Shown here: piece after piece, positions 1 to 34,878 of the stretch
How the letters are laid out: each line of letters starts with the position of its first letter
Position numbering within the stretch: the first letter of the stretch is position 1
NCBI GenBank assembly: GCA_029012525.1
Contig: JAQXMG010000059.1
Coordinates: 1-34,878 of the forward strand
Length of the DNA stretch: 34,878 bases
Source of the DNA: a bacterium
Lineage (GTDB): Bacteria > Bacillota_I > Bacilli_A > RF39 > UBA660
Direction: 5' to 3'
Made by a program: the position numbers and the translations under genes
The notes under the pieces: generated by a model
What the model saw: the letters and a program-made list of their open reading frames with translations, nothing else
What the model was told of the DNA's origin: nothing
Database searches by the model: none

Positions 1-688
1 TTAAAATATCACTAGATCTTTTTCCAAAACTATCTAACAAAATTATTAATAATTTTGTTAGTTCTTTTTCTTCATATTCATGTTCAATAGAAACATTAAA
101 ATCAGATACTATTTCATATAATTTATCGTAATCATCATTCTCACTTTTTGAAATAGAAGAATCTAAAGAAACCTGATTAAAATTAATTGCTTTTAATGTT
201 GTAAGTTGATCTTTAGAAATCGATAAGTTACTTAATACAATATTATCTGATGGCTCTTTGCCATTTAAGCTAAAATATACTTCTTTCAATTTATTATATT
301 TTTTTAATAAATTGAAATACTTAGTACCAATACTTAAAGAACTATATTGCTCTGATATAAATTTATTTATTTCATATTTTATAAACGAAACAGCATAAGT
401 TGACAATTTAAAACCTTTAGAAGGATTAAATCTATCAATTGCAGTTATGAGCCCCACATTGCCTGATTGAATAACATCCATAATATCTAGCCAAGGTGGT
501 ATATTATAAAATGTTTTTATACACCAAATAACTAATTTGTAATTAGAATCAATAAGCTTTTTCCTTGATAACATGTTGCTATTATTAAAGTAATCATTTG
601 CATAAAATTGTTCTTCTTCTTTTGTAAGTACTTTATAATTATCAATTTCTTTTAAGTATTGATTTAAGTAATCTTCTTTATGATTCAT
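1..688 (-). CDS. sigma-70 family RNA polymerase sigma factor (N-terminal ~229 aa; the 3' end lies beyond the window edge)
   Basis: Not in the ORF track because it is edge-truncated. Manual translation from ATG at 688 gives MNHKEDYLNQYLKEIDNYKVLTKEEEQFY...MDVIQSGNVGLITAIDRFNPSKGFKLSTYAVSFIKYEINKFI, a sigma region 2 pattern. The frame stays open to position 2. It starts 13 nt downstream of the rpoD-like stop. Confidence 0.7.
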   Translation of the reverse strand, partial: MNHKEDYLNQYLKEIDNYKVLTKEEEQFYANDYFNNSNMLSRKKLIDSNYKLVIWCIKTFYNIPPWLDIMDVIQSGNVGLITAIDRFNPSKGFKLSTYAVSFIKYEINKFISEQYSSLSIGTKYFNLLKKYNKLKEVYFSLNGKEPSDNIVLSNLSISKDQLTTLKAINFNQVSLDSSISKSENDDYDKLYEIVSDFNVSIEHEYEEKELTKLLIILLDSFGKRSSDIL

Positions 689-701
689 AAAAAATATTCT
701 C

Positions 702-1820
702 CTACTTAAAATAATCAATTTTTCTAGTTCTTGCATTTGCTAATTTTTTATAATTACTTCTTGCTCTCATTTTTCTTAATGCTTTAACTTCAATCTGTCT
801 AACTCTTTCTCTTGTTATATTAAATTGTTTACCAGCTTCTTCCAAAGTATAGCAATGATCATAAGGAGACATACCAAAACGCATTTTTATAATTTCTAAT
901 TCTCTTTCAGATAAAACACGTAATAAACACTCACACTCAGTTTTATTATCTATATCATTAGCTTTTTCATTAATTTGATCATCAGTACTCTCTATAAAAT
1001 CTTCTAAACAACAATCATCTTCTTCTCCAACTGGAGTTGAAAGAGATATTGGTTCAAATCCGTTTTTTACATATATTGCTTCTCTTACTTTTTCTTCAGA
1101 CAAATTCAAAGAATTTGCAATCTCACTTATCTTAGGTAATTCGCCATAAGCAATTTCATATTTTTTACGGAACTTATCAACTTTATTCACAGTTTCATTT
1201 AAATGAACTGGTATTCTAACTATTCTTGACTTATCCGCAATACCACGAGTTATGGCTTGTCTAATCCACCATGTTGCATAAGTTGAAAACTTAAATCCTT
1301 TAGAAGGATCAAATTTTTCAACAGCTTTTATAAGGCCTAAATTTCCTTCTTGAATTAAATCAAGAAAATCCATTCTTCCCATAAACCTTTTAGCAATAGA
1401 TACAACAAGTCTTAAATTAGAATTAATAAGTTCATTTTTTGCAAAAGGATCATTGCCATAAAAACATTTTTCTGCGATGTTTTTTTCCTCTTCTGGTTTT
1501 AAAACAGGATAAATAGCTATTTCTTTTAGATAAGTTTTTACAAAATCATTATTTAAAAAAACATCATTATTTTCTAAACCAAAATTAATTACCAAGCCTT
1601 TTTTACCTATATAGTAATAAAACAATTCATAAGTATATGGCTTTAATTTTAATTTTGCAAGTTCAGTTTCAGATATTATTCCATTAGAAATATTTAATTT
1701 ATCAAGTAATTCATCAAGCATAATTACTACATCTTTATTTAATAGTTGTTTTTCAAAATACTGTTCTTTACTTTCCACTTGTTCTTCTAATTGAATATCT
1801 TCAATGTTATTATTAATCAT
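702..1820 (-). CDS. rpoD: primary-type RNA polymerase sigma factor (RpoD/SigA-like)
   Basis: 372 aa. Region 2 is [43 protein letters not shown], region 3 is [13 protein letters not shown], and the region 4.2 HTH is [40 protein letters not shown] lies upstream of the ATG at 1820. Confidence 0.9.
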
Positions 1821-1853
1821 AATAATTCCCCCTTTTCATAAAGTACGCTATAT

Positions 1854-1882
1854 TTTATCATAAAACTTTTGCTTTGTCAAAT
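1854..1882 (-). promoter_or_regulatory. sigmaA-type promoter for the rpoD-like gene
   Basis: The minus strand reads TTGACA (1882-1877), 17 nt, TAAAAT (1859-1854), about 35 nt upstream of the SD and ATG. Confidence 0.55.
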
Positions 1883-1940
1883 ATAGTAAAAAATTATTCA
1901 TTAAATAATTAAATACAATATTTTATTTTAAAACTATTAT

Positions 1941-1969
1941 AAAAAAAATTATGTAATTATAACATAATT
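1941..1969 (-). terminator. Rho-independent terminator after gpmI
   Basis: Perfect 8-bp stem AATTATGT (1947-1954) / ACATAATT (1962-1969) with a 7-nt loop. On the minus strand it is followed by a T-run (plus-strand A-run 1941-1946). Confidence 0.6.
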
Positions 1970-1982
1970 TTCAATAAAACTT

Positions 1983-3494
1983 TTATAAATATTCTTCTTC
2001 AGAAATAATAATTTTTTTACTCATTTCATCTGGAATAGGTAAATTTAAAATACTAAGTATTGATGGTGCAATATCAGAAAGTGATCCATCTGTTAATTTG
2101 TAATTGTTATCACAACAGATTAAAAACACAGGATTAGTAGTATGAGTTGTTAAAATATTACCATCACGATCAAGCATTTCTTCTAGATTACCATGATCTG
2201 CAGTTACTAATAGAAGAATATTATTTTTTTGGCAAAATTCATATAATCTACCAATACAATTATCTACTTCTTCTATAGCTTCTTTGGCTGCTTTAAAAAC
2301 TCCAGTATGACCTACCATATCACCATTGGCATAATTAACAACAGCAAAATCAAAAGTTTTCATTTTTTTTATTAAAATATCTGTTACTTCTTTTGCACTC
2401 ATTTTAGGATTCAAATCATAAGTTACTACATCTTTTTTTGGTACTTTTACACAAGTTGTATGTTTTAAATTTAAATCCCTATCACCATCAAAAAAATGAG
2501 TTACATGTGGAAATTTACTAACTTCTGCTATACGAAGTTGTCTATATCCATATTTTTCTAAAACTTCACCTAAAGTATTTTTAATTTCTATATTTTTAAA
2601 AGCAACAGAACATATTATTTTATCGCTGACATCTGTCATAGAAACTGTTTTTATATTATTTATTTTTTTTATAGGAAAAATATTAAAATTAGGATTTGTT
2701 ATAGCACTAAAAGTTTCAGTTAATCGATCAGGTCTAAAATTTGCAATAATTATACCATCGTTATCAGAAACAACTCCAAGTTTATTTATTATAGTTGGTT
2801 TTATAAATTCATCATATTCTTCGTTGTGATAAGAATCGGTAATTAACTTTTCATATGAATCATAAACAGGTCCAAAATTATTAACTACAGCATCGTAATA
2901 AAGCTTTACTCTATCATAGTATTCTTCACGATCCATTGCATAGTATCTTCCTGCAATTGAAGCTATTTTACCTATTTGCATTTTTTCTAAATATTGATTT
3001 AATTTATTAAGATAAGTTAAGGCACTATTATATGCAGTATCTCTTCCATCTAAAATAACATGTAAATATAATTTTTTTATTCCATTTTCTTTTGCCATTT
3101 TAATAAGCGCAAAAATATGATTGATATGAGAATGTATTCCTCCATCTGATAATAAACCAAAAATATGAAGTTTAGATGAATTATTATTTACATGATTCAT
3201 AACCTTTATTAACTCTTCATTTAAATCAAAAGTACCAGATTCTATAGCATTATTTATTCTAACCAAAGGTTGATAAGTAACTCTACCACTGCCAATTGTC
3301 ATATGTCCTACTTCACTATTTCCCATTTGACCATCAGGAAGTCCAACAAAAGAACCACTTGCAAATAGTTTTGATGAAGGATATTTTTTTAATAACATAT
3401 TAATATTTGGTGTGTCTGCTTGTAAAAAAGCATTACCATATAATTCTTTTTTTAAACCAACTCCATCTAAAATTGCTAATACCACTTTTTTCAT
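1983..3494 (-). CDS. gpmI: 2,3-bisphosphoglycerate-independent phosphoglycerate mutase
   Basis: 503 aa. iPGM hallmarks are present: N-terminal ILDGVG, the catalytic-Ser region MGNSEVGHMTIGSGR, NYANGDMVGHTG, and C-terminal TADHGN. Confidence 0.95.
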   Translation of the reverse strand: MKKVVLAILDGVGLKKELYGNAFLQADTPNINMLLKKYPSSKLFASGSFVGLPDGQMGNSEVGHMTIGSGRVTYQPLVRINNAIESGTFDLNEELIKVMNHVNNNSSKLHIFGLLSDGGIHSHINHIFALIKMAKENGIKKLYLHVILDGRDTAYNSALTYLNKLNQYLEKMQIGKIASIAGRYYAMDREEYYDRVKLYYDAVVNNFGPVYDSYEKLITDSYHNEEYDEFIKPTIINKLGVVSDNDGIIIANFRPDRLTETFSAITNPNFNIFPIKKINNIKTVSMTDVSDKIICSVAFKNIEIKNTLGEVLEKYGYRQLRIAEVSKFPHVTHFFDGDRDLNLKHTTCVKVPKKDVVTYDLNPKMSAKEVTDILIKKMKTFDFAVVNYANGDMVGHTGVFKAAKEAIEEVDNCIGRLYEFCQKNNILLLVTADHGNLEEMLDRDGNILTTHTTNPVFLICCDNNYKLTDGSLSDIAPSILSILNLPIPDEMSKKIIISEEEYL

Positions 3495-4765
3495 TACATC
3501 ACCTCAGTTATACAAAATACTGCATAATAAGGAATATATTTTATATTCTTCTTTAAGCTAAAATTATCATATCCAACTCTAATTGATAAAGGAATATTAT
3601 ATTTATTTATTGTTAAACTTAAACTTTTTGATTTAGAACTTTCTTCATTATGCAAAAGTTCTATTGGAATTAGTTTACCAGTTCTTGTTTGAATAACAAG
3701 ATCAAGTTCACATTTACCATCAGAATGATAGTAATAAATATTAAAACCATTATTATTTAAAGTAACAACCACATTATTTTCATAAATAGATTCCATTAAT
3801 TTGTTATTAGTTAGCAATCTATTAGTATTAACATTCATCTTTTTATATAAAAAGCCAGAATCATTATAGTATAGTTTAAAACTTTCTTCATCTTTTATTT
3901 TACTTAAAGGTGATTCTATTTTATTTACCTTACAACTTTTAATTAATAAATTATTATCACATAAGTAATCAATAGACTTGATATATTCTTTTGCTCTCCC
4001 ACCAGGTTTTATAAGTCCATAAACAAATTTTTTATTATCTTTTAAAAGTTGAAAAGAAACACTATCCATAATTTCATTACATCTTTTAACATCAATTAAA
4101 TTATCTAATTCTAAAAATTTATTTTTTATTAACTTGATGTTTTTTTCATGAGTAAGTGATAACATATTATAATCTTTACTAGATGCAAATTCTACCACTG
4201 CATTTGGATAACCACCAGTTAAAACAAAATCATTATAAAGTTCAAAAGCAAGAGAATGGAATGGCATTGGCTTATCATTTTTAAATGAATCTTCAATGAA
4301 ATCTATAAGCTGTTCTTTGCCTACATACTTTAAATACTCAGGAAAGCTTACTAAATTCATTTTTTTTATATTTAACTCAACACCTTTATTTTTGTTAACA
4401 AATGAAAGTGATGAAGTTATCATAATAACATGGTATGCAGAATTATTAAATAACTTTTTAACAGATTTTAATATATTTTCAGTTACATTATCAAATATAA
4501 TTAAGGTTTCATCTTTAAAAATAGTTTCTAGTGAAATTGCTGATAAACCCCTTACTAATTTTTCTAAAGTAGTATTTTTTTCAAAAACATATTTTAATTC
4601 AAGGTTACTAAGACAATCAAAATAAATAGTATTTTTATATTCATTTTTTCCAAATTCAATAGTAGTATAAGTTTTTCCACATCCTGTTATTCCATATAAA
4701 AGCATTGGCTTTTTTGAATTATCTAACTTCCATTTTAACAATTCAGATGTTATTTTTCGTTCCAT
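3494..4765 (-). CDS. AAA-family ATPase of the AAA_14/DUF4143 (COG1373-like) type
   Basis: Walker A is LLYGITGCGKTY and the Walker-B-like segment is ETLIIFDNV; length and layout fit the family. The probable true start is ATG 4765 (MERKITSELL), preceded by GGGAGGA; the track start at 4795 lacks an SD. The stop overlaps the gpmI ATG (TAATG at 3494). Confidence 0.7.
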   Translation of the reverse strand: MERKITSELLKWKLDNSKKPMLLYGITGCGKTYTTIEFGKNEYKNTIYFDCLSNLELKYVFEKNTTLEKLVRGLSAISLETIFKDETLIIFDNVTENILKSVKKLFNNSAYHVIMITSSLSFVNKNKGVELNIKKMNLVSFPEYLKYVGKEQLIDFIEDSFKNDKPMPFHSLAFELYNDFVLTGGYPNAVVEFASSKDYNMLSLTHEKNIKLIKNKFLELDNLIDVKRCNEIMDSVSFQLLKDNKKFVYGLIKPGGRAKEYIKSIDYLCDNNLLIKSCKVNKIESPLSKIKDEESFKLYYNDSGFLYKKMNVNTNRLLTNNKLMESIYENNVVVTLNNNGFNIYYYHSDGKCELDLVIQTRTGKLIPIELLHNEESSKSKSLSLTINKYNIPLSIRVGYDNFSLKKNIKYIPYYAVFCITEVM

Positions 4766-4856
4766 AATTTGTTTCCTCCCTACACTTATTATCATTTAAA
4801 GTATAAATCATTTAAATTTTGAAGTCAATAGGTAGAGAAAAAGTTTATTTTATAGC

Positions 4857-4883
4857 AAAAAAATATAGACTTTTTGTCTATAT
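4857..4883 (-). terminator. Rho-independent terminator after spo0A
   Basis: 8-bp stem ATATAGAC (4863-4870) / GTCTATAT (4876-4883) with loop TTTTT. On the minus strand it is followed by T7 (plus-strand A-run 4857-4863), 8 nt after the spo0A stop. Confidence 0.6.
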
Positions 4884-4890
4884 TAATCTA

Positions 4891-5661
4891 TCAAACTGCT
4901 ACTTTTCTAAATTCTAATCTTAGTTTATCTGCAATAGTAACAATAAATTCAGAATTTGTTGGCTTTGCTTTATCAATATCAACAGAATGTCCAAAAATCT
5001 GTTCCATCAAATCCCAATTTCCTCTATTCCATGATACTTCTATGGCATGTCTTATTGCTCTTTCAACACGAGAAGTAGTTGTATCAAATCTATCTGCTAT
5101 TTCTGGATATAATTCTTTAGTTATTCCTCCCACCATCGCAGGTTTTTCATATACAATTGAAATACCTTCTCTTATATATTGATATCCTTTAATATGTGAT
5201 GGCACCCCAAGTTCATGTAAAATATTTGTTATAGAAATTTGCAAATTATGATGATATAAATCAATTGAAGTGTTTGGAGTTACAACATCTTCTCTTAATT
5301 CTAAAACTCTTTTTTCAAGTTCTACAAGTTCAAAAGGTTTTAATAAGAAATAATTTGCTCCAAGTTCTGAAACTTTTCTTATCATCTCAGGAGTATTATA
5401 AGATGTAAGTACAATTACTTTTTTATCAATACCCTCTTTGTTCATTTCTTCTAAAACAGCAACACCATCTTTTTTTGGCATAATTAGATCTAAGATGATT
5501 AAATCAAAATCTGTTAAATTATCCTTCATTATTTTAATTCCATCTTCACCGTTATGAGCAGTAAATTTAACTTCAATATCTGCGCGATTTTCAAAATACT
5601 CTTTAATCATATTGACAAGTTCAACATTGTCGTCGATTATAAAAAGTCTAGTTTTGTTCAT
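4891..5661 (-). CDS. spo0A: sporulation master response regulator Spo0A
   Basis: The receiver domain (LFIIDDN...[11 protein letters not shown]) is followed by the Spo0A-specific C-terminal DNA-binding domain ([19 protein letters not shown]...[35 protein letters not shown]). The likely start is ATG 5661 (MNKTRLF), behind SD AAGGGAG; the track start at 5685 is a GTG with no SD. Confidence 0.93.
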
Positions 5662-5703
5662 TATTTTCTCCCTTCTTACTACCACGCAAGTATATTATAA
5701 TAC

Positions 5704-5733
5704 AAAAAAAGACTCATTACTAGAGCTTTTTTT
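5704..5733 (-). terminator. probable terminator after tpiA (A-run/stem/T-run, could act in both directions)
   Basis: AAAAAAAG(A)CTC - ATTACTA - GAGCTTTTTTT. The G/C core is short with one bulge and is extended by A:T pairs. A TATAAT (minus strand, 5699-5694) follows and could serve spo0A. Confidence 0.4.
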
Positions 5734-5748
5734 GGCAAGTTTTGTCGA

Positions 5749-6459
5749 TTATTTAACCGAATCAAGAATATCTATAATTTTTTTACTATCTATACTTTCT
5801 TTTCCAATTAAATAACCATCCAAATTTTTAATTTTATTAAGTTCACTAATTGTTTCCAAATTAACATTGCCACCATAAACAACAACTGGATTTATATTAA
5901 ATGATTTAATAATTACATTTTTTATTAAAGAAATTATTTCTTCTATTTCTTTATTGCTTTTTGTCTTATTATTTTTAAAACTAAAATTGGGTTCATAAGC
6001 TAAAACAAAATCATAAGAAAGATCTATGCCTTTTAAAAATTCTCTTAATTGTTTTACTATGACTTCACCAGTTTTACATCTTAAATACTCTTCTTTTGTT
6101 TCTCCAATACATATAATCGGAATAATATTATTATTTAAAGCTTCTTTTATTTTTTCATTAATAATCTTACTTGTTTCATTTAAATTATCACGTCTTTCAT
6201 TATGTCCTATTATAACATATTTTACATTTAATGATTTAAGTTCTTTTGCTGTTACTTCACCAGTTATATTTTTAAAAGATATATTTTGACTACCTAAAGA
6301 AAAATTATATCTACCATTAAAGTATGGAATAAATATAGTTGAAGGACACATCACTACTTCAATATCTGTTCTTATTTTATCTTTAATCTCTTTAATATAA
6401 TCAATTACATCTTCATATTCCATATAAGCTTTATGATTTAAAATTACTATTTTTTTCAT
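5749..6459 (-). CDS. tpiA: triosephosphate isomerase (divergent)
   Basis: 236 aa. The catalytic positions are retained: NHK (Asn/Lys), IIGHNERR (His), LAYEP (Glu) and VVYGGNV. The ATG overlaps the pgk stop (TAATG at 6459). Confidence 0.85.
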   Translation of the reverse strand: MKKIVILNHKAYMEYEDVIDYIKEIKDKIRTDIEVVMCPSTIFIPYFNGRYNFSLGSQNISFKNITGEVTAKELKSLNVKYVIIGHNERRDNLNETSKIINEKIKEALNNNIIPIICIGETKEEYLRCKTGEVIVKQLREFLKGIDLSYDFVLAYEPNFSFKNNKTKSNKEIEEIISLIKNVIIKSFNINPVVVYGGNVNLETISELNKIKNLDGYLIGKESIDSKKIIDILDSVK

Positions 6460-7637
6460 TATTTTTCTCCTATATAAGAAAGTCCAGGAAGGTCATGATT
6501 TACAATATATTCTAAAGTTGCTCCACCACCTGTAGATATGTACGTTATATTTTTATCCAATTTTAAGTTTTTTATACAACCCACAATATCTCCACCACCA
6601 ACATATACTTCTTTTCTATTATCTGTTAAAAATTTTACAATTTCTTCAGTACCATTTTGATAATTACTAAATTCATATACACCAAGTGGACCATTCATAA
6701 AAATAGTTTCACATGATAAAAGTTCTTTTTTAAAACCTTCAAGTGTTTTATCACCAAGATCCATACCTATAAAATCTTTAGGAAAATCTGTTATAAAATA
6801 CATTTCCTTTTTAGAATCATTACTAAAACTCGTTGATCCATAAAAATCTATTGGTAAGATTATTTTATTTTTATATTTTTTTAAAAGATCTTTGCAAGTT
6901 GAAATCATATCTTCTTCAATTAAAGAATTACCTACATTCATATCAAGAGCTTTTAAAAATGTAAAAGCCATGGCTCCACCGATAAACAAGTAATCAACTT
7001 TTTCTATTAATCCATTTATAACACTTATTTTATCTGATACTTTAGCACCACCCATGATTACTGCAAAAGGTCTACTTGGATTATCCAATTTTTGTAAATT
7101 ATTTATTTCTTTTTCTACTAAAAAACCAATACCAGAATCTAAATATTTTGATATACCATAATTTGATGAATGACGTCTGTGAATTGTTCCAAAAGCGTCA
7201 TTTATAAATATATCTCCTAAAGATGCCCAATATTTTGAAAGATTTTCGTCTTGATTACTTTCCTTTTTTCCATCTAAATCTTCAAATCTTGTATTTTCTA
7301 AAAGTATACAAGTTCCATATTCCATATTATCTATTTCTTTTTTTATTATAGGATCATTAGTATAAGGAACAAACTTTATTTTGTCTTTTAAGTATTTTTT
7401 TAATTCTTCATATACTATTTTTAAACTATATTTTTTCTTATCTTCAATAGTTTTTACTTTACCCAAATGAGATAAAATAACCAGTTTACAATTTCTTTTT
7501 AATAAATAATTAATTGATTCTAAAGAACTTGTTATTCTTGTTGAATCAATTATTTTATTATCTTTTATACTTACATTTAAATCACATCTTAGTAAAACTA
7601 TTTTTTTATCATAATCAAAATCTCTTATTGTTTTCAA
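6459..7637 (-). CDS. pgk: phosphoglycerate kinase
   Basis: 392 aa with the typical PGK N-terminus (VLLRCDLNV...ILSHLGKV) and C-terminal STGGGATLEY. The start codon at 7637 is TTG, with AGGATGTGA upstream. Confidence 0.95.
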   Translation of the reverse strand: MKTIRDFDYDKKIVLLRCDLNVSIKDNKIIDSTRITSSLESINYLLKRNCKLVILSHLGKVKTIEDKKKYSLKIVYEELKKYLKDKIKFVPYTNDPIIKKEIDNMEYGTCILLENTRFEDLDGKKESNQDENLSKYWASLGDIFINDAFGTIHRRHSSNYGISKYLDSGIGFLVEKEINNLQKLDNPSRPFAVIMGGAKVSDKISVINGLIEKVDYLFIGGAMAFTFLKALDMNVGNSLIEEDMISTCKDLLKKYKNKIILPIDFYGSTSFSNDSKKEMYFITDFPKDFIGMDLGDKTLEGFKKELLSCETIFMNGPLGVYEFSNYQNGTEEIVKFLTDNRKEVYVGGGDIVGCIKNLKLDKNITYISTGGGATLEYIVNHDLPGLSYIGEK

Positions 7638-7727
7638 AAGCTATCACATCCTAATAAAATTGTATCATTTTATTTAATTATTATCTACATAAAAATAAAA
7701 AAATTAATATAATAATTTATTAATTTT

Positions 7728-7946
7728 TTATTTATAAAATAACACTTTCTTTCTAAATCTTTTTAAAACATTATAACCAAGAGTATAGCTTGCTCCAACT
7801 AATGATATTTTAAGATCATTTGAAGTATTATAAATAAAACAGCCTACAGAAACAGGTATAATAACAAATGAATAAAAATCATTTACTTTAGCAGTATATT
7901 TTTTATTAACTAAAAAATTGTTTTTATATATTTTTAAGTTCTTCAT
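7728..7946 (-). CDS. hypothetical small protein (72 aa, one hydrophobic segment); doubtful
   Basis: It is the only ORF in the 365-nt pgk-frr gap. No Shine-Dalgarno precedes the ATG and there is no recognisable motif. Confidence 0.2.
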   Translation of the reverse strand: MKNLKIYKNNFLVNKKYTAKVNDFYSFVIIPVSVGCFIYNTSNDLKISLVGASYTLGYNVLKRFRKKVLFYK

Positions 7947-8002
7947 ATATTGTATTTTATGTTATTAACATTTTTTTGTTAATAAAAAAGAAATATAATT
8001 TC

Positions 8003-8548
8003 TTATATTTCCATTAAGTCTTGTTCTTTTTCTTTTAAAAGATCTTCTATTTTTTTATTATAATCATTTACAACATCTTGAATTTTATCGTTAATATGCT
8101 TTTCTTCGTCTTCAGGAAGTTTAGCTATTTTTATTTCATCTAATATATCTTTTCTAATATTTCTTATAGCAATTCTTCCTTCTTCAGCATATTCTTTAGC
8201 TTGTTTGACAAGTTCTTTTCTTCTTTCTTCATTTAAAGGTGGAATATTAATAAATACCATTTCCCCGTTGTTATTTGGAGTAACTCCTAAATTTGCTTCA
8301 TAAATTGCTTTTTCTATTGCACCTAAACAATTTTTATCAAAAGGTTTAATATTAATAGTTCTTGCTTCAGGAACAAATATTGTAGCAAGTTGTTTAACTG
8401 GAGTTAAAGTACCATAATATAAAACGTTTACATTATCTAACATATTAGGATTAGCTCTTCCTGCTCTTATACTTGTAAATCTTTCACATAAATTTTCTAT
8501 TGCTTTATTCATTTTTTCTTTTGCTAATAAACAAAAGTCAGTATCCAT
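8003..8548 (-). CDS. frr: ribosome recycling factor
   Basis: 181 aa. Typical RRF sequence: RAGRANPNMLDNV...YYGTLTPVKQLATI...PPLNEERRKELVKQAKEYAEEGRIAIRNIR. Confidence 0.95.
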   Translation of the reverse strand: MDTDFCLLAKEKMNKAIENLCERFTSIRAGRANPNMLDNVNVLYYGTLTPVKQLATIFVPEARTINIKPFDKNCLGAIEKAIYEANLGVTPNNNGEMVFINIPPLNEERRKELVKQAKEYAEEGRIAIRNIRKDILDEIKIAKLPEDEEKHINDKIQDVVNDYNKKIEDLLKEKEQDLMEI

Positions 8549-8616
8549 AAAATCATCTCTCCTCGTATATATTTATATTATACTTAATATTTATTAAAAA
8601 AACAATAAAATTTTAT

Positions 8617-8645
8617 AAAAAAAAGACTTAGGATTTTCCTAAGTC
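8617..8645 (-). terminator. Rho-independent terminator after the 368-aa fibre-protein gene
   Basis: Perfect 9-bp stem GACTTAGGA / TCCTAAGTC (8625-8645) with a 3-nt loop. On the minus strand it is followed by T8 (plus-strand A-run 8617-8624), 4 nt after the stop. Confidence 0.7.
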
Positions 8646-8648
8646 ATA

Positions 8649-9755
8649 TTATTCATTTATACTAAATTGTAAATCGTAATTAATATTTCCTCCTGATGCA
8701 CCATTTTCACAATCAACATCCTGTCCTTCAACCCACATATAAACTCTGATTTTTGTAATTCCTTGAGTTAAACCTCCAAATACTGCAACAGATGTATCAA
8801 AGTTTGCTTCTGTTGCATAATCAACAGTAACTGGAGCAAAATAATTACTATTAATAGCAGTCCAAGTTCCTCCTGCTGATGTACAATCACCTTCTGTTGT
8901 TTTACTTGCATCTCTTACACCACCATTTAAACAAGCCATAAATGTTGATGAAGCTTCTTTTAATAAAACATTATTATCTGTTATTATTTCTGCTTTTACT
9001 CCTTCATAATCTAGTTGTGCTGCACCTGTTGCTGTTGTTGTTATTCCGTAAACATCAGCTGCATTTGTTATACCAGTTGCTGAATGAACATCGTAATTTG
9101 GTTCCCAAATATATACTGGTGATGCAGCGCTTCCCTTTATTCCTTGAACATCTTTTAATTCAGTACCATTAGCAACGTTACCTAATACAACAAATCCAAT
9201 ACGTGAAGCATTTTTAATACCTTTGTCATCACCTTGTGCTGTTACATTTGATGTTCTTGTCATATATAAGTCTCCAGTTTTATCAACTTTCAAATATAAA
9301 TCAAATGTAATAAATTTACCGATATTACTATCTGTTGTTCTTGTTTCTGTAGTTTTTGTTGCGGTTAAAATATAATCACCATCAGTATTTGTATCAGTTA
9401 CACCATAAAACATTTCAAGCCTTCCATTCGCATCAACAACTTTCGCAGTTGAAACAGGTTCTAACGTATCTGGTAATTGATTAATACTTAATGCCTGTGT
9501 TTCAGCCAAGTAATTAGTATGAGCATTCGTAATATCAGTTGTTTGAATAATTGATTTCCAATTTGTTCCATCTGTTGATATTTGAATACCATTTTTAGCT
9601 GCTACATTTACAGTTATTTTATTAATTGTTACAGTTTCATTAGCAGTAAACCATGCATATGATGATACTCCTAAAAGTGAACCAGTAACGCACAATAATA
9701 ATAAAAGTAATAATAGTCTTCTTCTTCTGTTATTCTTTTTTTCTTTGTCTTTCAT
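8649..9755 (-). CDS. exported protein with SipW-cognate signal peptide, large TasA-superfamily-like paralog A (candidate major fibre subunit)
   Basis: The N-terminus is KKNNRRRRLLLLLLLLCVTGSLLGVSSYAWFTANE: basic, then hydrophobic, then the aromatic-A-x-F-x-(N/D) motif seen in TasA/CalY. It is a clear paralog of 21344-22354 (LEPVST, GKFI.FD, IWEPNYD.H, KIR.Y.W.EGQDVDCEN). It has its own promoter, a strong SD (AGAAGGA) and its own terminator. Confidence 0.8.
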   Translation of the reverse strand: MKDKEKKNNRRRRLLLLLLLLCVTGSLLGVSSYAWFTANETVTINKITVNVAAKNGIQISTDGTNWKSIIQTTDITNAHTNYLAETQALSINQLPDTLEPVSTAKVVDANGRLEMFYGVTDTNTDGDYILTATKTTETRTTDSNIGKFITFDLYLKVDKTGDLYMTRTSNVTAQGDDKGIKNASRIGFVVLGNVANGTELKDVQGIKGSAASPVYIWEPNYDVHSATGITNAADVYGITTTATGAAQLDYEGVKAEIITDNNVLLKEASSTFMACLNGGVRDASKTTEGDCTSAGGTWTAINSNYFAPVTVDYATEANFDTSVAVFGGLTQGITKIRVYMWVEGQDVDCENGASGGNINYDLQFSINE

Positions 9756-9797
9756 AATTTTTTTTCCTTCTTTCTATTCCGTATATATTCCTTATTA

Positions 9798-9826
9798 TCA
9801 TAAATAAATAATATCATATAATTCGA
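9798..9826 (-). promoter_or_regulatory. candidate sigmaA promoter of the 368-aa gene with an embedded consensus Spo0A box
   Basis: The minus strand reads TTGCAA (9826-9821), 17 nt, TATTAT (9803-9798). The spacer contains TGTCGAA (9818-9812), the 7-mer 0A-box consensus. Confidence 0.45.
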
Positions 9827-9858
9827 CACTTTGCAACAAATTTTTATAAATTTTTATT

Positions 9859-10419
9859 TTAAATTATTTGTTCTGAATTTATTATTATTTCAATATTTTC
9901 CATAATATCTTGATACATATAGTTAATATAAGTTGTTTGAAAATAAACTTTTAATGTATATGTATTCATTTGGTTTTGTTCTTTTATAAATTGTTTTTCA
10001 CTTGTTTCCATATTATAAAAATATGTTCCATATTCATCTTGTAATTTTTCTTCTCGTTCTATTATATTATTAGTAAAATCATCATTTAAAAACAACTCAT
10101 ATTCTAATGGCAAATTAGTTGTTGCTTTTATCATTAAATTATATTTCAAATCAACTTCTGCTACTTTTTCATTGTCATAATTTGACACAGTAAATGTCCA
10201 TACATATGCCTCTTCTCTTGGAATCATATCGTGAATTGTTAATGTATTTGTATAATAATCTTCTTTTAAAAGGTAAAATGCTATTCCAGAATTTACCGAA
10301 ATATCTGTCTTAGTTTCGTACTTAGAAAAAACAATAGGTATAAAATTTATTACTATAACAAATAATATGAAAACAATAATTAGCCTAAATGATAACTTTA
10401 ATCTTCTTTTATCTATCAT
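9859..10419 (-). CDS. small exported protein (186 aa), SipW-substrate-like
   Basis: An N-terminal membrane/signal segment is followed by FSKYETKTD. The protein is beta-rich and ends with a strand of the form IEIIINSEQ (ends in Q, as in the other small paralogs). The ATG overlaps the stop of the upstream peptidase gene (ATGA). Confidence 0.65.
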   Translation of the reverse strand: MIDKRRLKLSFRLIIVFILFVIVINFIPIVFSKYETKTDISVNSGIAFYLLKEDYYTNTLTIHDMIPREEAYVWTFTVSNYDNEKVAEVDLKYNLMIKATTNLPLEYELFLNDDFTNNIIEREEKLQDEYGTYFYNMETSEKQFIKEQNQMNTYTLKVYFQTTYINYMYQDIMENIEIIINSEQII

Positions 10420-11009
10420 AATTCTTCAATATCATCACTTTCATCTAAATATTCTATTTCTTCTTTTCTATTATTATTTATCTTATTTTTATTATCATTT
10501 TGACTTGTTTTGCTATCTTTACTTTTATATGAAAACGCAACACTAAATAATGTTAAAGTAACAAGTATTGATATTAATACTTTTGGCTCTGTTAATGTCT
10601 TTTTCCATATACCTAGTCTTGGTATTACTTTAACAACTTTACCAACAACTACACTTTTATCTATTGGATTATCTGATACGTTATTAGCGTCTCCTTTTGT
10701 CACTATTACATCTTGTTCCATTTTAACAATTCTATGTGTTATAAAATCTTTCCCAACTTTATATGTTATTATATCTTGCTCTTTTACATCTTTTGTTATT
10801 TTAACAATTATGACATCATCTATGTTTATTTGTTCTGCCATAGATCCCGTTGCTACATCAAAAAATGTATATCCAAAAAAATTAACGTATGGTTTGTTCA
10901 AAATGTTTAATACAAAAAAATTATATAATGCAAAAAAAACAATGATGGCAACGAAAAACATCAAAATATTAGTAACTATTTTTACTATTTTTTCAAATAT
11001 GTTTTTCAT
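10416..11009 (-). CDS. sipW: SipW-type (ER/archaeal-type, S26B) signal peptidase I, copy 1
   Basis: N-terminal TM, Ser motif ATGSMAE, His motif ITHRIV, TKGDANN, a C-terminal TM, and a charged tail ending DDIEEL. This is colinear with B. subtilis SipW (SGSMEP / THRI / KGDNN, recalled). SD is GGTGGTGG. Confidence 0.85.
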   Translation of the reverse strand: MKNIFEKIVKIVTNILMFFVAIIVFFALYNFFVLNILNKPYVNFFGYTFFDVATGSMAEQINIDDVIIVKITKDVKEQDIITYKVGKDFITHRIVKMEQDVIVTKGDANNVSDNPIDKSVVVGKVVKVIPRLGIWKKTLTEPKVLISILVTLTLFSVAFSYKSKDSKTSQNDNKNKINNNRKEEIEYLDESDDIEEL

Positions 11010-11040
11010 TTTACCACCACCATTTTTATCCTTTTATATC

Positions 11041-11610
11041 TTAATTCAAATATTGACTAAAGTTAATGCTCACTTTTATTTCTAATTGATTGTTGTAAAT
11101 ACTACCAAGTTCATAATCTTTAATGTTATCATCTATATCTTCCCAAATAAGCGTTGTTCTTATATTATGCTTTATCCCATTTTCAATATCATCCAATGTT
11201 ATTATTCCTATATAGGTATTATCATCATTTGTTATTAGTTCTTTATTATTTAACTCTTGTAATGATAATACATGAATTGCTTCATTATCTATATTACTAT
11301 AGTCAAAGGTTATTTCATATTTTATTGCAACATCTGACTGTTTAGGATCTATTATTATATCATAATATCCTTTTATTGATGGTGCAACTTTACCACTTGC
11401 CACATGTTCATTTTCTTCCCATATAATGTTTTGTAATTCTATATTATTTGTTTTTACTGCATCAATATCATTTACATTTATTTCCCATTTTGCTATATTT
11501 AATTCTTTTTCTATATTTCTATTTGTTTCATATAAAGCATAAGTACTTGAAATTGTATATGCCATTATTCCAAGTACTATAATTGTTAATAATATAAATA
11601 ATTTTTTCAT
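11041..11610 (-). CDS. small TasA/camelysin-superfamily-like exported protein (189 aa)
   Basis: The signal peptide ends with SSTYALYETN. Then come IAKWEINVND and APSIKGYYDIIIDPKQSDVAIKYEITF, and the last strand is LEIKVSINFSQ. It is a paralog of 23254-23847. Confidence 0.75.
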   Translation of the reverse strand: MKKLFILLTIIVLGIMAYTISSTYALYETNRNIEKELNIAKWEINVNDIDAVKTNNIELQNIIWEENEHVASGKVAPSIKGYYDIIIDPKQSDVAIKYEITFDYSNIDNEAIHVLSLQELNNKELITNDDNTYIGIITLDDIENGIKHNIRTTLIWEDIDDNIKDYELGSIYNNQLEIKVSINFSQYLN

Positions 11611-12173
11611 TATAATTCTTCTACATTTTTATTTCTTGCAGGTTTTACTTTTTCTTTTTTCTCTGTTTTTATTTCTTTGACTACTTCATATATTTCATAT
11701 ATAAATATGAACAATACAGGCATTATAACAAATAGTAAGAAGCCCCATCTTGATTCTAAAGCTTTTAATATTCCTCCAATACCATTATAAACTTTTGCAT
11801 TTTCTAATGTACCTATTACATATTCTTGAGATAATAGATAGTTTCCTTCAATTGTAAATGTTGTTTCATTTTCAATTGTTTCTGTTTGTAATACTTTTGA
11901 AAAACTAACATCTACTTGATTAGCATAAGTGTTATAAAAGAAAATATGTTCTCCACTTTCTATTTCATTTTTAACATCATGTTTTACAACTACCAAATCT
12001 CCTTTTTTAAGTCCATTTCCTAATTTGTCATCTTCAACAATTATTAATGAACTATTTTTAAATGTTGTAATATTATATTTATTATAATTAAGCAAACAAG
12101 TTGTTAAAAATATAACTGTTGCAACATAAATAAATATTAATATTCCAAATACTACTTTTAACGTTTTTTTCAT
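11610..12173 (-). CDS. SipW-like pseudo-peptidase (topology kept, catalytic residues lost)
   Basis: Same layout as the two SipW copies: N-terminal TM, beta core, C-terminal TM, and a charged tail ending NVEEL. However, EDDKLGNG replaces GSMxE, FSKVL replaces THRIV, and IEGNY replaces KGDAN. The likely start is ATG 12173 (MKKTLKV), behind GGTGGT; the track start at 12218 is a TTG with no SD. Confidence 0.6.
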   Translation of the reverse strand: MKKTLKVVFGILIFIYVATVIFLTTCLLNYNKYNITTFKNSSLIIVEDDKLGNGLKKGDLVVVKHDVKNEIESGEHIFFYNTYANQVDVSFSKVLQTETIENETTFTIEGNYLLSQEYVIGTLENAKVYNGIGGILKALESRWGFLLFVIMPVLFIFIYEIYEVVKEIKTEKKEKVKPARNKNVEEL

Positions 12174-12223
12174 TATTACCACCATAAAAATTATATCACG
12201 TATATTTTTAATATGCAATTTTT

Positions 12224-13747
12224 TTATTTAATATTTTCCCTTTCTAAATTATTTTTTTTAACATCAAGTATAAACTTTATATTGTCTATATTTAAATTAC
12301 TATTTATTATGGAGTTATAAATAATAATTTTTTCCAAATCTTTTTTTAATATTGATACATTAGATTCATCTAAAATATCACAATCAATATTTAATAATTT
12401 ATAATGTTCTTGTATTACTTTTTCAATATTATCATTTTTAAAAATACTAACATTATCTATTAAAGTATTATATGGACATAGCAGAAAATATTCTAAGTCT
12501 TTTATTGTCTTATCTTTATTTTCTAGATTTTCCTTTTCTATACTTTTTATTAAAAAATTATAATTATAACAACTCATTTTTAATATATCATATATTGAAG
12601 ATGAATCATTGATATTTATTAATATTTCTTCACAAAATTTATTATTTTCATATTCATCATATAAATTTTGTAACTCTGTTATTTTTTCATTTATTAAAAG
12701 ATTATATTCATCTTGTTTTATATCATTTTTGTTATAATATGACATAAACTTCTTATTGTATTTTTTTAATATTTTTTCTTCTTTTTTTATTTCTTTTAAT
12801 GATTTTTTAACACTTTGTTTATATTTTTCTTTATCTTTATATATTTCTTTTATATCATTTATTAAAAATAAATATTTCAAATAATTATCATACTCACATA
12901 AAGAGTTATATAAACTTACTAAATCATTATCATACTTCTTATAATCGTTATCGTCTTTTATAAATTTCTTATATAAAGACTCTATTTTATTTTGATCATA
13001 ATCTTTTATATCATATATTCCATCATAAAAATTATTAAATATTACATCTTCAGATTGTTTTAAATTATTATTTGATATTAATATTTGATTAATAGAATTT
13101 CTTATTTCTTGTTCGCTTATTTTTGATGTCATCTTATTTAAATATTTAATAAAGTATTTTTCATATTTTAAATATAAATATTTAAAGTTTAAAGAAATAT
13201 GAGCTATAACACTAGGACACTTCCAGTAAATATTTTTAAATACCTCTTTCATTTTTTCTTCATCAACATTATATAGAGAATTTACAAAAAAGTTTTTCAT
13301 ATAACTATAAGAATAATAACTATAGCAAAATTCTTTATCTGTCAAATTGATATTACATTTTCTAAAAATGTTAAGTAGATTTATAATTGTTTCATTTAAT
13401 TTTTTTAAGTTATCATTAGAATTTATATTTAATTCATATATATTTTTGTCTATGTTTAATTTTTTATATGGAGATATCATATTATCTTTTAAATTAATAT
13501 AATCTATAAAAGCATCTAATTTTTTTAAATTTTCTTCCTCATTTATATCAGTTTTTTTTATGCTAAATATTATGTTATCATATCTTTTTGTTATTTCTTC
13601 ATATAAATCAGTTTGTAAGTTTTTAGCTACTTTTAATATTCCGTTACATTTTTCTTTGTATTCATTTATATTTTTTTTATTTGTCTTTGGCATATTAGAT
13701 AATATATCATTTATAACATTTAATTTTTCCTTGTATTCATTAATCAT
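12224..13747 (-). CDS. cytoplasmic Lys/Asn/Tyr-rich helical protein of unknown function (~507 aa)
   Basis: Long uninterrupted ORF with no TM or signal peptide and no motif I recognise. The likely start is ATG 13747 (MINEYKEKL), behind GGTGAT; the track start at 13780 would overlap the upstream micro-ORF. Confidence 0.7.
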   Translation of the reverse strand: MINEYKEKLNVINDILSNMPKTNKKNINEYKEKCNGILKVAKNLQTDLYEEITKRYDNIIFSIKKTDINEEENLKKLDAFIDYINLKDNMISPYKKLNIDKNIYELNINSNDNLKKLNETIINLLNIFRKCNINLTDKEFCYSYYSYSYMKNFFVNSLYNVDEEKMKEVFKNIYWKCPSVIAHISLNFKYLYLKYEKYFIKYLNKMTSKISEQEIRNSINQILISNNNLKQSEDVIFNNFYDGIYDIKDYDQNKIESLYKKFIKDDNDYKKYDNDLVSLYNSLCEYDNYLKYLFLINDIKEIYKDKEKYKQSVKKSLKEIKKEEKILKKYNKKFMSYYNKNDIKQDEYNLLINEKITELQNLYDEYENNKFCEEILININDSSSIYDILKMSCYNYNFLIKSIEKENLENKDKTIKDLEYFLLCPYNTLIDNVSIFKNDNIEKVIQEHYKLLNIDCDILDESNVSILKKDLEKIIIYNSIINSNLNIDNIKFILDVKKNNLERENIK

Positions 13748-13871
13748 TATTATCACCACTAGATAACTTTTCCATATCACTTTCTAATTTGTTTATAAAT
13801 TCTGTTATTTCTTTATACATCTCAATTAAATCGTTATTATCTAATTCCTTTGCTTTTACATCTTCCATCAT
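13740..13871 (-). CDS. candidate 43-aa acidic micro-protein (not in the ORF track)
   Basis: ATG at 13871 lies 5 nt after GAGGT. Translation: MMEDVKAKELDNNDLIEMYKEITEFINKLESDMEKLSSGDNND. Its TAA overlaps the ATG of the next gene (ATGATTAATG arrangement). It sits 24 nt after the giant gene's stop. Confidence 0.4.
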   Translation of the reverse strand: MMEDVKAKELDNNDLIEMYKEITEFINKLESDMEKLSSGDNND

Positions 13872-13895
13872 TATTACCTCTTATATATATATATT

Positions 13896-16800
13896 TTACT
13901 TTATAAATATGTATTTGTAAACATCTCCAATATAATTATTTCCATCATATAAACTAAAGTATAATTTATATGTTCCTGTAGTTAAGTTTTCTTTAAAATG
14001 TATATAGTAATTTAAAGATGCAGGAATACTATCTGTTACTAAATATTCATATTCATTATTAGTGGAACTTAAATTATCACTAATATAATCTTTTAAATCA
14101 ACCAAATCATAATTTGTTGAATATATACTGTCATAATTTCTTCTTTTTAATGATATTCTAAGGTTTGGATTTGAAAGACCTGATGCATATTTTATATTAA
14201 AAACTGATGAAGTTGAATCATTTAAATTCTTACCTGTTGTTTTATCTATTGTTATTTGGGTTTCATCTGCTGTTACATTTAAACCATATATTGCATTTAC
14301 AATTTCAAGATTTATTTCTTTTGTATCCGATGATGTTAATCCATAATAAATTCCATCACCTGAACCAAATGACTCAATAACAATTGTATATAATCCACTT
14401 GATAAACTACTATTTGTTGTATCAAATGTAAGAATAGATTGTACATTTGATACTTTATCTGCAACACTTATTCTATAACTTCCATCCATTCTTGGACTGT
14501 ATGATATTCCATTATAAATAATAAATGTTCCCATAAGGTCATAACCATTTACTTTATTACCATTTTGATCTTTTAATGATATTTTTAATCCAAGTTTTTT
14601 TTCATAATAATTAGTATCTTGTACTACAATACCACTTGATAGTTTAGTTTGTGTAAACGATAATGTTACAGTAATATCATTTTTATGTCCTACGTACATC
14701 CTATCTTTATCAAGTTCAGCATCAACTTTTATTAAAGCATTTGTATCTTTATATAAACTATAGCCCATTACTCTTTGCTGAATACCAAGTACTCCAATTA
14801 ATACTTGATTATTTCCATCTCTTAATTCTATTAATAATGTTTCATTTAGTTTATCCTCAGTTATATTACTTTCACTAAAATCTATTATAAACACAAATTC
14901 TTCTAATGCCTTTTTTATATCTTCGTGATAATAAATATTTTGTTTTTCTGATTCATTAAAGTTATTTGTCGTGCTATTGCTACCCATTTTTATGAATTTA
15001 GAAAATTCATATGATACTTCGCTGTAGTTATTATACTCTTCTAATGATGAATCATAATCATCCTGACTTACTACATAGTAATAGTATTCTGGATTTTCCA
15101 TATCAGCATAATCTATCATTGTAATTCTTGTATTAACTGGCAATGAAAAACTTGATACTAATACATGATGATATCCATCTTTATATAAATTTCTTTCACT
15201 TTCTGCATATAGTGAATAATATGTACTTATACTTGATGTTGTTGTTACATTAGTTGCTGTTGTTGCAAATAAATCATATTTTCTACCAGCAGAAATAGCT
15301 CCTTCATATTCATTTGTTTGATATAATGCACGTTGCAGATGTACTACAATGTTTAATCTCTCAACCTTATTTTCAATAGGACTTATTGGTGTTGAAACTT
15401 GTAAAGATATTGTAACACTGCCCATATTTTTTTCTGTTTGTAAATTTTTAGAGTGATATAAATAAAATAATAAACTTGGTACAGTACTTGAGTTTTCACT
15501 ATAATAAGATGTACTACCACTATAAGGATTACTATTTGCATCATCTGTATAAAAAGTTGTTTTACCATAATTCATCCAACCAGTATTACTACTTTCCATA
15601 ACTAAACTCATTTTAGTATCTGCTTCATCTGAAATTCTTGGAATATCGTTACTATCTGTTAAAGTTACATCTTGATCTAATTCACTATAAGAGAAACCAA
15701 CAACAGTAAACACAGTGTTTGGTGTAGAAAAATTAATTAATGGTAATTCTACAGCTCCTAAAGTTGAATATTTTGATGCTATTAGATCAATCTCATATGA
15801 TGCAACAACTTCTCCGACTACCCACATATAATAGTTTGCATCATCAGGTGTTGGATTTATATATTTTTGGATAATTGTTCCTTGATTATCTTCATTTTCA
15901 TAATTTGTATAAAAACCATTTACTGTTATATCATGATTTGTTTCATGGAGTCCTAGTACATAACTACCATCTGAAAAATAGTAAATGTCATTTGATGATA
16001 CACTATCCAAAGAATTATATTGACTATCATACATAGCAGTTTCTATATTACCATTTCGATCATGATTATAAAGTCCAAAAAATGTCATACCAGAAACTTT
16101 TCCATAAGCAGATACACTTTCATTTTCTGCAATGTTTATATTTTTACCTTCCCATATATATATTCTATTATCAACATTTTTTGTAACATTTCCATTATCA
16201 TCTATTACAACTTGTGATAAATTTTCTTCTCCGTCTATATCCACTAAAGACGAAAATTTTTGAAGCATATTTGTTCCATTTACAAGATAAATGTTTGTAT
16301 TATTTTTTATTTTTAAATGTCCTATTCTTGATAAACTAAATAACACATTTGAATATTCATTTGTTCTATCTGTTGCACCATTAAGTTCTATATAAGAATT
16401 ACTTATTGTTACTATATCAGATCTTTGAATTGAGATATTTTTCATTGGATTTTCTTTTGTTCCATAGTTACTGATATTAATATAGCTATATCCACCAGAT
16501 GATGATGCATTACCTGAGCCAAAAATAGAACCTTTTATTTCATACTTGTCATGTCCTTCTGCATTTAAATTCATATTGATTCCTGTTGTTACACTTATGA
16601 AACTAAAATCGTATTCAGTACTTCCTGATGCATTTGCTTCACCACCACCAAATACTGTTCCATCTATTATGATATTACCTTTTTCTAGATTTTCTACTGA
16701 TGATGTTACATAACCTATATTAAGATTTGTTATACCATATACTTTGGCAGTATTAGCTCCACCATAGACATTGCCTCCTACTTCACTTCCTGTTATATTT

Positions 16801-19800
16801 ACTGTTACAACAGAATTATTATTTTCTTCAGTACCAGTATTAGCAGCATTACCACCACCGAATATGTGATTTGAAACTTTTGTTGTTCCGGTAACATTTA
16901 ATACTGAATTGCCACTTACTATAGCACTTTGTCCATTGCCACCACCATAAATACTACCATATACGTTTGAATTTGATACTGTAACATCGGTATTTCTATT
17001 AACACCAGCTTCATTTCCTCCACCAAATATATCCTTGCTTATATTAGATGATGTGATATTTAATTTTGTTTCTCCAACTTGAGCTTTGTTACCACCACCA
17101 TAGATAGTATCAATAGTACTATCTGTAATTACTAAATCTGTTTTGTTAACATTTCCTCCTAAGTTGTTACCACCATATATAGTTCCAATAGTAGATGTAC
17201 TTTGTACATTTATATTTGTTTGTTCAACAGTTCCACTACTATTTGAACCACCATATAAATTGTTTATTTTACTATTTTCAACATTGATTTGTGTTGTTGT
17301 AACATCAGCTTTGTTACCACCACCAAAAACGTTTTCTATTTCATTAGTTATATCTTTTATTAAAATATCACTTTCAGTTGCTACAGCCTCATTACCACCA
17401 CCATAGATAGTATTTATAGTTCCATCTGTTACATCAATATCAGATTTTGTAACAATTCCTCCCAAATTATTACCACCATAGATAGTATTTACAACACCAC
17501 CGGTTATATTTATATCTGTTAAAGGTACATTACCTAGAGTATTTGAACCACCATAGATATTACCACAGTTTCCTGATGTTAAATTTATATTTGTTTTTGT
17601 AGTTATATTAGCTTCTTCACCACCACCAAATACATTTGTTATTGTAGCTCCTTGAATATTTACATTTGTTTCGTTTGTTACTGCTTTTTTACCGCCACCA
17701 TAAATTGTTGCTGCAGTTCCTGTTATAGCATTAATATTGGATGTTTCAAGACTTCCACCAAGATTATTTCCACCATATATAGTTTCAACATTACTGCCTT
17801 GTAGATTTATATTACTTTGTCTAACATTTCCACTACTATTTGAACCACCAAATACTATTTGAGGATTATCTCCATTAAGTTCTATATTTGTTTCATTTAA
17901 AACATCAGCTGCATTACCACCGCCATAGATAGTATCTACTGATGAACCATTTATATAAACGTTAGTAGTTGTTGTTGTAGCGATATTTCCTCCTCCATAA
18001 ATTGTTTCTATATCACCATTATTTAGAATAACATTACTTACATTTGTTGTTCCTCCCAAATTATTACCACCATAGACATTGTTTGCTGTTCCACTTTCTA
18101 TTAAGACATTGGTTTCCAAAACATCTCCAAGTTTATTTGAACCGCCAAAAAGATTTTCTGTTATGTTAGAACCATCAAGTTTTACATTTGTTTCATTAGC
18201 TCCAGCTTCATTTGAACCACCATAAACATTATTTGCTGTTCCTCCATAAAGATTAACATGTGTTGTTAAAACTCCAGTTTTGTTTCCTCCTCCATATATA
18301 TTAGTACAAACTCCATCGTTTAAATTAACAGTTACTATACCATTTGGTGTGCCTGATGTATCATTTCCACCATAAACATTTGTGATTATACCATTATTTA
18401 TATCGACATCTACATTACCACAAACATATGGTATTATATCGCTACTTCCTTCTCCACCACCAAATACATTTGTTATATTTCCATTATTTACTACTACTTT
18501 TGTATTGTAACTAGATACACTTGTAGTTTGAGATGTTCCATTAACACTACCATATGCACTTCCACCATATACACTATTTATAGTAGGTCCAGATGTTTCG
18601 GTTCCTATTGTTACATTTACATCTTCAGTTACAAATGTTCCAATATTATTTTGATTTAAATAACCACCTTTACCACCACCATATACTGAGCCTCTTACTT
18701 CTCCTCCAAGTATATTAACATTTGTCTTGCCATATACAGTTCCAAGTTCATTACTTCCACCATAAATAGAGTTATTAATAATTCCATCTGTCATAGTAAT
18801 AGTTACATTAGCTTTGGTTGTAGAATTACCTGCGCCATTATTGTTTCCACCACCATATACTGAATCATCTATTTGACCACCATTTATCTTTATTATAGTT
18901 GTTGTTGAGTTTTGTGATGATACAACTCCTGTTGCACCATAATTTCCACCACCATATACTGAGCCTCTAATATGACACATATCATTAATTATAATATATG
19001 AATTATCATTTGATCCTATTGTTGATGAACCTTGTTTTCCATTTCCAATACCAAATACACTTCCAGATTCTGCTCCATATAATTTATTTTGATTATTTAC
19101 AAGAGTTTCATCTCCTATTTCTGCTACTCCTCCGATATAAATATAGCTACTACCATTAAGTTTACCATCACCTTCACTTGCTTCATAACCATTTGATCCG
19201 CCAAATACAGAATATAAAACTTTTCCTCCAGTTATTTGAACAATTCTATTACCATATGTTGCCGTTTGTCCTGCTCCTGATGTTATCATTGATACTTCTC
19301 CACCTGTCATATATATATACGTATCATTGTAATTACTTCTTGAACTACTTGTTAAGGGTCCTCCGATTAAGTTGTAAATGCTTCCACCTTCTACAACTAT
19401 TTTTCTTGCTGCATAGTGTGTTCCACCCATTCTTCCACCAACATATATACCGGCTGTATAATCAGTTTTACCTTGTCCATATATACCACTTTTAACTGTT
19501 AATGAAAAAAGTATTCCTTCATCGCTATCTGAATAATAGTTATCATTCCATGCTCCACAAGCACAATAATATAAAATCAAATTATTGTTATTATCTGTTA
19601 CTCTATCATAATCATTTCCATAAATCGCTTCTGCCTTTATATATATATTTTGATGGCTTGAATTTTGATTACTAGTATTTGTTATAGACATAGTTTGGTA
19701 ATATCCACTTTCAATAATAAATCTATATTTTGTCAAAGAAGTTCTACTTCCAACATTACTTGTTGTATTATTTCCACCTAATATAGATCTAAATGTAGCA

Positions 19801-21314
19801 TAGTTACTTTGTTTTTCTATTCCTCTTCCTATTTTTACATTTTGATAGTTACCATAAAAATATCCAGTTGCTGTAGTACTAGATGATGGTGAATTATTTA
19901 AAGTATAATTTTGTCCTGATGATATTGTTATATATTCAATTCTTGTTGCATTATAGCATTTTACATATGTTCTTGAAATATTCCAAGTCGGATTATAATT
20001 TGTACCATTATCTATTCCTCTTAATGTAAATGGTTTATCATGGCTACCCCAAGAATCACTTCTACTTTGTGTCATAACTAAAATATTAGTATCTCTTGTT
20101 ACAAGATAATAATAATCATCATCTATATTTAGTTTATTTTCAATTCCATTTGCATCATAATAGTTTATAAGTTCATAAACACTACATGTACTATAATTAC
20201 AGTTACCACTTAATTTATTACCATCTTCATCATAATAGTCTGACATATCACTTTGATTTGTAATTTCTTTTAACCTGTAAAATCCTGACATATTAGAATT
20301 TTTATCAAATGAATTGTAGTATGTTTCGTTAACACTTGTAGGTTCTAAAGTGGATGGTATATCAACAATTTGCATTCTATTATTTTGCAATTCGTAGTAA
20401 TCTTTTTCCTCATCATAAATATCGCTTTCTACTTCTTCATAATAAGTACAACCGCCCCAAGTTCTACATCTACAGTTTCTGTTAGTAAGACTTCCATTTG
20501 CATTATACATGTTAGCACAACTGCTACCATTTGCTACTAAAACGCTATTATAATAATTGCCTACCAAATCATATCTATATTCAATTTCATAAGCTTTAAT
20601 TTCTTTCATTCCCGCATTATCTAAAGTATTTATTGCAGTACTCCATGCTGTTGAACCAAGTAACACTTTATTAGCACTTACATAACTGGCATTAAATGTA
20701 ATTGTTATATCATTTGGAAGTCCATTACTATTGTACGTCACAGGTATTTTTGCGTATCTTACATAATATGTATTATCAAAGCTTAGTTCAACGTTTTCAT
20801 AATTTGTTATCCATCCATTAAAAGCTAAATCGTTTGGAATATCTGCAAAAGGATTATCTATTAATTCCAATAAAACGTAATCATCAAGCTTTGATTCTGT
20901 TTCATTATCTAATACATTTAATATTTTGTAATATATATACTTACTTTGTCTTTCGTTTAATCCAACATAACTTTTTTCATTATATATTAAGTCTTGACTA
21001 TCATAAGTAATATTTAATCTAACTAAATTTTTATTACTATATATTTTTTTATCTTCAGTTGTAGGGAGCGTGCCATCATTATCTGTATAATTTAAACCAG
21101 TATAATAATACCAATCTCTCATATCATCATTAACATATACAGTATCTCCAGATACCCCACTATTTATACTATTGGGATTTGTTACATAATCTCCATATGT
21201 TTTAAAGAAAGTAGTAACTAGAATAATTAATAAAGAAAATACTGGAAGTGTAAAAATTATTTTAAGTTTAATATTTGGACTTAATTTTTTTATTTTTTTT
21301 ATTAACTTTTTCAT
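13896..21314 (-). CDS. giant exported surface protein (2472 aa): SipW-type signal anchor, Cys-containing N-terminal region, ~30-coil beta-helix-like repeat region, ~850-aa beta-rich C-terminal region
   Basis: Single uninterrupted ORF with SD AGGTAGGTGA. The N-terminus is KIIFTLPVFSLLIILVTTFFKTYGDYVTN. The central repeats are (V/I)(Y/F)GG(G/S/N)N. There is no LPXTG and no choline-binding or S-layer motif at the C-terminus. Confidence 0.9.
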   Translation of the reverse strand: MKKLIKKIKKLSPNIKLKIIFTLPVFSLLIILVTTFFKTYGDYVTNPNSINSGVSGDTVYVNDDMRDWYYYTGLNYTDNDGTLPTTEDKKIYSNKNLVRLNITYDSQDLIYNEKSYVGLNERQSKYIYYKILNVLDNETESKLDDYVLLELIDNPFADIPNDLAFNGWITNYENVELSFDNTYYVRYAKIPVTYNSNGLPNDITITFNASYVSANKVLLGSTAWSTAINTLDNAGMKEIKAYEIEYRYDLVGNYYNSVLVANGSSCANMYNANGSLTNRNCRCRTWGGCTYYEEVESDIYDEEKDYYELQNNRMQIVDIPSTLEPTSVNETYYNSFDKNSNMSGFYRLKEITNQSDMSDYYDEDGNKLSGNCNYSTCSVYELINYYDANGIENKLNIDDDYYYLVTRDTNILVMTQSRSDSWGSHDKPFTLRGIDNGTNYNPTWNISRTYVKCYNATRIEYITISSGQNYTLNNSPSSSTTATGYFYGNYQNVKIGRGIEKQSNYATFRSILGGNNTTSNVGSRTSLTKYRFIIESGYYQTMSITNTSNQNSSHQNIYIKAEAIYGNDYDRVTDNNNNLILYYCACGAWNDNYYSDSDEGILFSLTVKSGIYGQGKTDYTAGIYVGGRMGGTHYAARKIVVEGGSIYNLIGGPLTSSSRSNYNDTYIYMTGGEVSMITSGAGQTATYGNRIVQITGGKVLYSVFGGSNGYEASEGDGKLNGSSYIYIGGVAEIGDETLVNNQNKLYGAESGSVFGIGNGKQGSSTIGSNDNSYIIINDMCHIRGSVYGGGNYGATGVVSSQNSTTTIIKINGGQIDDSVYGGGNNNGAGNSTTKANVTITMTDGIINNSIYGGSNELGTVYGKTNVNILGGEVRGSVYGGGKGGYLNQNNIGTFVTEDVNVTIGTETSGPTINSVYGGSAYGSVNGTSQTTSVSSYNTKVVVNNGNITNVFGGGEGSSDIIPYVCGNVDVDINNGIITNVYGGNDTSGTPNGIVTVNLNDGVCTNIYGGGNKTGVLTTHVNLYGGTANNVYGGSNEAGANETNVKLDGSNITENLFGGSNKLGDVLETNVLIESGTANNVYGGNNLGGTTNVSNVILNNGDIETIYGGGNIATTTTTNVYINGSSVDTIYGGGNAADVLNETNIELNGDNPQIVFGGSNSSGNVRQSNINLQGSNVETIYGGNNLGGSLETSNINAITGTAATIYGGGKKAVTNETNVNIQGATITNVFGGGEEANITTKTNINLTSGNCGNIYGGSNTLGNVPLTDINITGGVVNTIYGGNNLGGIVTKSDIDVTDGTINTIYGGGNEAVATESDILIKDITNEIENVFGGGNKADVTTTQINVENSKINNLYGGSNSSGTVEQTNINVQSTSTIGTIYGGNNLGGNVNKTDLVITDSTIDTIYGGGNKAQVGETKLNITSSNISKDIFGGGNEAGVNRNTDVTVSNSNVYGSIYGGGNGQSAIVSGNSVLNVTGTTKVSNHIFGGGNAANTGTEENNNSVVTVNITGSEVGGNVYGGANTAKVYGITNLNIGYVTSSVENLEKGNIIIDGTVFGGGEANASGSTEYDFSFISVTTGINMNLNAEGHDKYEIKGSIFGSGNASSSGGYSYINISNYGTKENPMKNISIQRSDIVTISNSYIELNGATDRTNEYSNVLFSLSRIGHLKIKNNTNIYLVNGTNMLQKFSSLVDIDGEENLSQVVIDDNGNVTKNVDNRIYIWEGKNINIAENESVSAYGKVSGMTFFGLYNHDRNGNIETAMYDSQYNSLDSVSSNDIYYFSDGSYVLGLHETNHDITVNGFYTNYENEDNQGTIIQKYINPTPDDANYYMWVVGEVVASYEIDLIASKYSTLGAVELPLINFSTPNTVFTVVGFSYSELDQDVTLTDSNDIPRISDEADTKMSLVMESSNTGWMNYGKTTFYTDDANSNPYSGSTSYYSENSSTVPSLLFYLYHSKNLQTEKNMGSVTISLQVSTPISPIENKVERLNIVVHLQRALYQTNEYEGAISAGRKYDLFATTATNVTTTSSISTYYSLYAESERNLYKDGYHHVLVSSFSLPVNTRITMIDYADMENPEYYYYVVSQDDYDSSLEEYNNYSEVSYEFSKFIKMGSNSTTNNFNESEKQNIYYHEDIKKALEEFVFIIDFSESNITEDKLNETLLIELRDGNNQVLIGVLGIQQRVMGYSLYKDTNALIKVDAELDKDRMYVGHKNDITVTLSFTQTKLSSGIVVQDTNYYEKKLGLKISLKDQNGNKVNGYDLMGTFIIYNGISYSPRMDGSYRISVADKVSNVQSILTFDTTNSSLSSGLYTIVIESFGSGDGIYYGLTSSDTKEINLEIVNAIYGLNVTADETQITIDKTTGKNLNDSTSSVFNIKYASGLSNPNLRISLKRRNYDSIYSTNYDLVDLKDYISDNLSSTNNEYEYLVTDSIPASLNYYIHFKENLTTGTYKLYFSLYDGNNYIGDVYKYIFIK
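16500..19450 (-). repeat. in-frame coding tandem repeats (~75-nt units, ~300-nt four-unit super-repeat) inside the giant gene
   Basis: About 31 occurrences of [YF]GG[GSNA]x spaced ~25 aa apart. Units cycle as FGGG(N/E)xA / YGGSNxxG / YGGNNLGG / YGGGNxA between ~17000 and 17860. An identical 20-mer, ACCACCACCATAGATAGTAT, occurs at 17091-17110 and 17394-17413 (303-nt offset). Confidence 0.85.
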
Positions 21315-21343
21315 AGTTCACCTACCTTTTCTTATTTTTTTTA

Positions 21344-22354
21344 TTATGCCGGATTTGTTGATAATTTTAATGTTAATTTAGCATCTCCAACTGATGCTTC
21401 ATTTTCACAATCAACATCTTGTCCTTCTATCCAGATATATATTCTTATTTTACTTACCCCACTTGGTAAATCAAATATTTTTTCATAGCTATCTCTATTT
21501 GTTTTAGTTGCATAATCTATATCTACTTTTTTAAATTTTGTACTATTTTTTTCTTCCGTTGCTTCGCTTAATGAAATATTATCTTCTCTTGTTATTTCAT
21601 CCGTTACGCCATCATAATTTATTTTTGCTCCATTCTCTTTAGTAGTTACAATACCATATGTATTAAGAGCATTAAAAACTCCTCCATCAGTATGAGTATC
21701 ATAATTTGGTTCCCAAATATATGGCTTTGTTGCGTTTTTTAATGCTTGAGATATTAAATAGTTTGTTTCTTTAGGTACATTTCCTTCATTTAAAAAAGCA
21801 ATTCTAAAAGCATTTTCAATACCGACTGTTTTTTCACCATTAAAAGTAACTCCAGAATCTGTTGTCAGATATAAATTTTGAGGAGATGATGTTCTTAAAA
21901 ATATATCAAACACAATAAATTTACCACTGCTTAAAACACCATATCCAAATTCTTCAATGCTTCTTGTTGTTGTTAATAAAAAATTTCCATTTATATCATC
22001 ATTTGTTGCAATTCCATGATACAATTTTAAGAAACCATTTTCATCGATAAATCCTCCTGTTGATACAGGTTCTAAATAAAGAGGTATTTGATTTGTACTT
22101 GTTTGATAAGTTGTATCTTTAACTTCAATAAGTTCACTTGTTGTAATAGATGCTTTCCAGTTTAGTGCATCTGCTGATATATCTATTCCTCCAACTGTTG
22201 CAACCTTTATATCAAGAGAATCAATTGTAACCATTCTATTCGCAGAAAACCAAGCATATGATGATGCTGAAAAAAGTAATAATGTTCCAAGCATCAATAA
22301 TAATAGTAAAAATAATCTGTTTTTTTCCTTCTTTTCTTCTTTATATTCTTTCAT
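21344..22354 (-). CDS. exported protein with SipW-cognate signal peptide, large TasA-superfamily-like paralog B
   Basis: 336 aa. The N-terminus is KNRLFLLLLLMLGTLLLFSASSYAWFSANR. It is colinear with 8649-9755 throughout. SD AGAGGTAA lies 9 nt after the upstream stop. Confidence 0.8.
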   Translation of the reverse strand: MKEYKEEKKEKNRLFLLLLLMLGTLLLFSASSYAWFSANRMVTIDSLDIKVATVGGIDISADALNWKASITTSELIEVKDTTYQTSTNQIPLYLEPVSTGGFIDENGFLKLYHGIATNDDINGNFLLTTTRSIEEFGYGVLSSGKFIVFDIFLRTSSPQNLYLTTDSGVTFNGEKTVGIENAFRIAFLNEGNVPKETNYLISQALKNATKPYIWEPNYDTHTDGGVFNALNTYGIVTTKENGAKINYDGVTDEITREDNISLSEATEEKNSTKFKKVDIDYATKTNRDSYEKIFDLPSGVSKIRIYIWIEGQDVDCENEASVGDAKLTLKLSTNPA

Positions 22355-22363
22355 AATTACCTC

Positions 22364-23062
22364 TTAATCAACAAAATGTTCATCCCTTATTTTAATATGC
22401 AATTTTATTTCTCCACCTAAAATATCATCAAGGCAATCAGGATCATCACCTTCAAGCCATATAACAATCGTATACTTATCAACTTCATTTGGATTAAATA
22501 ATCTTCTTTGTCTAACAAATGCTTTATCTTTGCTATAAAAAGGAATTGTATTTTCTTCTGGTAGACCTGTTATATTATTTATTTTAGCATAAATTGTTTT
22601 TTCACCATTTTCATAAACCATTACCCTTAATGCTTCATCAACATTTTTTATAACATCATCTATATAAAGTTCAGTCCAATAATCTACTACATCTTCTCCC
22701 ACATTTTCAACATAGTAAGTATATGCTATATAATTGTTTCCATTATGACTGCCGTCTTTTTCATTATCAATATTACTTGGTATCCAATCAACTGATATAT
22801 TATCCAAAAAATCTATTTTACCTGCACTTAATTTAACTTGTGGTTCTTTATATCTTATATCTTCATATAATACTAAATTTTGTTTTAAAGTTGTATTCTT
22901 ATCCAAACTTATTGTAAAACGTCCTCCATTATATGTTACTTCTAATATAAAATAAAGAATAATTAGAAAAATTAGTAAAAATAACAAAATCCATTTAGCT
23001 TTTTGATAAAACTTTTTTCTCGTTTTAATTCTATTTGCTTTTACTAATACTTCTTTAGCCAT
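22364..23062 (-). CDS. membrane-anchored/exported protein, shorter relative of the large paralogs (~232 aa)
   Basis: The TM segment WILLFLLIFLIILYFILEV is followed by TYNGGRF. The C-terminal YTIVIWLEGDDPDCLDDILGGEIKLHIKI matches the W.EG.D.DC motif of 8649-9755 and 21344-22354. The likely start is ATG 23062 (MAKEVLV), behind TAGGAGAG. Confidence 0.7.
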   Translation of the reverse strand: MAKEVLVKANRIKTRKKFYQKAKWILLFLLIFLIILYFILEVTYNGGRFTISLDKNTTLKQNLVLYEDIRYKEPQVKLSAGKIDFLDNISVDWIPSNIDNEKDGSHNGNNYIAYTYYVENVGEDVVDYWTELYIDDVIKNVDEALRVMVYENGEKTIYAKINNITGLPEENTIPFYSKDKAFVRQRRLFNPNEVDKYTIVIWLEGDDPDCLDDILGGEIKLHIKIRDEHFVD

Positions 23063-23253
23063 ATATGCTCTCCTATCATTATATATTATAAATATAATAA
23101 TACCATAAAATATGACAAAAAACAACATTTATAAAAGTCTTTGTATTTACATATTTTTTGTAAATAAAATGTCATAAATTTACATAATAATTGTCTTATT
23201 GTTTACATTAATTGTATAATAATAATGTAAGAATATATAAGGAGGGATAAATA
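23063..23253. promoter_or_regulatory. divergent promoter region with four ATTTACA repeats
   Basis: Plus-strand promoter: TTGTCT (23191-23196), 18 nt, TATAAT (23215-23220), then SD AAGGAGGG and ATG 23254. Minus-strand candidate: TTGTTT, 17 nt, TGGTATTAT. ATTTACA occurs at 23145-23151, inverted at 23159-23165, at 23178-23184, and as GTTTACA at 23201-23207. Confidence 0.5.
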
Positions 23254-23847
23254 ATGATTAAAATTAAAAAATTTAGATTATTAATCGCATTTATTTCTCT
23301 TTTAATGTGTTTAACATTTATACAAGACACTTATGCCAAATATGTTAACAATGTAAATGGTGAAGCCAATCTTACAATTGCAAGATGGAAAATACTTGTT
23401 AATAATGAAGATATTACAACTGGTTCTTTAGCACAAGAAGTTATAACTCCAGTTTTTAGTGGTACTGATTATATAAAAAGTGATGTTATAGCTCCTACAT
23501 CAACTGGTTATTTTGATATTATTATAGATGCCAAAGATACTGATGTTTCATTTAACTATACTATAACTGTAAACACTTCTTCAGAAAGTAGTGTAACAGA
23601 TCTTGTTACAACAGGTTATTCTATAAATGATGGTGAAGTTATTAATTTTGAAAATTATAATGAAAATATAACGGGTACTATAGATTATAATACAATAGAT
23701 ATTACAACAATTAGAGTATATGTAATGTGGAATGATAGTGATTCTAATAATATGGATAATAATGCAGATACAATTGCTGCAACAACTGAAGAAAGTAAAG
23801 CTTTGTTAAATGTATCACTTTCATTTATTCAAAATAAAGGAGAATAA
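23254..23847 (+). CDS. small TasA/camelysin-superfamily-like exported protein (197 aa); the only plus-strand gene
   Basis: Strong SD. The signal peptide ends with QDTYAKYVNN. Then come IARWKILVNN and APTSTGYFDIIIDAKDTDVSFNYTITV, and the last strand is LLNVSLSFIQ. It is a paralog of 11041-11610. Confidence 0.8.
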   Translation: MIKIKKFRLLIAFISLLMCLTFIQDTYAKYVNNVNGEANLTIARWKILVNNEDITTGSLAQEVITPVFSGTDYIKSDVIAPTSTGYFDIIIDAKDTDVSFNYTITVNTSSESSVTDLVTTGYSINDGEVINFENYNENITGTIDYNTIDITTIRVYVMWNDSDSNNMDNNADTIAATTEESKALLNVSLSFIQNKGE

Positions 23848-23860
23848 TATGGTATAAAAA

Positions 23861-23893
23861 TAAAAATACGAAAATTGAAATTCGTATTTTTTT
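23861..23893. terminator. bidirectional Rho-independent terminator between convergent genes
   Basis: 10-bp stem AAAATACGAA (23863-23872) / TTCGTATTTT (23881-23890) with an 8-nt loop. T-runs follow on both strands. Confidence 0.6.
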
Positions 23894-23912
23894 ATTATCT
23901 TATTTTATTTTA

Positions 23913-24518
23913 TTATTCTTCAACTTGTACAGCAGTTATTTTAACAACTAAGCTTATACTTGGAACACTTGGATTACTTTTTTTAAAAAGATATGCTTTA
24001 TTACCCCAATATGTATCTTCATCATCATCACCACTTTCATAAGGCCATGTAACTGATAAAGAAAATTCTCCCGTTCCACCATGTGATTCCATTAATTGAT
24101 TATCCGTATTAAAAACAACTTTAAATGGATAGTCATTAGCTAATTTGTTTGATAATTCTTCACTTGTAAGAAGAGGTCCTGTTTGATATATATCTCCTAA
24201 AATAGAAGCACTAATTATTTCATATGAAAAATTTGCTCTTGTCTCACTATTATTTGTGGCAGTTATTTTTTGAAGATAGTCAGTCATACCAGGATATAAT
24301 TCTGTTATATCAAAATTTATTTCTTGTGAAAGCTCTGTACTTCCAACTGTAAATGATACATTCCAAGCTTTTACATGAGCTGTTATATTTGAATCAACCT
24401 TTGTTGTGTAAACAAACCACGCAAAAACATTTGTTGACAAAAGAAAGAATAAAAGTAGTATAGTTGATAATTTAGTTTTTTTGAATACTCTTTTTATTAT
24501 TTCTAATACATCTTTCAT
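23913..24518 (-). CDS. small TasA-superfamily-like exported protein (201 aa)
   Basis: The signal peptide ends with TNVFAWFVYTT. Then come VKAWNVSFTVG and LYPGMTDYLQKITATNNSE (compare TasA LKPGDKLTKDFQFENNGS, recalled). The last strand is LVVKITAVQ. The ATG overlaps the sipW copy-3 stop (TAATG). Confidence 0.75.
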   Translation of the reverse strand: MKDVLEIIKRVFKKTKLSTILLLFFLLSTNVFAWFVYTTKVDSNITAHVKAWNVSFTVGSTELSQEINFDITELYPGMTDYLQKITATNNSETRANFSYEIISASILGDIYQTGPLLTSEELSNKLANDYPFKVVFNTDNQLMESHGGTGEFSLSVTWPYESGDDDEDTYWGNKAYLFKKSNPSVPSISLVVKITAVQVEE

Positions 24519-25141
24519 TATAATTCTTCCTCTTCATCATCTTTCTTTTTATTATTTTCTTTTTCCATACGTTCTTCTTTTTTTTCTTCAATTATTTTTA
24601 TAATTTCTATAAACACTAGAACAACAATTGGCACAAATAAAAGAAAATAAAATCCATAGACATTATTGACAATTTTCGATATAAAACTTAATACATAAGT
24701 CTTATATATGATCTTTCCTATTATTTGATCTTCACTAATTACAGGATCTTCTGTTGGATTTGCTATGCCCTTTGTTACAAAAGAATATTTTCCATTTTTC
24801 ATTTCCTTTTTTATTACTTGATGGGCTACTATTTTTCCAGCAAAATCATCTTCTTTGCCATTATATACAACATCGTCATAAACTTCTATATCACTTGCTT
24901 TTACTTCTTTTGCTAATACCATATCTCCAACATTATATTTTGGCTCCATACTACCTGTTACTATAGTAAATAATCTATATCCTCCTAAAGAAAGATTATT
25001 ATTAGAAAATTTTTGAATCATTATTAAAGCCATTATTAGTACAATAAATATTGCTATAACTGCTTTTATAAAACCAATTGTAAATTTAACAATATCTTTT
25101 TCCATTATATCATTATATTTTATTTTTATTTTTTCTATCAT
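24518..25141 (-). CDS. sipW: SipW-type signal peptidase I, copy 3
   Basis: N-terminal TM, VTGSMEP (Ser), VAHQVI (His), TKGIANP (the Asp of GDxN is replaced by Ile), a C-terminal TM, and a charged tail ending DDEEEEL. The ATG overlaps the upstream stop (ATGA). Confidence 0.8.
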   Translation of the reverse strand: MIEKIKIKYNDIMEKDIVKFTIGFIKAVIAIFIVLIMALIMIQKFSNNNLSLGGYRLFTIVTGSMEPKYNVGDMVLAKEVKASDIEVYDDVVYNGKEDDFAGKIVAHQVIKKEMKNGKYSFVTKGIANPTEDPVISEDQIIGKIIYKTYVLSFISKIVNNVYGFYFLLFVPIVVLVFIEIIKIIEEKKEERMEKENNKKKDDEEEEL

Positions 25142-26247
25142 ATTAATTCTGCCTCACTTACTTTTTTTATGTATTCATTAAGATGTTTTTTAAATCTTCT
25201 TTGAATTTCCATATCATTTTCAATATTTTTATATTTTATTACTGCATATTGTTTACTTACAATATTTTTCAACTGTTCTTCACTTAAAGATTCATTAACA
25301 TCTAATACTTTTGATACCATATTAGCAATTAATTTTTCTGATACTTCTTCTTTGTTTATTTCTTCTTTTTTAGAATCTTTATTTAGTGATGACATTACTA
25401 AATAATTTAACATCATCGTTTCATCAATATATTTTTTCAAATCTCCATTATCATTGTAATCTTTTTTTTCTTTTACATTCGTACCATTTTCATCGATATT
25501 TTCTTGCATATAATTCCACAAATCAAGTGCATATTGGAAATTAACATTTTTTAAAATCATATTAGTCTTTTTTATAGGAGAAGTAACAAGTGCAATATGT
25601 AATTTATCAATGCTTTTGTAAACATCAGCCCTTGTTAAATCTGCTATTTTAACTTCTAGATTTGATATTCTATCTTCAATATTATTTCCCTTTAATTTGT
25701 CGTTTTTCTCTGATTTTAAATTTAATGATATGTTAACATTTTCTTTGCCAACTTTTGTTACACCATTATATGTTAAAAATTTATTATCTTTGCAAAATGA
25801 ATCTTGTATTCCTGATGATTTTTTTCTAGCAATATAAAATTGCATATTTTTTATTAAACTATAAATAAATCTATTTTCATATGTATTAAAACTTTCTTCT
25901 TTATTTATATTTAGTATTTTAGATGGTCTTACATCTCCAGTTTTTTTGTCATAATCTTGAATAAGGTTTGTATTACGCGATAAGTGTTTTATACTTTCAA
26001 CTGTTATTCTTCTTGCAAGTTCTATTTTCACAACATCTTCTTCATTTACTATAAATCTGTTGGGATTTCTTAATATATTATCAAGATATGGTATAGTTAA
26101 TTCCATTTTATCTATCCAACCAGTATCTGTTTCAACCTTATTGTAATCTAATTTTACATTTAAAGCAGAATCAATATTATTATTAAATGATTTAATTTCA
26201 TTTGTATTACTACTGTTATAAAACTCTAATACTTTTAAATCATCCAT
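25138..26247 (-). CDS. McrC-like (DUF2357-type N-terminal region) protein without a recognisable nuclease domain
   Basis: 369 aa. FNTYENRFIYSLIKNM resembles E. coli McrC NEDTLANRIIKSTLAIL, and KNVNFQYALDLWNYM resembles KNTRYYKFVISVCKFI (both recalled). The last ~130 aa are charged and helical and lack a D...(D/E)xK motif (compare McrC ILIVDAKYY). Strong SD AGGAGGTAG. Confidence 0.5.
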   Translation of the reverse strand: MDDLKVLEFYNSSNTNEIKSFNNNIDSALNVKLDYNKVETDTGWIDKMELTIPYLDNILRNPNRFIVNEEDVVKIELARRITVESIKHLSRNTNLIQDYDKKTGDVRPSKILNINKEESFNTYENRFIYSLIKNMQFYIARKKSSGIQDSFCKDNKFLTYNGVTKVGKENVNISLNLKSEKNDKLKGNNIEDRISNLEVKIADLTRADVYKSIDKLHIALVTSPIKKTNMILKNVNFQYALDLWNYMQENIDENGTNVKEKKDYNDNGDLKKYIDETMMLNYLVMSSLNKDSKKEEINKEEVSEKLIANMVSKVLDVNESLSEEQLKNIVSKQYAVIKYKNIENDMEIQRRFKKHLNEYIKKVSEAELI

Positions 26248-26269
26248 ATACTACCTCCTAACTGCTAAA

Positions 26270-27793
26270 CTAAGCTAATTTCTTTAATCTTAATAAATAT
26301 TCTTTACACTCTTTAAACTCAGTCTCTCCAAATTTATCATCTAAGAATTTTATAAATCCATCTATTTCATCTCTTATATAAGAAATGTTTAATTGTTCAA
26401 ATTTTCTTAATACTTTACGTGCCATAAAATAATCTATACCATTGAGTTCAGTTCCTCCTGCTGCTTTATATACAGGTACAAATTTTTTCATATGGGCAAC
26501 GATACGATTACCAAAAGCAATACGGAAATGTTTTATTACATAGTCATCCATTTCTTCAATTTTCTTTAATGAGCTTTCTGTTATTTTATAATCATTTATT
26601 GCAGTTTGAAATAAATTATCAAGATATGAATAATTTATATTTTGTGCATCTGTATCTATTGGTTCAAATGCTTTACCTTTATCATTTATATCTATTGGCA
26701 TAGCACGGTCGTATACTTTATCGGTTACCATAAATGTTGAATCATCGTTATTGATTGTTCCAATATACCAAACATTTGGAGATATTTTTAGCTTTCCTCC
26801 GATTATTTTTTTAGGGTCATTTTTCCATTTGCTTGGTACAAGTTCAACTATCCACTCATCTTTATTTGGCATTTCAAGTATTGATAACATTTCTGCAAAG
26901 TAATACTCAACACGTGATATATTCATTTCATCTAGTATTACAGTATAGATATCATCTGTATATCCTGCCATATATATTTCTTTTAATACTTCAGTTTCAT
27001 TGAATTTTTTAGTAAATTCGTTAAAATATCCAAAAAGTTCTGTACGATCTCTCCATGATGGCTGTACTGATGCTACACATGAATCATGCTTTAAAAATTT
27101 TCCCCAAGCATACGCAAGAGATGTTTTACCAGTACCAGATATACCTTGTAAAATTATAAGTTTTGTTGATGCAATAGCAGATATAAAAAGTCTTATCATT
27201 TCAACAGAATAATATAATCTAAGACGTGAAGCAGCAAAGTTTCTAAATAAATTAACTAGTTCTTCAAGTGAGAAGGTATTTCCATAATTTTGAATTTTGT
27301 AATCTTTAAATTCTTCATCTATCTCATTTAGTTTAGCAAATCTTATACCTAAATTTTCTTCTTCTTCTACTTTTTCAAGATTTTGTTCCTCATTTGGATC
27401 TTCACCTGGTTTTAATCCAAGCTGTGATACTTTCATTGCTAATATATCTTGTTTTTCTTTTGTCATTGTTGCAACTTCTTTATTTAAAGTTGCAATTTCT
27501 TCTAACATATCCTCTTGTTCTACCAAAGTTTTTCTAAATCTTAAATATTTTTTTACTAAAAAATAAATTATAAAAACAATTGCTGATAATAATATTAAAA
27601 GTAAAATAATTGTTAAAGCAACAAATACCCATTCTGCCCCATTAAAATCATTTTTATAATCATTAATTATTTTAATATACGAACCTATATTAAAGGTATT
27701 TTTAATTCCTACTACTATACTTTTTAAAAAAATAACAAATCCGGAAAAAAATTGTTGTAAAAATTCGTATAAAAATCTTATAAATGTATCCAT
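26270..27793 (-). CDS. membrane-anchored McrB-family AAA+ (GTPase-type) protein
   Basis: Two N-terminal hydrophobic helices (FFSGFVIFLKSIVVGI; WVFVALTIILLLILLSAIVFIIYFLV) are followed by a charged coiled-coil-like linker and then an AAA core: LIILQGISGTGKTS, VQPSWRDRTELFGYF, VILDEMNISRVEYYFAEMLSILE, YIGTINNDDS, DRAMPIDI. The core is colinear with E. coli McrB GPPGCGKT / QFHQSYSYEDF / IIDEINRANLSKVFGEVMMLME / IIGLMNTADRS / RRRFSFIEI (recalled). The likely start is ATG 27793 (MDTFIRF), behind AGGAGGT. Confidence 0.8.
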   Translation of the reverse strand: MDTFIRFLYEFLQQFFSGFVIFLKSIVVGIKNTFNIGSYIKIINDYKNDFNGAEWVFVALTIILLLILLSAIVFIIYFLVKKYLRFRKTLVEQEDMLEEIATLNKEVATMTKEKQDILAMKVSQLGLKPGEDPNEEQNLEKVEEEENLGIRFAKLNEIDEEFKDYKIQNYGNTFSLEELVNLFRNFAASRLRLYYSVEMIRLFISAIASTKLIILQGISGTGKTSLAYAWGKFLKHDSCVASVQPSWRDRTELFGYFNEFTKKFNETEVLKEIYMAGYTDDIYTVILDEMNISRVEYYFAEMLSILEMPNKDEWIVELVPSKWKNDPKKIIGGKLKISPNVWYIGTINNDDSTFMVTDKVYDRAMPIDINDKGKAFEPIDTDAQNINYSYLDNLFQTAINDYKITESSLKKIEEMDDYVIKHFRIAFGNRIVAHMKKFVPVYKAAGGTELNGIDYFMARKVLRKFEQLNISYIRDEIDGFIKFLDDKFGETEFKECKEYLLRLKKLA

Positions 27794-27803
27794 GTTATAC
27801 CTC

Positions 27804-28775
27804 CTAATATACAACTATATTTGTTCTATCCTTTAGTTCTTTAAAGTTATATTTTTCATCATTTATTATTATATAATAAAACATATTTAATTGTAATAAT
27901 ATTTTATCATTTGTTATAAAATCATCATCAATTATTAATGCTATTTTATATCCATTACTAATCATTTCTTTTATATTTTTTTCCATCACTTTAAATTCTT
28001 TATAAGTAATTTTAAATATAAATCTATCTTTTATTAGATCATTATCTATTATTTTAAATAGTCTTTTTATCTTTTGGTCTTTAGAAAATATAGTATAATC
28101 AAAAGATAATAAATAATATTTATTTGGCTTACAATATATAGTATCATTTAAAAGTTCAAAGCTTAACATATAATAACACGCAAATATTTTTTGCTCATTT
28201 ACTAAATCTCTTTGATACGCTTTATTTATTGCAAAATTGCTATAAATTTCTGGAAATTTAATATTATATTTAAGACTTGTATCATATAAATTTTTAATGT
28301 TTGTTTTTTTATAATCTAAATAAAAATCATTTGTTTTAAATGAAGAGAAAAATTCATCTTTTCTTTCAAAAGCACTTTTTATTTCTTGTTCTATTATTTT
28401 ATTTTGTTCTTTGTTTTCTTCAACTAACGTATTTTTAAATAATATTATTTCATTAATTAAATCATTATTATATTCTACCATTTCTATTAGATTTTTTGCA
28501 TACAAAAACATTTTATAATTAACATCTATTTCGTCTTTATAATATAAAGTTTCTTTATTCATAGTATTTTTTAAATTTTCAAAATTTTTTTGAATCATTA
28601 TACTTTTAACCCTAGAATCTGGGGCATAGAAATCATAAAAATTATAGGAAATATAATTATTTATAAATTCATCTACAATATCTTTTATATAATATTTTTC
28701 TAATATCATTTTGCAATAGTTATGAATCATTTTTTTAAAATATGACGTATATGTATCTATAATATTTTTTTTCAT
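27804..28775 (-). CDS. cytoplasmic protein of unknown function (323 aa); C-terminal half possibly a degenerate EAL-like fold
   Basis: No TM or signal peptide. The C-terminal RFIFKITYKEF...ISNGYKIALIIDDDF...LLQLNMFYYIIIND loosely follows the EAL pattern l.lEiTE...L...G..ialDDFG...L..l..d.iKiD, but without the catalytic residues. It lies 3 nt after the upstream stop. Confidence 0.6.
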   Translation of the reverse strand: MKKNIIDTYTSYFKKMIHNYCKMILEKYYIKDIVDEFINNYISYNFYDFYAPDSRVKSIMIQKNFENLKNTMNKETLYYKDEIDVNYKMFLYAKNLIEMVEYNNDLINEIILFKNTLVEENKEQNKIIEQEIKSAFERKDEFFSSFKTNDFYLDYKKTNIKNLYDTSLKYNIKFPEIYSNFAINKAYQRDLVNEQKIFACYYMLSFELLNDTIYCKPNKYYLLSFDYTIFSKDQKIKRLFKIIDNDLIKDRFIFKITYKEFKVMEKNIKEMISNGYKIALIIDDDFITNDKILLQLNMFYYIIINDEKYNFKELKDRTNIVVY

Positions 28776-28778
28776 AAA

Positions 28779-29729
28779 TTACCTACTTTCAAAGTTTATT
28801 ATTGATGTTTCATTTACAATAGGATAAGTGTAATTATTTGCAGGATTTACTTTGTAAAATCTAACCATTGATGATGATATCGCATCAATTTTATAAGTAT
28901 ATCCACTGATATAACTATTTCCATCAATTATTGTATTTGTTTCGTTTTCTTTTATTAAATATGATGGATTTGTTAAATCAAGTCTTACTATATTTGGATC
29001 AAATGTTAATGTTATATAAGCAGAATAGCATTTTTCTTTTTTAGAATCTGGAAGATTTAAGTATGTAGTTATATCTAGCCTATCTCCAACTTGATAAGAA
29101 TCAAAAGCTTCTTCTACTGTATAATAATCTATTGTATTAGTTATTCTAAACTCTAAATATGGGCTTTTTTCTTCGTCTGTTATTTCATAAGATAAACCTA
29201 TTTTACCAACCTTTAAAATAAATCTTGCAGAAATTGTTTTTTCATATGGATAAGTAGATGTAGCAGATACATATATTAATACTGTATCGCCATCGTTAAA
29301 TGATGTATTTGGAGTTACTACTATATTAAATGAATCAGTATTGGTAGAACTATATATTGTTCCTTGTGTTTTTGTAATCTGACATGTAACTGTATCAGAG
29401 CACTGATAGATAATATCATAAGTTATATCTGTATCTGATGATAATAAATTATTTTTAATACTATTCATATTTATATTAATTGTATATTCTCCTGCACCAG
29501 CCCAATTTTCTAAACTATATGTTGCTGTTTGTTCCTTTAGTTTATCGCTATTAAAATAGAATTTTTTTGTTTGAAAATAAAAAGTTTGAATTCCATCATA
29601 AATATATCTACCAAATGTTGTACAACAAGTTATAACAAGTAATAAAACACCAATTAAAATTATTAATTTTTTATTTTTTAACATTTTGATATTAATCTTT
29701 TTTATACATTTACATCTCATATAATTCAT
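28779..29729 (-). CDS. exported beta-rich protein with SipW-type signal anchor (316 aa)
   Basis: LIILIGVLLLVITCCTTFGRYIYDG is followed by FYFNSDKL (compare AFYLLKEDY in 9859-10419). The start is uncertain: ATG 29729, or ATG 29720, which has better spacing from AGGA. Confidence 0.7.
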   Translation of the reverse strand: MNYMRCKCIKKINIKMLKNKKLIILIGVLLLVITCCTTFGRYIYDGIQTFYFQTKKFYFNSDKLKEQTATYSLENWAGAGEYTININMNSIKNNLLSSDTDITYDIIYQCSDTVTCQITKTQGTIYSSTNTDSFNIVVTPNTSFNDGDTVLIYVSATSTYPYEKTISARFILKVGKIGLSYEITDEEKSPYLEFRITNTIDYYTVEEAFDSYQVGDRLDITTYLNLPDSKKEKCYSAYITLTFDPNIVRLDLTNPSYLIKENETNTIIDGNSYISGYTYKIDAISSSMVRFYKVNPANNYTYPIVNETSIINFESR

Positions 29730-29748
29730 TCCTTTATTGTATATAAAA

Positions 29749-29777
29749 ATTATAACACATTATAAATTATTATTCTA
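29749..29777 (-). promoter_or_regulatory. candidate extended -10 promoter for the 29729-23913 operon
   Basis: The minus strand reads TAGAAT (29777-29772), 17 nt, TGTTATAAT (TATAAT at 29754-29749). It lies directly downstream of the tsf terminator. The -35 element is weak. Confidence 0.35.
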
Positions 29778-29790
29778 TATAAATTTAATA

Positions 29791-29821
29791 ACAAAAAAAT
29801 TCAAAGTTTCAACTTTGAATT
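29791..29821 (-). terminator. Rho-independent terminator after tsf
   Basis: 11-bp inverted repeat AATTCAAAGTT (29798-29808) / AACTTTGAATT (29811-29821). On the minus strand it is followed by T7 (plus-strand A-run 29793-29799). Confidence 0.7.
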
Positions 29822-29828
29822 TTACATA

Positions 29829-30713
29829 TTAATTTGTTCCATTAACTTGATTCATTACTTCTTCAGCAAAGTTATCACATCTTTTTTCCATGCCTTCGCC
29901 TACTTCGTATCTTATCATACTTACGATAGAACAATTGTTATTTTTAGCATATTGTTCTACAGAAATATTTGAATCTTTAATAAATGGTTGTTCTACTAAA
30001 CATACTTCTTTATAGTATTTTTTAATTCTACCTTCAACCATTTTTTCAGCTATATCAGCTGGTTTTCCTTCATTCATAGCTTGTTCTTTATAGATTTCTC
30101 TTTCTTTATTTAGAACTTCTTCTTCTATCTCAGAACTTCTAACATAAGATGGATTCATTGCTGCAACATGCATAGCGATATCTTTGGCAACTTCTTTATT
30201 ATCTCCATCTAATACTACTAAAGAAGTAATTCTACCACCCATATGTGAATAAATTCCAAATACTTGATTATCAGATTTTTCTACTCTTTCAAATCTTCTA
30301 AAGCTAATTTTCTCACCAATTTTAGCAGTAAATGCTATAACCATTTCTTCAATAGTTTCATTAGTATTTTCTACTACTAATTTATCAGCTTCTTCTATAG
30401 TTTTAACATCATTTTTAAGTAATGTATTAACAATATTTGTTAATAAAGTTTTAAATTCACTATTTCTTGATACGAAGTCAGTTTCACAATTTACTTCTAC
30501 AATTGCTGCTACATTATTATCTTCAACTGCTTCACTTAAACCTTCAGTAGCAATTCTTGATGCTTTTTTTTCTGCTTTTGAAATGCCTTTTTCACGAAGC
30601 CAAGTAATAGCTTCTTCCATATTACCATTAGTTGCATCTAGTGCTTTTTTACAATCCATCATTCCAGCACCAGTTTTTTCTCTTAAATCTTTTACGTCTT
30701 TTGCAGTAAACAT
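29829..30713 (-). CDS. tsf: translation elongation factor Ts
   Basis: 294 aa. N-terminal UBA-like VKDLREKTGAGMMDCKKAL, followed by the typical EF-Ts core. Confidence 0.95.
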   Translation of the reverse strand: MFTAKDVKDLREKTGAGMMDCKKALDATNGNMEEAITWLREKGISKAEKKASRIATEGLSEAVEDNNVAAIVEVNCETDFVSRNSEFKTLLTNIVNTLLKNDVKTIEEADKLVVENTNETIEEMVIAFTAKIGEKISFRRFERVEKSDNQVFGIYSHMGGRITSLVVLDGDNKEVAKDIAMHVAAMNPSYVRSSEIEEEVLNKEREIYKEQAMNEGKPADIAEKMVEGRIKKYYKEVCLVEQPFIKDSNISVEQYAKNNNCSIVSMIRYEVGEGMEKRCDNFAEEVMNQVNGTN

Positions 30714-30724
30714 AAAATTCCTCC

Positions 30725-31696
30725 TTATTTTAACGCATCAATTAATTCTTGTTTTTTCATTGTGCTATAGCCTTTAATATTGTTTTCTTTAGCCATAGCT
30801 TTCAATTCTGTTAAAGTTTTATCAGCAAGATTTACATCATTTTCTTTTTTATTAACTTTTGCTTTTACTTCTTTTATCTTTTCTTTAGTATCTTCTTCTT
30901 TGTCAATAAATTTCATTTCTTCTTTGATGTCTTTTACTTCTTTAACAGCTTTTTCCATAATGTTTTCTTTAGAATCTTTTTTAGCATCTTCATTAGATAC
31001 ATAATTAATTACTTCTTTGCCATAAACTTCTGCAACAGCATTAGCTAAAACACCAATTACTAGTTTTACGCTTCTTACTGCATCGTCATTAGCAGGAATA
31101 ACATAATCAACCATATCTGGATCGCAATTAGTATCTACAATACCAAATACTGGAATATGTAATTTTCTAGCTTCTTTTATTGCTGTTTCTTCTTGTCTTG
31201 GATCTACAATAACTAAAGCATTAGGAAGTTTTTTCATTTCTCTAATTCCGCATAAGTTACGATTTAATTTTTCATATTCTTTCTTTAACTTGATTACTTC
31301 TTTTTTTGGTAAAACTTCAAATTTTCCTTCTTTTTCCATATTTTCAATTTCATCAAGTCTTTTAATTCTACTTCTTATGGTTTTGAAGTTAGTTAAAGTT
31401 CCTCCTAACCATCTTTCAGTAACATAATACATACCAGTTCTTTCAGCACTTTCTTTCATAGCTTCATTAGCTTGTTTTTTAGTACCTACAAATAAAACTG
31501 TACCTTCATTTTGTGCTATTTCTTTTAATGCAGCATATGCTTCTTCAATTAAAGCTGCTGTTTTTTGTAAATCGATTATATAAATATCATCACGTGATGT
31601 ATAAATATATTCTCTCATTTTTGGATTCCATCTTCTTTTTTGATGTCCGAAGTGAACTCCTGCTTCTAATAAATAATTCATTGATACTACTGTCAT
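30725..31696 (-). CDS. rpsB: 30S ribosomal protein S2 with a ~95-aa C-terminal extension ending in a Rho_N/HeH-like module
   Basis: [19 protein letters not shown]...GTLTNF...IVDTNCDP is canonical S2. At 323 aa it is longer than the usual ~240-260. The tail ends [30 protein letters not shown]. Confidence 0.95.
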
Positions 31697-31792
31697 AATT
31701 TTTTCTCTCCTTTGTTTTTTATCTTCTACTAAATTCTAAATAATATCACCTAATTGGCACTAGATATTAAAATTCTTTAGTATGTTTATTTT

Positions 31793-32251
31793 TTATTTTT
31801 CTTCTTTTTTTGTAGTTGTTTTTCTTGGTGTTGTTTTTTTAACTTCTTTTTCTTCATTTGCTTTTACTTCAACTTTTTTAGTTTCTTTTTTTACTGCAAC
31901 TTTTCCAGTTTTAGCAACATTAACTAATTCTTTAAAAGCTTCTTTATCATAAATAGCAAGTTCTGATAACATTTTTCTATTTACTTCAACTCCAGCTTTA
32001 TTTAATCCACTTATGAATTTAGAATAACTGATACCATTTTCTCTACATTCAGCATTAATTCTAACAATCCATAATTTTCTGAAATCTCTTTTCTTTTGTT
32101 TACGATCACGATAAGCGTATCTTTCTGATCTCATTACTTGTTCTTTTGCAGTTTTAAATAATCTATGTTTACTTCCAAAGTAACCTTCAGCTTTATCTAA
32201 ATATTTTTTACGTTTAGCACGTGTAGTTACGCTAGTTTTTACTCTTGTCAT
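31793..32251 (-). CDS. rplT: 50S ribosomal protein L20 with a Lys-rich C-terminal extension
   Basis: The L20 core is [24 protein letters not shown]...[20 protein letters not shown]. At 152 aa it is longer than the usual ~118. Confidence 0.95.
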
Positions 32252-32266
32252 AAATTGTCCTCCTTA

Positions 32267-32467
32267 CTAAATTACGTTTTTAAGTCTCTTTAAATCAGAT
32301 GCATTTAATTCTGATTTTGATCTTGACTTAATCTTTCTTGCTGGTGTTTTCTTTCCAGTTTTATGGTTGTTTCCAACATTTTGTTTTGTTATACTTCCAC
32401 TTTGTCTGATGTTTAGAACTTTTTTTGTTCCTTTATGAGTTTTTTTCTTTAGTTTTTTAACTTTCAT
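32267..32467 (-). CDS. rpmI: 50S ribosomal protein L35
   Basis: The likely start is ATG 32467 (MKVKKLKKKTHKGTKK), 5 nt after AAGGAGGAA. The track start at 32500 would overlap infC and lacks an SD. Confidence 0.9.
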   Translation of the reverse strand: MKVKKLKKKTHKGTKKVLNIRQSGSITKQNVGNNHKTGKKTPARKIKSRSKSELNASDLKRLKNVI

Positions 32468-32483
32468 ATTTTCCTCCTTAAGT

Positions 32484-33008
32484 CTATTTATTTGGGGCAA
32501 GTAACATAGTCATGTTTTTTCCTTCAAGTTTTGCTTTTTGTTCTACAACTGCAATATCTTTTACTGAATCAGCAAATTTGTTTAATACATCAACTCCTAA
32601 ATCAGGATGTGCAAGTTGTCTTCCTCTAAAACGTACGCATAATCTTACCTTATGTCCTTTTTCTAAGTATTTAGATGCATTAGTAACTTTAGTATTAAAA
32701 TCTCCAATATCAATAACTGGACTTAAACGATATTCCTTTAATTCCATATTACTAGCTTTTTGTTTTTTAAAAGCTTCCTTTTGTTTTTTTGCTTTTTCAT
32801 ACTTGTACTTATTATAATCCATAATTTTACAAACACCTGGATTACTATTAGGATTAATTAATACCAAGTCTAATCCAGCATAATTTGCAATTGTTAAAGC
32901 ATCTTTAATCTGTTTAACTCCTAATTGCTCTCCATTTGGACCAATTACTAAAACTTGACTATTTTTTATTTGTTCATTACATAACAAATCATTATTTTTA
33001 TTTGCTAT
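32484..33008 (-). CDS. infC: translation initiation factor IF-3, probable non-canonical ATA start
   Basis: The IF-3 core is VLVIGPNGEQLGV...ALTIANYAGLDLVLI...KEYRLSPVIDIGDFNTK...VRFRGRQLAH. The SD GGAGGTG occupies 33021-33015, so it overlaps the TTG used by the track (33023). The first sense codon at correct spacing (6 nt) is ATA at 33008. Confidence 0.88.
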   Translation of the reverse strand: MANKNNDLLCNEQIKNSQVLVIGPNGEQLGVKQIKDALTIANYAGLDLVLINPNSNPGVCKIMDYNKYKYEKAKKQKEAFKKQKASNMELKEYRLSPVIDIGDFNTKVTNASKYLEKGHKVRLCVRFRGRQLAHPDLGVDVLNKFADSVKDIAVVEQKAKLEGKNMTMLLAPNK

Positions 33009-33023
33009 AAGAAACACCTCCAA

Positions 33024-33150
33024 ATATTATAAAAAGAGTACGAAATGTACTCTTATCCACCATAAAAAATATCGTAATTTTATCTTGGCTTTTTACCCAT
33101 TGCTACTTGGCTAATCAGGTGGATATAGACATCTCTTTCCTTTTTTTACA
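33024..33150 (-). promoter_or_regulatory. structured 5' leader of infC-rpmI-rplT (L20-leader-like transcription attenuator)
   Basis: ~125-nt leader between promoter and SD. It has a long-range 7-bp helix, GGTGGAT (33118-33124) with ATCCACC (33055-33061). A terminator-like hairpin, AAGAGTAC / GTACTCTT (33034-33054), is followed on the minus strand by T-rich sequence just before the SD. Confidence 0.5.
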
Positions 33151-33156
33151 AGTATG

Positions 33157-33184
33157 ATTATACCATATTATATGATTTTGTCAA
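33157..33184 (-). promoter_or_regulatory. near-consensus sigmaA promoter of the infC operon
   Basis: The minus strand reads TTGACA (33184-33179), 16 nt, TGGTATAAT (extended -10; TATAAT at 33162-33157). Confidence 0.65.
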
Positions 33185-33704
33185 ACATTTTTTGTTTATT
33201 TATTTGATTTTTGTCTTTTTTATGAAAATATCCTATTGATTTGATAAATAAAAATGCTTATTTTATCAAAATTATTTTTATAAATTATCCTATACAAAAT
33301 AATATTATATTAGATGCAATTTCTTTTATTAACATTTTTTGCTATTTTTATTGTATTTGATAATACATCTTATGAATAGTTTATAAAAGAATTAGAAATA
33401 TATAATGCTTTATAGATTTGATCAAAACTTGCTGAAATATACCTTATTCCTTTTTTATTAAAATAATACATTTATTTGTTGATTTTATCATTTAATTATC
33501 TCACTTTTTTTCAAATAGAAAAAACAAATGCTATTAAAACATAAGTTTTTTTACTTTTTTAAATGGTTCTTAAGCTTTAAATTATAAAATTTAGCATTTT
33601 AAAAAAAGTTATCGACAAAATATTACATTCTTCGACAATATTTTTTGTCAGACAACTTTTTAAAACCAATTTAATTCGATAAAACAAAGTAAAAAGTTAT
33701 ATAA

Positions 33705-34490
33705 TTATTCAACATACCAAACTGGATTAAATATGCTAATGATATCTTTTTGTAGTGAGTTAACTTCACCAATTGGCATAGCCCAAAACAAATATTTATC
33801 TTTCTCATTACTAGATTCAAATACTTGAATTACAACGCAAGTTTCCTCTAAAACATTTTTAAAACACATCTTATATTCAACATAATAGTTGTTACCATTA
33901 TATCCAAATTTATTTAATTTAAAACCATCATATTTAATATTATTTTCTTCCATAGTCTTTAATCCATTTATAAAATCTAAAGTATCATAGTTAGTTATTG
34001 AAGTATGCCATTGATCTTCACTATTTTTTTCTGTTATAGATTTTTCTATTTTTTCATAATCATTTGATTTTAATAAATTATAGAATTTTTCAGAGTAATT
34101 CATAATCTTAAATGAATATAAACCAATATTTTTTATATTAATAATTAAAATTATAATAATAGTTAATATCAACAAAATAGATATTAATAATAACTTTTTA
34201 ATTGTTTTTTTTGATTTTTTTATTTCATATAAACTATTTTTTAAGTTACCATCAGTATCATTTTTGATATCTTTATCTAAAATTATATCTCCTTTAATTA
34301 ACTCATTAACTGTAACATTAAGTTCAATGCTTAAAGGTTCTAAAAGTGAAATATCAGGCATACATTTTCCAGTTTCCCATCTCGAAATACTTTTACTGCT
34401 TACTCCCAATTTTTCTGCTAAATCCTCTTGTGTCATTTTATTTTTCTTTCGCATATTTGAAATAAATTTTCCTATTTTTATTTGATTCAT
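33705..34490 (-). CDS. membrane-tethered XRE-family HTH transcriptional regulator
   Basis: The N-terminal HTH is MTQEDLAEKLGVSSKSISRWETGKCMPDISLLEPLSIELNVTVNELI. A single TM (LLLISILLILTIIIILIINI) is followed by a ~130-aa extracytoplasmic domain. Confidence 0.8.
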   Translation of the reverse strand: MNQIKIGKFISNMRKKNKMTQEDLAEKLGVSSKSISRWETGKCMPDISLLEPLSIELNVTVNELIKGDIILDKDIKNDTDGNLKNSLYEIKKSKKTIKKLLLISILLILTIIIILIINIKNIGLYSFKIMNYSEKFYNLLKSNDYEKIEKSITEKNSEDQWHTSITNYDTLDFINGLKTMEENNIKYDGFKLNKFGYNGNNYYVEYKMCFKNVLEETCVVIQVFESSNEKDKYLFWAMPIGEVNSLQKDIISIFNPVWYVE

Positions 34491-34878
34491 AATTTTATCT
34501 CCTCCACATAATAAAATTATAATATTATTTTAATACTTTACAGGACATAAATCGAGAATTAATAAAATTTCAAATAACTATGTTTTTGTCTCTGTTGTCA
34601 AGAGCTTTTTTGAGACCATTATCAAATATTTGTCCAAATAGTTTATTTGTCTCTTTTCATTTCCTATGAAATCACAAATTAAAAGTTATATCATATTTCC
34701 AATTATTATACTATTTTTAATACTTCCTTCGCCACTAAAACTAAATATAGAATAAGTAACATATTATACTGTCGATATTAAATTTATTATTACTAAAAAA
34801 GGATATTATTTTTTTTATAATACTCCTCCCACTGACATGAATTTTTGTTTGTATATCTTTTTGCTCCTTTTTTGTTTC

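Follow-up and report, generated by a model that had tools for sequence, protein, structure and literature searches.

What kind of system brings together nine exported proteins that share a SipW-cognate signal motif, several relatives of the peptidase expected to process them, and a GTPase resembling that of a restriction enzyme? This question is raised by a gene cluster in the stretch of 34,878 nucleotides that was analyzed here (the window). A preliminary description had placed the system at positions 8649 to 24518 and read it as a TasA-like fiber apparatus, a span that proved to be too short: synteny in 78 loci of related genomes shows that 8649 to 29729 is a single 16-gene chromosomal system (genes A to P, ~21 kb) flanked by tsf and frr, with genes for nine exported proteins, three SipW relatives, and a McrB-like GTPase. 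The orders G-F-E-D-C-B-A and P-O-N-M-L-K-J(-)-I-H recur in these loci, with adjacency counts of 29 to 53 for neighboring system genes, and about 35 loci have the two modules side by side. It is these recurrent orders, together with the overlapping start and stop codons of successive genes and the single terminator at the end, that lead us to regard the 16 genes as one system. The terminator (8625..8645, minus strand), which closes the cluster, has a 9-bp stem with four GC pairs and a T8 tail, and no second minus-strand terminator was detected between 8400 and 30000. All the genes are on the minus strand except J197, whose reversed orientation recurs in 14 of 15 loci.

The system is present in more than 300 species representatives, extending over hundreds of uncultured gut bacteria, and the complete gene order is kept across dozens of species. 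The cluster is chromosomal, adjoins housekeeping genes, and bears no marks of mobile elements. The preliminary description overlooked a dead peptidase homolog (E202) and, upstream of its span, a McrB-like/McrC-like pair with two further conserved genes, all of which alter what kind of system the cluster represents.

Signal motif and dedicated peptidases

Nine strings had been quoted as instances of a motif directly following the hydrophobic segment. All nine occur in the translated ORFs, the ninth (TTFGRYIYD) in P316 (28779..29729), outside the span originally drawn. The strict pattern [STV][YF][AGS].[YFW] is found once each, at residues 23 to 39 and directly past the hydrophobic segment, in eight of the proteins, namely, A368 and H336 (both SYAWF), K201 (VFAWF), D189 (TYALY), J197 (TYAKY), B186 (VFSKY), G2472 (TYGDY), and P316 (TFGRY), whereas I254 has only a variant, Y-x-G-G-[RK]-F. 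Across 28 selected ORFs of the window (the 16 of the system and 12 flanking genes; 10,439 residues), the strict pattern matches 12 times versus 3.4 times expected from composition, and only four of these matches lie beyond the eight motif sites. The motif is kept in orthologs (9 to 76 loci per family), including T-[YF]-[GSA] in all three complete G2472 orthologs. Each of the nine precursors combines a basic n-region, a hydrophobic helix, and (S/T/V)-(Y/F)-(A/G/S) followed by x-(Y/F/W), which matches the -3/-2/-1/+2 pattern at the cleavage site of Bacillus TasA proteins (GGGTYA↓YFSD). Profile searches bear out the SipW-cognate type of the signal: A368 scores 23.4 bits with TIGR04088 (cutoff, 19), and that profile matches 40 of the 49 members of its family. 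The other profiles proposed at the outset fared differently, in that TIGR04089 and TIGR04090 were not matched, nor was Peptidase_M73 by any window protein or by 54 members of the D189 family. The most conserved segments of the exported proteins are the mature N terminus and a C-terminal acidic loop.

Interleaved with the genes for these proteins are, as described, dedicated SipW-type signal peptidases I, C197 (10416..11009) and L207 (24518..25141), which match TIGR02228 at 60.2 and 78.8 bits, respectively (cutoff, 51.85). Their catalytic residues are intact; C197 keeps the GSM, THR, and GDANN motifs, and L207 keeps the Ser of GSM and the His of AHQ. The third relative, E202 (11610..12218), aligns with L207 at 98.7% in hhalign and retains both transmembrane segments, but GSM is replaced by EDD and THR by FSK, with loss of both the Ser and the His. 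This catalytically dead homolog occurs in 64 loci, many of which carry it twice. With nine substrates and interleaved dedicated peptidases, the cluster does encode a multisubunit secreted system far beyond tapA-sipW-tasA in complexity. It has no sortase or type IV pilin features, and LPXTG or other C-terminal anchors are absent from all of its proteins, also as claimed.

The exported subunits and their neighbors

The four proteins of ~190 aa all end in the final Q noted earlier. Of the blocks that were said to unite them, W.(I/V).VN and AP..GY(Y/F)DIIID hold for D189 (11041..11610) and J197 (23254..23847, plus strand) but are not clear in K201 (23913..24518) and B186 (9859..10419). D189 and J197 are paralogs (32% identity, E = 7e-18; 99.8% by hhalign), whereas the other two can be joined to them only at the profile level, with hhalign values of 93 to 94% (K201 to D189, 93.9% over 168 columns; B186 to J197, 94.3%, and to D189, 92.8%). 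The D189 family comprises 795 proteins, none with a Pfam domain. The AlphaFold2 model of D189 (pLDDT, 73.5) is a β-sandwich, and the small subunits form a single β-sandwich superfamily with a marginal likeness to the strand-exchange pilins FimG and CanA and to the TasA fiber. In Foldseek searches with D189, the TasA fiber (8aur; E = 0.023) appears amid numerous marginal matches, including FimG, cohesins, sortase pilins, and cannulae; CanA, Hyper2, and TasA fibers are among the best structural matches, all marginal at TM scores of 0.36 to 0.46. Membership in the TasA/camelysin family is thus unsupported, there being no Peptidase_M73 match, no profile-profile signal (at most 5.5% probability in hhalign against a seven-sequence TasA profile), and only marginal fold matches. 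At the sequence level, neither TasA nor any pilin of solved structure shows detectable homology to these proteins.

The three larger proteins had likewise been grouped into one family. A368 (8649..9755) and H336 (21344..22354) are indeed paralogs (39% identity, E = 2e-72), but I254 (22364..23062; 232 aa from its second Met, the length given earlier) shares with them only the C-terminal W.EG(Q/D)D.DC block (E = 3e-5), which reads W.EGDD.DC in I254. A368, with more than 2,110 homologs and no Pfam domain, yielded an AlphaFold2 model (pLDDT, 88.6) for which Foldseek retrieved no structural neighbor. The giant exported protein G2472 (13896..21314) has no relatives in Pfam or PDB; over residues 700 to 1580, it contains some 31 repeats, each of about 25 aa ([IV][YF]GG[GSN]N), a pattern suggestive of a β-solenoid-like region. 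It is plausible that A368 is the major structural subunit, that the small proteins are minor subunits, and that G2472 is a tip adhesin. P316, which opens the second module, neighbors O323 in 32 of 34 loci. O323 (27804..28775; syntenic in 33 loci) and the Lys/Asn/Glu-rich F518 (12224..13780; directly after G2472 in 41 loci) are conserved cytoplasmic proteins with no predicted transmembrane segment; the former has no relative in Pfam or PDB, and the latter has no family match in profile searches.

A368 was described as having its own promoter and terminator. The terminator stands, and the promoter (9808..9836, minus strand; TTGCAA, 17 nt, TG-TATTAT) has the support of phylogenetic footprinting, although a consensus scan places it at the background level. 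Its spacer holds a perfect Spo0A-box, TGTCGAA (9822-9828), which occurs upstream of the A368 ortholog in 27 of 75 loci versus 0 to 2 for every other family. The A368 ribosome-binding site is good, and the Spo0A gene lies 3 kb away.

The McrB-like GTPase and a model of assembly

N514 (26270..27814) displays a predicted transmembrane segment (residues 69 to 87), a helical linker, a Walker A motif (GISGTGKT), a Walker B motif (LDEMN), and an N-N-D-D signature. It matches Escherichia coli McrB (6hz4) in profile searches (E = 5.7e-4), and among annotated proteins it is nearest to coiled-coil CnuB-like ATPases (39% identity, E = 2e-50), with which the signature aligns as NxD and then D/E. PADLOC in addition links the GTPase domain to a candidate phage defense protein, PDC-M26A (2e-32). 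N514 is the best-conserved protein of the system (72 to 76% identity across species), as opposed to the fast-evolving exported proteins (30 to 50%). Its McrC-like partner, M369 (25138..26247), matches DUF2357 (E = 1.6e-9), a domain found in 24 of 24 members of the M369 family, with a nuclease family in none. About 30 loci have the pair flanked by P316/O323 on one side and L207/K201 on the other; it is translationally coupled to the peptidase L207, the start of which overlaps the M369 stop. By these features, N514 is predicted to be a membrane-anchored GTPase of restriction enzyme ancestry.

A single paragraph by Bell et al. (eLife 2024; PMC11090510), who deferred a fuller account, names CoCoPALM systems, in which an NxD-branch McrB-like GTPase is fused to an N-terminal transmembrane and helical (FtsB/FtsL-like) region and a DUF2357 McrC homolog and signal peptidase family genes adjoin. 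This description agrees feature by feature with the present cluster, which, as judged from its genes, appears to belong to this class. On balance, we lean toward the view that the system exports, processes, and most likely polymerizes a SipW-dependent multisubunit surface fiber in a GTPase-coupled manner; both the filament itself and the role of the GTPase are what we infer. The precursors would enter the membrane via Sec as N-in signal anchors, and C197 and L207 would cleave after the small -1 residue, each handling the substrates of its own module. E202 might bind the same motif without cleavage and serve as a chaperone or as a platform for assembly, a role suggested by the precedent of SipA in Streptococcus pyogenes pili. 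On the precedent of TasA, AbpA, and cannulae, the freed, highly conserved N-terminal strands could insert into neighboring subunits, beside the acidic W-x-E/D...D loop. The shaft would consist of H336 and of A368, which has its own terminator and a promoter with a Spo0A-box; minor or adaptor roles would fall to the four ~190-aa proteins, and an adhesin role would fall to the 2,472-aa solenoid-like protein. With M369 as its stimulator, a cytoplasmic ring of N514, kept at the membrane by the N514 transmembrane segment and helical linker, may gate or power the handing of precursors to the peptidases. One point against this coupling is that the GTPase is cytoplasmic, whereas assembly would be extracellular.

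It is unlikely that the cluster instead encodes a passive TasA-like matrix fiber that self-assembles outside the cell without energy, with the McrB/McrC-like genes as unrelated neighbors or a mere regulator. Such a fiber would fit the TasA-type cleavage motif and the presence of SipW-type peptidases, TasA, AbpA, and cannulae polymerize without an NTPase (PMC9674648, PMC9245690), and module 1 (G2472 to A368) contains a peptidase of its own but lacks a GTPase gene; however, the fixed position of N514/M369 with overlapping start and stop codons, the exceptional conservation of N514, and the failure of all sequence tests of TasA family membership speak against it. We hold as equally improbable a surface layer or envelope coat of these reduced-genome bacteria, with A368 and H336 arranged in a two-dimensional array or sheath and the small proteins acting as anchors. 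The conserved promoter, ribosome-binding site, and strong terminator of A368 suggest abundance, its fold has no pilin-like neighbor, and cell wall-anchoring signals are lacking, but nothing specific to S-layers (no SLH or CWB2 domains) was found, and nine distinct subunits with a common N-terminal module better fit a heteropolymeric appendage.

Slightly less probable still is a spore-associated appendage or a coat or exosporium component, with the same processing at a different site or time. TasA/CotN was originally described as spore associated, plasmid TasA homologs carry spore coat-associated annotations, and the nearby Spo0A gene and the box in the A368 promoter point in this direction; however, Bacillus Spo0A also controls biofilm matrix genes, and the box may serve another regulator. 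The least likely alternative is a defense or conflict system in which phages at the envelope are sensed or answered by the GTPase, with the secreted proteins as decoys, receptor masks, or effectors: the McrBC ancestry, the closest relatives in CoCoNuT-like systems, the PADLOC match, and the divergence of the exported proteins beside a conserved GTPase would suit it, but effector domains, nuclease or otherwise, are absent, no other protein has a convincing PADLOC match, and the system is chromosomal, widespread, and set among housekeeping genes.

Comparison with known systems

Like tapA-sipW-tasA of Bacillus subtilis and sipW-tasA-calY with CapP/BC1280 of Bacillus cereus, the cluster places SipW-type peptidases beside their exported substrates, shares the cleavage pattern T-(W/Y)-A then x-F, is sortase independent, and has a β-rich subunit with a conserved mature N terminus. 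It differs in the lack of Peptidase_M73 homology, in the unmatched fold of A368, in having nine substrates and three peptidase homologs versus two to three and one, and in the addition of the GTPase/McrC pair and two cytoplasmic proteins. The sipW-bsaA-bsaB-bsaC operon of Clostridium perfringens similarly combines SipW with several TasA-like subunits, and efficient secretion there needs an NTPase-driven machine, namely, type IV pilus components (PMC11580942); in the present cluster, the putative motor is McrB derived and encoded within it, and no VWA protein was detected, unlike in the bsa system. In the pilus islands of S. pyogenes, SipA/LepA, a signal peptidase homolog without catalytic residues, is essential for pilus polymerization (PMC4049620). 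E202 likewise lacks these residues but is of the ER/archaeal (SipW) type, whereas SipA is of the bacterial (P) type and works with sortases and LPXTG pilins, which are absent here.

The strand-donation filaments of the TasA superfamily, AbpA and CanA, also consist of β-sandwich subunits processed by signal peptidase I, as predicted for the cluster, and its acidic loops may serve as calcium sites, as they do in cannulae. AbpA of archaeal bundling pili is tied to Peptidase_M73 by HHpred (97%), a link that did not emerge for the cluster with the seven-sequence TasA profile. With the type IV restriction systems McrBC and CoCoNuT, the cluster shares the GTPase core and DUF2357 partner, but the membrane anchor of N514 replaces their DNA-binding or long coiled-coil N-terminal domain, a nuclease or HEPN partner is lacking, and the context is secretory rather than defensive. 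The CoCoPALM paragraph names no substrates; to a class that the literature has named but hitherto left without characterization, the present cluster adds nine exported proteins with a common motif, a two-module layout, a dead peptidase, a giant repeat protein, and a Spo0A-box promoter.

Extent and organization of the locus

The nine exported proteins had initially been described as a TasA-like multisubunit fiber system with SipW-cognate signals, encoded at 8649-24518. We found that the real unit of the system is larger, namely, a cluster of 16 genes at 8649-29729 (products are designated by a letter and their length in aa), and we consider it highly probable that these constitute a single SipW-dependent export system of the CoCoPALM type (see below). 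Searches with the window proteins against the ORFs of 78 fetched loci revealed two modules, each with a fixed gene order. The first comprises G2472 (13896-21314), F518 (12224-13780), E202 (11610-12218), D189 (11041-11610), C197 (10416-11009), B186 (9859-10419), and A368 (8649-9755). The second, which may be preceded by a gene for an E202-like protein, comprises P316 (28779-29729), O323 (27804-28775), N514 (26270-27814), M369 (25138-26247), L207 (24518-25141), K201 (23913-24518), J197 (23254-23847), I254 (22364-23062), and H336 (21344-22354). J197 lies on the plus strand, an opposite orientation that is part of the fixed order, and the remaining 15 of the 16 genes are on the minus strand. Each module is equipped with a peptidase and a pseudo-peptidase of its own, along with one large and two small subunits. 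Adjacency counts within the modules range from 29 to 53, and the modules abut in ~35 loci, in either order; therefore, the genes upstream of the originally described span belong to the same system. Successive genes are separated by very short gaps or overlap in their start and stop codons, and the sole minus-strand intrinsic terminator, at 8645-8625, is situated past A368, the last gene.

Two other readings of the cluster were weighed. The McrB-like N514 and McrC-like M369 might represent a separate McrBC restriction island, which is rejected on the basis of the synteny and the absence of a nuclease family match in 24 M369 orthologues. A mobile element or prophage is rejected because the flanks are housekeeping genes and neither an integrase nor a tRNA is present. 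The 16 genes lie between tsf (ending at 29829) and frr (starting at 8548), with sigA, gpmI, an unknown gene, spo0A, tpiA, pgk, and frr on one side and tsf, rpsB, rplT, and infC on the other, in DNA of 24% GC that reads cleanly with code 11.

The usual arrangement is rpsB-tsf-pyrH-frr. Here, this order is broken by the 21-kb system between tsf and frr (8548-29829), and pyrH was not identified in a nonexhaustive search of the scanned window ORFs (12 flanking and 16 system genes). In four other loci, rpsB-tsf lies directly downstream of the first module. Ribosomal protein S2 (30725-31696, minus strand) is extended at its C terminus, where it bears a Rho_N domain (PF07498; E = 4.9e-12), and L20 (31793-32251, minus strand) is likewise extended, to 152 aa; both match the NCBIfam "sunset domain variant" exception models, far under the curated cutoffs (298 versus 710 bits for S2 and 135 versus 375 bits for L20). 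A 433-aa ORF between gpmI and spo0A (3494-4795, minus strand) had no NCBIfam match. A 191-aa ORF antisense to C197/D189 (10510-11085, plus strand) is most likely spurious, a hydrophobic mirror of the coding strand. The region of F518 (12001-14000) falls to 17% GC; its Lys/Asn/Glu-rich product had no detectable relatives of known function.

Exported proteins, their signal motif, and the peptidases

All nine motif strings quoted in the preliminary description were found in the window, which confirms that observation. The strict form, [STV][YF][AGS].[YFW], was found a single time in eight of the proteins, between residues 23 and 39, right behind the hydrophobic segment. A selected set of 28 window ORFs (12 flanking genes and the 16 of the system; 10,439 residues) contains only four more matches, giving 12 in total versus 3.4 expected. 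The ninth protein, I254, carries the variant Y-x-G-G-R/K-F, and the instance in P316 falls beyond the originally described span. Examination of orthologues revealed that the motif is conserved in family-specific versions: its A, W, F, and N residues are invariant across 76 sequences of the A368 family, and the other versions are T/S-Y/F-G/A-L-F-E (D189), T-Y-A-K-Y (J197), F-A-W-F (K201), T/V-F/Y-S-K/R-F/Y (B186), and T/S-Y/F-G-R-Y (P316), with T-Y/F-G/S/A kept in complete orthologues of G2472. The position of the motif also decides against type IV pilins, a reading that is rejected because the conserved motif follows the hydrophobic helix rather than preceding it. In agreement with the earlier description, family searches found no sortase among the 16 genes and no LPXTG-like C terminus in any system protein.

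The earlier grouping of the exported proteins held in part. Among the three larger ones, H336 is a paralogue of A368 (39% identity; E = 2e-72), whereas I254 shares with them only the C-terminal W-x-E-G-(Q/D)-D-x-D-C block. Similarly, among the four small subunits of ~190 aa, D189 and J197 are paralogues (E = 7e-18), but K201 and B186 join them only at the profile level (hhalign, 93 to 94%). Large and small subunits are similar across their N-terminal ~70 residues (hhalign, 78 to 83%), and conservation is among the highest in two segments, the motif region at the N terminus and the acidic loop at the C terminus. In A368, the loop W-x-E-G-Q-D-x-D-C-E-N, including its cysteine C349, is invariant; residues ~262 to 300 form a nonconserved, lineage-specific insertion with two cysteines (ACLNGG...GDCTSAGG). 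G2472 contains ~31 repeats of 25 aa, the pattern of which suggests a solenoid-like structure.

Several lines of evidence link these proteins to SipW. Pfam and NCBIfam searches with all 16 proteins and with 54, 49, 27, 24, and 24 family members yielded only three informative models, TIGR04088, TIGR02228, and DUF2357. A368 scores 23.4 bits against TIGR04088, the model for the SipW-cognate signal (cutoff, 19), and the model matched 40 of 49 A368 family members. It did not match the small-subunit family, which nevertheless keeps the -3/-2/-1/+2 pattern. Six TasA-family proteins retrieved from Bacillus plasmids have GGGTYA/YFSD (the slash following the -1 residue); as in the window proteins, the residue at -3 is small, those at -2 and +2 are aromatic, and that at -1 is tiny. 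C197 and L207 score 60.2 and 78.8 bits, respectively, against the ER/archaeal-type signal peptidase model TIGR02228 (curated cutoff, 51.85), partially match the Bacillus SipW equivalog, and retain the Ser (GSM) and His motifs. By these HMM and catalytic-residue criteria, they are predicted to be SipW-type signal peptidases. The earlier proposal of a SipW-dependent multisubunit system is thus supported.

E202 is homologous to L207 (hhalign, 98.7%) and retains both transmembrane segments, but GSM is replaced by EDD and THR by FSK, and it falls below the TIGR02228 cutoff and lacks the catalytic Ser and His, marking it as a pseudo-enzyme. Its family is present in 64 loci, often twice. A precedent is SipA of Streptococcus pyogenes, an inactive signal-peptidase-like protein that is essential for pilus polymerization (PMC4049620). 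The three peptidase homologues C197, E202, and L207 have an acidic cytoplasmic tail ending in ...EEL; this was considered as a docking motif and rejected, the exact ending being kept only in close relatives.

The proposed membership of the exported proteins in the TasA family is not supported. Peptidase_M73 (PF12389) had no match at E ≤ 0.1 in ten proteins or at E ≤ 1 in 54 members of the D189 family, TIGR04089 and TIGR04090 (exp_by_SipW_III and IV) had none, and hhalign comparisons of eight family profiles with a TasA profile, a shallow one of seven sequences (Bacillus subtilis TasA and six plasmid-borne Bacillus homologues), gave probabilities of 0.1 to 5.5%. PDB sequence searches with the A368, D189, M369, and O323 family profiles and with G2472 found nothing. 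An EAL-like nature of O323, prompted by the string GYKIALIIDDDF, is unsupported by the PDB and family searches.

The AlphaFold2 model of D189 (pLDDT, 73.5) displays an N-terminal helix, a disordered linker across the motif, and a β-sandwich, with no Foldseek match in the PDB at E ≤ 1e-3; its marginal list includes FimG, cohesins, sortase pilins, the cannulae protein CanA, Hyper2 tubes, and the TasA fiber (8aur; E = 0.023; TM, 0.29/0.24), the last amid many equally marginal β-sandwich matches. The model of A368 is confident (pLDDT, 88.6; pTM, 0.84) and has no neighbor in the PDB or BFVD. In both models, the N-terminal strands have lower pLDDT values than the core, the one indirect sign of possible strand donation, in which the N-terminal strand of a subunit would fill the sheet of its neighbor. 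The topological parallel to TasA noted earlier was also seen, with W in the penultimate strand, then an acidic loop, and Q at the end of the final strand; it stayed below significance and serves as a lead.

A membrane-anchored McrB/McrC-like pair

The N514 family profile was alone among the family profiles searched in matching a PDB entry, the AAA+ domain of Escherichia coli McrB (6hz4; E = 5.7e-4), in an alignment that covers the McrB-specific helix and both Walker motifs (A and B). The annotated proteins closest to it (39% identity; E = 2e-50) are CoCoNuT-like: "AAA family ATPases" of 800 aa that contain long coiled coils and are encoded on Polaromonas and Lactiplantibacillus plasmids, ahead of large hypothetical or DUF2357 proteins. 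In a joint alignment, GTINNDDS of N514 corresponds to GTANHDET and GTVNTDES of CnuB-like proteins, in contrast to LMNTADRS of E. coli McrB; N514 thus carries the short NxD(+D/E) form of the signature. A transmembrane segment is predicted at residues 69 to 87 of N514, and after it come a basic stretch and then a helical, heptad-like region. FtsL and FtsL_2 matched weakly in 7 and 5 of 24 family members, sets that may overlap (best E = 0.05 and 0.025, respectively), and there is weak similarity to ATP synthase subunit b. Across species, N514 is 72 to 76% identical, versus ~50% for A368 and 30% for D189. A full HMMER scan retrieved 754 cluster representatives at E ≤ 1e-30, with the ~500-aa build in ~30 of the best 150. 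Distant relatives include variants with a large extracellular N-terminal domain or several transmembrane segments (P0250, P0253, and P0282). The GTPase domain also matches the PADLOC phage defense candidate PDC-M26A (E = 2e-32).

The partner protein M369 contains DUF2357, the McrC N-terminal domain (E = 1.6e-9), which was present in all 24 orthologues tested, and no nuclease family was found in the same 24. A canonical McrBC restriction enzyme, which would have a PD-(D/E)xK nuclease in McrC and a DNA-binding N-terminal domain in McrB, is rejected on this ground and on the N-terminal domain of N514 being a membrane anchor. The stop codon of M369 overlaps the start of L207, and the two genes are adjacent in 29 loci.

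Bell et al. (eLife 2024; PMC11090510) devote one paragraph to a clade of NxD McrB-like GTPases, named CoCoPALM, which are fused to an FtsB-like transmembrane/coiled-coil domain, and defer their treatment to a later paper; our literature search found none. The defining features that could be tested, an NxD(+D/E) GTPase, an adjoining DUF2357 McrC homologue, and signal-peptidase-family genes, are present in the window, suggesting that the system belongs to a class that has been named and is otherwise unstudied. New relative to the published description are the substrates, the dead peptidase, and the two-module layout, which are listed nowhere in print.

Regulation, distribution, and a model for assembly

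The window, from a gut bacterium with a reduced genome, encodes Spo0A (4891-5685, minus strand; TIGR02875, 288.6 bits versus a cutoff of 200), 3 kb from the system, and a perfect copy of TGTCGAA, the Spo0A-box consensus in Bacillus, is found at 9822-9828 (minus strand) within a promoter-like TTGCAA-17-TG-TATTAT upstream of A368. In 27 of 75 loci, this heptamer lies no more than 200 nt ahead of the A368 orthologue, versus 0 to 2 loci for each of the 15 other families and a background of 0.073 per kb. It is placed either in the spacer or 5 to 12 nt before a TTGCAA -35 element that is conserved amid otherwise diverged surroundings. A scan for consensus promoters was uninformative in DNA of 24% GC (52 sites versus 59.8 expected); the conserved TGTCGAA/TTGCAA footprint supports the earlier suggestion of a separate promoter for A368.

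More than 2,110 proteins, none with a Pfam domain, make up the A368 family, which a genome scan found in 344 species representatives. Its carriers are uncultured low-GC gut and rumen MAGs labeled Bacilli, Tenericutes, Mycoplasma sp., Erysipelotrichaceae, and Clostridium sp. CAG:609/914/628/567, which are probably RF39/RFN20-type lineages; some other labels, e.g., Muribaculaceae, are taken to be binning or labeling errors.

Four aspects of the system are directly supported: an export/cleavage signal common to the exported proteins; SipW-type peptidases, both live and dead; a McrB/McrC-like pair with a membrane anchor; and a conserved operon-like organization. Proceeding from these, we slightly favor the following overall picture. 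The precursors would be inserted via Sec as signal anchors and cleaved behind the -1 residue by whichever peptidase their own module encodes. E202 would hold precursors, and polymerization would proceed via the conserved mature N terminus. A368 and H336 would form the shaft, the small proteins would act as adaptors, and G2472 would be the adhesin, with N514/M369 providing GTP-dependent gating or powering. The N-terminal polymerization and the role of N514/M369 are the weakest of these steps.

If this picture is true, widespread uncultured bacteria of the human and animal gut make their main surface appendage by a pathway without a characterized example, one that joins signal-peptidase-dependent subunit release to a GTPase recruited from a restriction system. 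The picture would also give CoCoPALM nine substrates that share a cleavage motif, a division of labor among active and inactive peptidases, and Spo0A as a regulator. The fiber and the 2,472-aa repeat protein would be candidate adhesion and colonization factors of organisms that are accessible only through metagenomes. The proposed coupling of a restriction enzyme GTPase to secreted-fiber assembly is unexplored, and uncultured gut bacteria commonly carry the system. With over 2,000 members, no Pfam domain, and a confident model without a structural neighbor, the family of the putative major subunit, A368, is well worth structure determination.

A further-reaching reading, which we regard as rather unlikely, posits a new class of energy-coupled surface-filament machine in monoderms. 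In it, a membrane-tethered McrBC-derived GTPase ring with its McrC-like stimulator, working via the SipW-type and dead peptidases, would extract, cleave, and polymerize nine signal-anchored subunits into a heteropolymeric, adhesin-tipped fiber under the control of Spo0A. Were this to hold, the functional analogue of the GTPase machine would be the type IV pilus assembly ATPases, and the machine itself would be unrelated by evolution to the known pilus motors.

Follow-up and report, generated by a model that had tools for sequence, protein, structure and literature searches.

The window, i.e. the whole stretch of 34,878 nt that was analysed, carries on its reverse strand the gene of a giant 2472-aa protein, placed within a cluster of about 15 genes (Table 1). 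The giant is one core part of this conserved system, a context missed by the initial annotation, and the gene order is shared across tens of species at 25-60% identity. Among GTDB species genomes, 334 relatives of the giant were found, and about 60 full-length orthologues of 2,250-3,150 aa, one of them in a circular HiFi genome, lie in a matching cluster of about 15 genes. Most of the database homologues end inside the repeat array, because short-read contigs break in repeats. The relatives are labelled as Bacilli, Tenericutes, Erysipelotrichaceae, Mycoplasma and CAG genomes, and no family member comes from a cultured organism.

Table 1. Segments of the giant protein and genes of its cluster, with positions in the window
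Feature	Position (nt)	Strand	Basis or remark
Giant ORF, 2472 aa + stop	13896..21314	-	Single unbroken frame of 2472 codons
aa 1-41, putative signal peptide or uncleaved signal anchor	21192..21314	-	Lys-rich n-region, ~20-residue hydrophobic helix, K-T-Y-G/D-Y-V (slash, putative cleavage site)
aa 42-399, beta-rich globular region, proposed distal head	20118..21191	-	AF2 pLDDT mostly 85-95
aa 400-702, irregular beta-helix coils	19209..20117	-	DSSP strand pattern; start at invariant YYLxTRDTNI
aa 703-1570, 31 (V/I)(Y/F)GGxN coils	16605..19208	-	Motif count and DSSP
aa 1154-1455, most regular stretch, S-N-G-G super-repeat	16950..17855	-	Four coils, ~100 aa, ~300 nt
aa 1571-1742, final irregular coils and cap	16089..16604	-	GSIFGSGNASS ... 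NISIQRA ... GATDRTNEYS
aa 1743-2472, ~5-7 tandem Ig-like/MG-like beta-sandwiches	13899..16088	-	AF2 pLDDT ~90; conserved end ...YxYIxIK-COOH
368-aa protein, SipW-dependent-type signal peptide	8649..9755	-	Last gene of the cluster; TIGR04088 28.4 bits
sipW1, SipW-like archaeal-type signal peptidase I	10416..11009	-	TIGR02228 60.2 bits; Ser and His kept
sipW2, degenerate SipW paralogue	11610..12218	-	Weak SipW-model match, E 0.007; without catalytic Ser and His
518-aa Lys/Asn/Glu-rich protein	12224..13780	-	Adjoins giant downstream; without signal peptide
336-aa protein, SSYAWFSAN signal end	21344..22354	-	Adjoins giant upstream, 29-nt gap; paralogue of 368-aa gene
sipW3, SipW-like archaeal-type signal peptidase I	24518..25141	-	TIGR02228 78.8 bits; GSM Ser and His kept
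DUF2357 protein	25138-26247	-	DUF2357 E 1.6e-9
Membrane-anchored McrB-like AAA+ ATPase	26270-27814	-	PADLOC PDC-M26A E 2e-32; McrB 6ut6 E 0.008

The ATG of the giant is preceded at 7 nt by a strong Shine-Dalgarno sequence, AGGTAGGTGA, and a promoter scan at the cluster performed no better than on shuffled sequence in this DNA of 25% GC. The orthologue L001 (also 2472 aa) aligns without gaps at 93.7% identity, and dN/dS values of 0.12 against L001 and 0.19 against a second relative, L002, reveal purifying selection over the whole length. Concern had been expressed earlier that the frame might prove interrupted or misassembled across the repeats; it is intact, free of gaps in comparison with independent assemblies, and paralleled by the intact orthologue of the circular HiFi genome.

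The cluster encodes three paralogues of a SipW-like peptidase, of which sipW1 and sipW3 exceed the TIGR02228 cut-off of 51.85 bits, while the alignment of sipW2 has DDK in place of GSM and T in place of H. A SipW-like gene is present in the flanks of 37 of the 38 orthologous loci. The 368-aa protein, with a terminator at 8645-8625 behind its gene, surpasses the 19-bit cut-off of TIGR04088 and has 2110 homologues, every one unnamed or 'hypothetical', whereas its 336-aa paralogue remains under the threshold with 13.8 bits. Both were considered as homologues of TasA/camelysin and found neither Pfam nor PDB sequence support for it, so they are named here by their signal motif alone. A tasA-like homologue of the 336-aa gene lies at most 400 nt upstream of the giant (50 of 65 loci), a homologue of the 518-aa gene, whose product gave no match in family searches, starts at most 500 nt downstream of it (50 of 61), and the AAA+ ATPase/DUF2357 pair is linked to the cluster in 33 of the 38 loci having both flanks. 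Furthermore, Spo0A is encoded in the window itself, 8 kb away. Since the giant is always found in a conserved cluster with SipW-like peptidases, it probably belongs to a cell-surface structure not yet described.

A hydropathy scan of the whole giant recovered a single hydrophobic segment, the N-terminal one, where AF2 places a helix at aa 13-40. Putative SipW-style cleavage would occur after G41, giving a predicted mature start at D42, DYVTNPNSINSGVSGDTVYVNDDMR. The h-region is followed by [ST][YF][GSA] in 35 of 48 orthologue N-termini, and the P2' residue is hydrophobic in 34 of the 35 scored orthologues with this motif, being aromatic in 18. In eight further cluster proteins the h-region closes with a similar aromatic motif, which in six fits [ST/V][YF][AG]-x-[YF]. 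In TasA, according to PMC10269814, an aromatic P2' residue makes the protein a substrate of SipW and not of LepB, and the T-Y-G/D-Y of the giant mirrors the T-W-A/A-F of TasA. When the N-terminal 60 aa of the giant and of one orthologue were compared with TIGR04088, the curated SipW-signal model, no match appeared at E<=10; for this reason, the proposed SipW route rests on the gene context and on the TasA-like T-Y-G motif with its aromatic P2'. The initial annotation had assigned the protein to this route, which is favoured by co-encoded, syntenic peptidases and by the motif, but the giant fails TIGR04088, unlike one of its neighbours, and its export by SipW is plausible rather than proven. 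The accompanying proposal that neither a sortase nor an autotransporter is involved agrees with the sequence: regular-expression and hydropathy scans of the giant found no LPXTG, no second hydrophobic segment and no charged tail at its C-terminus (...DVYKYIFIK), and it has no autotransporter barrel.

Searches of the whole giant against Pfam, NCBIfam and PDB sequences returned no significant match. Six sub-segments compared with Pfam at E<=10 gave sub-cutoff matches only (best E 0.0078, under the curated cut-off), Pfam on members of two family alignments (A2 and A3) gave one sub-threshold DUF7063 match (E 0.0068) and otherwise nothing, and the profiles of A2 and of a further alignment, A1, matched no PDB sequence significantly. 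The families to which the repeats had been likened (Chlam_PMP, PATR, Beta_helix and pectate lyase) were among those that failed to match; in particular, neither the Pmp GGA[ILV]/FxxN repeats (PF02415, TIGR01376) nor PATR/autotransporter repeats were found at E<=10 in a 400-aa repeat segment. In the AF2 models (pLDDT 86.6 and 90.6), a signal or anchor helix is followed by a beta domain at the N-terminal side, aa ~400-1740 form about 45 coils of beta-helix and the C-terminal part is an array of Ig-like sandwiches; the solenoid expected over aa 620-1600 is predicted across that range. The giant, confidently folded in these models yet undetected by sequence searches of Pfam, NCBIfam and the PDB, therefore defines several new domain families, among them a beta-helix repeat, (V/I)YGG(G/S/N)N, whose super-period is four coils.

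With aa 1-1200 as the Foldseek query, the best long PDB alignments are all with beta-helix passengers or adhesins (EspC, EtpA, Hap and SepA), with 8-13% identity over these top four, while the BFVD neighbours are viral parallel-beta-helix and tail-fibre-type proteins (best E 4.5e-5). The adhesin-like geometry suggested earlier is thus consistent with the predicted solenoid, its 25-residue period and the nature of its neighbours, although the PDB matches are weak (E 0.05-0.1). With 4.8 A for each coil, the modelled helix would be roughly 20 nm long.

The beta-helix begins with irregular coils, at the start of which the columns Y402, Y403, T406, D408, T409 and N410 are invariant. The regular expression [VILFM][YF]GGxx finds 31 motifs at aa 703-1555, the one at aa 1022 being off register; spacing is 24-26 residues across 18 units (aa 1030-1455), and in degenerate GG coils the array can be followed towards the N-terminus as far as about aa 625. 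The count of about 31 units of ~25 aa given previously is reproduced, and the extent then stated, aa 620-1600, is fair. DSSP assigns two strands and a GG loop to each 25 residues, with strand autocorrelations at lag 25 of 0.70 and 0.54, and the coils are unusually uniform, lacking long loop insertions.

A higher-order periodicity is superimposed on the coils. At aa 1154-1429 (nt ~17030-17855) they cycle through FGGG(N/E)xA, YGGSNxxG, YGGNNLGG and YGGGNxA, and mean unit identity peaks at lags 4 (0.41) and 8 (0.39), all other lags as far as 12 giving 0.24-0.35. The lag-4 value was not reached in any of 20,000 shuffles of unit order (permutation p<5e-5), and the four-flavour cycle of ~100 aa or ~300 nt reported from first inspection is thus present. 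SNGG cycles occur in 59 of 69 full-length family sequences (that of the window counted), and the array is colinear and gap-free in comparison with relatives 94% and 80% identical, in which no variation in repeat number, a point that the initial annotation had proposed to test between strains, was seen. At the nucleotide level the repeats share 57-78% identity (78% for the best 102-nt pair, 60-70% for the others, 57% at lag 4), and Tandem Repeats Finder reported nothing in the array because the copies are too diverged. The identical 20-mer noticed at 17091 and 17394 is confirmed as part of a 22-mer at 17089 and 17392, both copies encoding TIYGGGN; further exact matches are a 27-mer (17456/18050) and a match of 22 nt or slightly more (17231/17828), so that the exact 22-27-mers are spaced by 303, 594 and 597 nt. 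The recent expansion or homogenisation deduced from the 20-mer is unsupported, because the repeats are old, family-wide, length-stable between relatives and under purifying selection. From these sequence comparisons, the four-coil super-repeat is judged to be old and is found across the family.

The helix closes with aa 1571-1742, where conservation in the family is highest (profile 0.62-0.69) and columns are invariant or nearly so. The C-terminal ~900 aa are the constant module of the family, an Ig-like array absent from the initial reading, which had described the last part as non-repetitive and beta-rich; that description holds for the final ~730-900 aa. In the AF2 model of aa 1273-2472, DSSP assigns 49% strand and 5% helix, and Foldseek relates the C-terminal part to the Ig-like domains of PrgB (8beg, E 3.7e-11), to integrin alpha legs and to the MG arrays of alpha-2-macroglobulin and C5. 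The module is common to 809 cluster representatives (50% identity), and of the 150 representatives listed among these 809, nearly all have it at their C-terminal end.

At the opposite end, aa 42-399 form the fastest-evolving and least conserved part of the giant, where identity to L002 is lowest (74%) and Pfam gave no match. The Cys-containing patch, expected within the N-terminal ~600 aa, begins at aa 266 as CANMYNANGSLTNRNCRCRTWGGC. In the family alignment (n=69), C283 is kept in 64 sequences and C289 in 63, whereas C266 and C281 are lineage-specific; a second conserved pair, C372/C377, is found in 56 sequences for each residue, and both pairs are short-range. Longer relatives carry additional domains on the N-terminal side, namely DUF285 (E 5e-24) and Flg_new (E 2.4e-11).

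The giant was compared with several known systems. Beta-helices with coils of 22-25 residues are common among polysaccharide-degrading enzymes and TpsA exoproteins. The passengers of type V autotransporters and TpsA proteins (EspC 9mne, Hap 3syj, SepA 5j44, EtpA 8vbb, pertactin and chlamydial Pmp) share with the giant a parallel beta-helix that is long, formed by a single chain and built of coils of about 25 residues with Gly-rich turns, and in them the helix is a rigid extracellular shaft, as proposed here. However, the giant has neither the C-terminal 12-stranded beta-barrel (PF03797) nor a TPS domain, its helix is followed by ~730 aa of Ig-like sandwiches, its motif is (V/I)(Y/F)GG(G/S/N)N in place of the GGA[ILV]/FxxN of Pmp, and its host is a member of the Bacillota and so presumably not a classical diderm. 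With the biofilm-fibre operon tapA-sipW-tasA (calY) of Bacillus subtilis and B. cereus, the cluster shares archaeal-type signal peptidase genes beside their presumed substrates, one neighbour having a TIGR04088 signal. It differs in having three peptidase paralogues (one dead), the signal motif in about nine proteins, an AAA+ ATPase accompanied by a DUF2357 protein, and a 2472-aa beta-helix protein, none of which is known from the Bacillus operons; Peptidase_M73/TasA (PF12389) had no Pfam match in the giant or in the tested cluster proteins, and the giant is modelled as beta-helix and Ig-like domains instead. Finally, sortase-anchored fibrillar adhesins (PrgB, SasG/Aap and the Bap type) resemble it in the N-terminal Sec signal, the tandem Ig-like sandwiches and the logic of head plus stalk, but the giant lacks their LPXTG, C-terminal transmembrane segment and charged tail, its stalk is mainly beta-helix and its Ig-like array is located at the constant C-terminal end.

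On balance, we lean towards the view that the giant is a Sec-exported, sortase-independent fibrillar surface protein that belongs to the core of a conserved multi-gene system for a surface structure, found in uncultured gut Bacilli of low GC. The signal peptide would be cut after the conserved T-Y-G by either of the two catalytically intact archaeal-type peptidases of the cluster, and the constant C-terminal sandwich module would dock, without a covalent bond, on the cell envelope or on a fibre of the 336-/368-aa proteins. This fibre is itself postulated, since the 'TasA-like' neighbours have no detectable similarity to TasA or camelysin. The rigid beta-helix would serve as a spacer, presenting distally a binding head, i.e. 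the faster-evolving, Cys-stapled N-terminal domain, which in larger relatives would be extended by adhesin-type repeats, DUF285 leucine-rich and Flg_new. The four-coil super-repeat would be an ancient feature of the shaft and not a contingency locus. Persistence of the ~20-residue h-region without cleavage is equally possible, and would leave the N-terminal domain at the membrane, reversing the proposed polarity.

More tentatively, and with a lower though appreciable probability, the giant may be the shaft-and-head subunit of an unrecognised sortase-independent surface organelle of these gut Bacilli with reduced genomes, served by dedicated archaeal-type peptidases, by the dead paralogue as chaperone and by the membrane-embedded McrB-like AAA+/DUF2357 pair as an aid to assembly, with its C-terminal module plugged into a 336-/368-aa fibre or base, e.g. 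through strand complementation. Streptococcal pilus loci offer a parallel in SipA/LepA, a catalytically inactive signal-peptidase-like chaperone, with which sipW2 would be comparable as a dead paralogue among surface-subunit genes. In those pili, however, sortases join the subunits by isopeptide bonds, and SipA belongs to the bacterial LepB type rather than the archaeal one; no sortase or pilin motif was seen in the cluster of the giant.

Rather unlikely, in our view, is a membrane-anchored spike. Here the hydrophobic helix would stay uncleaved as a type II signal anchor, with the N-terminal domain at the membrane and the beta-helix and Ig-like array projecting outward; the functional end, furthest from the cell, would be the C-terminal array, and the SipW-like peptidases would process the small cluster proteins only. 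The single ~20-residue hydrophobic helix after a Lys-rich segment, the failure of TIGR04088 and the hydropathy and motif scans, which show no other recognisable anchor, are all compatible with such an arrangement, and the strong conservation of the C-terminal end is what might be expected of a shared tip that binds a receptor or partner. Nevertheless, the motif after the h-region, with small P1 and P3 and a hydrophobic or aromatic P2', resembles a cleavage site, the N-terminal domain evolves fastest, and the insertion of DUF285 and Flg_new between signal and helix in relatives fits better with a distal N-terminus.

A role on the endospore, with the cluster building an exosporium or other spore-surface appendage and the giant as its filament or nap protein, is improbable. 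TasA and SipW of B. subtilis were first linked to spores, and the proximity of Spo0A would suit such a role. Sporulation has moreover been predicted for some of these uncultured orders (PMC10868615). Against it, the promoter scan, no better than shuffled sequence, gave no sporulation promoter or sigma-factor signal, and nothing in the cluster resembles a known spore-appendage protein. It is very improbable that the giant is a beta-helix enzyme (a pectate-lyase-like polysaccharide lyase or glycosidase) or a TpsA/CdiA-like carrier of a contact-dependent or polymorphic toxin: coil length and the presence of EtpA among the structural neighbours would agree with this, but no Beta_helix, pectate lyase, TPS, haemagglutinin-repeat or toxin match was found in Pfam and NCBIfam (pieces at E<=10), the coils are uniform and free of long inserted loops, conservation and not polymorphism marks the C-terminus, and no immunity-like gene follows the giant. 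A tail-fibre-like protein of a phage or mobile element, or an assembly artefact across the repeats, is hardly credible, since the tail-fibre-type BFVD neighbours, the match of the AAA+ neighbour to a candidate phage-defence model and the truncated homologues are outweighed by a cluster free of phage genes, a gene order held in tens of species, gap-free agreement with independent assemblies, the circular HiFi orthologue and purifying selection, with the truncations explained by short-read contigs.

The favoured reading, a fibrillar surface protein exported independently of sortases, would have consequences for the biology of the hosts, which are uncultured Bacilli common in human and animal guts. 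Literature searches on SipW/TasA in RF39, on TasA-like clusters and on TIGR04088/SipW-type signals found no description of such a system. At least two related orders, RFN20 and ML615J-28, have been reported to lack sortases (PMC10868615), and few surface proteins have been assumed for them because of this. A protein of 2,300-3,500 aa, present in hundreds of species with its cluster of about 15 genes, would be the main candidate for attachment to host, mucus or partner cells. Moreover, the giant would show a presumed monoderm mounting a giant beta-helix adhesin without sortase or autotransporter. A minor observation concerns the N-terminal LIDNPF...FNGW stretch of the giant, which was considered as a Flg_new (Listeria-Bacteroides) repeat and received no support from Pfam; a true Flg_new domain is found in a relative of 7511 aa.

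From its sequence and predicted structure, the 2472-aa protein (the giant) appears to be a fibrillar beta-helix surface protein, a known kind of molecule, though its repeat and domain families are new, as is the context in which it would be exported or anchored. It is encoded in one open frame of 2472 codons, whose ATG is preceded at 7 nt by a strong ribosome-binding site, in a window of ~25% GC where nearly all genes lie on the minus strand. A regular-expression search ([VILFM][YF]GGxx) located 31 motifs between aa 703 and 1555, spaced by 24-26 residues across the 18 units of aa 1030-1455, and the flavour order F-GGG(N/E), YGGSN, YGGNN, YGGGN recurs along aa 1154-1429 (nt ~17030-17855). Unit-to-unit identity is highest at lag 4 (0.41) and lag 8 (0.39), being 0.24-0.35 at the other lags up to 12, and in 20,000 random reorderings of the units the lag-4 value was never reached. 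The 20-mer at 17091/17394 extends to a 22-mer (17089/17392) encoding TIYGGGN in both copies; a 27-mer (17456/18050) and a repeat of 22 nt or slightly more (17231/17828) are spaced by 594 and 597 nt, i.e. two super-repeats. These exact 22-27-nt matches occur only at ~300 or ~600 nt spacing, the copies being otherwise 57-78% identical. A Cys patch begins at aa 266. The initial annotation is thereby borne out in all its descriptive points (open ORF, motifs, spacing, flavour cycle, 20-mer and Cys patch).

The solenoid it had predicted, whose absence it had named as refuting its reading, is present, with a 25-residue strand period, in two AlphaFold2 models built with family alignments and covering aa 1-1200 (pLDDT 86.6, pTM 0.80) and aa 1273-2472 (pLDDT 90.6). 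According to DSSP, a helix at aa 13-40 is followed by a beta-rich region up to ~aa 400 and by a long series of short strands. In the regular part of this series each 25-residue unit has two strands, one of 9-10 residues (xTNINLxxG) and one of 6 residues ending in (I)Y/F; a turn of 2-3 residues joins them, and a loop of 7-8 residues (GGxNxxG) follows. Autocorrelation of the strand pattern has maxima at lag 25 (0.70 and 0.54) and lag 50. The best PDB structural neighbours of aa 1-1200 (EspC, EtpA, Hap, SepA, IgA1 protease, Hbp and VacA; E 0.05 or worse) are all long parallel beta-helices; in BFVD, parallel-beta-helix or tail-fibre-type proteins come out on top (best E 4.5e-5). The beta-helix runs from an invariant YYLxTRDTNI motif (aa 401-411) to ~aa 1740 and has roughly 45 coils, which would give a length of ~20 nm if each coil adds 4.8 A; from the 25-residue coil length we infer its handedness and cross-section. 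Beyond ~aa 1740 the protein resembles Ig-like/MG-like sandwich arrays, such as the PrgB Ig-like domains (E 3.7e-11), integrin alpha legs and alpha-2-macroglobulin/C5, and the modelled strands point to about five to seven domains.

The shared 20-mer had been read as a trace of recent expansion or homogenisation, an interpretation which did not find support. Array copies are only 60-78% identical at DNA level, Tandem Repeats Finder reported nothing within the coil array, and, of 69 full-length sequences (the giant and 68 homologues), 59 have the S-N-G-G cycle (YGGSN, YGGNN, YGGGN, FGGG; 144 cycles in total), with family-wide consensus sequences YGGSNxsGxV, YGGNNxGG and YGGGNxA. The orthologue of locus L001 is exactly 2472 aa long and aligns at 93.7% aa identity with zero gaps; that of locus L002 (80.4%) introduces three gap columns, none inside the array; no variation in repeat number was seen against either. 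Overall dN/dS is 0.12 and 0.19, and 0.14-0.21 for the coils alone. Given the diverged copies, the family-wide cycle, the near gap-free orthologue alignments and the low dN/dS, the super-repeat is an old, selected structural feature. Codon bias is strong on the invariant peptide motifs of the array (GGT/GGA, TAT, AAT) and probably explains the exact 22-27-mers, to which short-tract gene conversion between super-repeats could have contributed to a limited extent.

Searches of the whole giant against Pfam, NCBIfam and PDB sequences gave no match; six sub-segments searched against Pfam at E<=10 gave sub-cutoff matches only (best E 0.0078), and the family members and family profiles tested had no domain match except for one member with a sub-threshold DUF7063 (E 0.0068). 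The C-terminal 902 aa retrieved 121 proteins from a 90%-clustered database, all "hypothetical" and from Bacilli/Clostridia MAGs, and a profile of this C-terminal region matched 809 representatives in a library clustered at 50%, with E<=1e-30 for 397. These are mostly 2400-3500 aa long (maximum 7511 aa), and the module is C-terminal in nearly all of the best 150 of the 809. The family looks fragmentary in databases because most of its short-read gene calls start or stop within the coil array. A scan of GTDB species genomes yielded 334 relatives, labelled as uncultured Bacilli, Tenericutes, Mycoplasma, Erysipelotrichaceae or Clostridium sp. CAG:451/609/914, with no cultured strain among them; in about 60 of 80 loci fetched from these the ORF is intact, is 2250-3150 aa long and contains 17-41 motifs, and one intact orthologue lies within a circular 1.26-Mb HiFi genome. 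Conservation is greatest at aa 1551-1850. The N-terminal domain is the least conserved part and also the most diverged region between the giant and its L002 orthologue (74% identity). Two larger relatives carry adhesin-type repeats, DUF285 (E 5e-24) and Flg_new (E 2.4e-11), between signal and helix. Much larger ones (P0283, 7511 aa; P0295, 5693 aa; P0302, 4628 aa) keep the coil array and C-terminal module and are extended N-terminally by thousands of residues with Flg_new, DUF285 (BspA-like leucine-rich) and Ig-like repeats.

The sole hydrophobic stretch of the giant is aa 13-41, and a scan of the protein found neither an LPXTG motif nor a second TM segment. Orthologue N-termini begin with a segment rich in Lys/Arg, followed by an h-region of 18-20 residues and by the motif [ST][YF][GSA], matched by regular expression in 35 of 48 scored N-termini (P2' hydrophobic in 34/35, aromatic in 18/35). 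The putative cleavage site of the giant, T-Y-G / D-Y-V, parallels the T-W-A / A-F of TasA. One study reports that the aromatic P2' residue makes TasA a substrate of SipW and a poor one of LepB (PMC10269814). A similar aromatic motif closes the h-region in eight other cluster proteins, six of which fit [ST/V][YF][AG]-x-[YF]. The SipW-type export proposed in the initial annotation is favoured by this cleavage-like motif and by the SipW-centred cluster, but the curated signal model TIGR04088, which recognises the 368-aa neighbour (28.4 bits) and weakly the 336-aa one (13.8 bits), does not match the giant N-terminus; SipW processing can reasonably be inferred from motif and context, as distinct from demonstrated membership.

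Searching the neighbour proteins of the window against the 80 fetched loci with tblastn revealed one conserved cluster around the giant.

Genes of the cluster in cluster order (archaeal-type signal peptidase model cut-off, 51.85 bits)
Gene	Position	Strand	Remarks
316-aa signal-bearing protein	28779-29729	-	first in cluster order
323-aa protein	between 316-aa and AAA+ genes	-	
McrB-like AAA+	26270-27814	-	N-terminal TM segments
DUF2357 protein	25138-26247	-	
sipW3	24518-25141	-	78.8 bits; Ser and His kept
201-aa signal-bearing protein	between sipW3 and 197-aa gene	-	
197-aa signal-bearing protein	23254-23847	+	sole plus-strand gene of cluster
254-aa protein	between 197-aa and 336-aa genes	-	
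336-aa protein	21344-22354	-	SSYAWFSAN; directly before giant
Giant, 2472 aa	13896-21314	-	followed by 518-aa gene
518-aa protein	12224-13780	-	likely true start M at 13747
sipW2	11610-12218	-	Ser and His both lost
189-aa signal-bearing protein	11041-11610	-	paralogue of 197-aa gene
sipW1	10416-11009	-	60.2 bits; Ser and His kept
186-aa signal-bearing protein	between sipW1 and 368-aa gene	-	
368-aa protein	8649-9755	-	SSYAWFTAN; last of cluster, then terminator

Of 65 loci, 50 have a tasA-like gene whose end lies no more than 400 nt upstream of the giant, and of 61 loci, 50 have the 518-aa gene beginning no more than 500 nt downstream of it; where both flanks are available, a SipW-like gene is present in 37/38 loci and the AAA+ gene in 33/38. 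The AAA+/DUF2357 block is relocated or inverted in some species, keeping its linkage to the cluster. Its AAA+ protein (PADLOC candidate PDC-M26A, E 2e-32; McrB 6ut6, E 0.008) is membrane-anchored and, at 68-82% identity between species, better conserved than any other protein of the cluster. Such conservation and lasting linkage are odd for a defence-like pair and suggest a motor or regulatory role in a surface system. All three SipW-like paralogues have a C-terminal hydrophobic segment and, behind it, an acidic tail ending ...EEL; in sipW2 the substitutions are GSM to DDK and H to T, and by analogy this dead paralogue may be a chaperone in the manner of streptococcal SipA/LepA, a dead signal-peptidase-like chaperone. 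Between the giant stop codon and the 518-aa gene, a 43-aa ORF with a strong ribosome-binding site (MMEDVKAKELDNNDLIEMYKEITEFINKLESDMEKLSSGDNND, 13740-13871, minus strand) overlaps the likely true start of the latter. The plus-strand orientation of the 197-aa gene is kept in most loci, with a local GC-skew flip there.

The giant thus combines a single N-terminal signal or anchor of Sec type with a beta-helix shaft and, at its C-terminus, an Ig-like array; it is under purifying selection and obligately linked to the SipW-centred cluster. In the mechanism we propose, either sipW1 or sipW3 would remove the signal by cutting behind G41. The C-terminal module, which is constant in the family, would attach the giant to the envelope, or else to a fibre that the 336- and 368-aa proteins would form, with the helix serving as a rigid spacer, and the variable N-terminal domain, putatively disulfide-stapled (conserved pairs C283/C289 and C372/C377), would be the distal binding head. 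This polarity is argued from the constant, terminal position of the C-terminal module, the fast evolution of the N-terminal domain and the N-terminal placement of adhesin repeats in relatives. The main rival is that the hydrophobic segment is left uncleaved as a membrane anchor, which would reverse the polarity. A spore appendage is less likely, as are an enzyme or toxin and a phage or artefactual origin.

The beta-helical shaft is common to autotransporter and TpsA adhesins, from which the giant differs in having neither the barrel nor Pmp or PATR repeats of the former, nor the TPS domain of the latter. Ig-stalked Gram-positive adhesins are similar in mode of working, but the giant is without LPXTG, and the cluster is like tapA-sipW-tasA only in pairing archaeal-type peptidases with substrates. 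In the literature, no description of giant or cluster was found. Their significance lies in their breadth (hundreds of gut species), in the total absence of the family from domain databases and in the unexplored multi-gene apparatus around it. The related orders RFN20 and ML615J-28 are reported to be without sortases (PMC10868615), where a sortase-independent display route would matter especially.

The ~21-kb cluster lies between tsf (tsf and rpsB at 29829-31696) and frr (8003-8548), which are usually near neighbours (rpsB-tsf-pyrH-frr); no kinase family match was found among the ORFs between them in the window. Among 80 loci, frr is beside the cluster only in L001 and L002, and rpsB in one other (L014), so the insertion site is recent; the cluster is old. 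The window also encodes Spo0A (4891-5685, minus strand; Spo0A_C E 5.7e-41 plus a receiver domain), so that this reduced-genome organism of the Bacillus class may sporulate, which is relevant to a possible spore-surface role of the cluster.

Follow-up and report, generated by a model that had tools for sequence, protein, structure and literature searches.

The window, which is the whole stretch of 34,878 nucleotides that was analysed, carries a minus-strand operon in which a membrane-anchored McrB-type GTPase and an McrC-like partner with no detectable nuclease are encoded together with a SipW-type signal peptidase and putative secreted substrates. Viewed as a whole, the data were best explained by a CoCoPALM-type, GTP-powered device for the assembly or gating of a SipW-processed fibre or adhesin, an explanation that we consider probable and hold with moderate confidence.

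The genes of the module were found on the minus strand, as the preliminary description had placed them, and are closely packed. The first operon gene, g316 (positions 28779 to 29729), is separated by 3 nt from the gene for a 323-aa protein, g323 (27804 to 28775), which is followed after 10 nt by the gene for the 507-aa AAA protein (26270 to 27793), with an AGGAGG ribosome-binding site ahead of the ATG at 27793. The gene for the 369-aa McrC-like protein (25138 to 26247) follows after a further 22 nt, again with an AGGAGG; its stop codon overlaps the start codon of sipW-3 (24518 to 25141) as ATGA, and sipW-3 overlaps the next gene, T201, as TAATG. The 3-nt and 10-nt gaps and both overlaps were exactly as first described. 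No terminator-like sites were present on the minus strand from 29729 to 21344. As read from the sequence, the intergenic region that follows tsf (29730 to 29828, minus strand) contains a hairpin and a T-run, which form the probable tsf terminator, and an AT-rich stretch in which TATAAT-like hexamers precede g316. Because a promoter scan of this AT-rich DNA gave a score that was not above chance, the operon promoter is presumed only.

Residues 151-507 of the AAA protein (26270 to 27343, minus strand) make up an McrB-type (AAA_5) GTPase domain with a C-terminal helical lid. When the protein was compared by sequence with the PDB, the sole matches at E≤10 were three E. coli McrB entries (E 0.008-0.015); with a family profile McrB occupied ranks 1 to 3 (best E 2e-5), and Pfam AAA_5 was matched in 22/26 family members. 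These results agreed with the earlier assignment of an McrB-type AAA core and placed the protein inside the McrB/AAA_5 clade, McrB being the only PDB family recovered by sequence. The motifs comprise a Walker A (GISGTGKTS), a Walker B (ILDEMN), the signature N348-N-D350-D and R363. Within the family G217, G220, G222 and K223 of the Walker A motif are invariant, as are D288 of Walker B, N291, R294, E296, N348, D350 and R363, while E289 is almost so. The INNDD sequence had been read as an NxxD-type motif, but it is N-x-D(D/E): the signature GT[AI]N-x-D-[DE]-ST was present in nearly all of 150 representatives, with an invariant D in the third position and D, E or, rarely, Q, G or A in the fourth. 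On this sequence evidence the protein belongs to the NxD branch of the McrB GTPases, not to the NxxD branch.

The N-terminal part of the AAA protein (residues 1-150; 27344 to 27793, minus strand) was characterised from hydropathy and weak profile matches. Two hydrophobic helices and a charged linker had been described here; the second helix (residues ~56-80) is a strong TM segment, while the first (12-30) is weak. The strong TM segment is followed by a basic KKYLRFRK stretch and then by a charged helical linker of ~40-60 residues. Profile comparisons gave weak matches only: ATP synthase subunit b at E 0.026 in one search, and in another ATP synthase subunit b at E 0.0036 together with FtsL at E 0.14. 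No DNA-binding family was detected by Pfam in residues 1-150 of the window protein or its relatives, in keeping with the view that this N-terminus is not a DNA-binding domain. Relatives of the protein carry either 1-2 or 3-5 TM helices.

The McrC-like protein was matched by Pfam DUF2357, the N-terminal domain of McrC (E 1.6e-9, residues 55-142), which was found in 35/35 of its relatives. A long beta-hairpin is predicted at residues 151-184, and the charged tail (residues 269-365) is all helical in an AF2 model of moderate quality (pLDDT 66.6). There were no nuclease families in this protein or the 35 relatives by Pfam, and a Foldseek search of the PDB with the moderate model gave no PD-(D/E)xK or HNH structure; indeed, there was no PDB match by structure or by sequence. 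The statement that 25138-26247 lacks a PD-(D/E)xK signature was therefore upheld, in that the protein has a DUF2357 core, a helical tail and no detectable nuclease, with some room for a cryptic fold at a pLDDT of 66.6.

The pair resembles E. coli McrBC (6UT6, 6HZ4, 7VSR) in its AAA_5 core, where the Walker A, Walker B, sensor-like N and Arg motifs are collinear, and in having a partner with the McrC N-terminal domain encoded immediately downstream. In contrast to E. coli McrBC, the DNA-binding N-terminal domain is replaced by TM helices, the motif is NxD rather than NxxD, the partner has no detectable counterpart of the PD-(D/E)xK nuclease of McrC, and the context is a secretion or fibre operon rather than a restriction locus. 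The absence of a DNA reader and of a nuclease, the membrane anchor and the synteny with SipW and secreted proteins (80/83 loci) bear out the earlier opinion that the system is not a restriction enzyme.

The operon also encodes three SipW paralogues, small secreted proteins, L-family and g254 proteins and a giant repeat protein. SipW-3 is an archaeal/SipW-type signal peptidase I with N- and C-terminal TM helices, which scored above the cutoff for TIGR02228 (E 3.9e-22; 78.8 bits against 51.85) and matched the SipW model at 2.1e-18. The 316-aa g316 protein, secreted or anchored, has an N-terminal TM segment or signal anchor (22-40) and no Pfam family; in 47 related loci its gene precedes those for the 323-aa protein and the AAA protein. 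T201 (23913 to 24518, minus strand), a small secreted protein and putative fibre subunit, carries an AWF motif after its signal anchor and has no match in Pfam or among PDB sequences, and a gene of this type lies downstream of SipW in most related loci. T197 (23254 to 23847), another small secreted protein, has a TYAKY-type N-terminus and is encoded on the plus strand, an inverted orientation kept in most loci of the relatives. The membrane-anchored g254 protein (22364 to 23128, minus strand) is present in 47 loci and also in a minimal Clostridia-type operon; it carries a C-terminal WLEGDDPDC motif that is common to the L family. The secreted L-family protein g336 (21344 to 22354, minus strand) has SYAWFS at its N-terminus and WIEGQDVDC close to its C-terminus, and is a putative major subunit. 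The giant protein of 2472 aa (13896 to 21314, minus strand) is built of YGG[GS]N repeat units and has no Pfam family; in its signal anchor and TYGDY N-terminus it is similar to the small subunits, and it is a putative fibre-borne adhesin. A giant ORF lies downstream of the module in many related loci. The distal part of the locus (8649 to 13780, minus strand) encodes g518, SipW-2, T189, SipW-1, T186 and g368, of which g518 is cytoplasmic and lysine/asparagine-rich with coiled-coil-like segments and g368 is a second L-family protein.

The label "TasA-like" that had been given to the secreted proteins could not be verified by sequence: the small secreted proteins had no similarity to TasA, camelysin or Peptidase_M73 in Pfam, NCBIfam or PDB profile searches. 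Their fibre nature is putative, the Pfam and PDB sequence searches being without a match. The arrangement nevertheless resembles the SipW-TasA-TapA locus of B. subtilis and the SipW-BsaA locus of C. perfringens, where a SipW-type peptidase is encoded beside secreted, polymer-forming substrates; unlike the window, those operons have no McrBC-like pair, and no resemblance to TasA or camelysin could be detected in the sequences of the secreted proteins of the window. BsaA oligomers of C. perfringens are reported to pass the cell wall with the involvement of type IV pilus proteins (PMC11580942, bioRxiv), which may serve, by analogy only, as a case of a SipW substrate that uses extra export machinery.

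The g323 protein has no TM segment and is predicted to be cytoplasmic. Its AF2 model (pLDDT 85.5, pTM 0.81) comprises an N-terminal helical domain (~1-145) and a degenerate EAL-like domain (~150-323). With the exception of rank 43, nearly all of the top ~46 Foldseek matches in the PDB were EAL domains, including those of Bd1971, LapD, FimX and MorA; the best E value was 5.8e-4 with a probability of 1.0, at modest TM scores of 0.3-0.44. An hhalign comparison with the EAL family of related loci aligned the motifs in order, weakly (E 0.04), and indicated other residues at the N and ExxE positions and an early end of the barrel. Since these catalytic residues are replaced and no EAL match was obtained in Pfam or NCBIfam, g323 is best filed as a degenerate EAL-like protein and not as a phosphodiesterase; with the catalytic residues gone, ligand binding is speculative. 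The models make it a candidate c-di-GMP receptor or adaptor. In 10 related loci g323 is fused to SipW, the fusion ORF lying immediately upstream of the AAA gene. EAL-family ORFs were present in 12 related loci, mostly Clostridia-type, with Pfam EAL confirmed in one, short-contig, locus. The preliminary description, which covered the region up to 28775, missed the EAL-like nature of this gene.

The g323 protein resembles components of the FimX-PilZ-PilB and LapD systems, in which an EAL-like domain without catalytic activity shares its locus with, and probably acts on, an NTPase or protease that governs a surface appendage. It differs from FimX and LapD in having no GGDEF, PAS or HAMP domain and an apparently truncated EAL-like barrel, and the NTPase of the FimX system is PilB-type, whereas that of the window is McrB-like and binding of c-di-GMP by g323 is speculative.

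Relatives of the module were found in more than 590 species-level genomes among the matches listed and in thousands of metagenomic proteins, most of them from uncultured gut Bacilli and Clostridia. The AAA gene is followed directly by the McrC-like gene in 81/83 species-level loci, and 80/83 (Bacilli and Clostridia MAGs) have a SipW core ORF no more than 2 kb away; across the loci the module genes overlap or are separated by short gaps. The grouping of AAA, McrC-like and SipW genes recurs in a sister type with 3-5 TM helices, for which a SipW gene, confirmed by NCBIfam, was within 200 nt in 52/83 metagenome loci. In the neighbourhood survey that had been proposed, TM-bearing homologues thus sat with SipW and not in defence islands. 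In a 4-TM sister type an ABC transporter adjoins the AAA/McrC-like pair. Median identity to relatives was 70.9% for the AAA gene, compared to 29.5-50.5% for every other operon gene.

It had been suggested that nothing of this kind was described. In fact, a class named CoCoPALM was introduced by Bell et al. (eLife 2024, PMC11090510) in one paragraph, without characterisation, with its analysis put off to a later paper; our literature search did not find that later paper. The class is defined by an NxD-branch McrB GTPase, usually with D or E next, fused to an FtsB-like TM segment and coiled coil; it is associated with signal peptidases, and coiled coils are often present on both the McrB and McrC homologues (PMC11090510). 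The window system shares with it an NxD GTPase, a TM and helical extension, a DUF2357 partner with no detectable nuclease, signal-peptidase genes and a host in the Bacillota, and contradicts no point of the definition. It differs in that its helical segments are short, no coiled coil being called in them by a crude heptad scan, and in that FtsB homology was not detected with Pfam (the FtsB-related DivIC family matched 1/26 relatives of the AAA protein). Judged by sequence, the AAA/McrC-like system is a CoCoPALM-type McrBC derivative and thereby joins an already named, unexplored class. Neither the EAL-like partner, the fusions of SipW to it nor the 4-TM/ABC-transporter subtype appears in the text of Bell et al. 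(PMC11090510), and the 80/83 pairing with SipW and the conservation of the AAA gene likewise go beyond it.

CoCoNuTs (CnuB/CnuC) share the NxD GTPase clade and often have McrC homologues without an active nuclease. A TM-less 745-aa relative of the AAA protein sits with UPF1-like helicases, as in CoCoNuTs, so that the AAA family belongs in that clade. CoCoNuTs, however, are soluble, with coiled coils of several hundred residues, whereas the window GTPase is membrane-anchored with a short linker; they are also always associated with a nuclease (HEPN or other), in place of which the window locus has SipW and secreted proteins.

We propose that the 507-aa GTPase would be tethered to the cytoplasmic side of the membrane through a TM hairpin at its N-terminus and a stalk formed by the charged helix, and that it would form a ring. 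By analogy with McrBC, the 369-aa DUF2357 protein would plug this ring and stimulate hydrolysis, with its helical tail in place of the McrC nuclease. As a fixed part of an operon that would make a SipW-processed surface fibre or adhesin, the pair would most likely link cytoplasmic nucleotide hydrolysis to events outside, where the subunits would mature in a SipW-dependent manner and polymerise. The g323 protein, through a presumed contact with SipW, would probably bridge the peptidase and the GTPase, and may confer responsiveness to c-di-GMP, a role that degenerate EAL receptors have in other pilus and adhesin systems; such binding is conjectural, and we infer rather than observe the direction of control and the choice between motor and switch. 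The more specific proposal that the McrBC-derived ring, plug and EAL-like adaptor constitute a c-di-GMP-responsive motor or switch for a SipW-dependent fibre or giant adhesin is a tentative one, to which we would give somewhat less than an even chance. To our knowledge, no McrB-family protein acts on anything but nucleic acid. Nor is it obvious why a motor should be needed, since the TasA-type fibres of Bacillus form with no NTPase in the cytoplasm; both points count against the device that we favour.

A defence or abortive-infection role, the other option raised in the preliminary description, has to be weighed against this device. A membrane-anchored CoCoNuT-like derivative would sense infection and kill or arrest the cell through the membrane or a block of secretion, and would be no more than a passenger in the fibre locus, or its guard, the fibre being, for instance, a phage receptor. 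Defence is indicated by the closest relatives, the CoCoNuTs, which are the other members of the NxD clade and are predicted to be immune systems (PMC11090510), and by a match of the AAA protein to the PADLOC candidate PDC-M26A (2e-32), both of which speak against the favoured explanation. That match, however, spans no more than profile positions 298-438 of 724, in the GTPase core. A total of 280 plasmid records carry relatives of the GTPase domain, and one related locus (L001) has Abi_2 and YoeB/Phd genes a few kb off; the plasmid and phage relatives were of the GTPase domain only, at ≤40% identity, and no full-length homologues were found on plasmids or phages. Against a defence role, Pfam and NCBIfam searches gave no nuclease, HEPN or toxin families in any gene of the locus and an effector domain is nowhere present in it, the operon position is fixed in at least 80 species of two classes, and the neighbouring g323 is fused to the signal peptidase itself in those 10 loci. 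Rapid turnover is typical of defence genes, and the GTPase, as the slowest-evolving gene of the locus, shows the opposite. The conserved SipW pairing, the conservation of the AAA protein, the EAL-like g323 and its fusion to SipW therefore favour a fibre assembly or control module over defence; of the two options first offered, the NTP-driven device for the fibre system is preferred, and we regard an abortive-infection module as quite unlikely.

The pair may instead be a machine devoted to export or quality control, with the giant adhesin or the signal anchors as its clients and with no control of polymerisation; its ring would pull on the basic cytoplasmic N-tails of precursors or of cleaved signal peptides and so clear or feed SipW. 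All of the putative substrates have long basic cytoplasmic N-tails ahead of the anchor, in the minimal Clostridia-type operon a protein of 1,900-2,600 aa is encoded directly after the McrC-like gene, and the ABC transporter beside the pair in the 4-TM sister type hints at transport. In the McrBC structures (6UT6, 6HZ4), however, the ring pore is filled by McrC and not by a threaded substrate, and we consider this machine unlikely. A retained nucleic-acid function, in which the pair would target the mRNA of its own operon, or else DNA, at the membrane and might, for instance, localise transcripts for secreted proteins or regulate them, would suit the highly charged McrC-like tail and g518 and the kinship with CoCoNuTs, which are predicted to target RNA (PMC11090510). 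No CSD, YTH, OB, zinc ribbon or nuclease domain was detected in the pair or in the neighbouring genes, and TM helices have taken the place of the DNA-reading N-terminal domain of McrB; such a function is highly improbable.

McrBC is the textbook DNA-restriction motor. The system in the window represents a large, strongly conserved McrBC branch that no longer reads or cuts DNA and has become part of a secretion/fibre operon, an apparent case of an immune NTPase recruited to cell-surface biogenesis. The g323 protein and its fusion to SipW provide a testable hypothesis, which the published naming of CoCoPALM did not supply, of second-messenger control of a signal peptidase/GTPase complex. If the tentative proposal of a c-di-GMP-responsive motor or switch is correct, this would be the first job in the McrBC family that does not involve nucleic acid, and Gram-positive gut bacteria would have a new way of building pili that consumes energy. 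The hosts are mostly Bacilli and Clostridia of the gut that have not been cultured and whose surfaces are largely uncharted.

Among solved structures, the AAA protein (507 aa, 26270-27793, -) matched E. coli McrB and no other protein (E 0.008 for a single-sequence query); a profile built from 26 relatives improved the value to 2e-5, with McrB occupying the top three places. Pfam AAA_5 did not match the window protein itself and matched 22 of the 26 relatives. These results confirmed that the AAA core is of the McrB type, as the preliminary description had proposed. A PADLOC match to PDC-M26A (2e-32) was confined to the GTPase core. Canonical McrB carries an NxxD motif, which had also been assumed here; in 150 sequences representing clusters at 50% identity, the motif was instead an NxD variant with the signature GT[AI]N-x-D-[DE]-ST, in which the D two residues past the N was invariant and the next position held D or E and, in rare cases, Q, G or A. 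Two hydrophobic helices had been described at the N-terminus. Residues 56-80 did form a strong transmembrane (TM) helix, followed by KKYLRFRK, which places the GTPase domain in the cytoplasm, whereas residues 12-30 were only weakly hydrophobic. On these sequence features the protein is a membrane-anchored McrB-like NTPase and, since Walker A, Walker B, N348, D350 and R363 were invariant in the family, it is probably an active enzyme.

The McrC-like partner (369 aa, 25138-26247, -) had a match to DUF2357 (E 1.6e-9), which is the N-terminal domain of McrC; so did 35 of the 35 relatives tested, none of which matched a nuclease family. Searches of the PDB with the partner, by sequence and by profile, gave no matches. 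In its AF2 model, which was of moderate quality (pLDDT 66.6), residues 151-184 formed a long beta-hairpin and the last 100 residues were exclusively helical. Foldseek with this model returned only meaningless matches, such as TolC (E > 0.01, TM < 0.15), and so neither supported a McrC fold nor revealed a nuclease. The claim of a partner that lacks a nuclease stood, with the structural part of the evidence coming from a moderate model. Residues 54-131 had the highest conservation and the lowest confidence in the monomer model, which would fit a segment that is ordered only inside a ring.

The window has a GC content of approximately 25% and, with few exceptions, its genes are encoded on the minus strand; a long run of genes separates tsf (29829-30713) from frr (8003-8548). 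In transcription order this run begins with g316 (28779-29729, -) and g323 (27804-28775, -, 323 aa), followed by the AAA gene, the McrC-like gene and, in fifth place, sipW-3 (24518-25141, -). Next are the genes for two small secreted proteins, T201 (23913-24518, -) and T197 (23254-23847, +; on the strand opposite to the operon), g254 (22364-23128, -), the L-family gene g336 (21344-22354, -), the gene for a giant repeat protein of 2472 aa (13896-21314, -), g518 (12224-13780, -), two sipW/subunit pairs, with sipW-2, sipW-1 and genes for small secreted proteins, that extend to position 9859, and g368 (8649-9755, -), a second g336-like gene. The 3-nt and 10-nt gaps and the ATGA and TAATG overlaps reported earlier were all present in the sequence, an AGGAGG site preceded each gene of the AAA/McrC-like pair, and a scan of the minus strand from 29729 to 21344 found no terminator-like site.

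The entire 21-kb locus, the product of which is called a fibre although this is unproven, lies between tsf and frr, with rpsB-tsf at 29829-31696. These two genes are normally neighbours in an rpsB-tsf-pyrH-frr cluster; pyrH was not visible within the window. Among relatives the locus was found in other neighbourhoods and with SipW-T pairs (SipW and small secreted protein genes) ordered differently, which indicates that it has been rearranged or moved. A response regulator is encoded at 4891-5685 (-); by eye its C-terminal sequence looks like Spo0A, which makes it a candidate for that protein. If so, a low-GC, small-genome lineage labelled 'Bacilli/Tenericutes' retains the sporulation master regulator.

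To survey neighbourhoods, a one-genome-per-species scan was carried out, which gave more than 590 confirmed relatives, a lower bound. ORFs were called in the best 80 loci and three others (AAA identity 46-76%), from MAGs labelled Bacilli, 'Tenericutes', Erysipelotrichaceae, Clostridia, Oscillospiraceae and Acutalibacteraceae, and were labelled by phmmer or with HMMs from the window proteins; adjacency counts were based on a SipW-core HMM built from short SipW sequences, without the SipW-g323 fusions. In 81 of the 83 loci the McrC-like gene came immediately 3' of the AAA gene, and in 80 a SipW gene was at most 2 kb away. The AAA/McrC and McrC/SipW gaps were mostly 0-20 nt or overlapping. The Bacilli-type order was SipW-T-SipW-T-g316-g323-AAA-McrC-SipW-T-T(inverted)-g254-L-giant, and the smaller Clostridia-type order was EAL-g254-L-SipW-AAA-McrC-giant. 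In one relative of 73% identity, Abi_2 and PhdYeFM/YoeB toxin-antitoxin genes (L001:1884-5458) were located approximately 1-5 kb upstream of the fibre locus, which may simply reflect an incidental neighbourhood of mobile or defence genes.

In a second scan, covering relatives of approximately 600 aa with three to five TM segments, 52 of 83 metagenome loci had a SipW gene, confirmed as such by NCBIfam, no more than 200 nt away, and an ABC transporter followed the pair in this type. This sister type is represented by L104:4891-17005 and approximately 50 similar metagenome loci (L097-L163). Its conserved operon encodes, in order, two proteins of approximately 228 aa, a 340-aa SipW, the GTPase and a divergent McrC-like protein of approximately 415 aa; then come an ABC ATPase, an ABC-2 permease, a protein of approximately 810 aa and a Flg_new (Listeria-Bacteroides repeat) protein. 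The signal-peptidase link therefore extends across the wider TM-bearing family.

Conservation was ranked by median identity to the window in the 23 loci that had all nine genes. The GTPase was the slowest-evolving component (70.9%), followed by g254 (50.5%), the McrC-like protein (47.9%), SipW-3 (47.1%), g316 (46.4%), the T proteins (40-42%), the L protein g336 (39.9%) and g323 (29.5%). Slow evolution of the GTPase is more in keeping with core machinery than with a gene for defence. Plasmid and phage collections, in which these lineages are poorly represented, contained no full-length copy and only GTPase-domain relatives of at most 40% identity. One such relative, without a TM region, was encoded on an unannotated human-gut 'Bacteriophage sp.' contig (MT835511.1, 40037-41149; 35% identity across residues 175-485, E 6e-58).

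No family was assigned to g323 by Pfam or NCBIfam, and PDB sequence and profile searches gave no matches. Its AF2 model, built with 14 homologues, was confident (pLDDT 85.5, pTM 0.81), and nearly all of the top approximately 46 Foldseek matches in the PDB were EAL domains, the exception being at rank 43 (best E 5.8e-4, probability 1.0, TM 0.3-0.44); the degenerate c-di-GMP receptors FimX and LapD were among them. The protein thus models as a degenerate EAL-like domain. When g323 was aligned by hhalign with genuine EAL proteins of related loci, the strand motifs were in order (E 0.04), the catalytic Asn and ExxE positions were replaced and the barrel was short; the invariant residues of the g323 family were concentrated in the EAL-like half. 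BLASTP against one genuine EAL protein of a related locus was not significant, so that it is the structure model alone that makes the g323-EAL link. In 10 of the 83 loci (L052:7748-9916, L072:7749-10004 and eight others) the AAA gene was immediately preceded by a gene for a single SipW-g323 fusion of 630-750 aa, with an N-terminal SipW (TIGR02228, 60-63 bits, above cutoff), a linker and a C-terminal g323-like domain. EAL-family ORFs occurred in 12 loci in total, mostly Clostridia-type, and in one short-contig locus the EAL assignment was confirmed by a Pfam match. Through the model, the fusions and these EAL proteins, a module derived from EAL is linked physically to SipW and, by its position, to the GTPase.

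The small secreted proteins had been labelled TasA-like, a label that was not borne out by sequence, as neither the T nor the L family had detectable TasA or camelysin similarity in Pfam or the PDB. Two N-terminal motif types were found directly past the signal anchor: AWF, in T201 and the L family, and TY-x-x-Y, in the giant protein and the products of 23254-23847, 11041-11610, 9859-10419 and 28779-29729. These shared motifs suggest common processing and incorporation, and two classes of SipW substrate, with the giant protein joining the putative fibre via a subunit-like N-terminus. Near the C-terminus, both L-family proteins and g254 had the motif W-x-E-G-x-D-x-D-C (WIEGQDVDC, WVEGQDVDC and WLEGDDPDC), which was invariant in the L-family alignment and may be a metal-binding or disulfide site. 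The g518 product, which is cytoplasmic, very K/N/E-rich and without a family match, contains several coiled-coil-like segments. In 21 related loci it is found beside SipW genes, and it is a candidate for an additional coiled-coil part of the system. The three SipW paralogues of the window (24518-25141, 11610-12218 and 10416-11009, all -) have an acidic tail ending ...EEL. As a conserved docking motif this was rejected, since only 3 of 174 SipW ORFs of relatives end in [DE][DE][LIVMF]; the tail is probably lineage-specific.

Bell et al. (eLife 2024, PMC11090510) gave the name CoCoPALM to a large clade of NxD-branch McrB GTPases in which the McrB homologue and the McrC homologue usually both carry coiled coils; they left the analysis of this clade for a later paper. 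A literature search found no such follow-up, and the term was absent from two supplementary text files of the eLife paper. The only paper found for McrB and SipW together has 'mcrBC' merely in a strain genotype. A TM-less 745-aa relative adjoins UPF1-like helicases, as in the CoCoNuT systems, which confirmed the clade placement. The window system agrees with the testable parts of the CoCoPALM definition, the specific FtsB homology and coiled-coil calls apart, and is a member of this named but uncharacterised class. On those two points, Pfam DivIC matched 1 of 26 relatives and a crude heptad scan called no coiled coil. The core observation of the preliminary description was real and well read, and its interpretation pointed in the right direction; its claim to novelty failed, since the class already had a name.

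The data presented here document a nuclease-less McrC-like partner, conserved synteny with SipW and secreted proteins, and a SipW-fusible EAL-like protein. On the McrBC pattern, a GTPase ring, into which the partner inserts, would lie beneath the membrane and would touch SipW directly or via g323; nucleotide hydrolysis would then gate or drive subunit maturation, polymerisation and display of the giant protein, with c-di-GMP as a possible input. Taken as a whole, explanations in which a GTPase ring and SipW assemble or gate a fibre are favoured as reasonably likely. A variant in which the system serves export or quality control is rather unlikely. That it acts in defence or abortive infection is quite improbable: the locus contains no effector domain, the module keeps a fixed place in the operon, the GTPase is slow to evolve, some genomes carry g323 fused to SipW, and full-length copies were lacking from plasmids and phages, albeit with these lineages poorly represented there. 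A retained role on nucleic acids is very improbable.

For the favoured reading, fibre assembly or gating by a GTPase ring and SipW, four elements that are new here sharpen a testable hypothesis: an EAL-like partner, the occurrence of that partner fused to SipW, the ranking of the genes by conservation and the 4-TM/ABC subtype.
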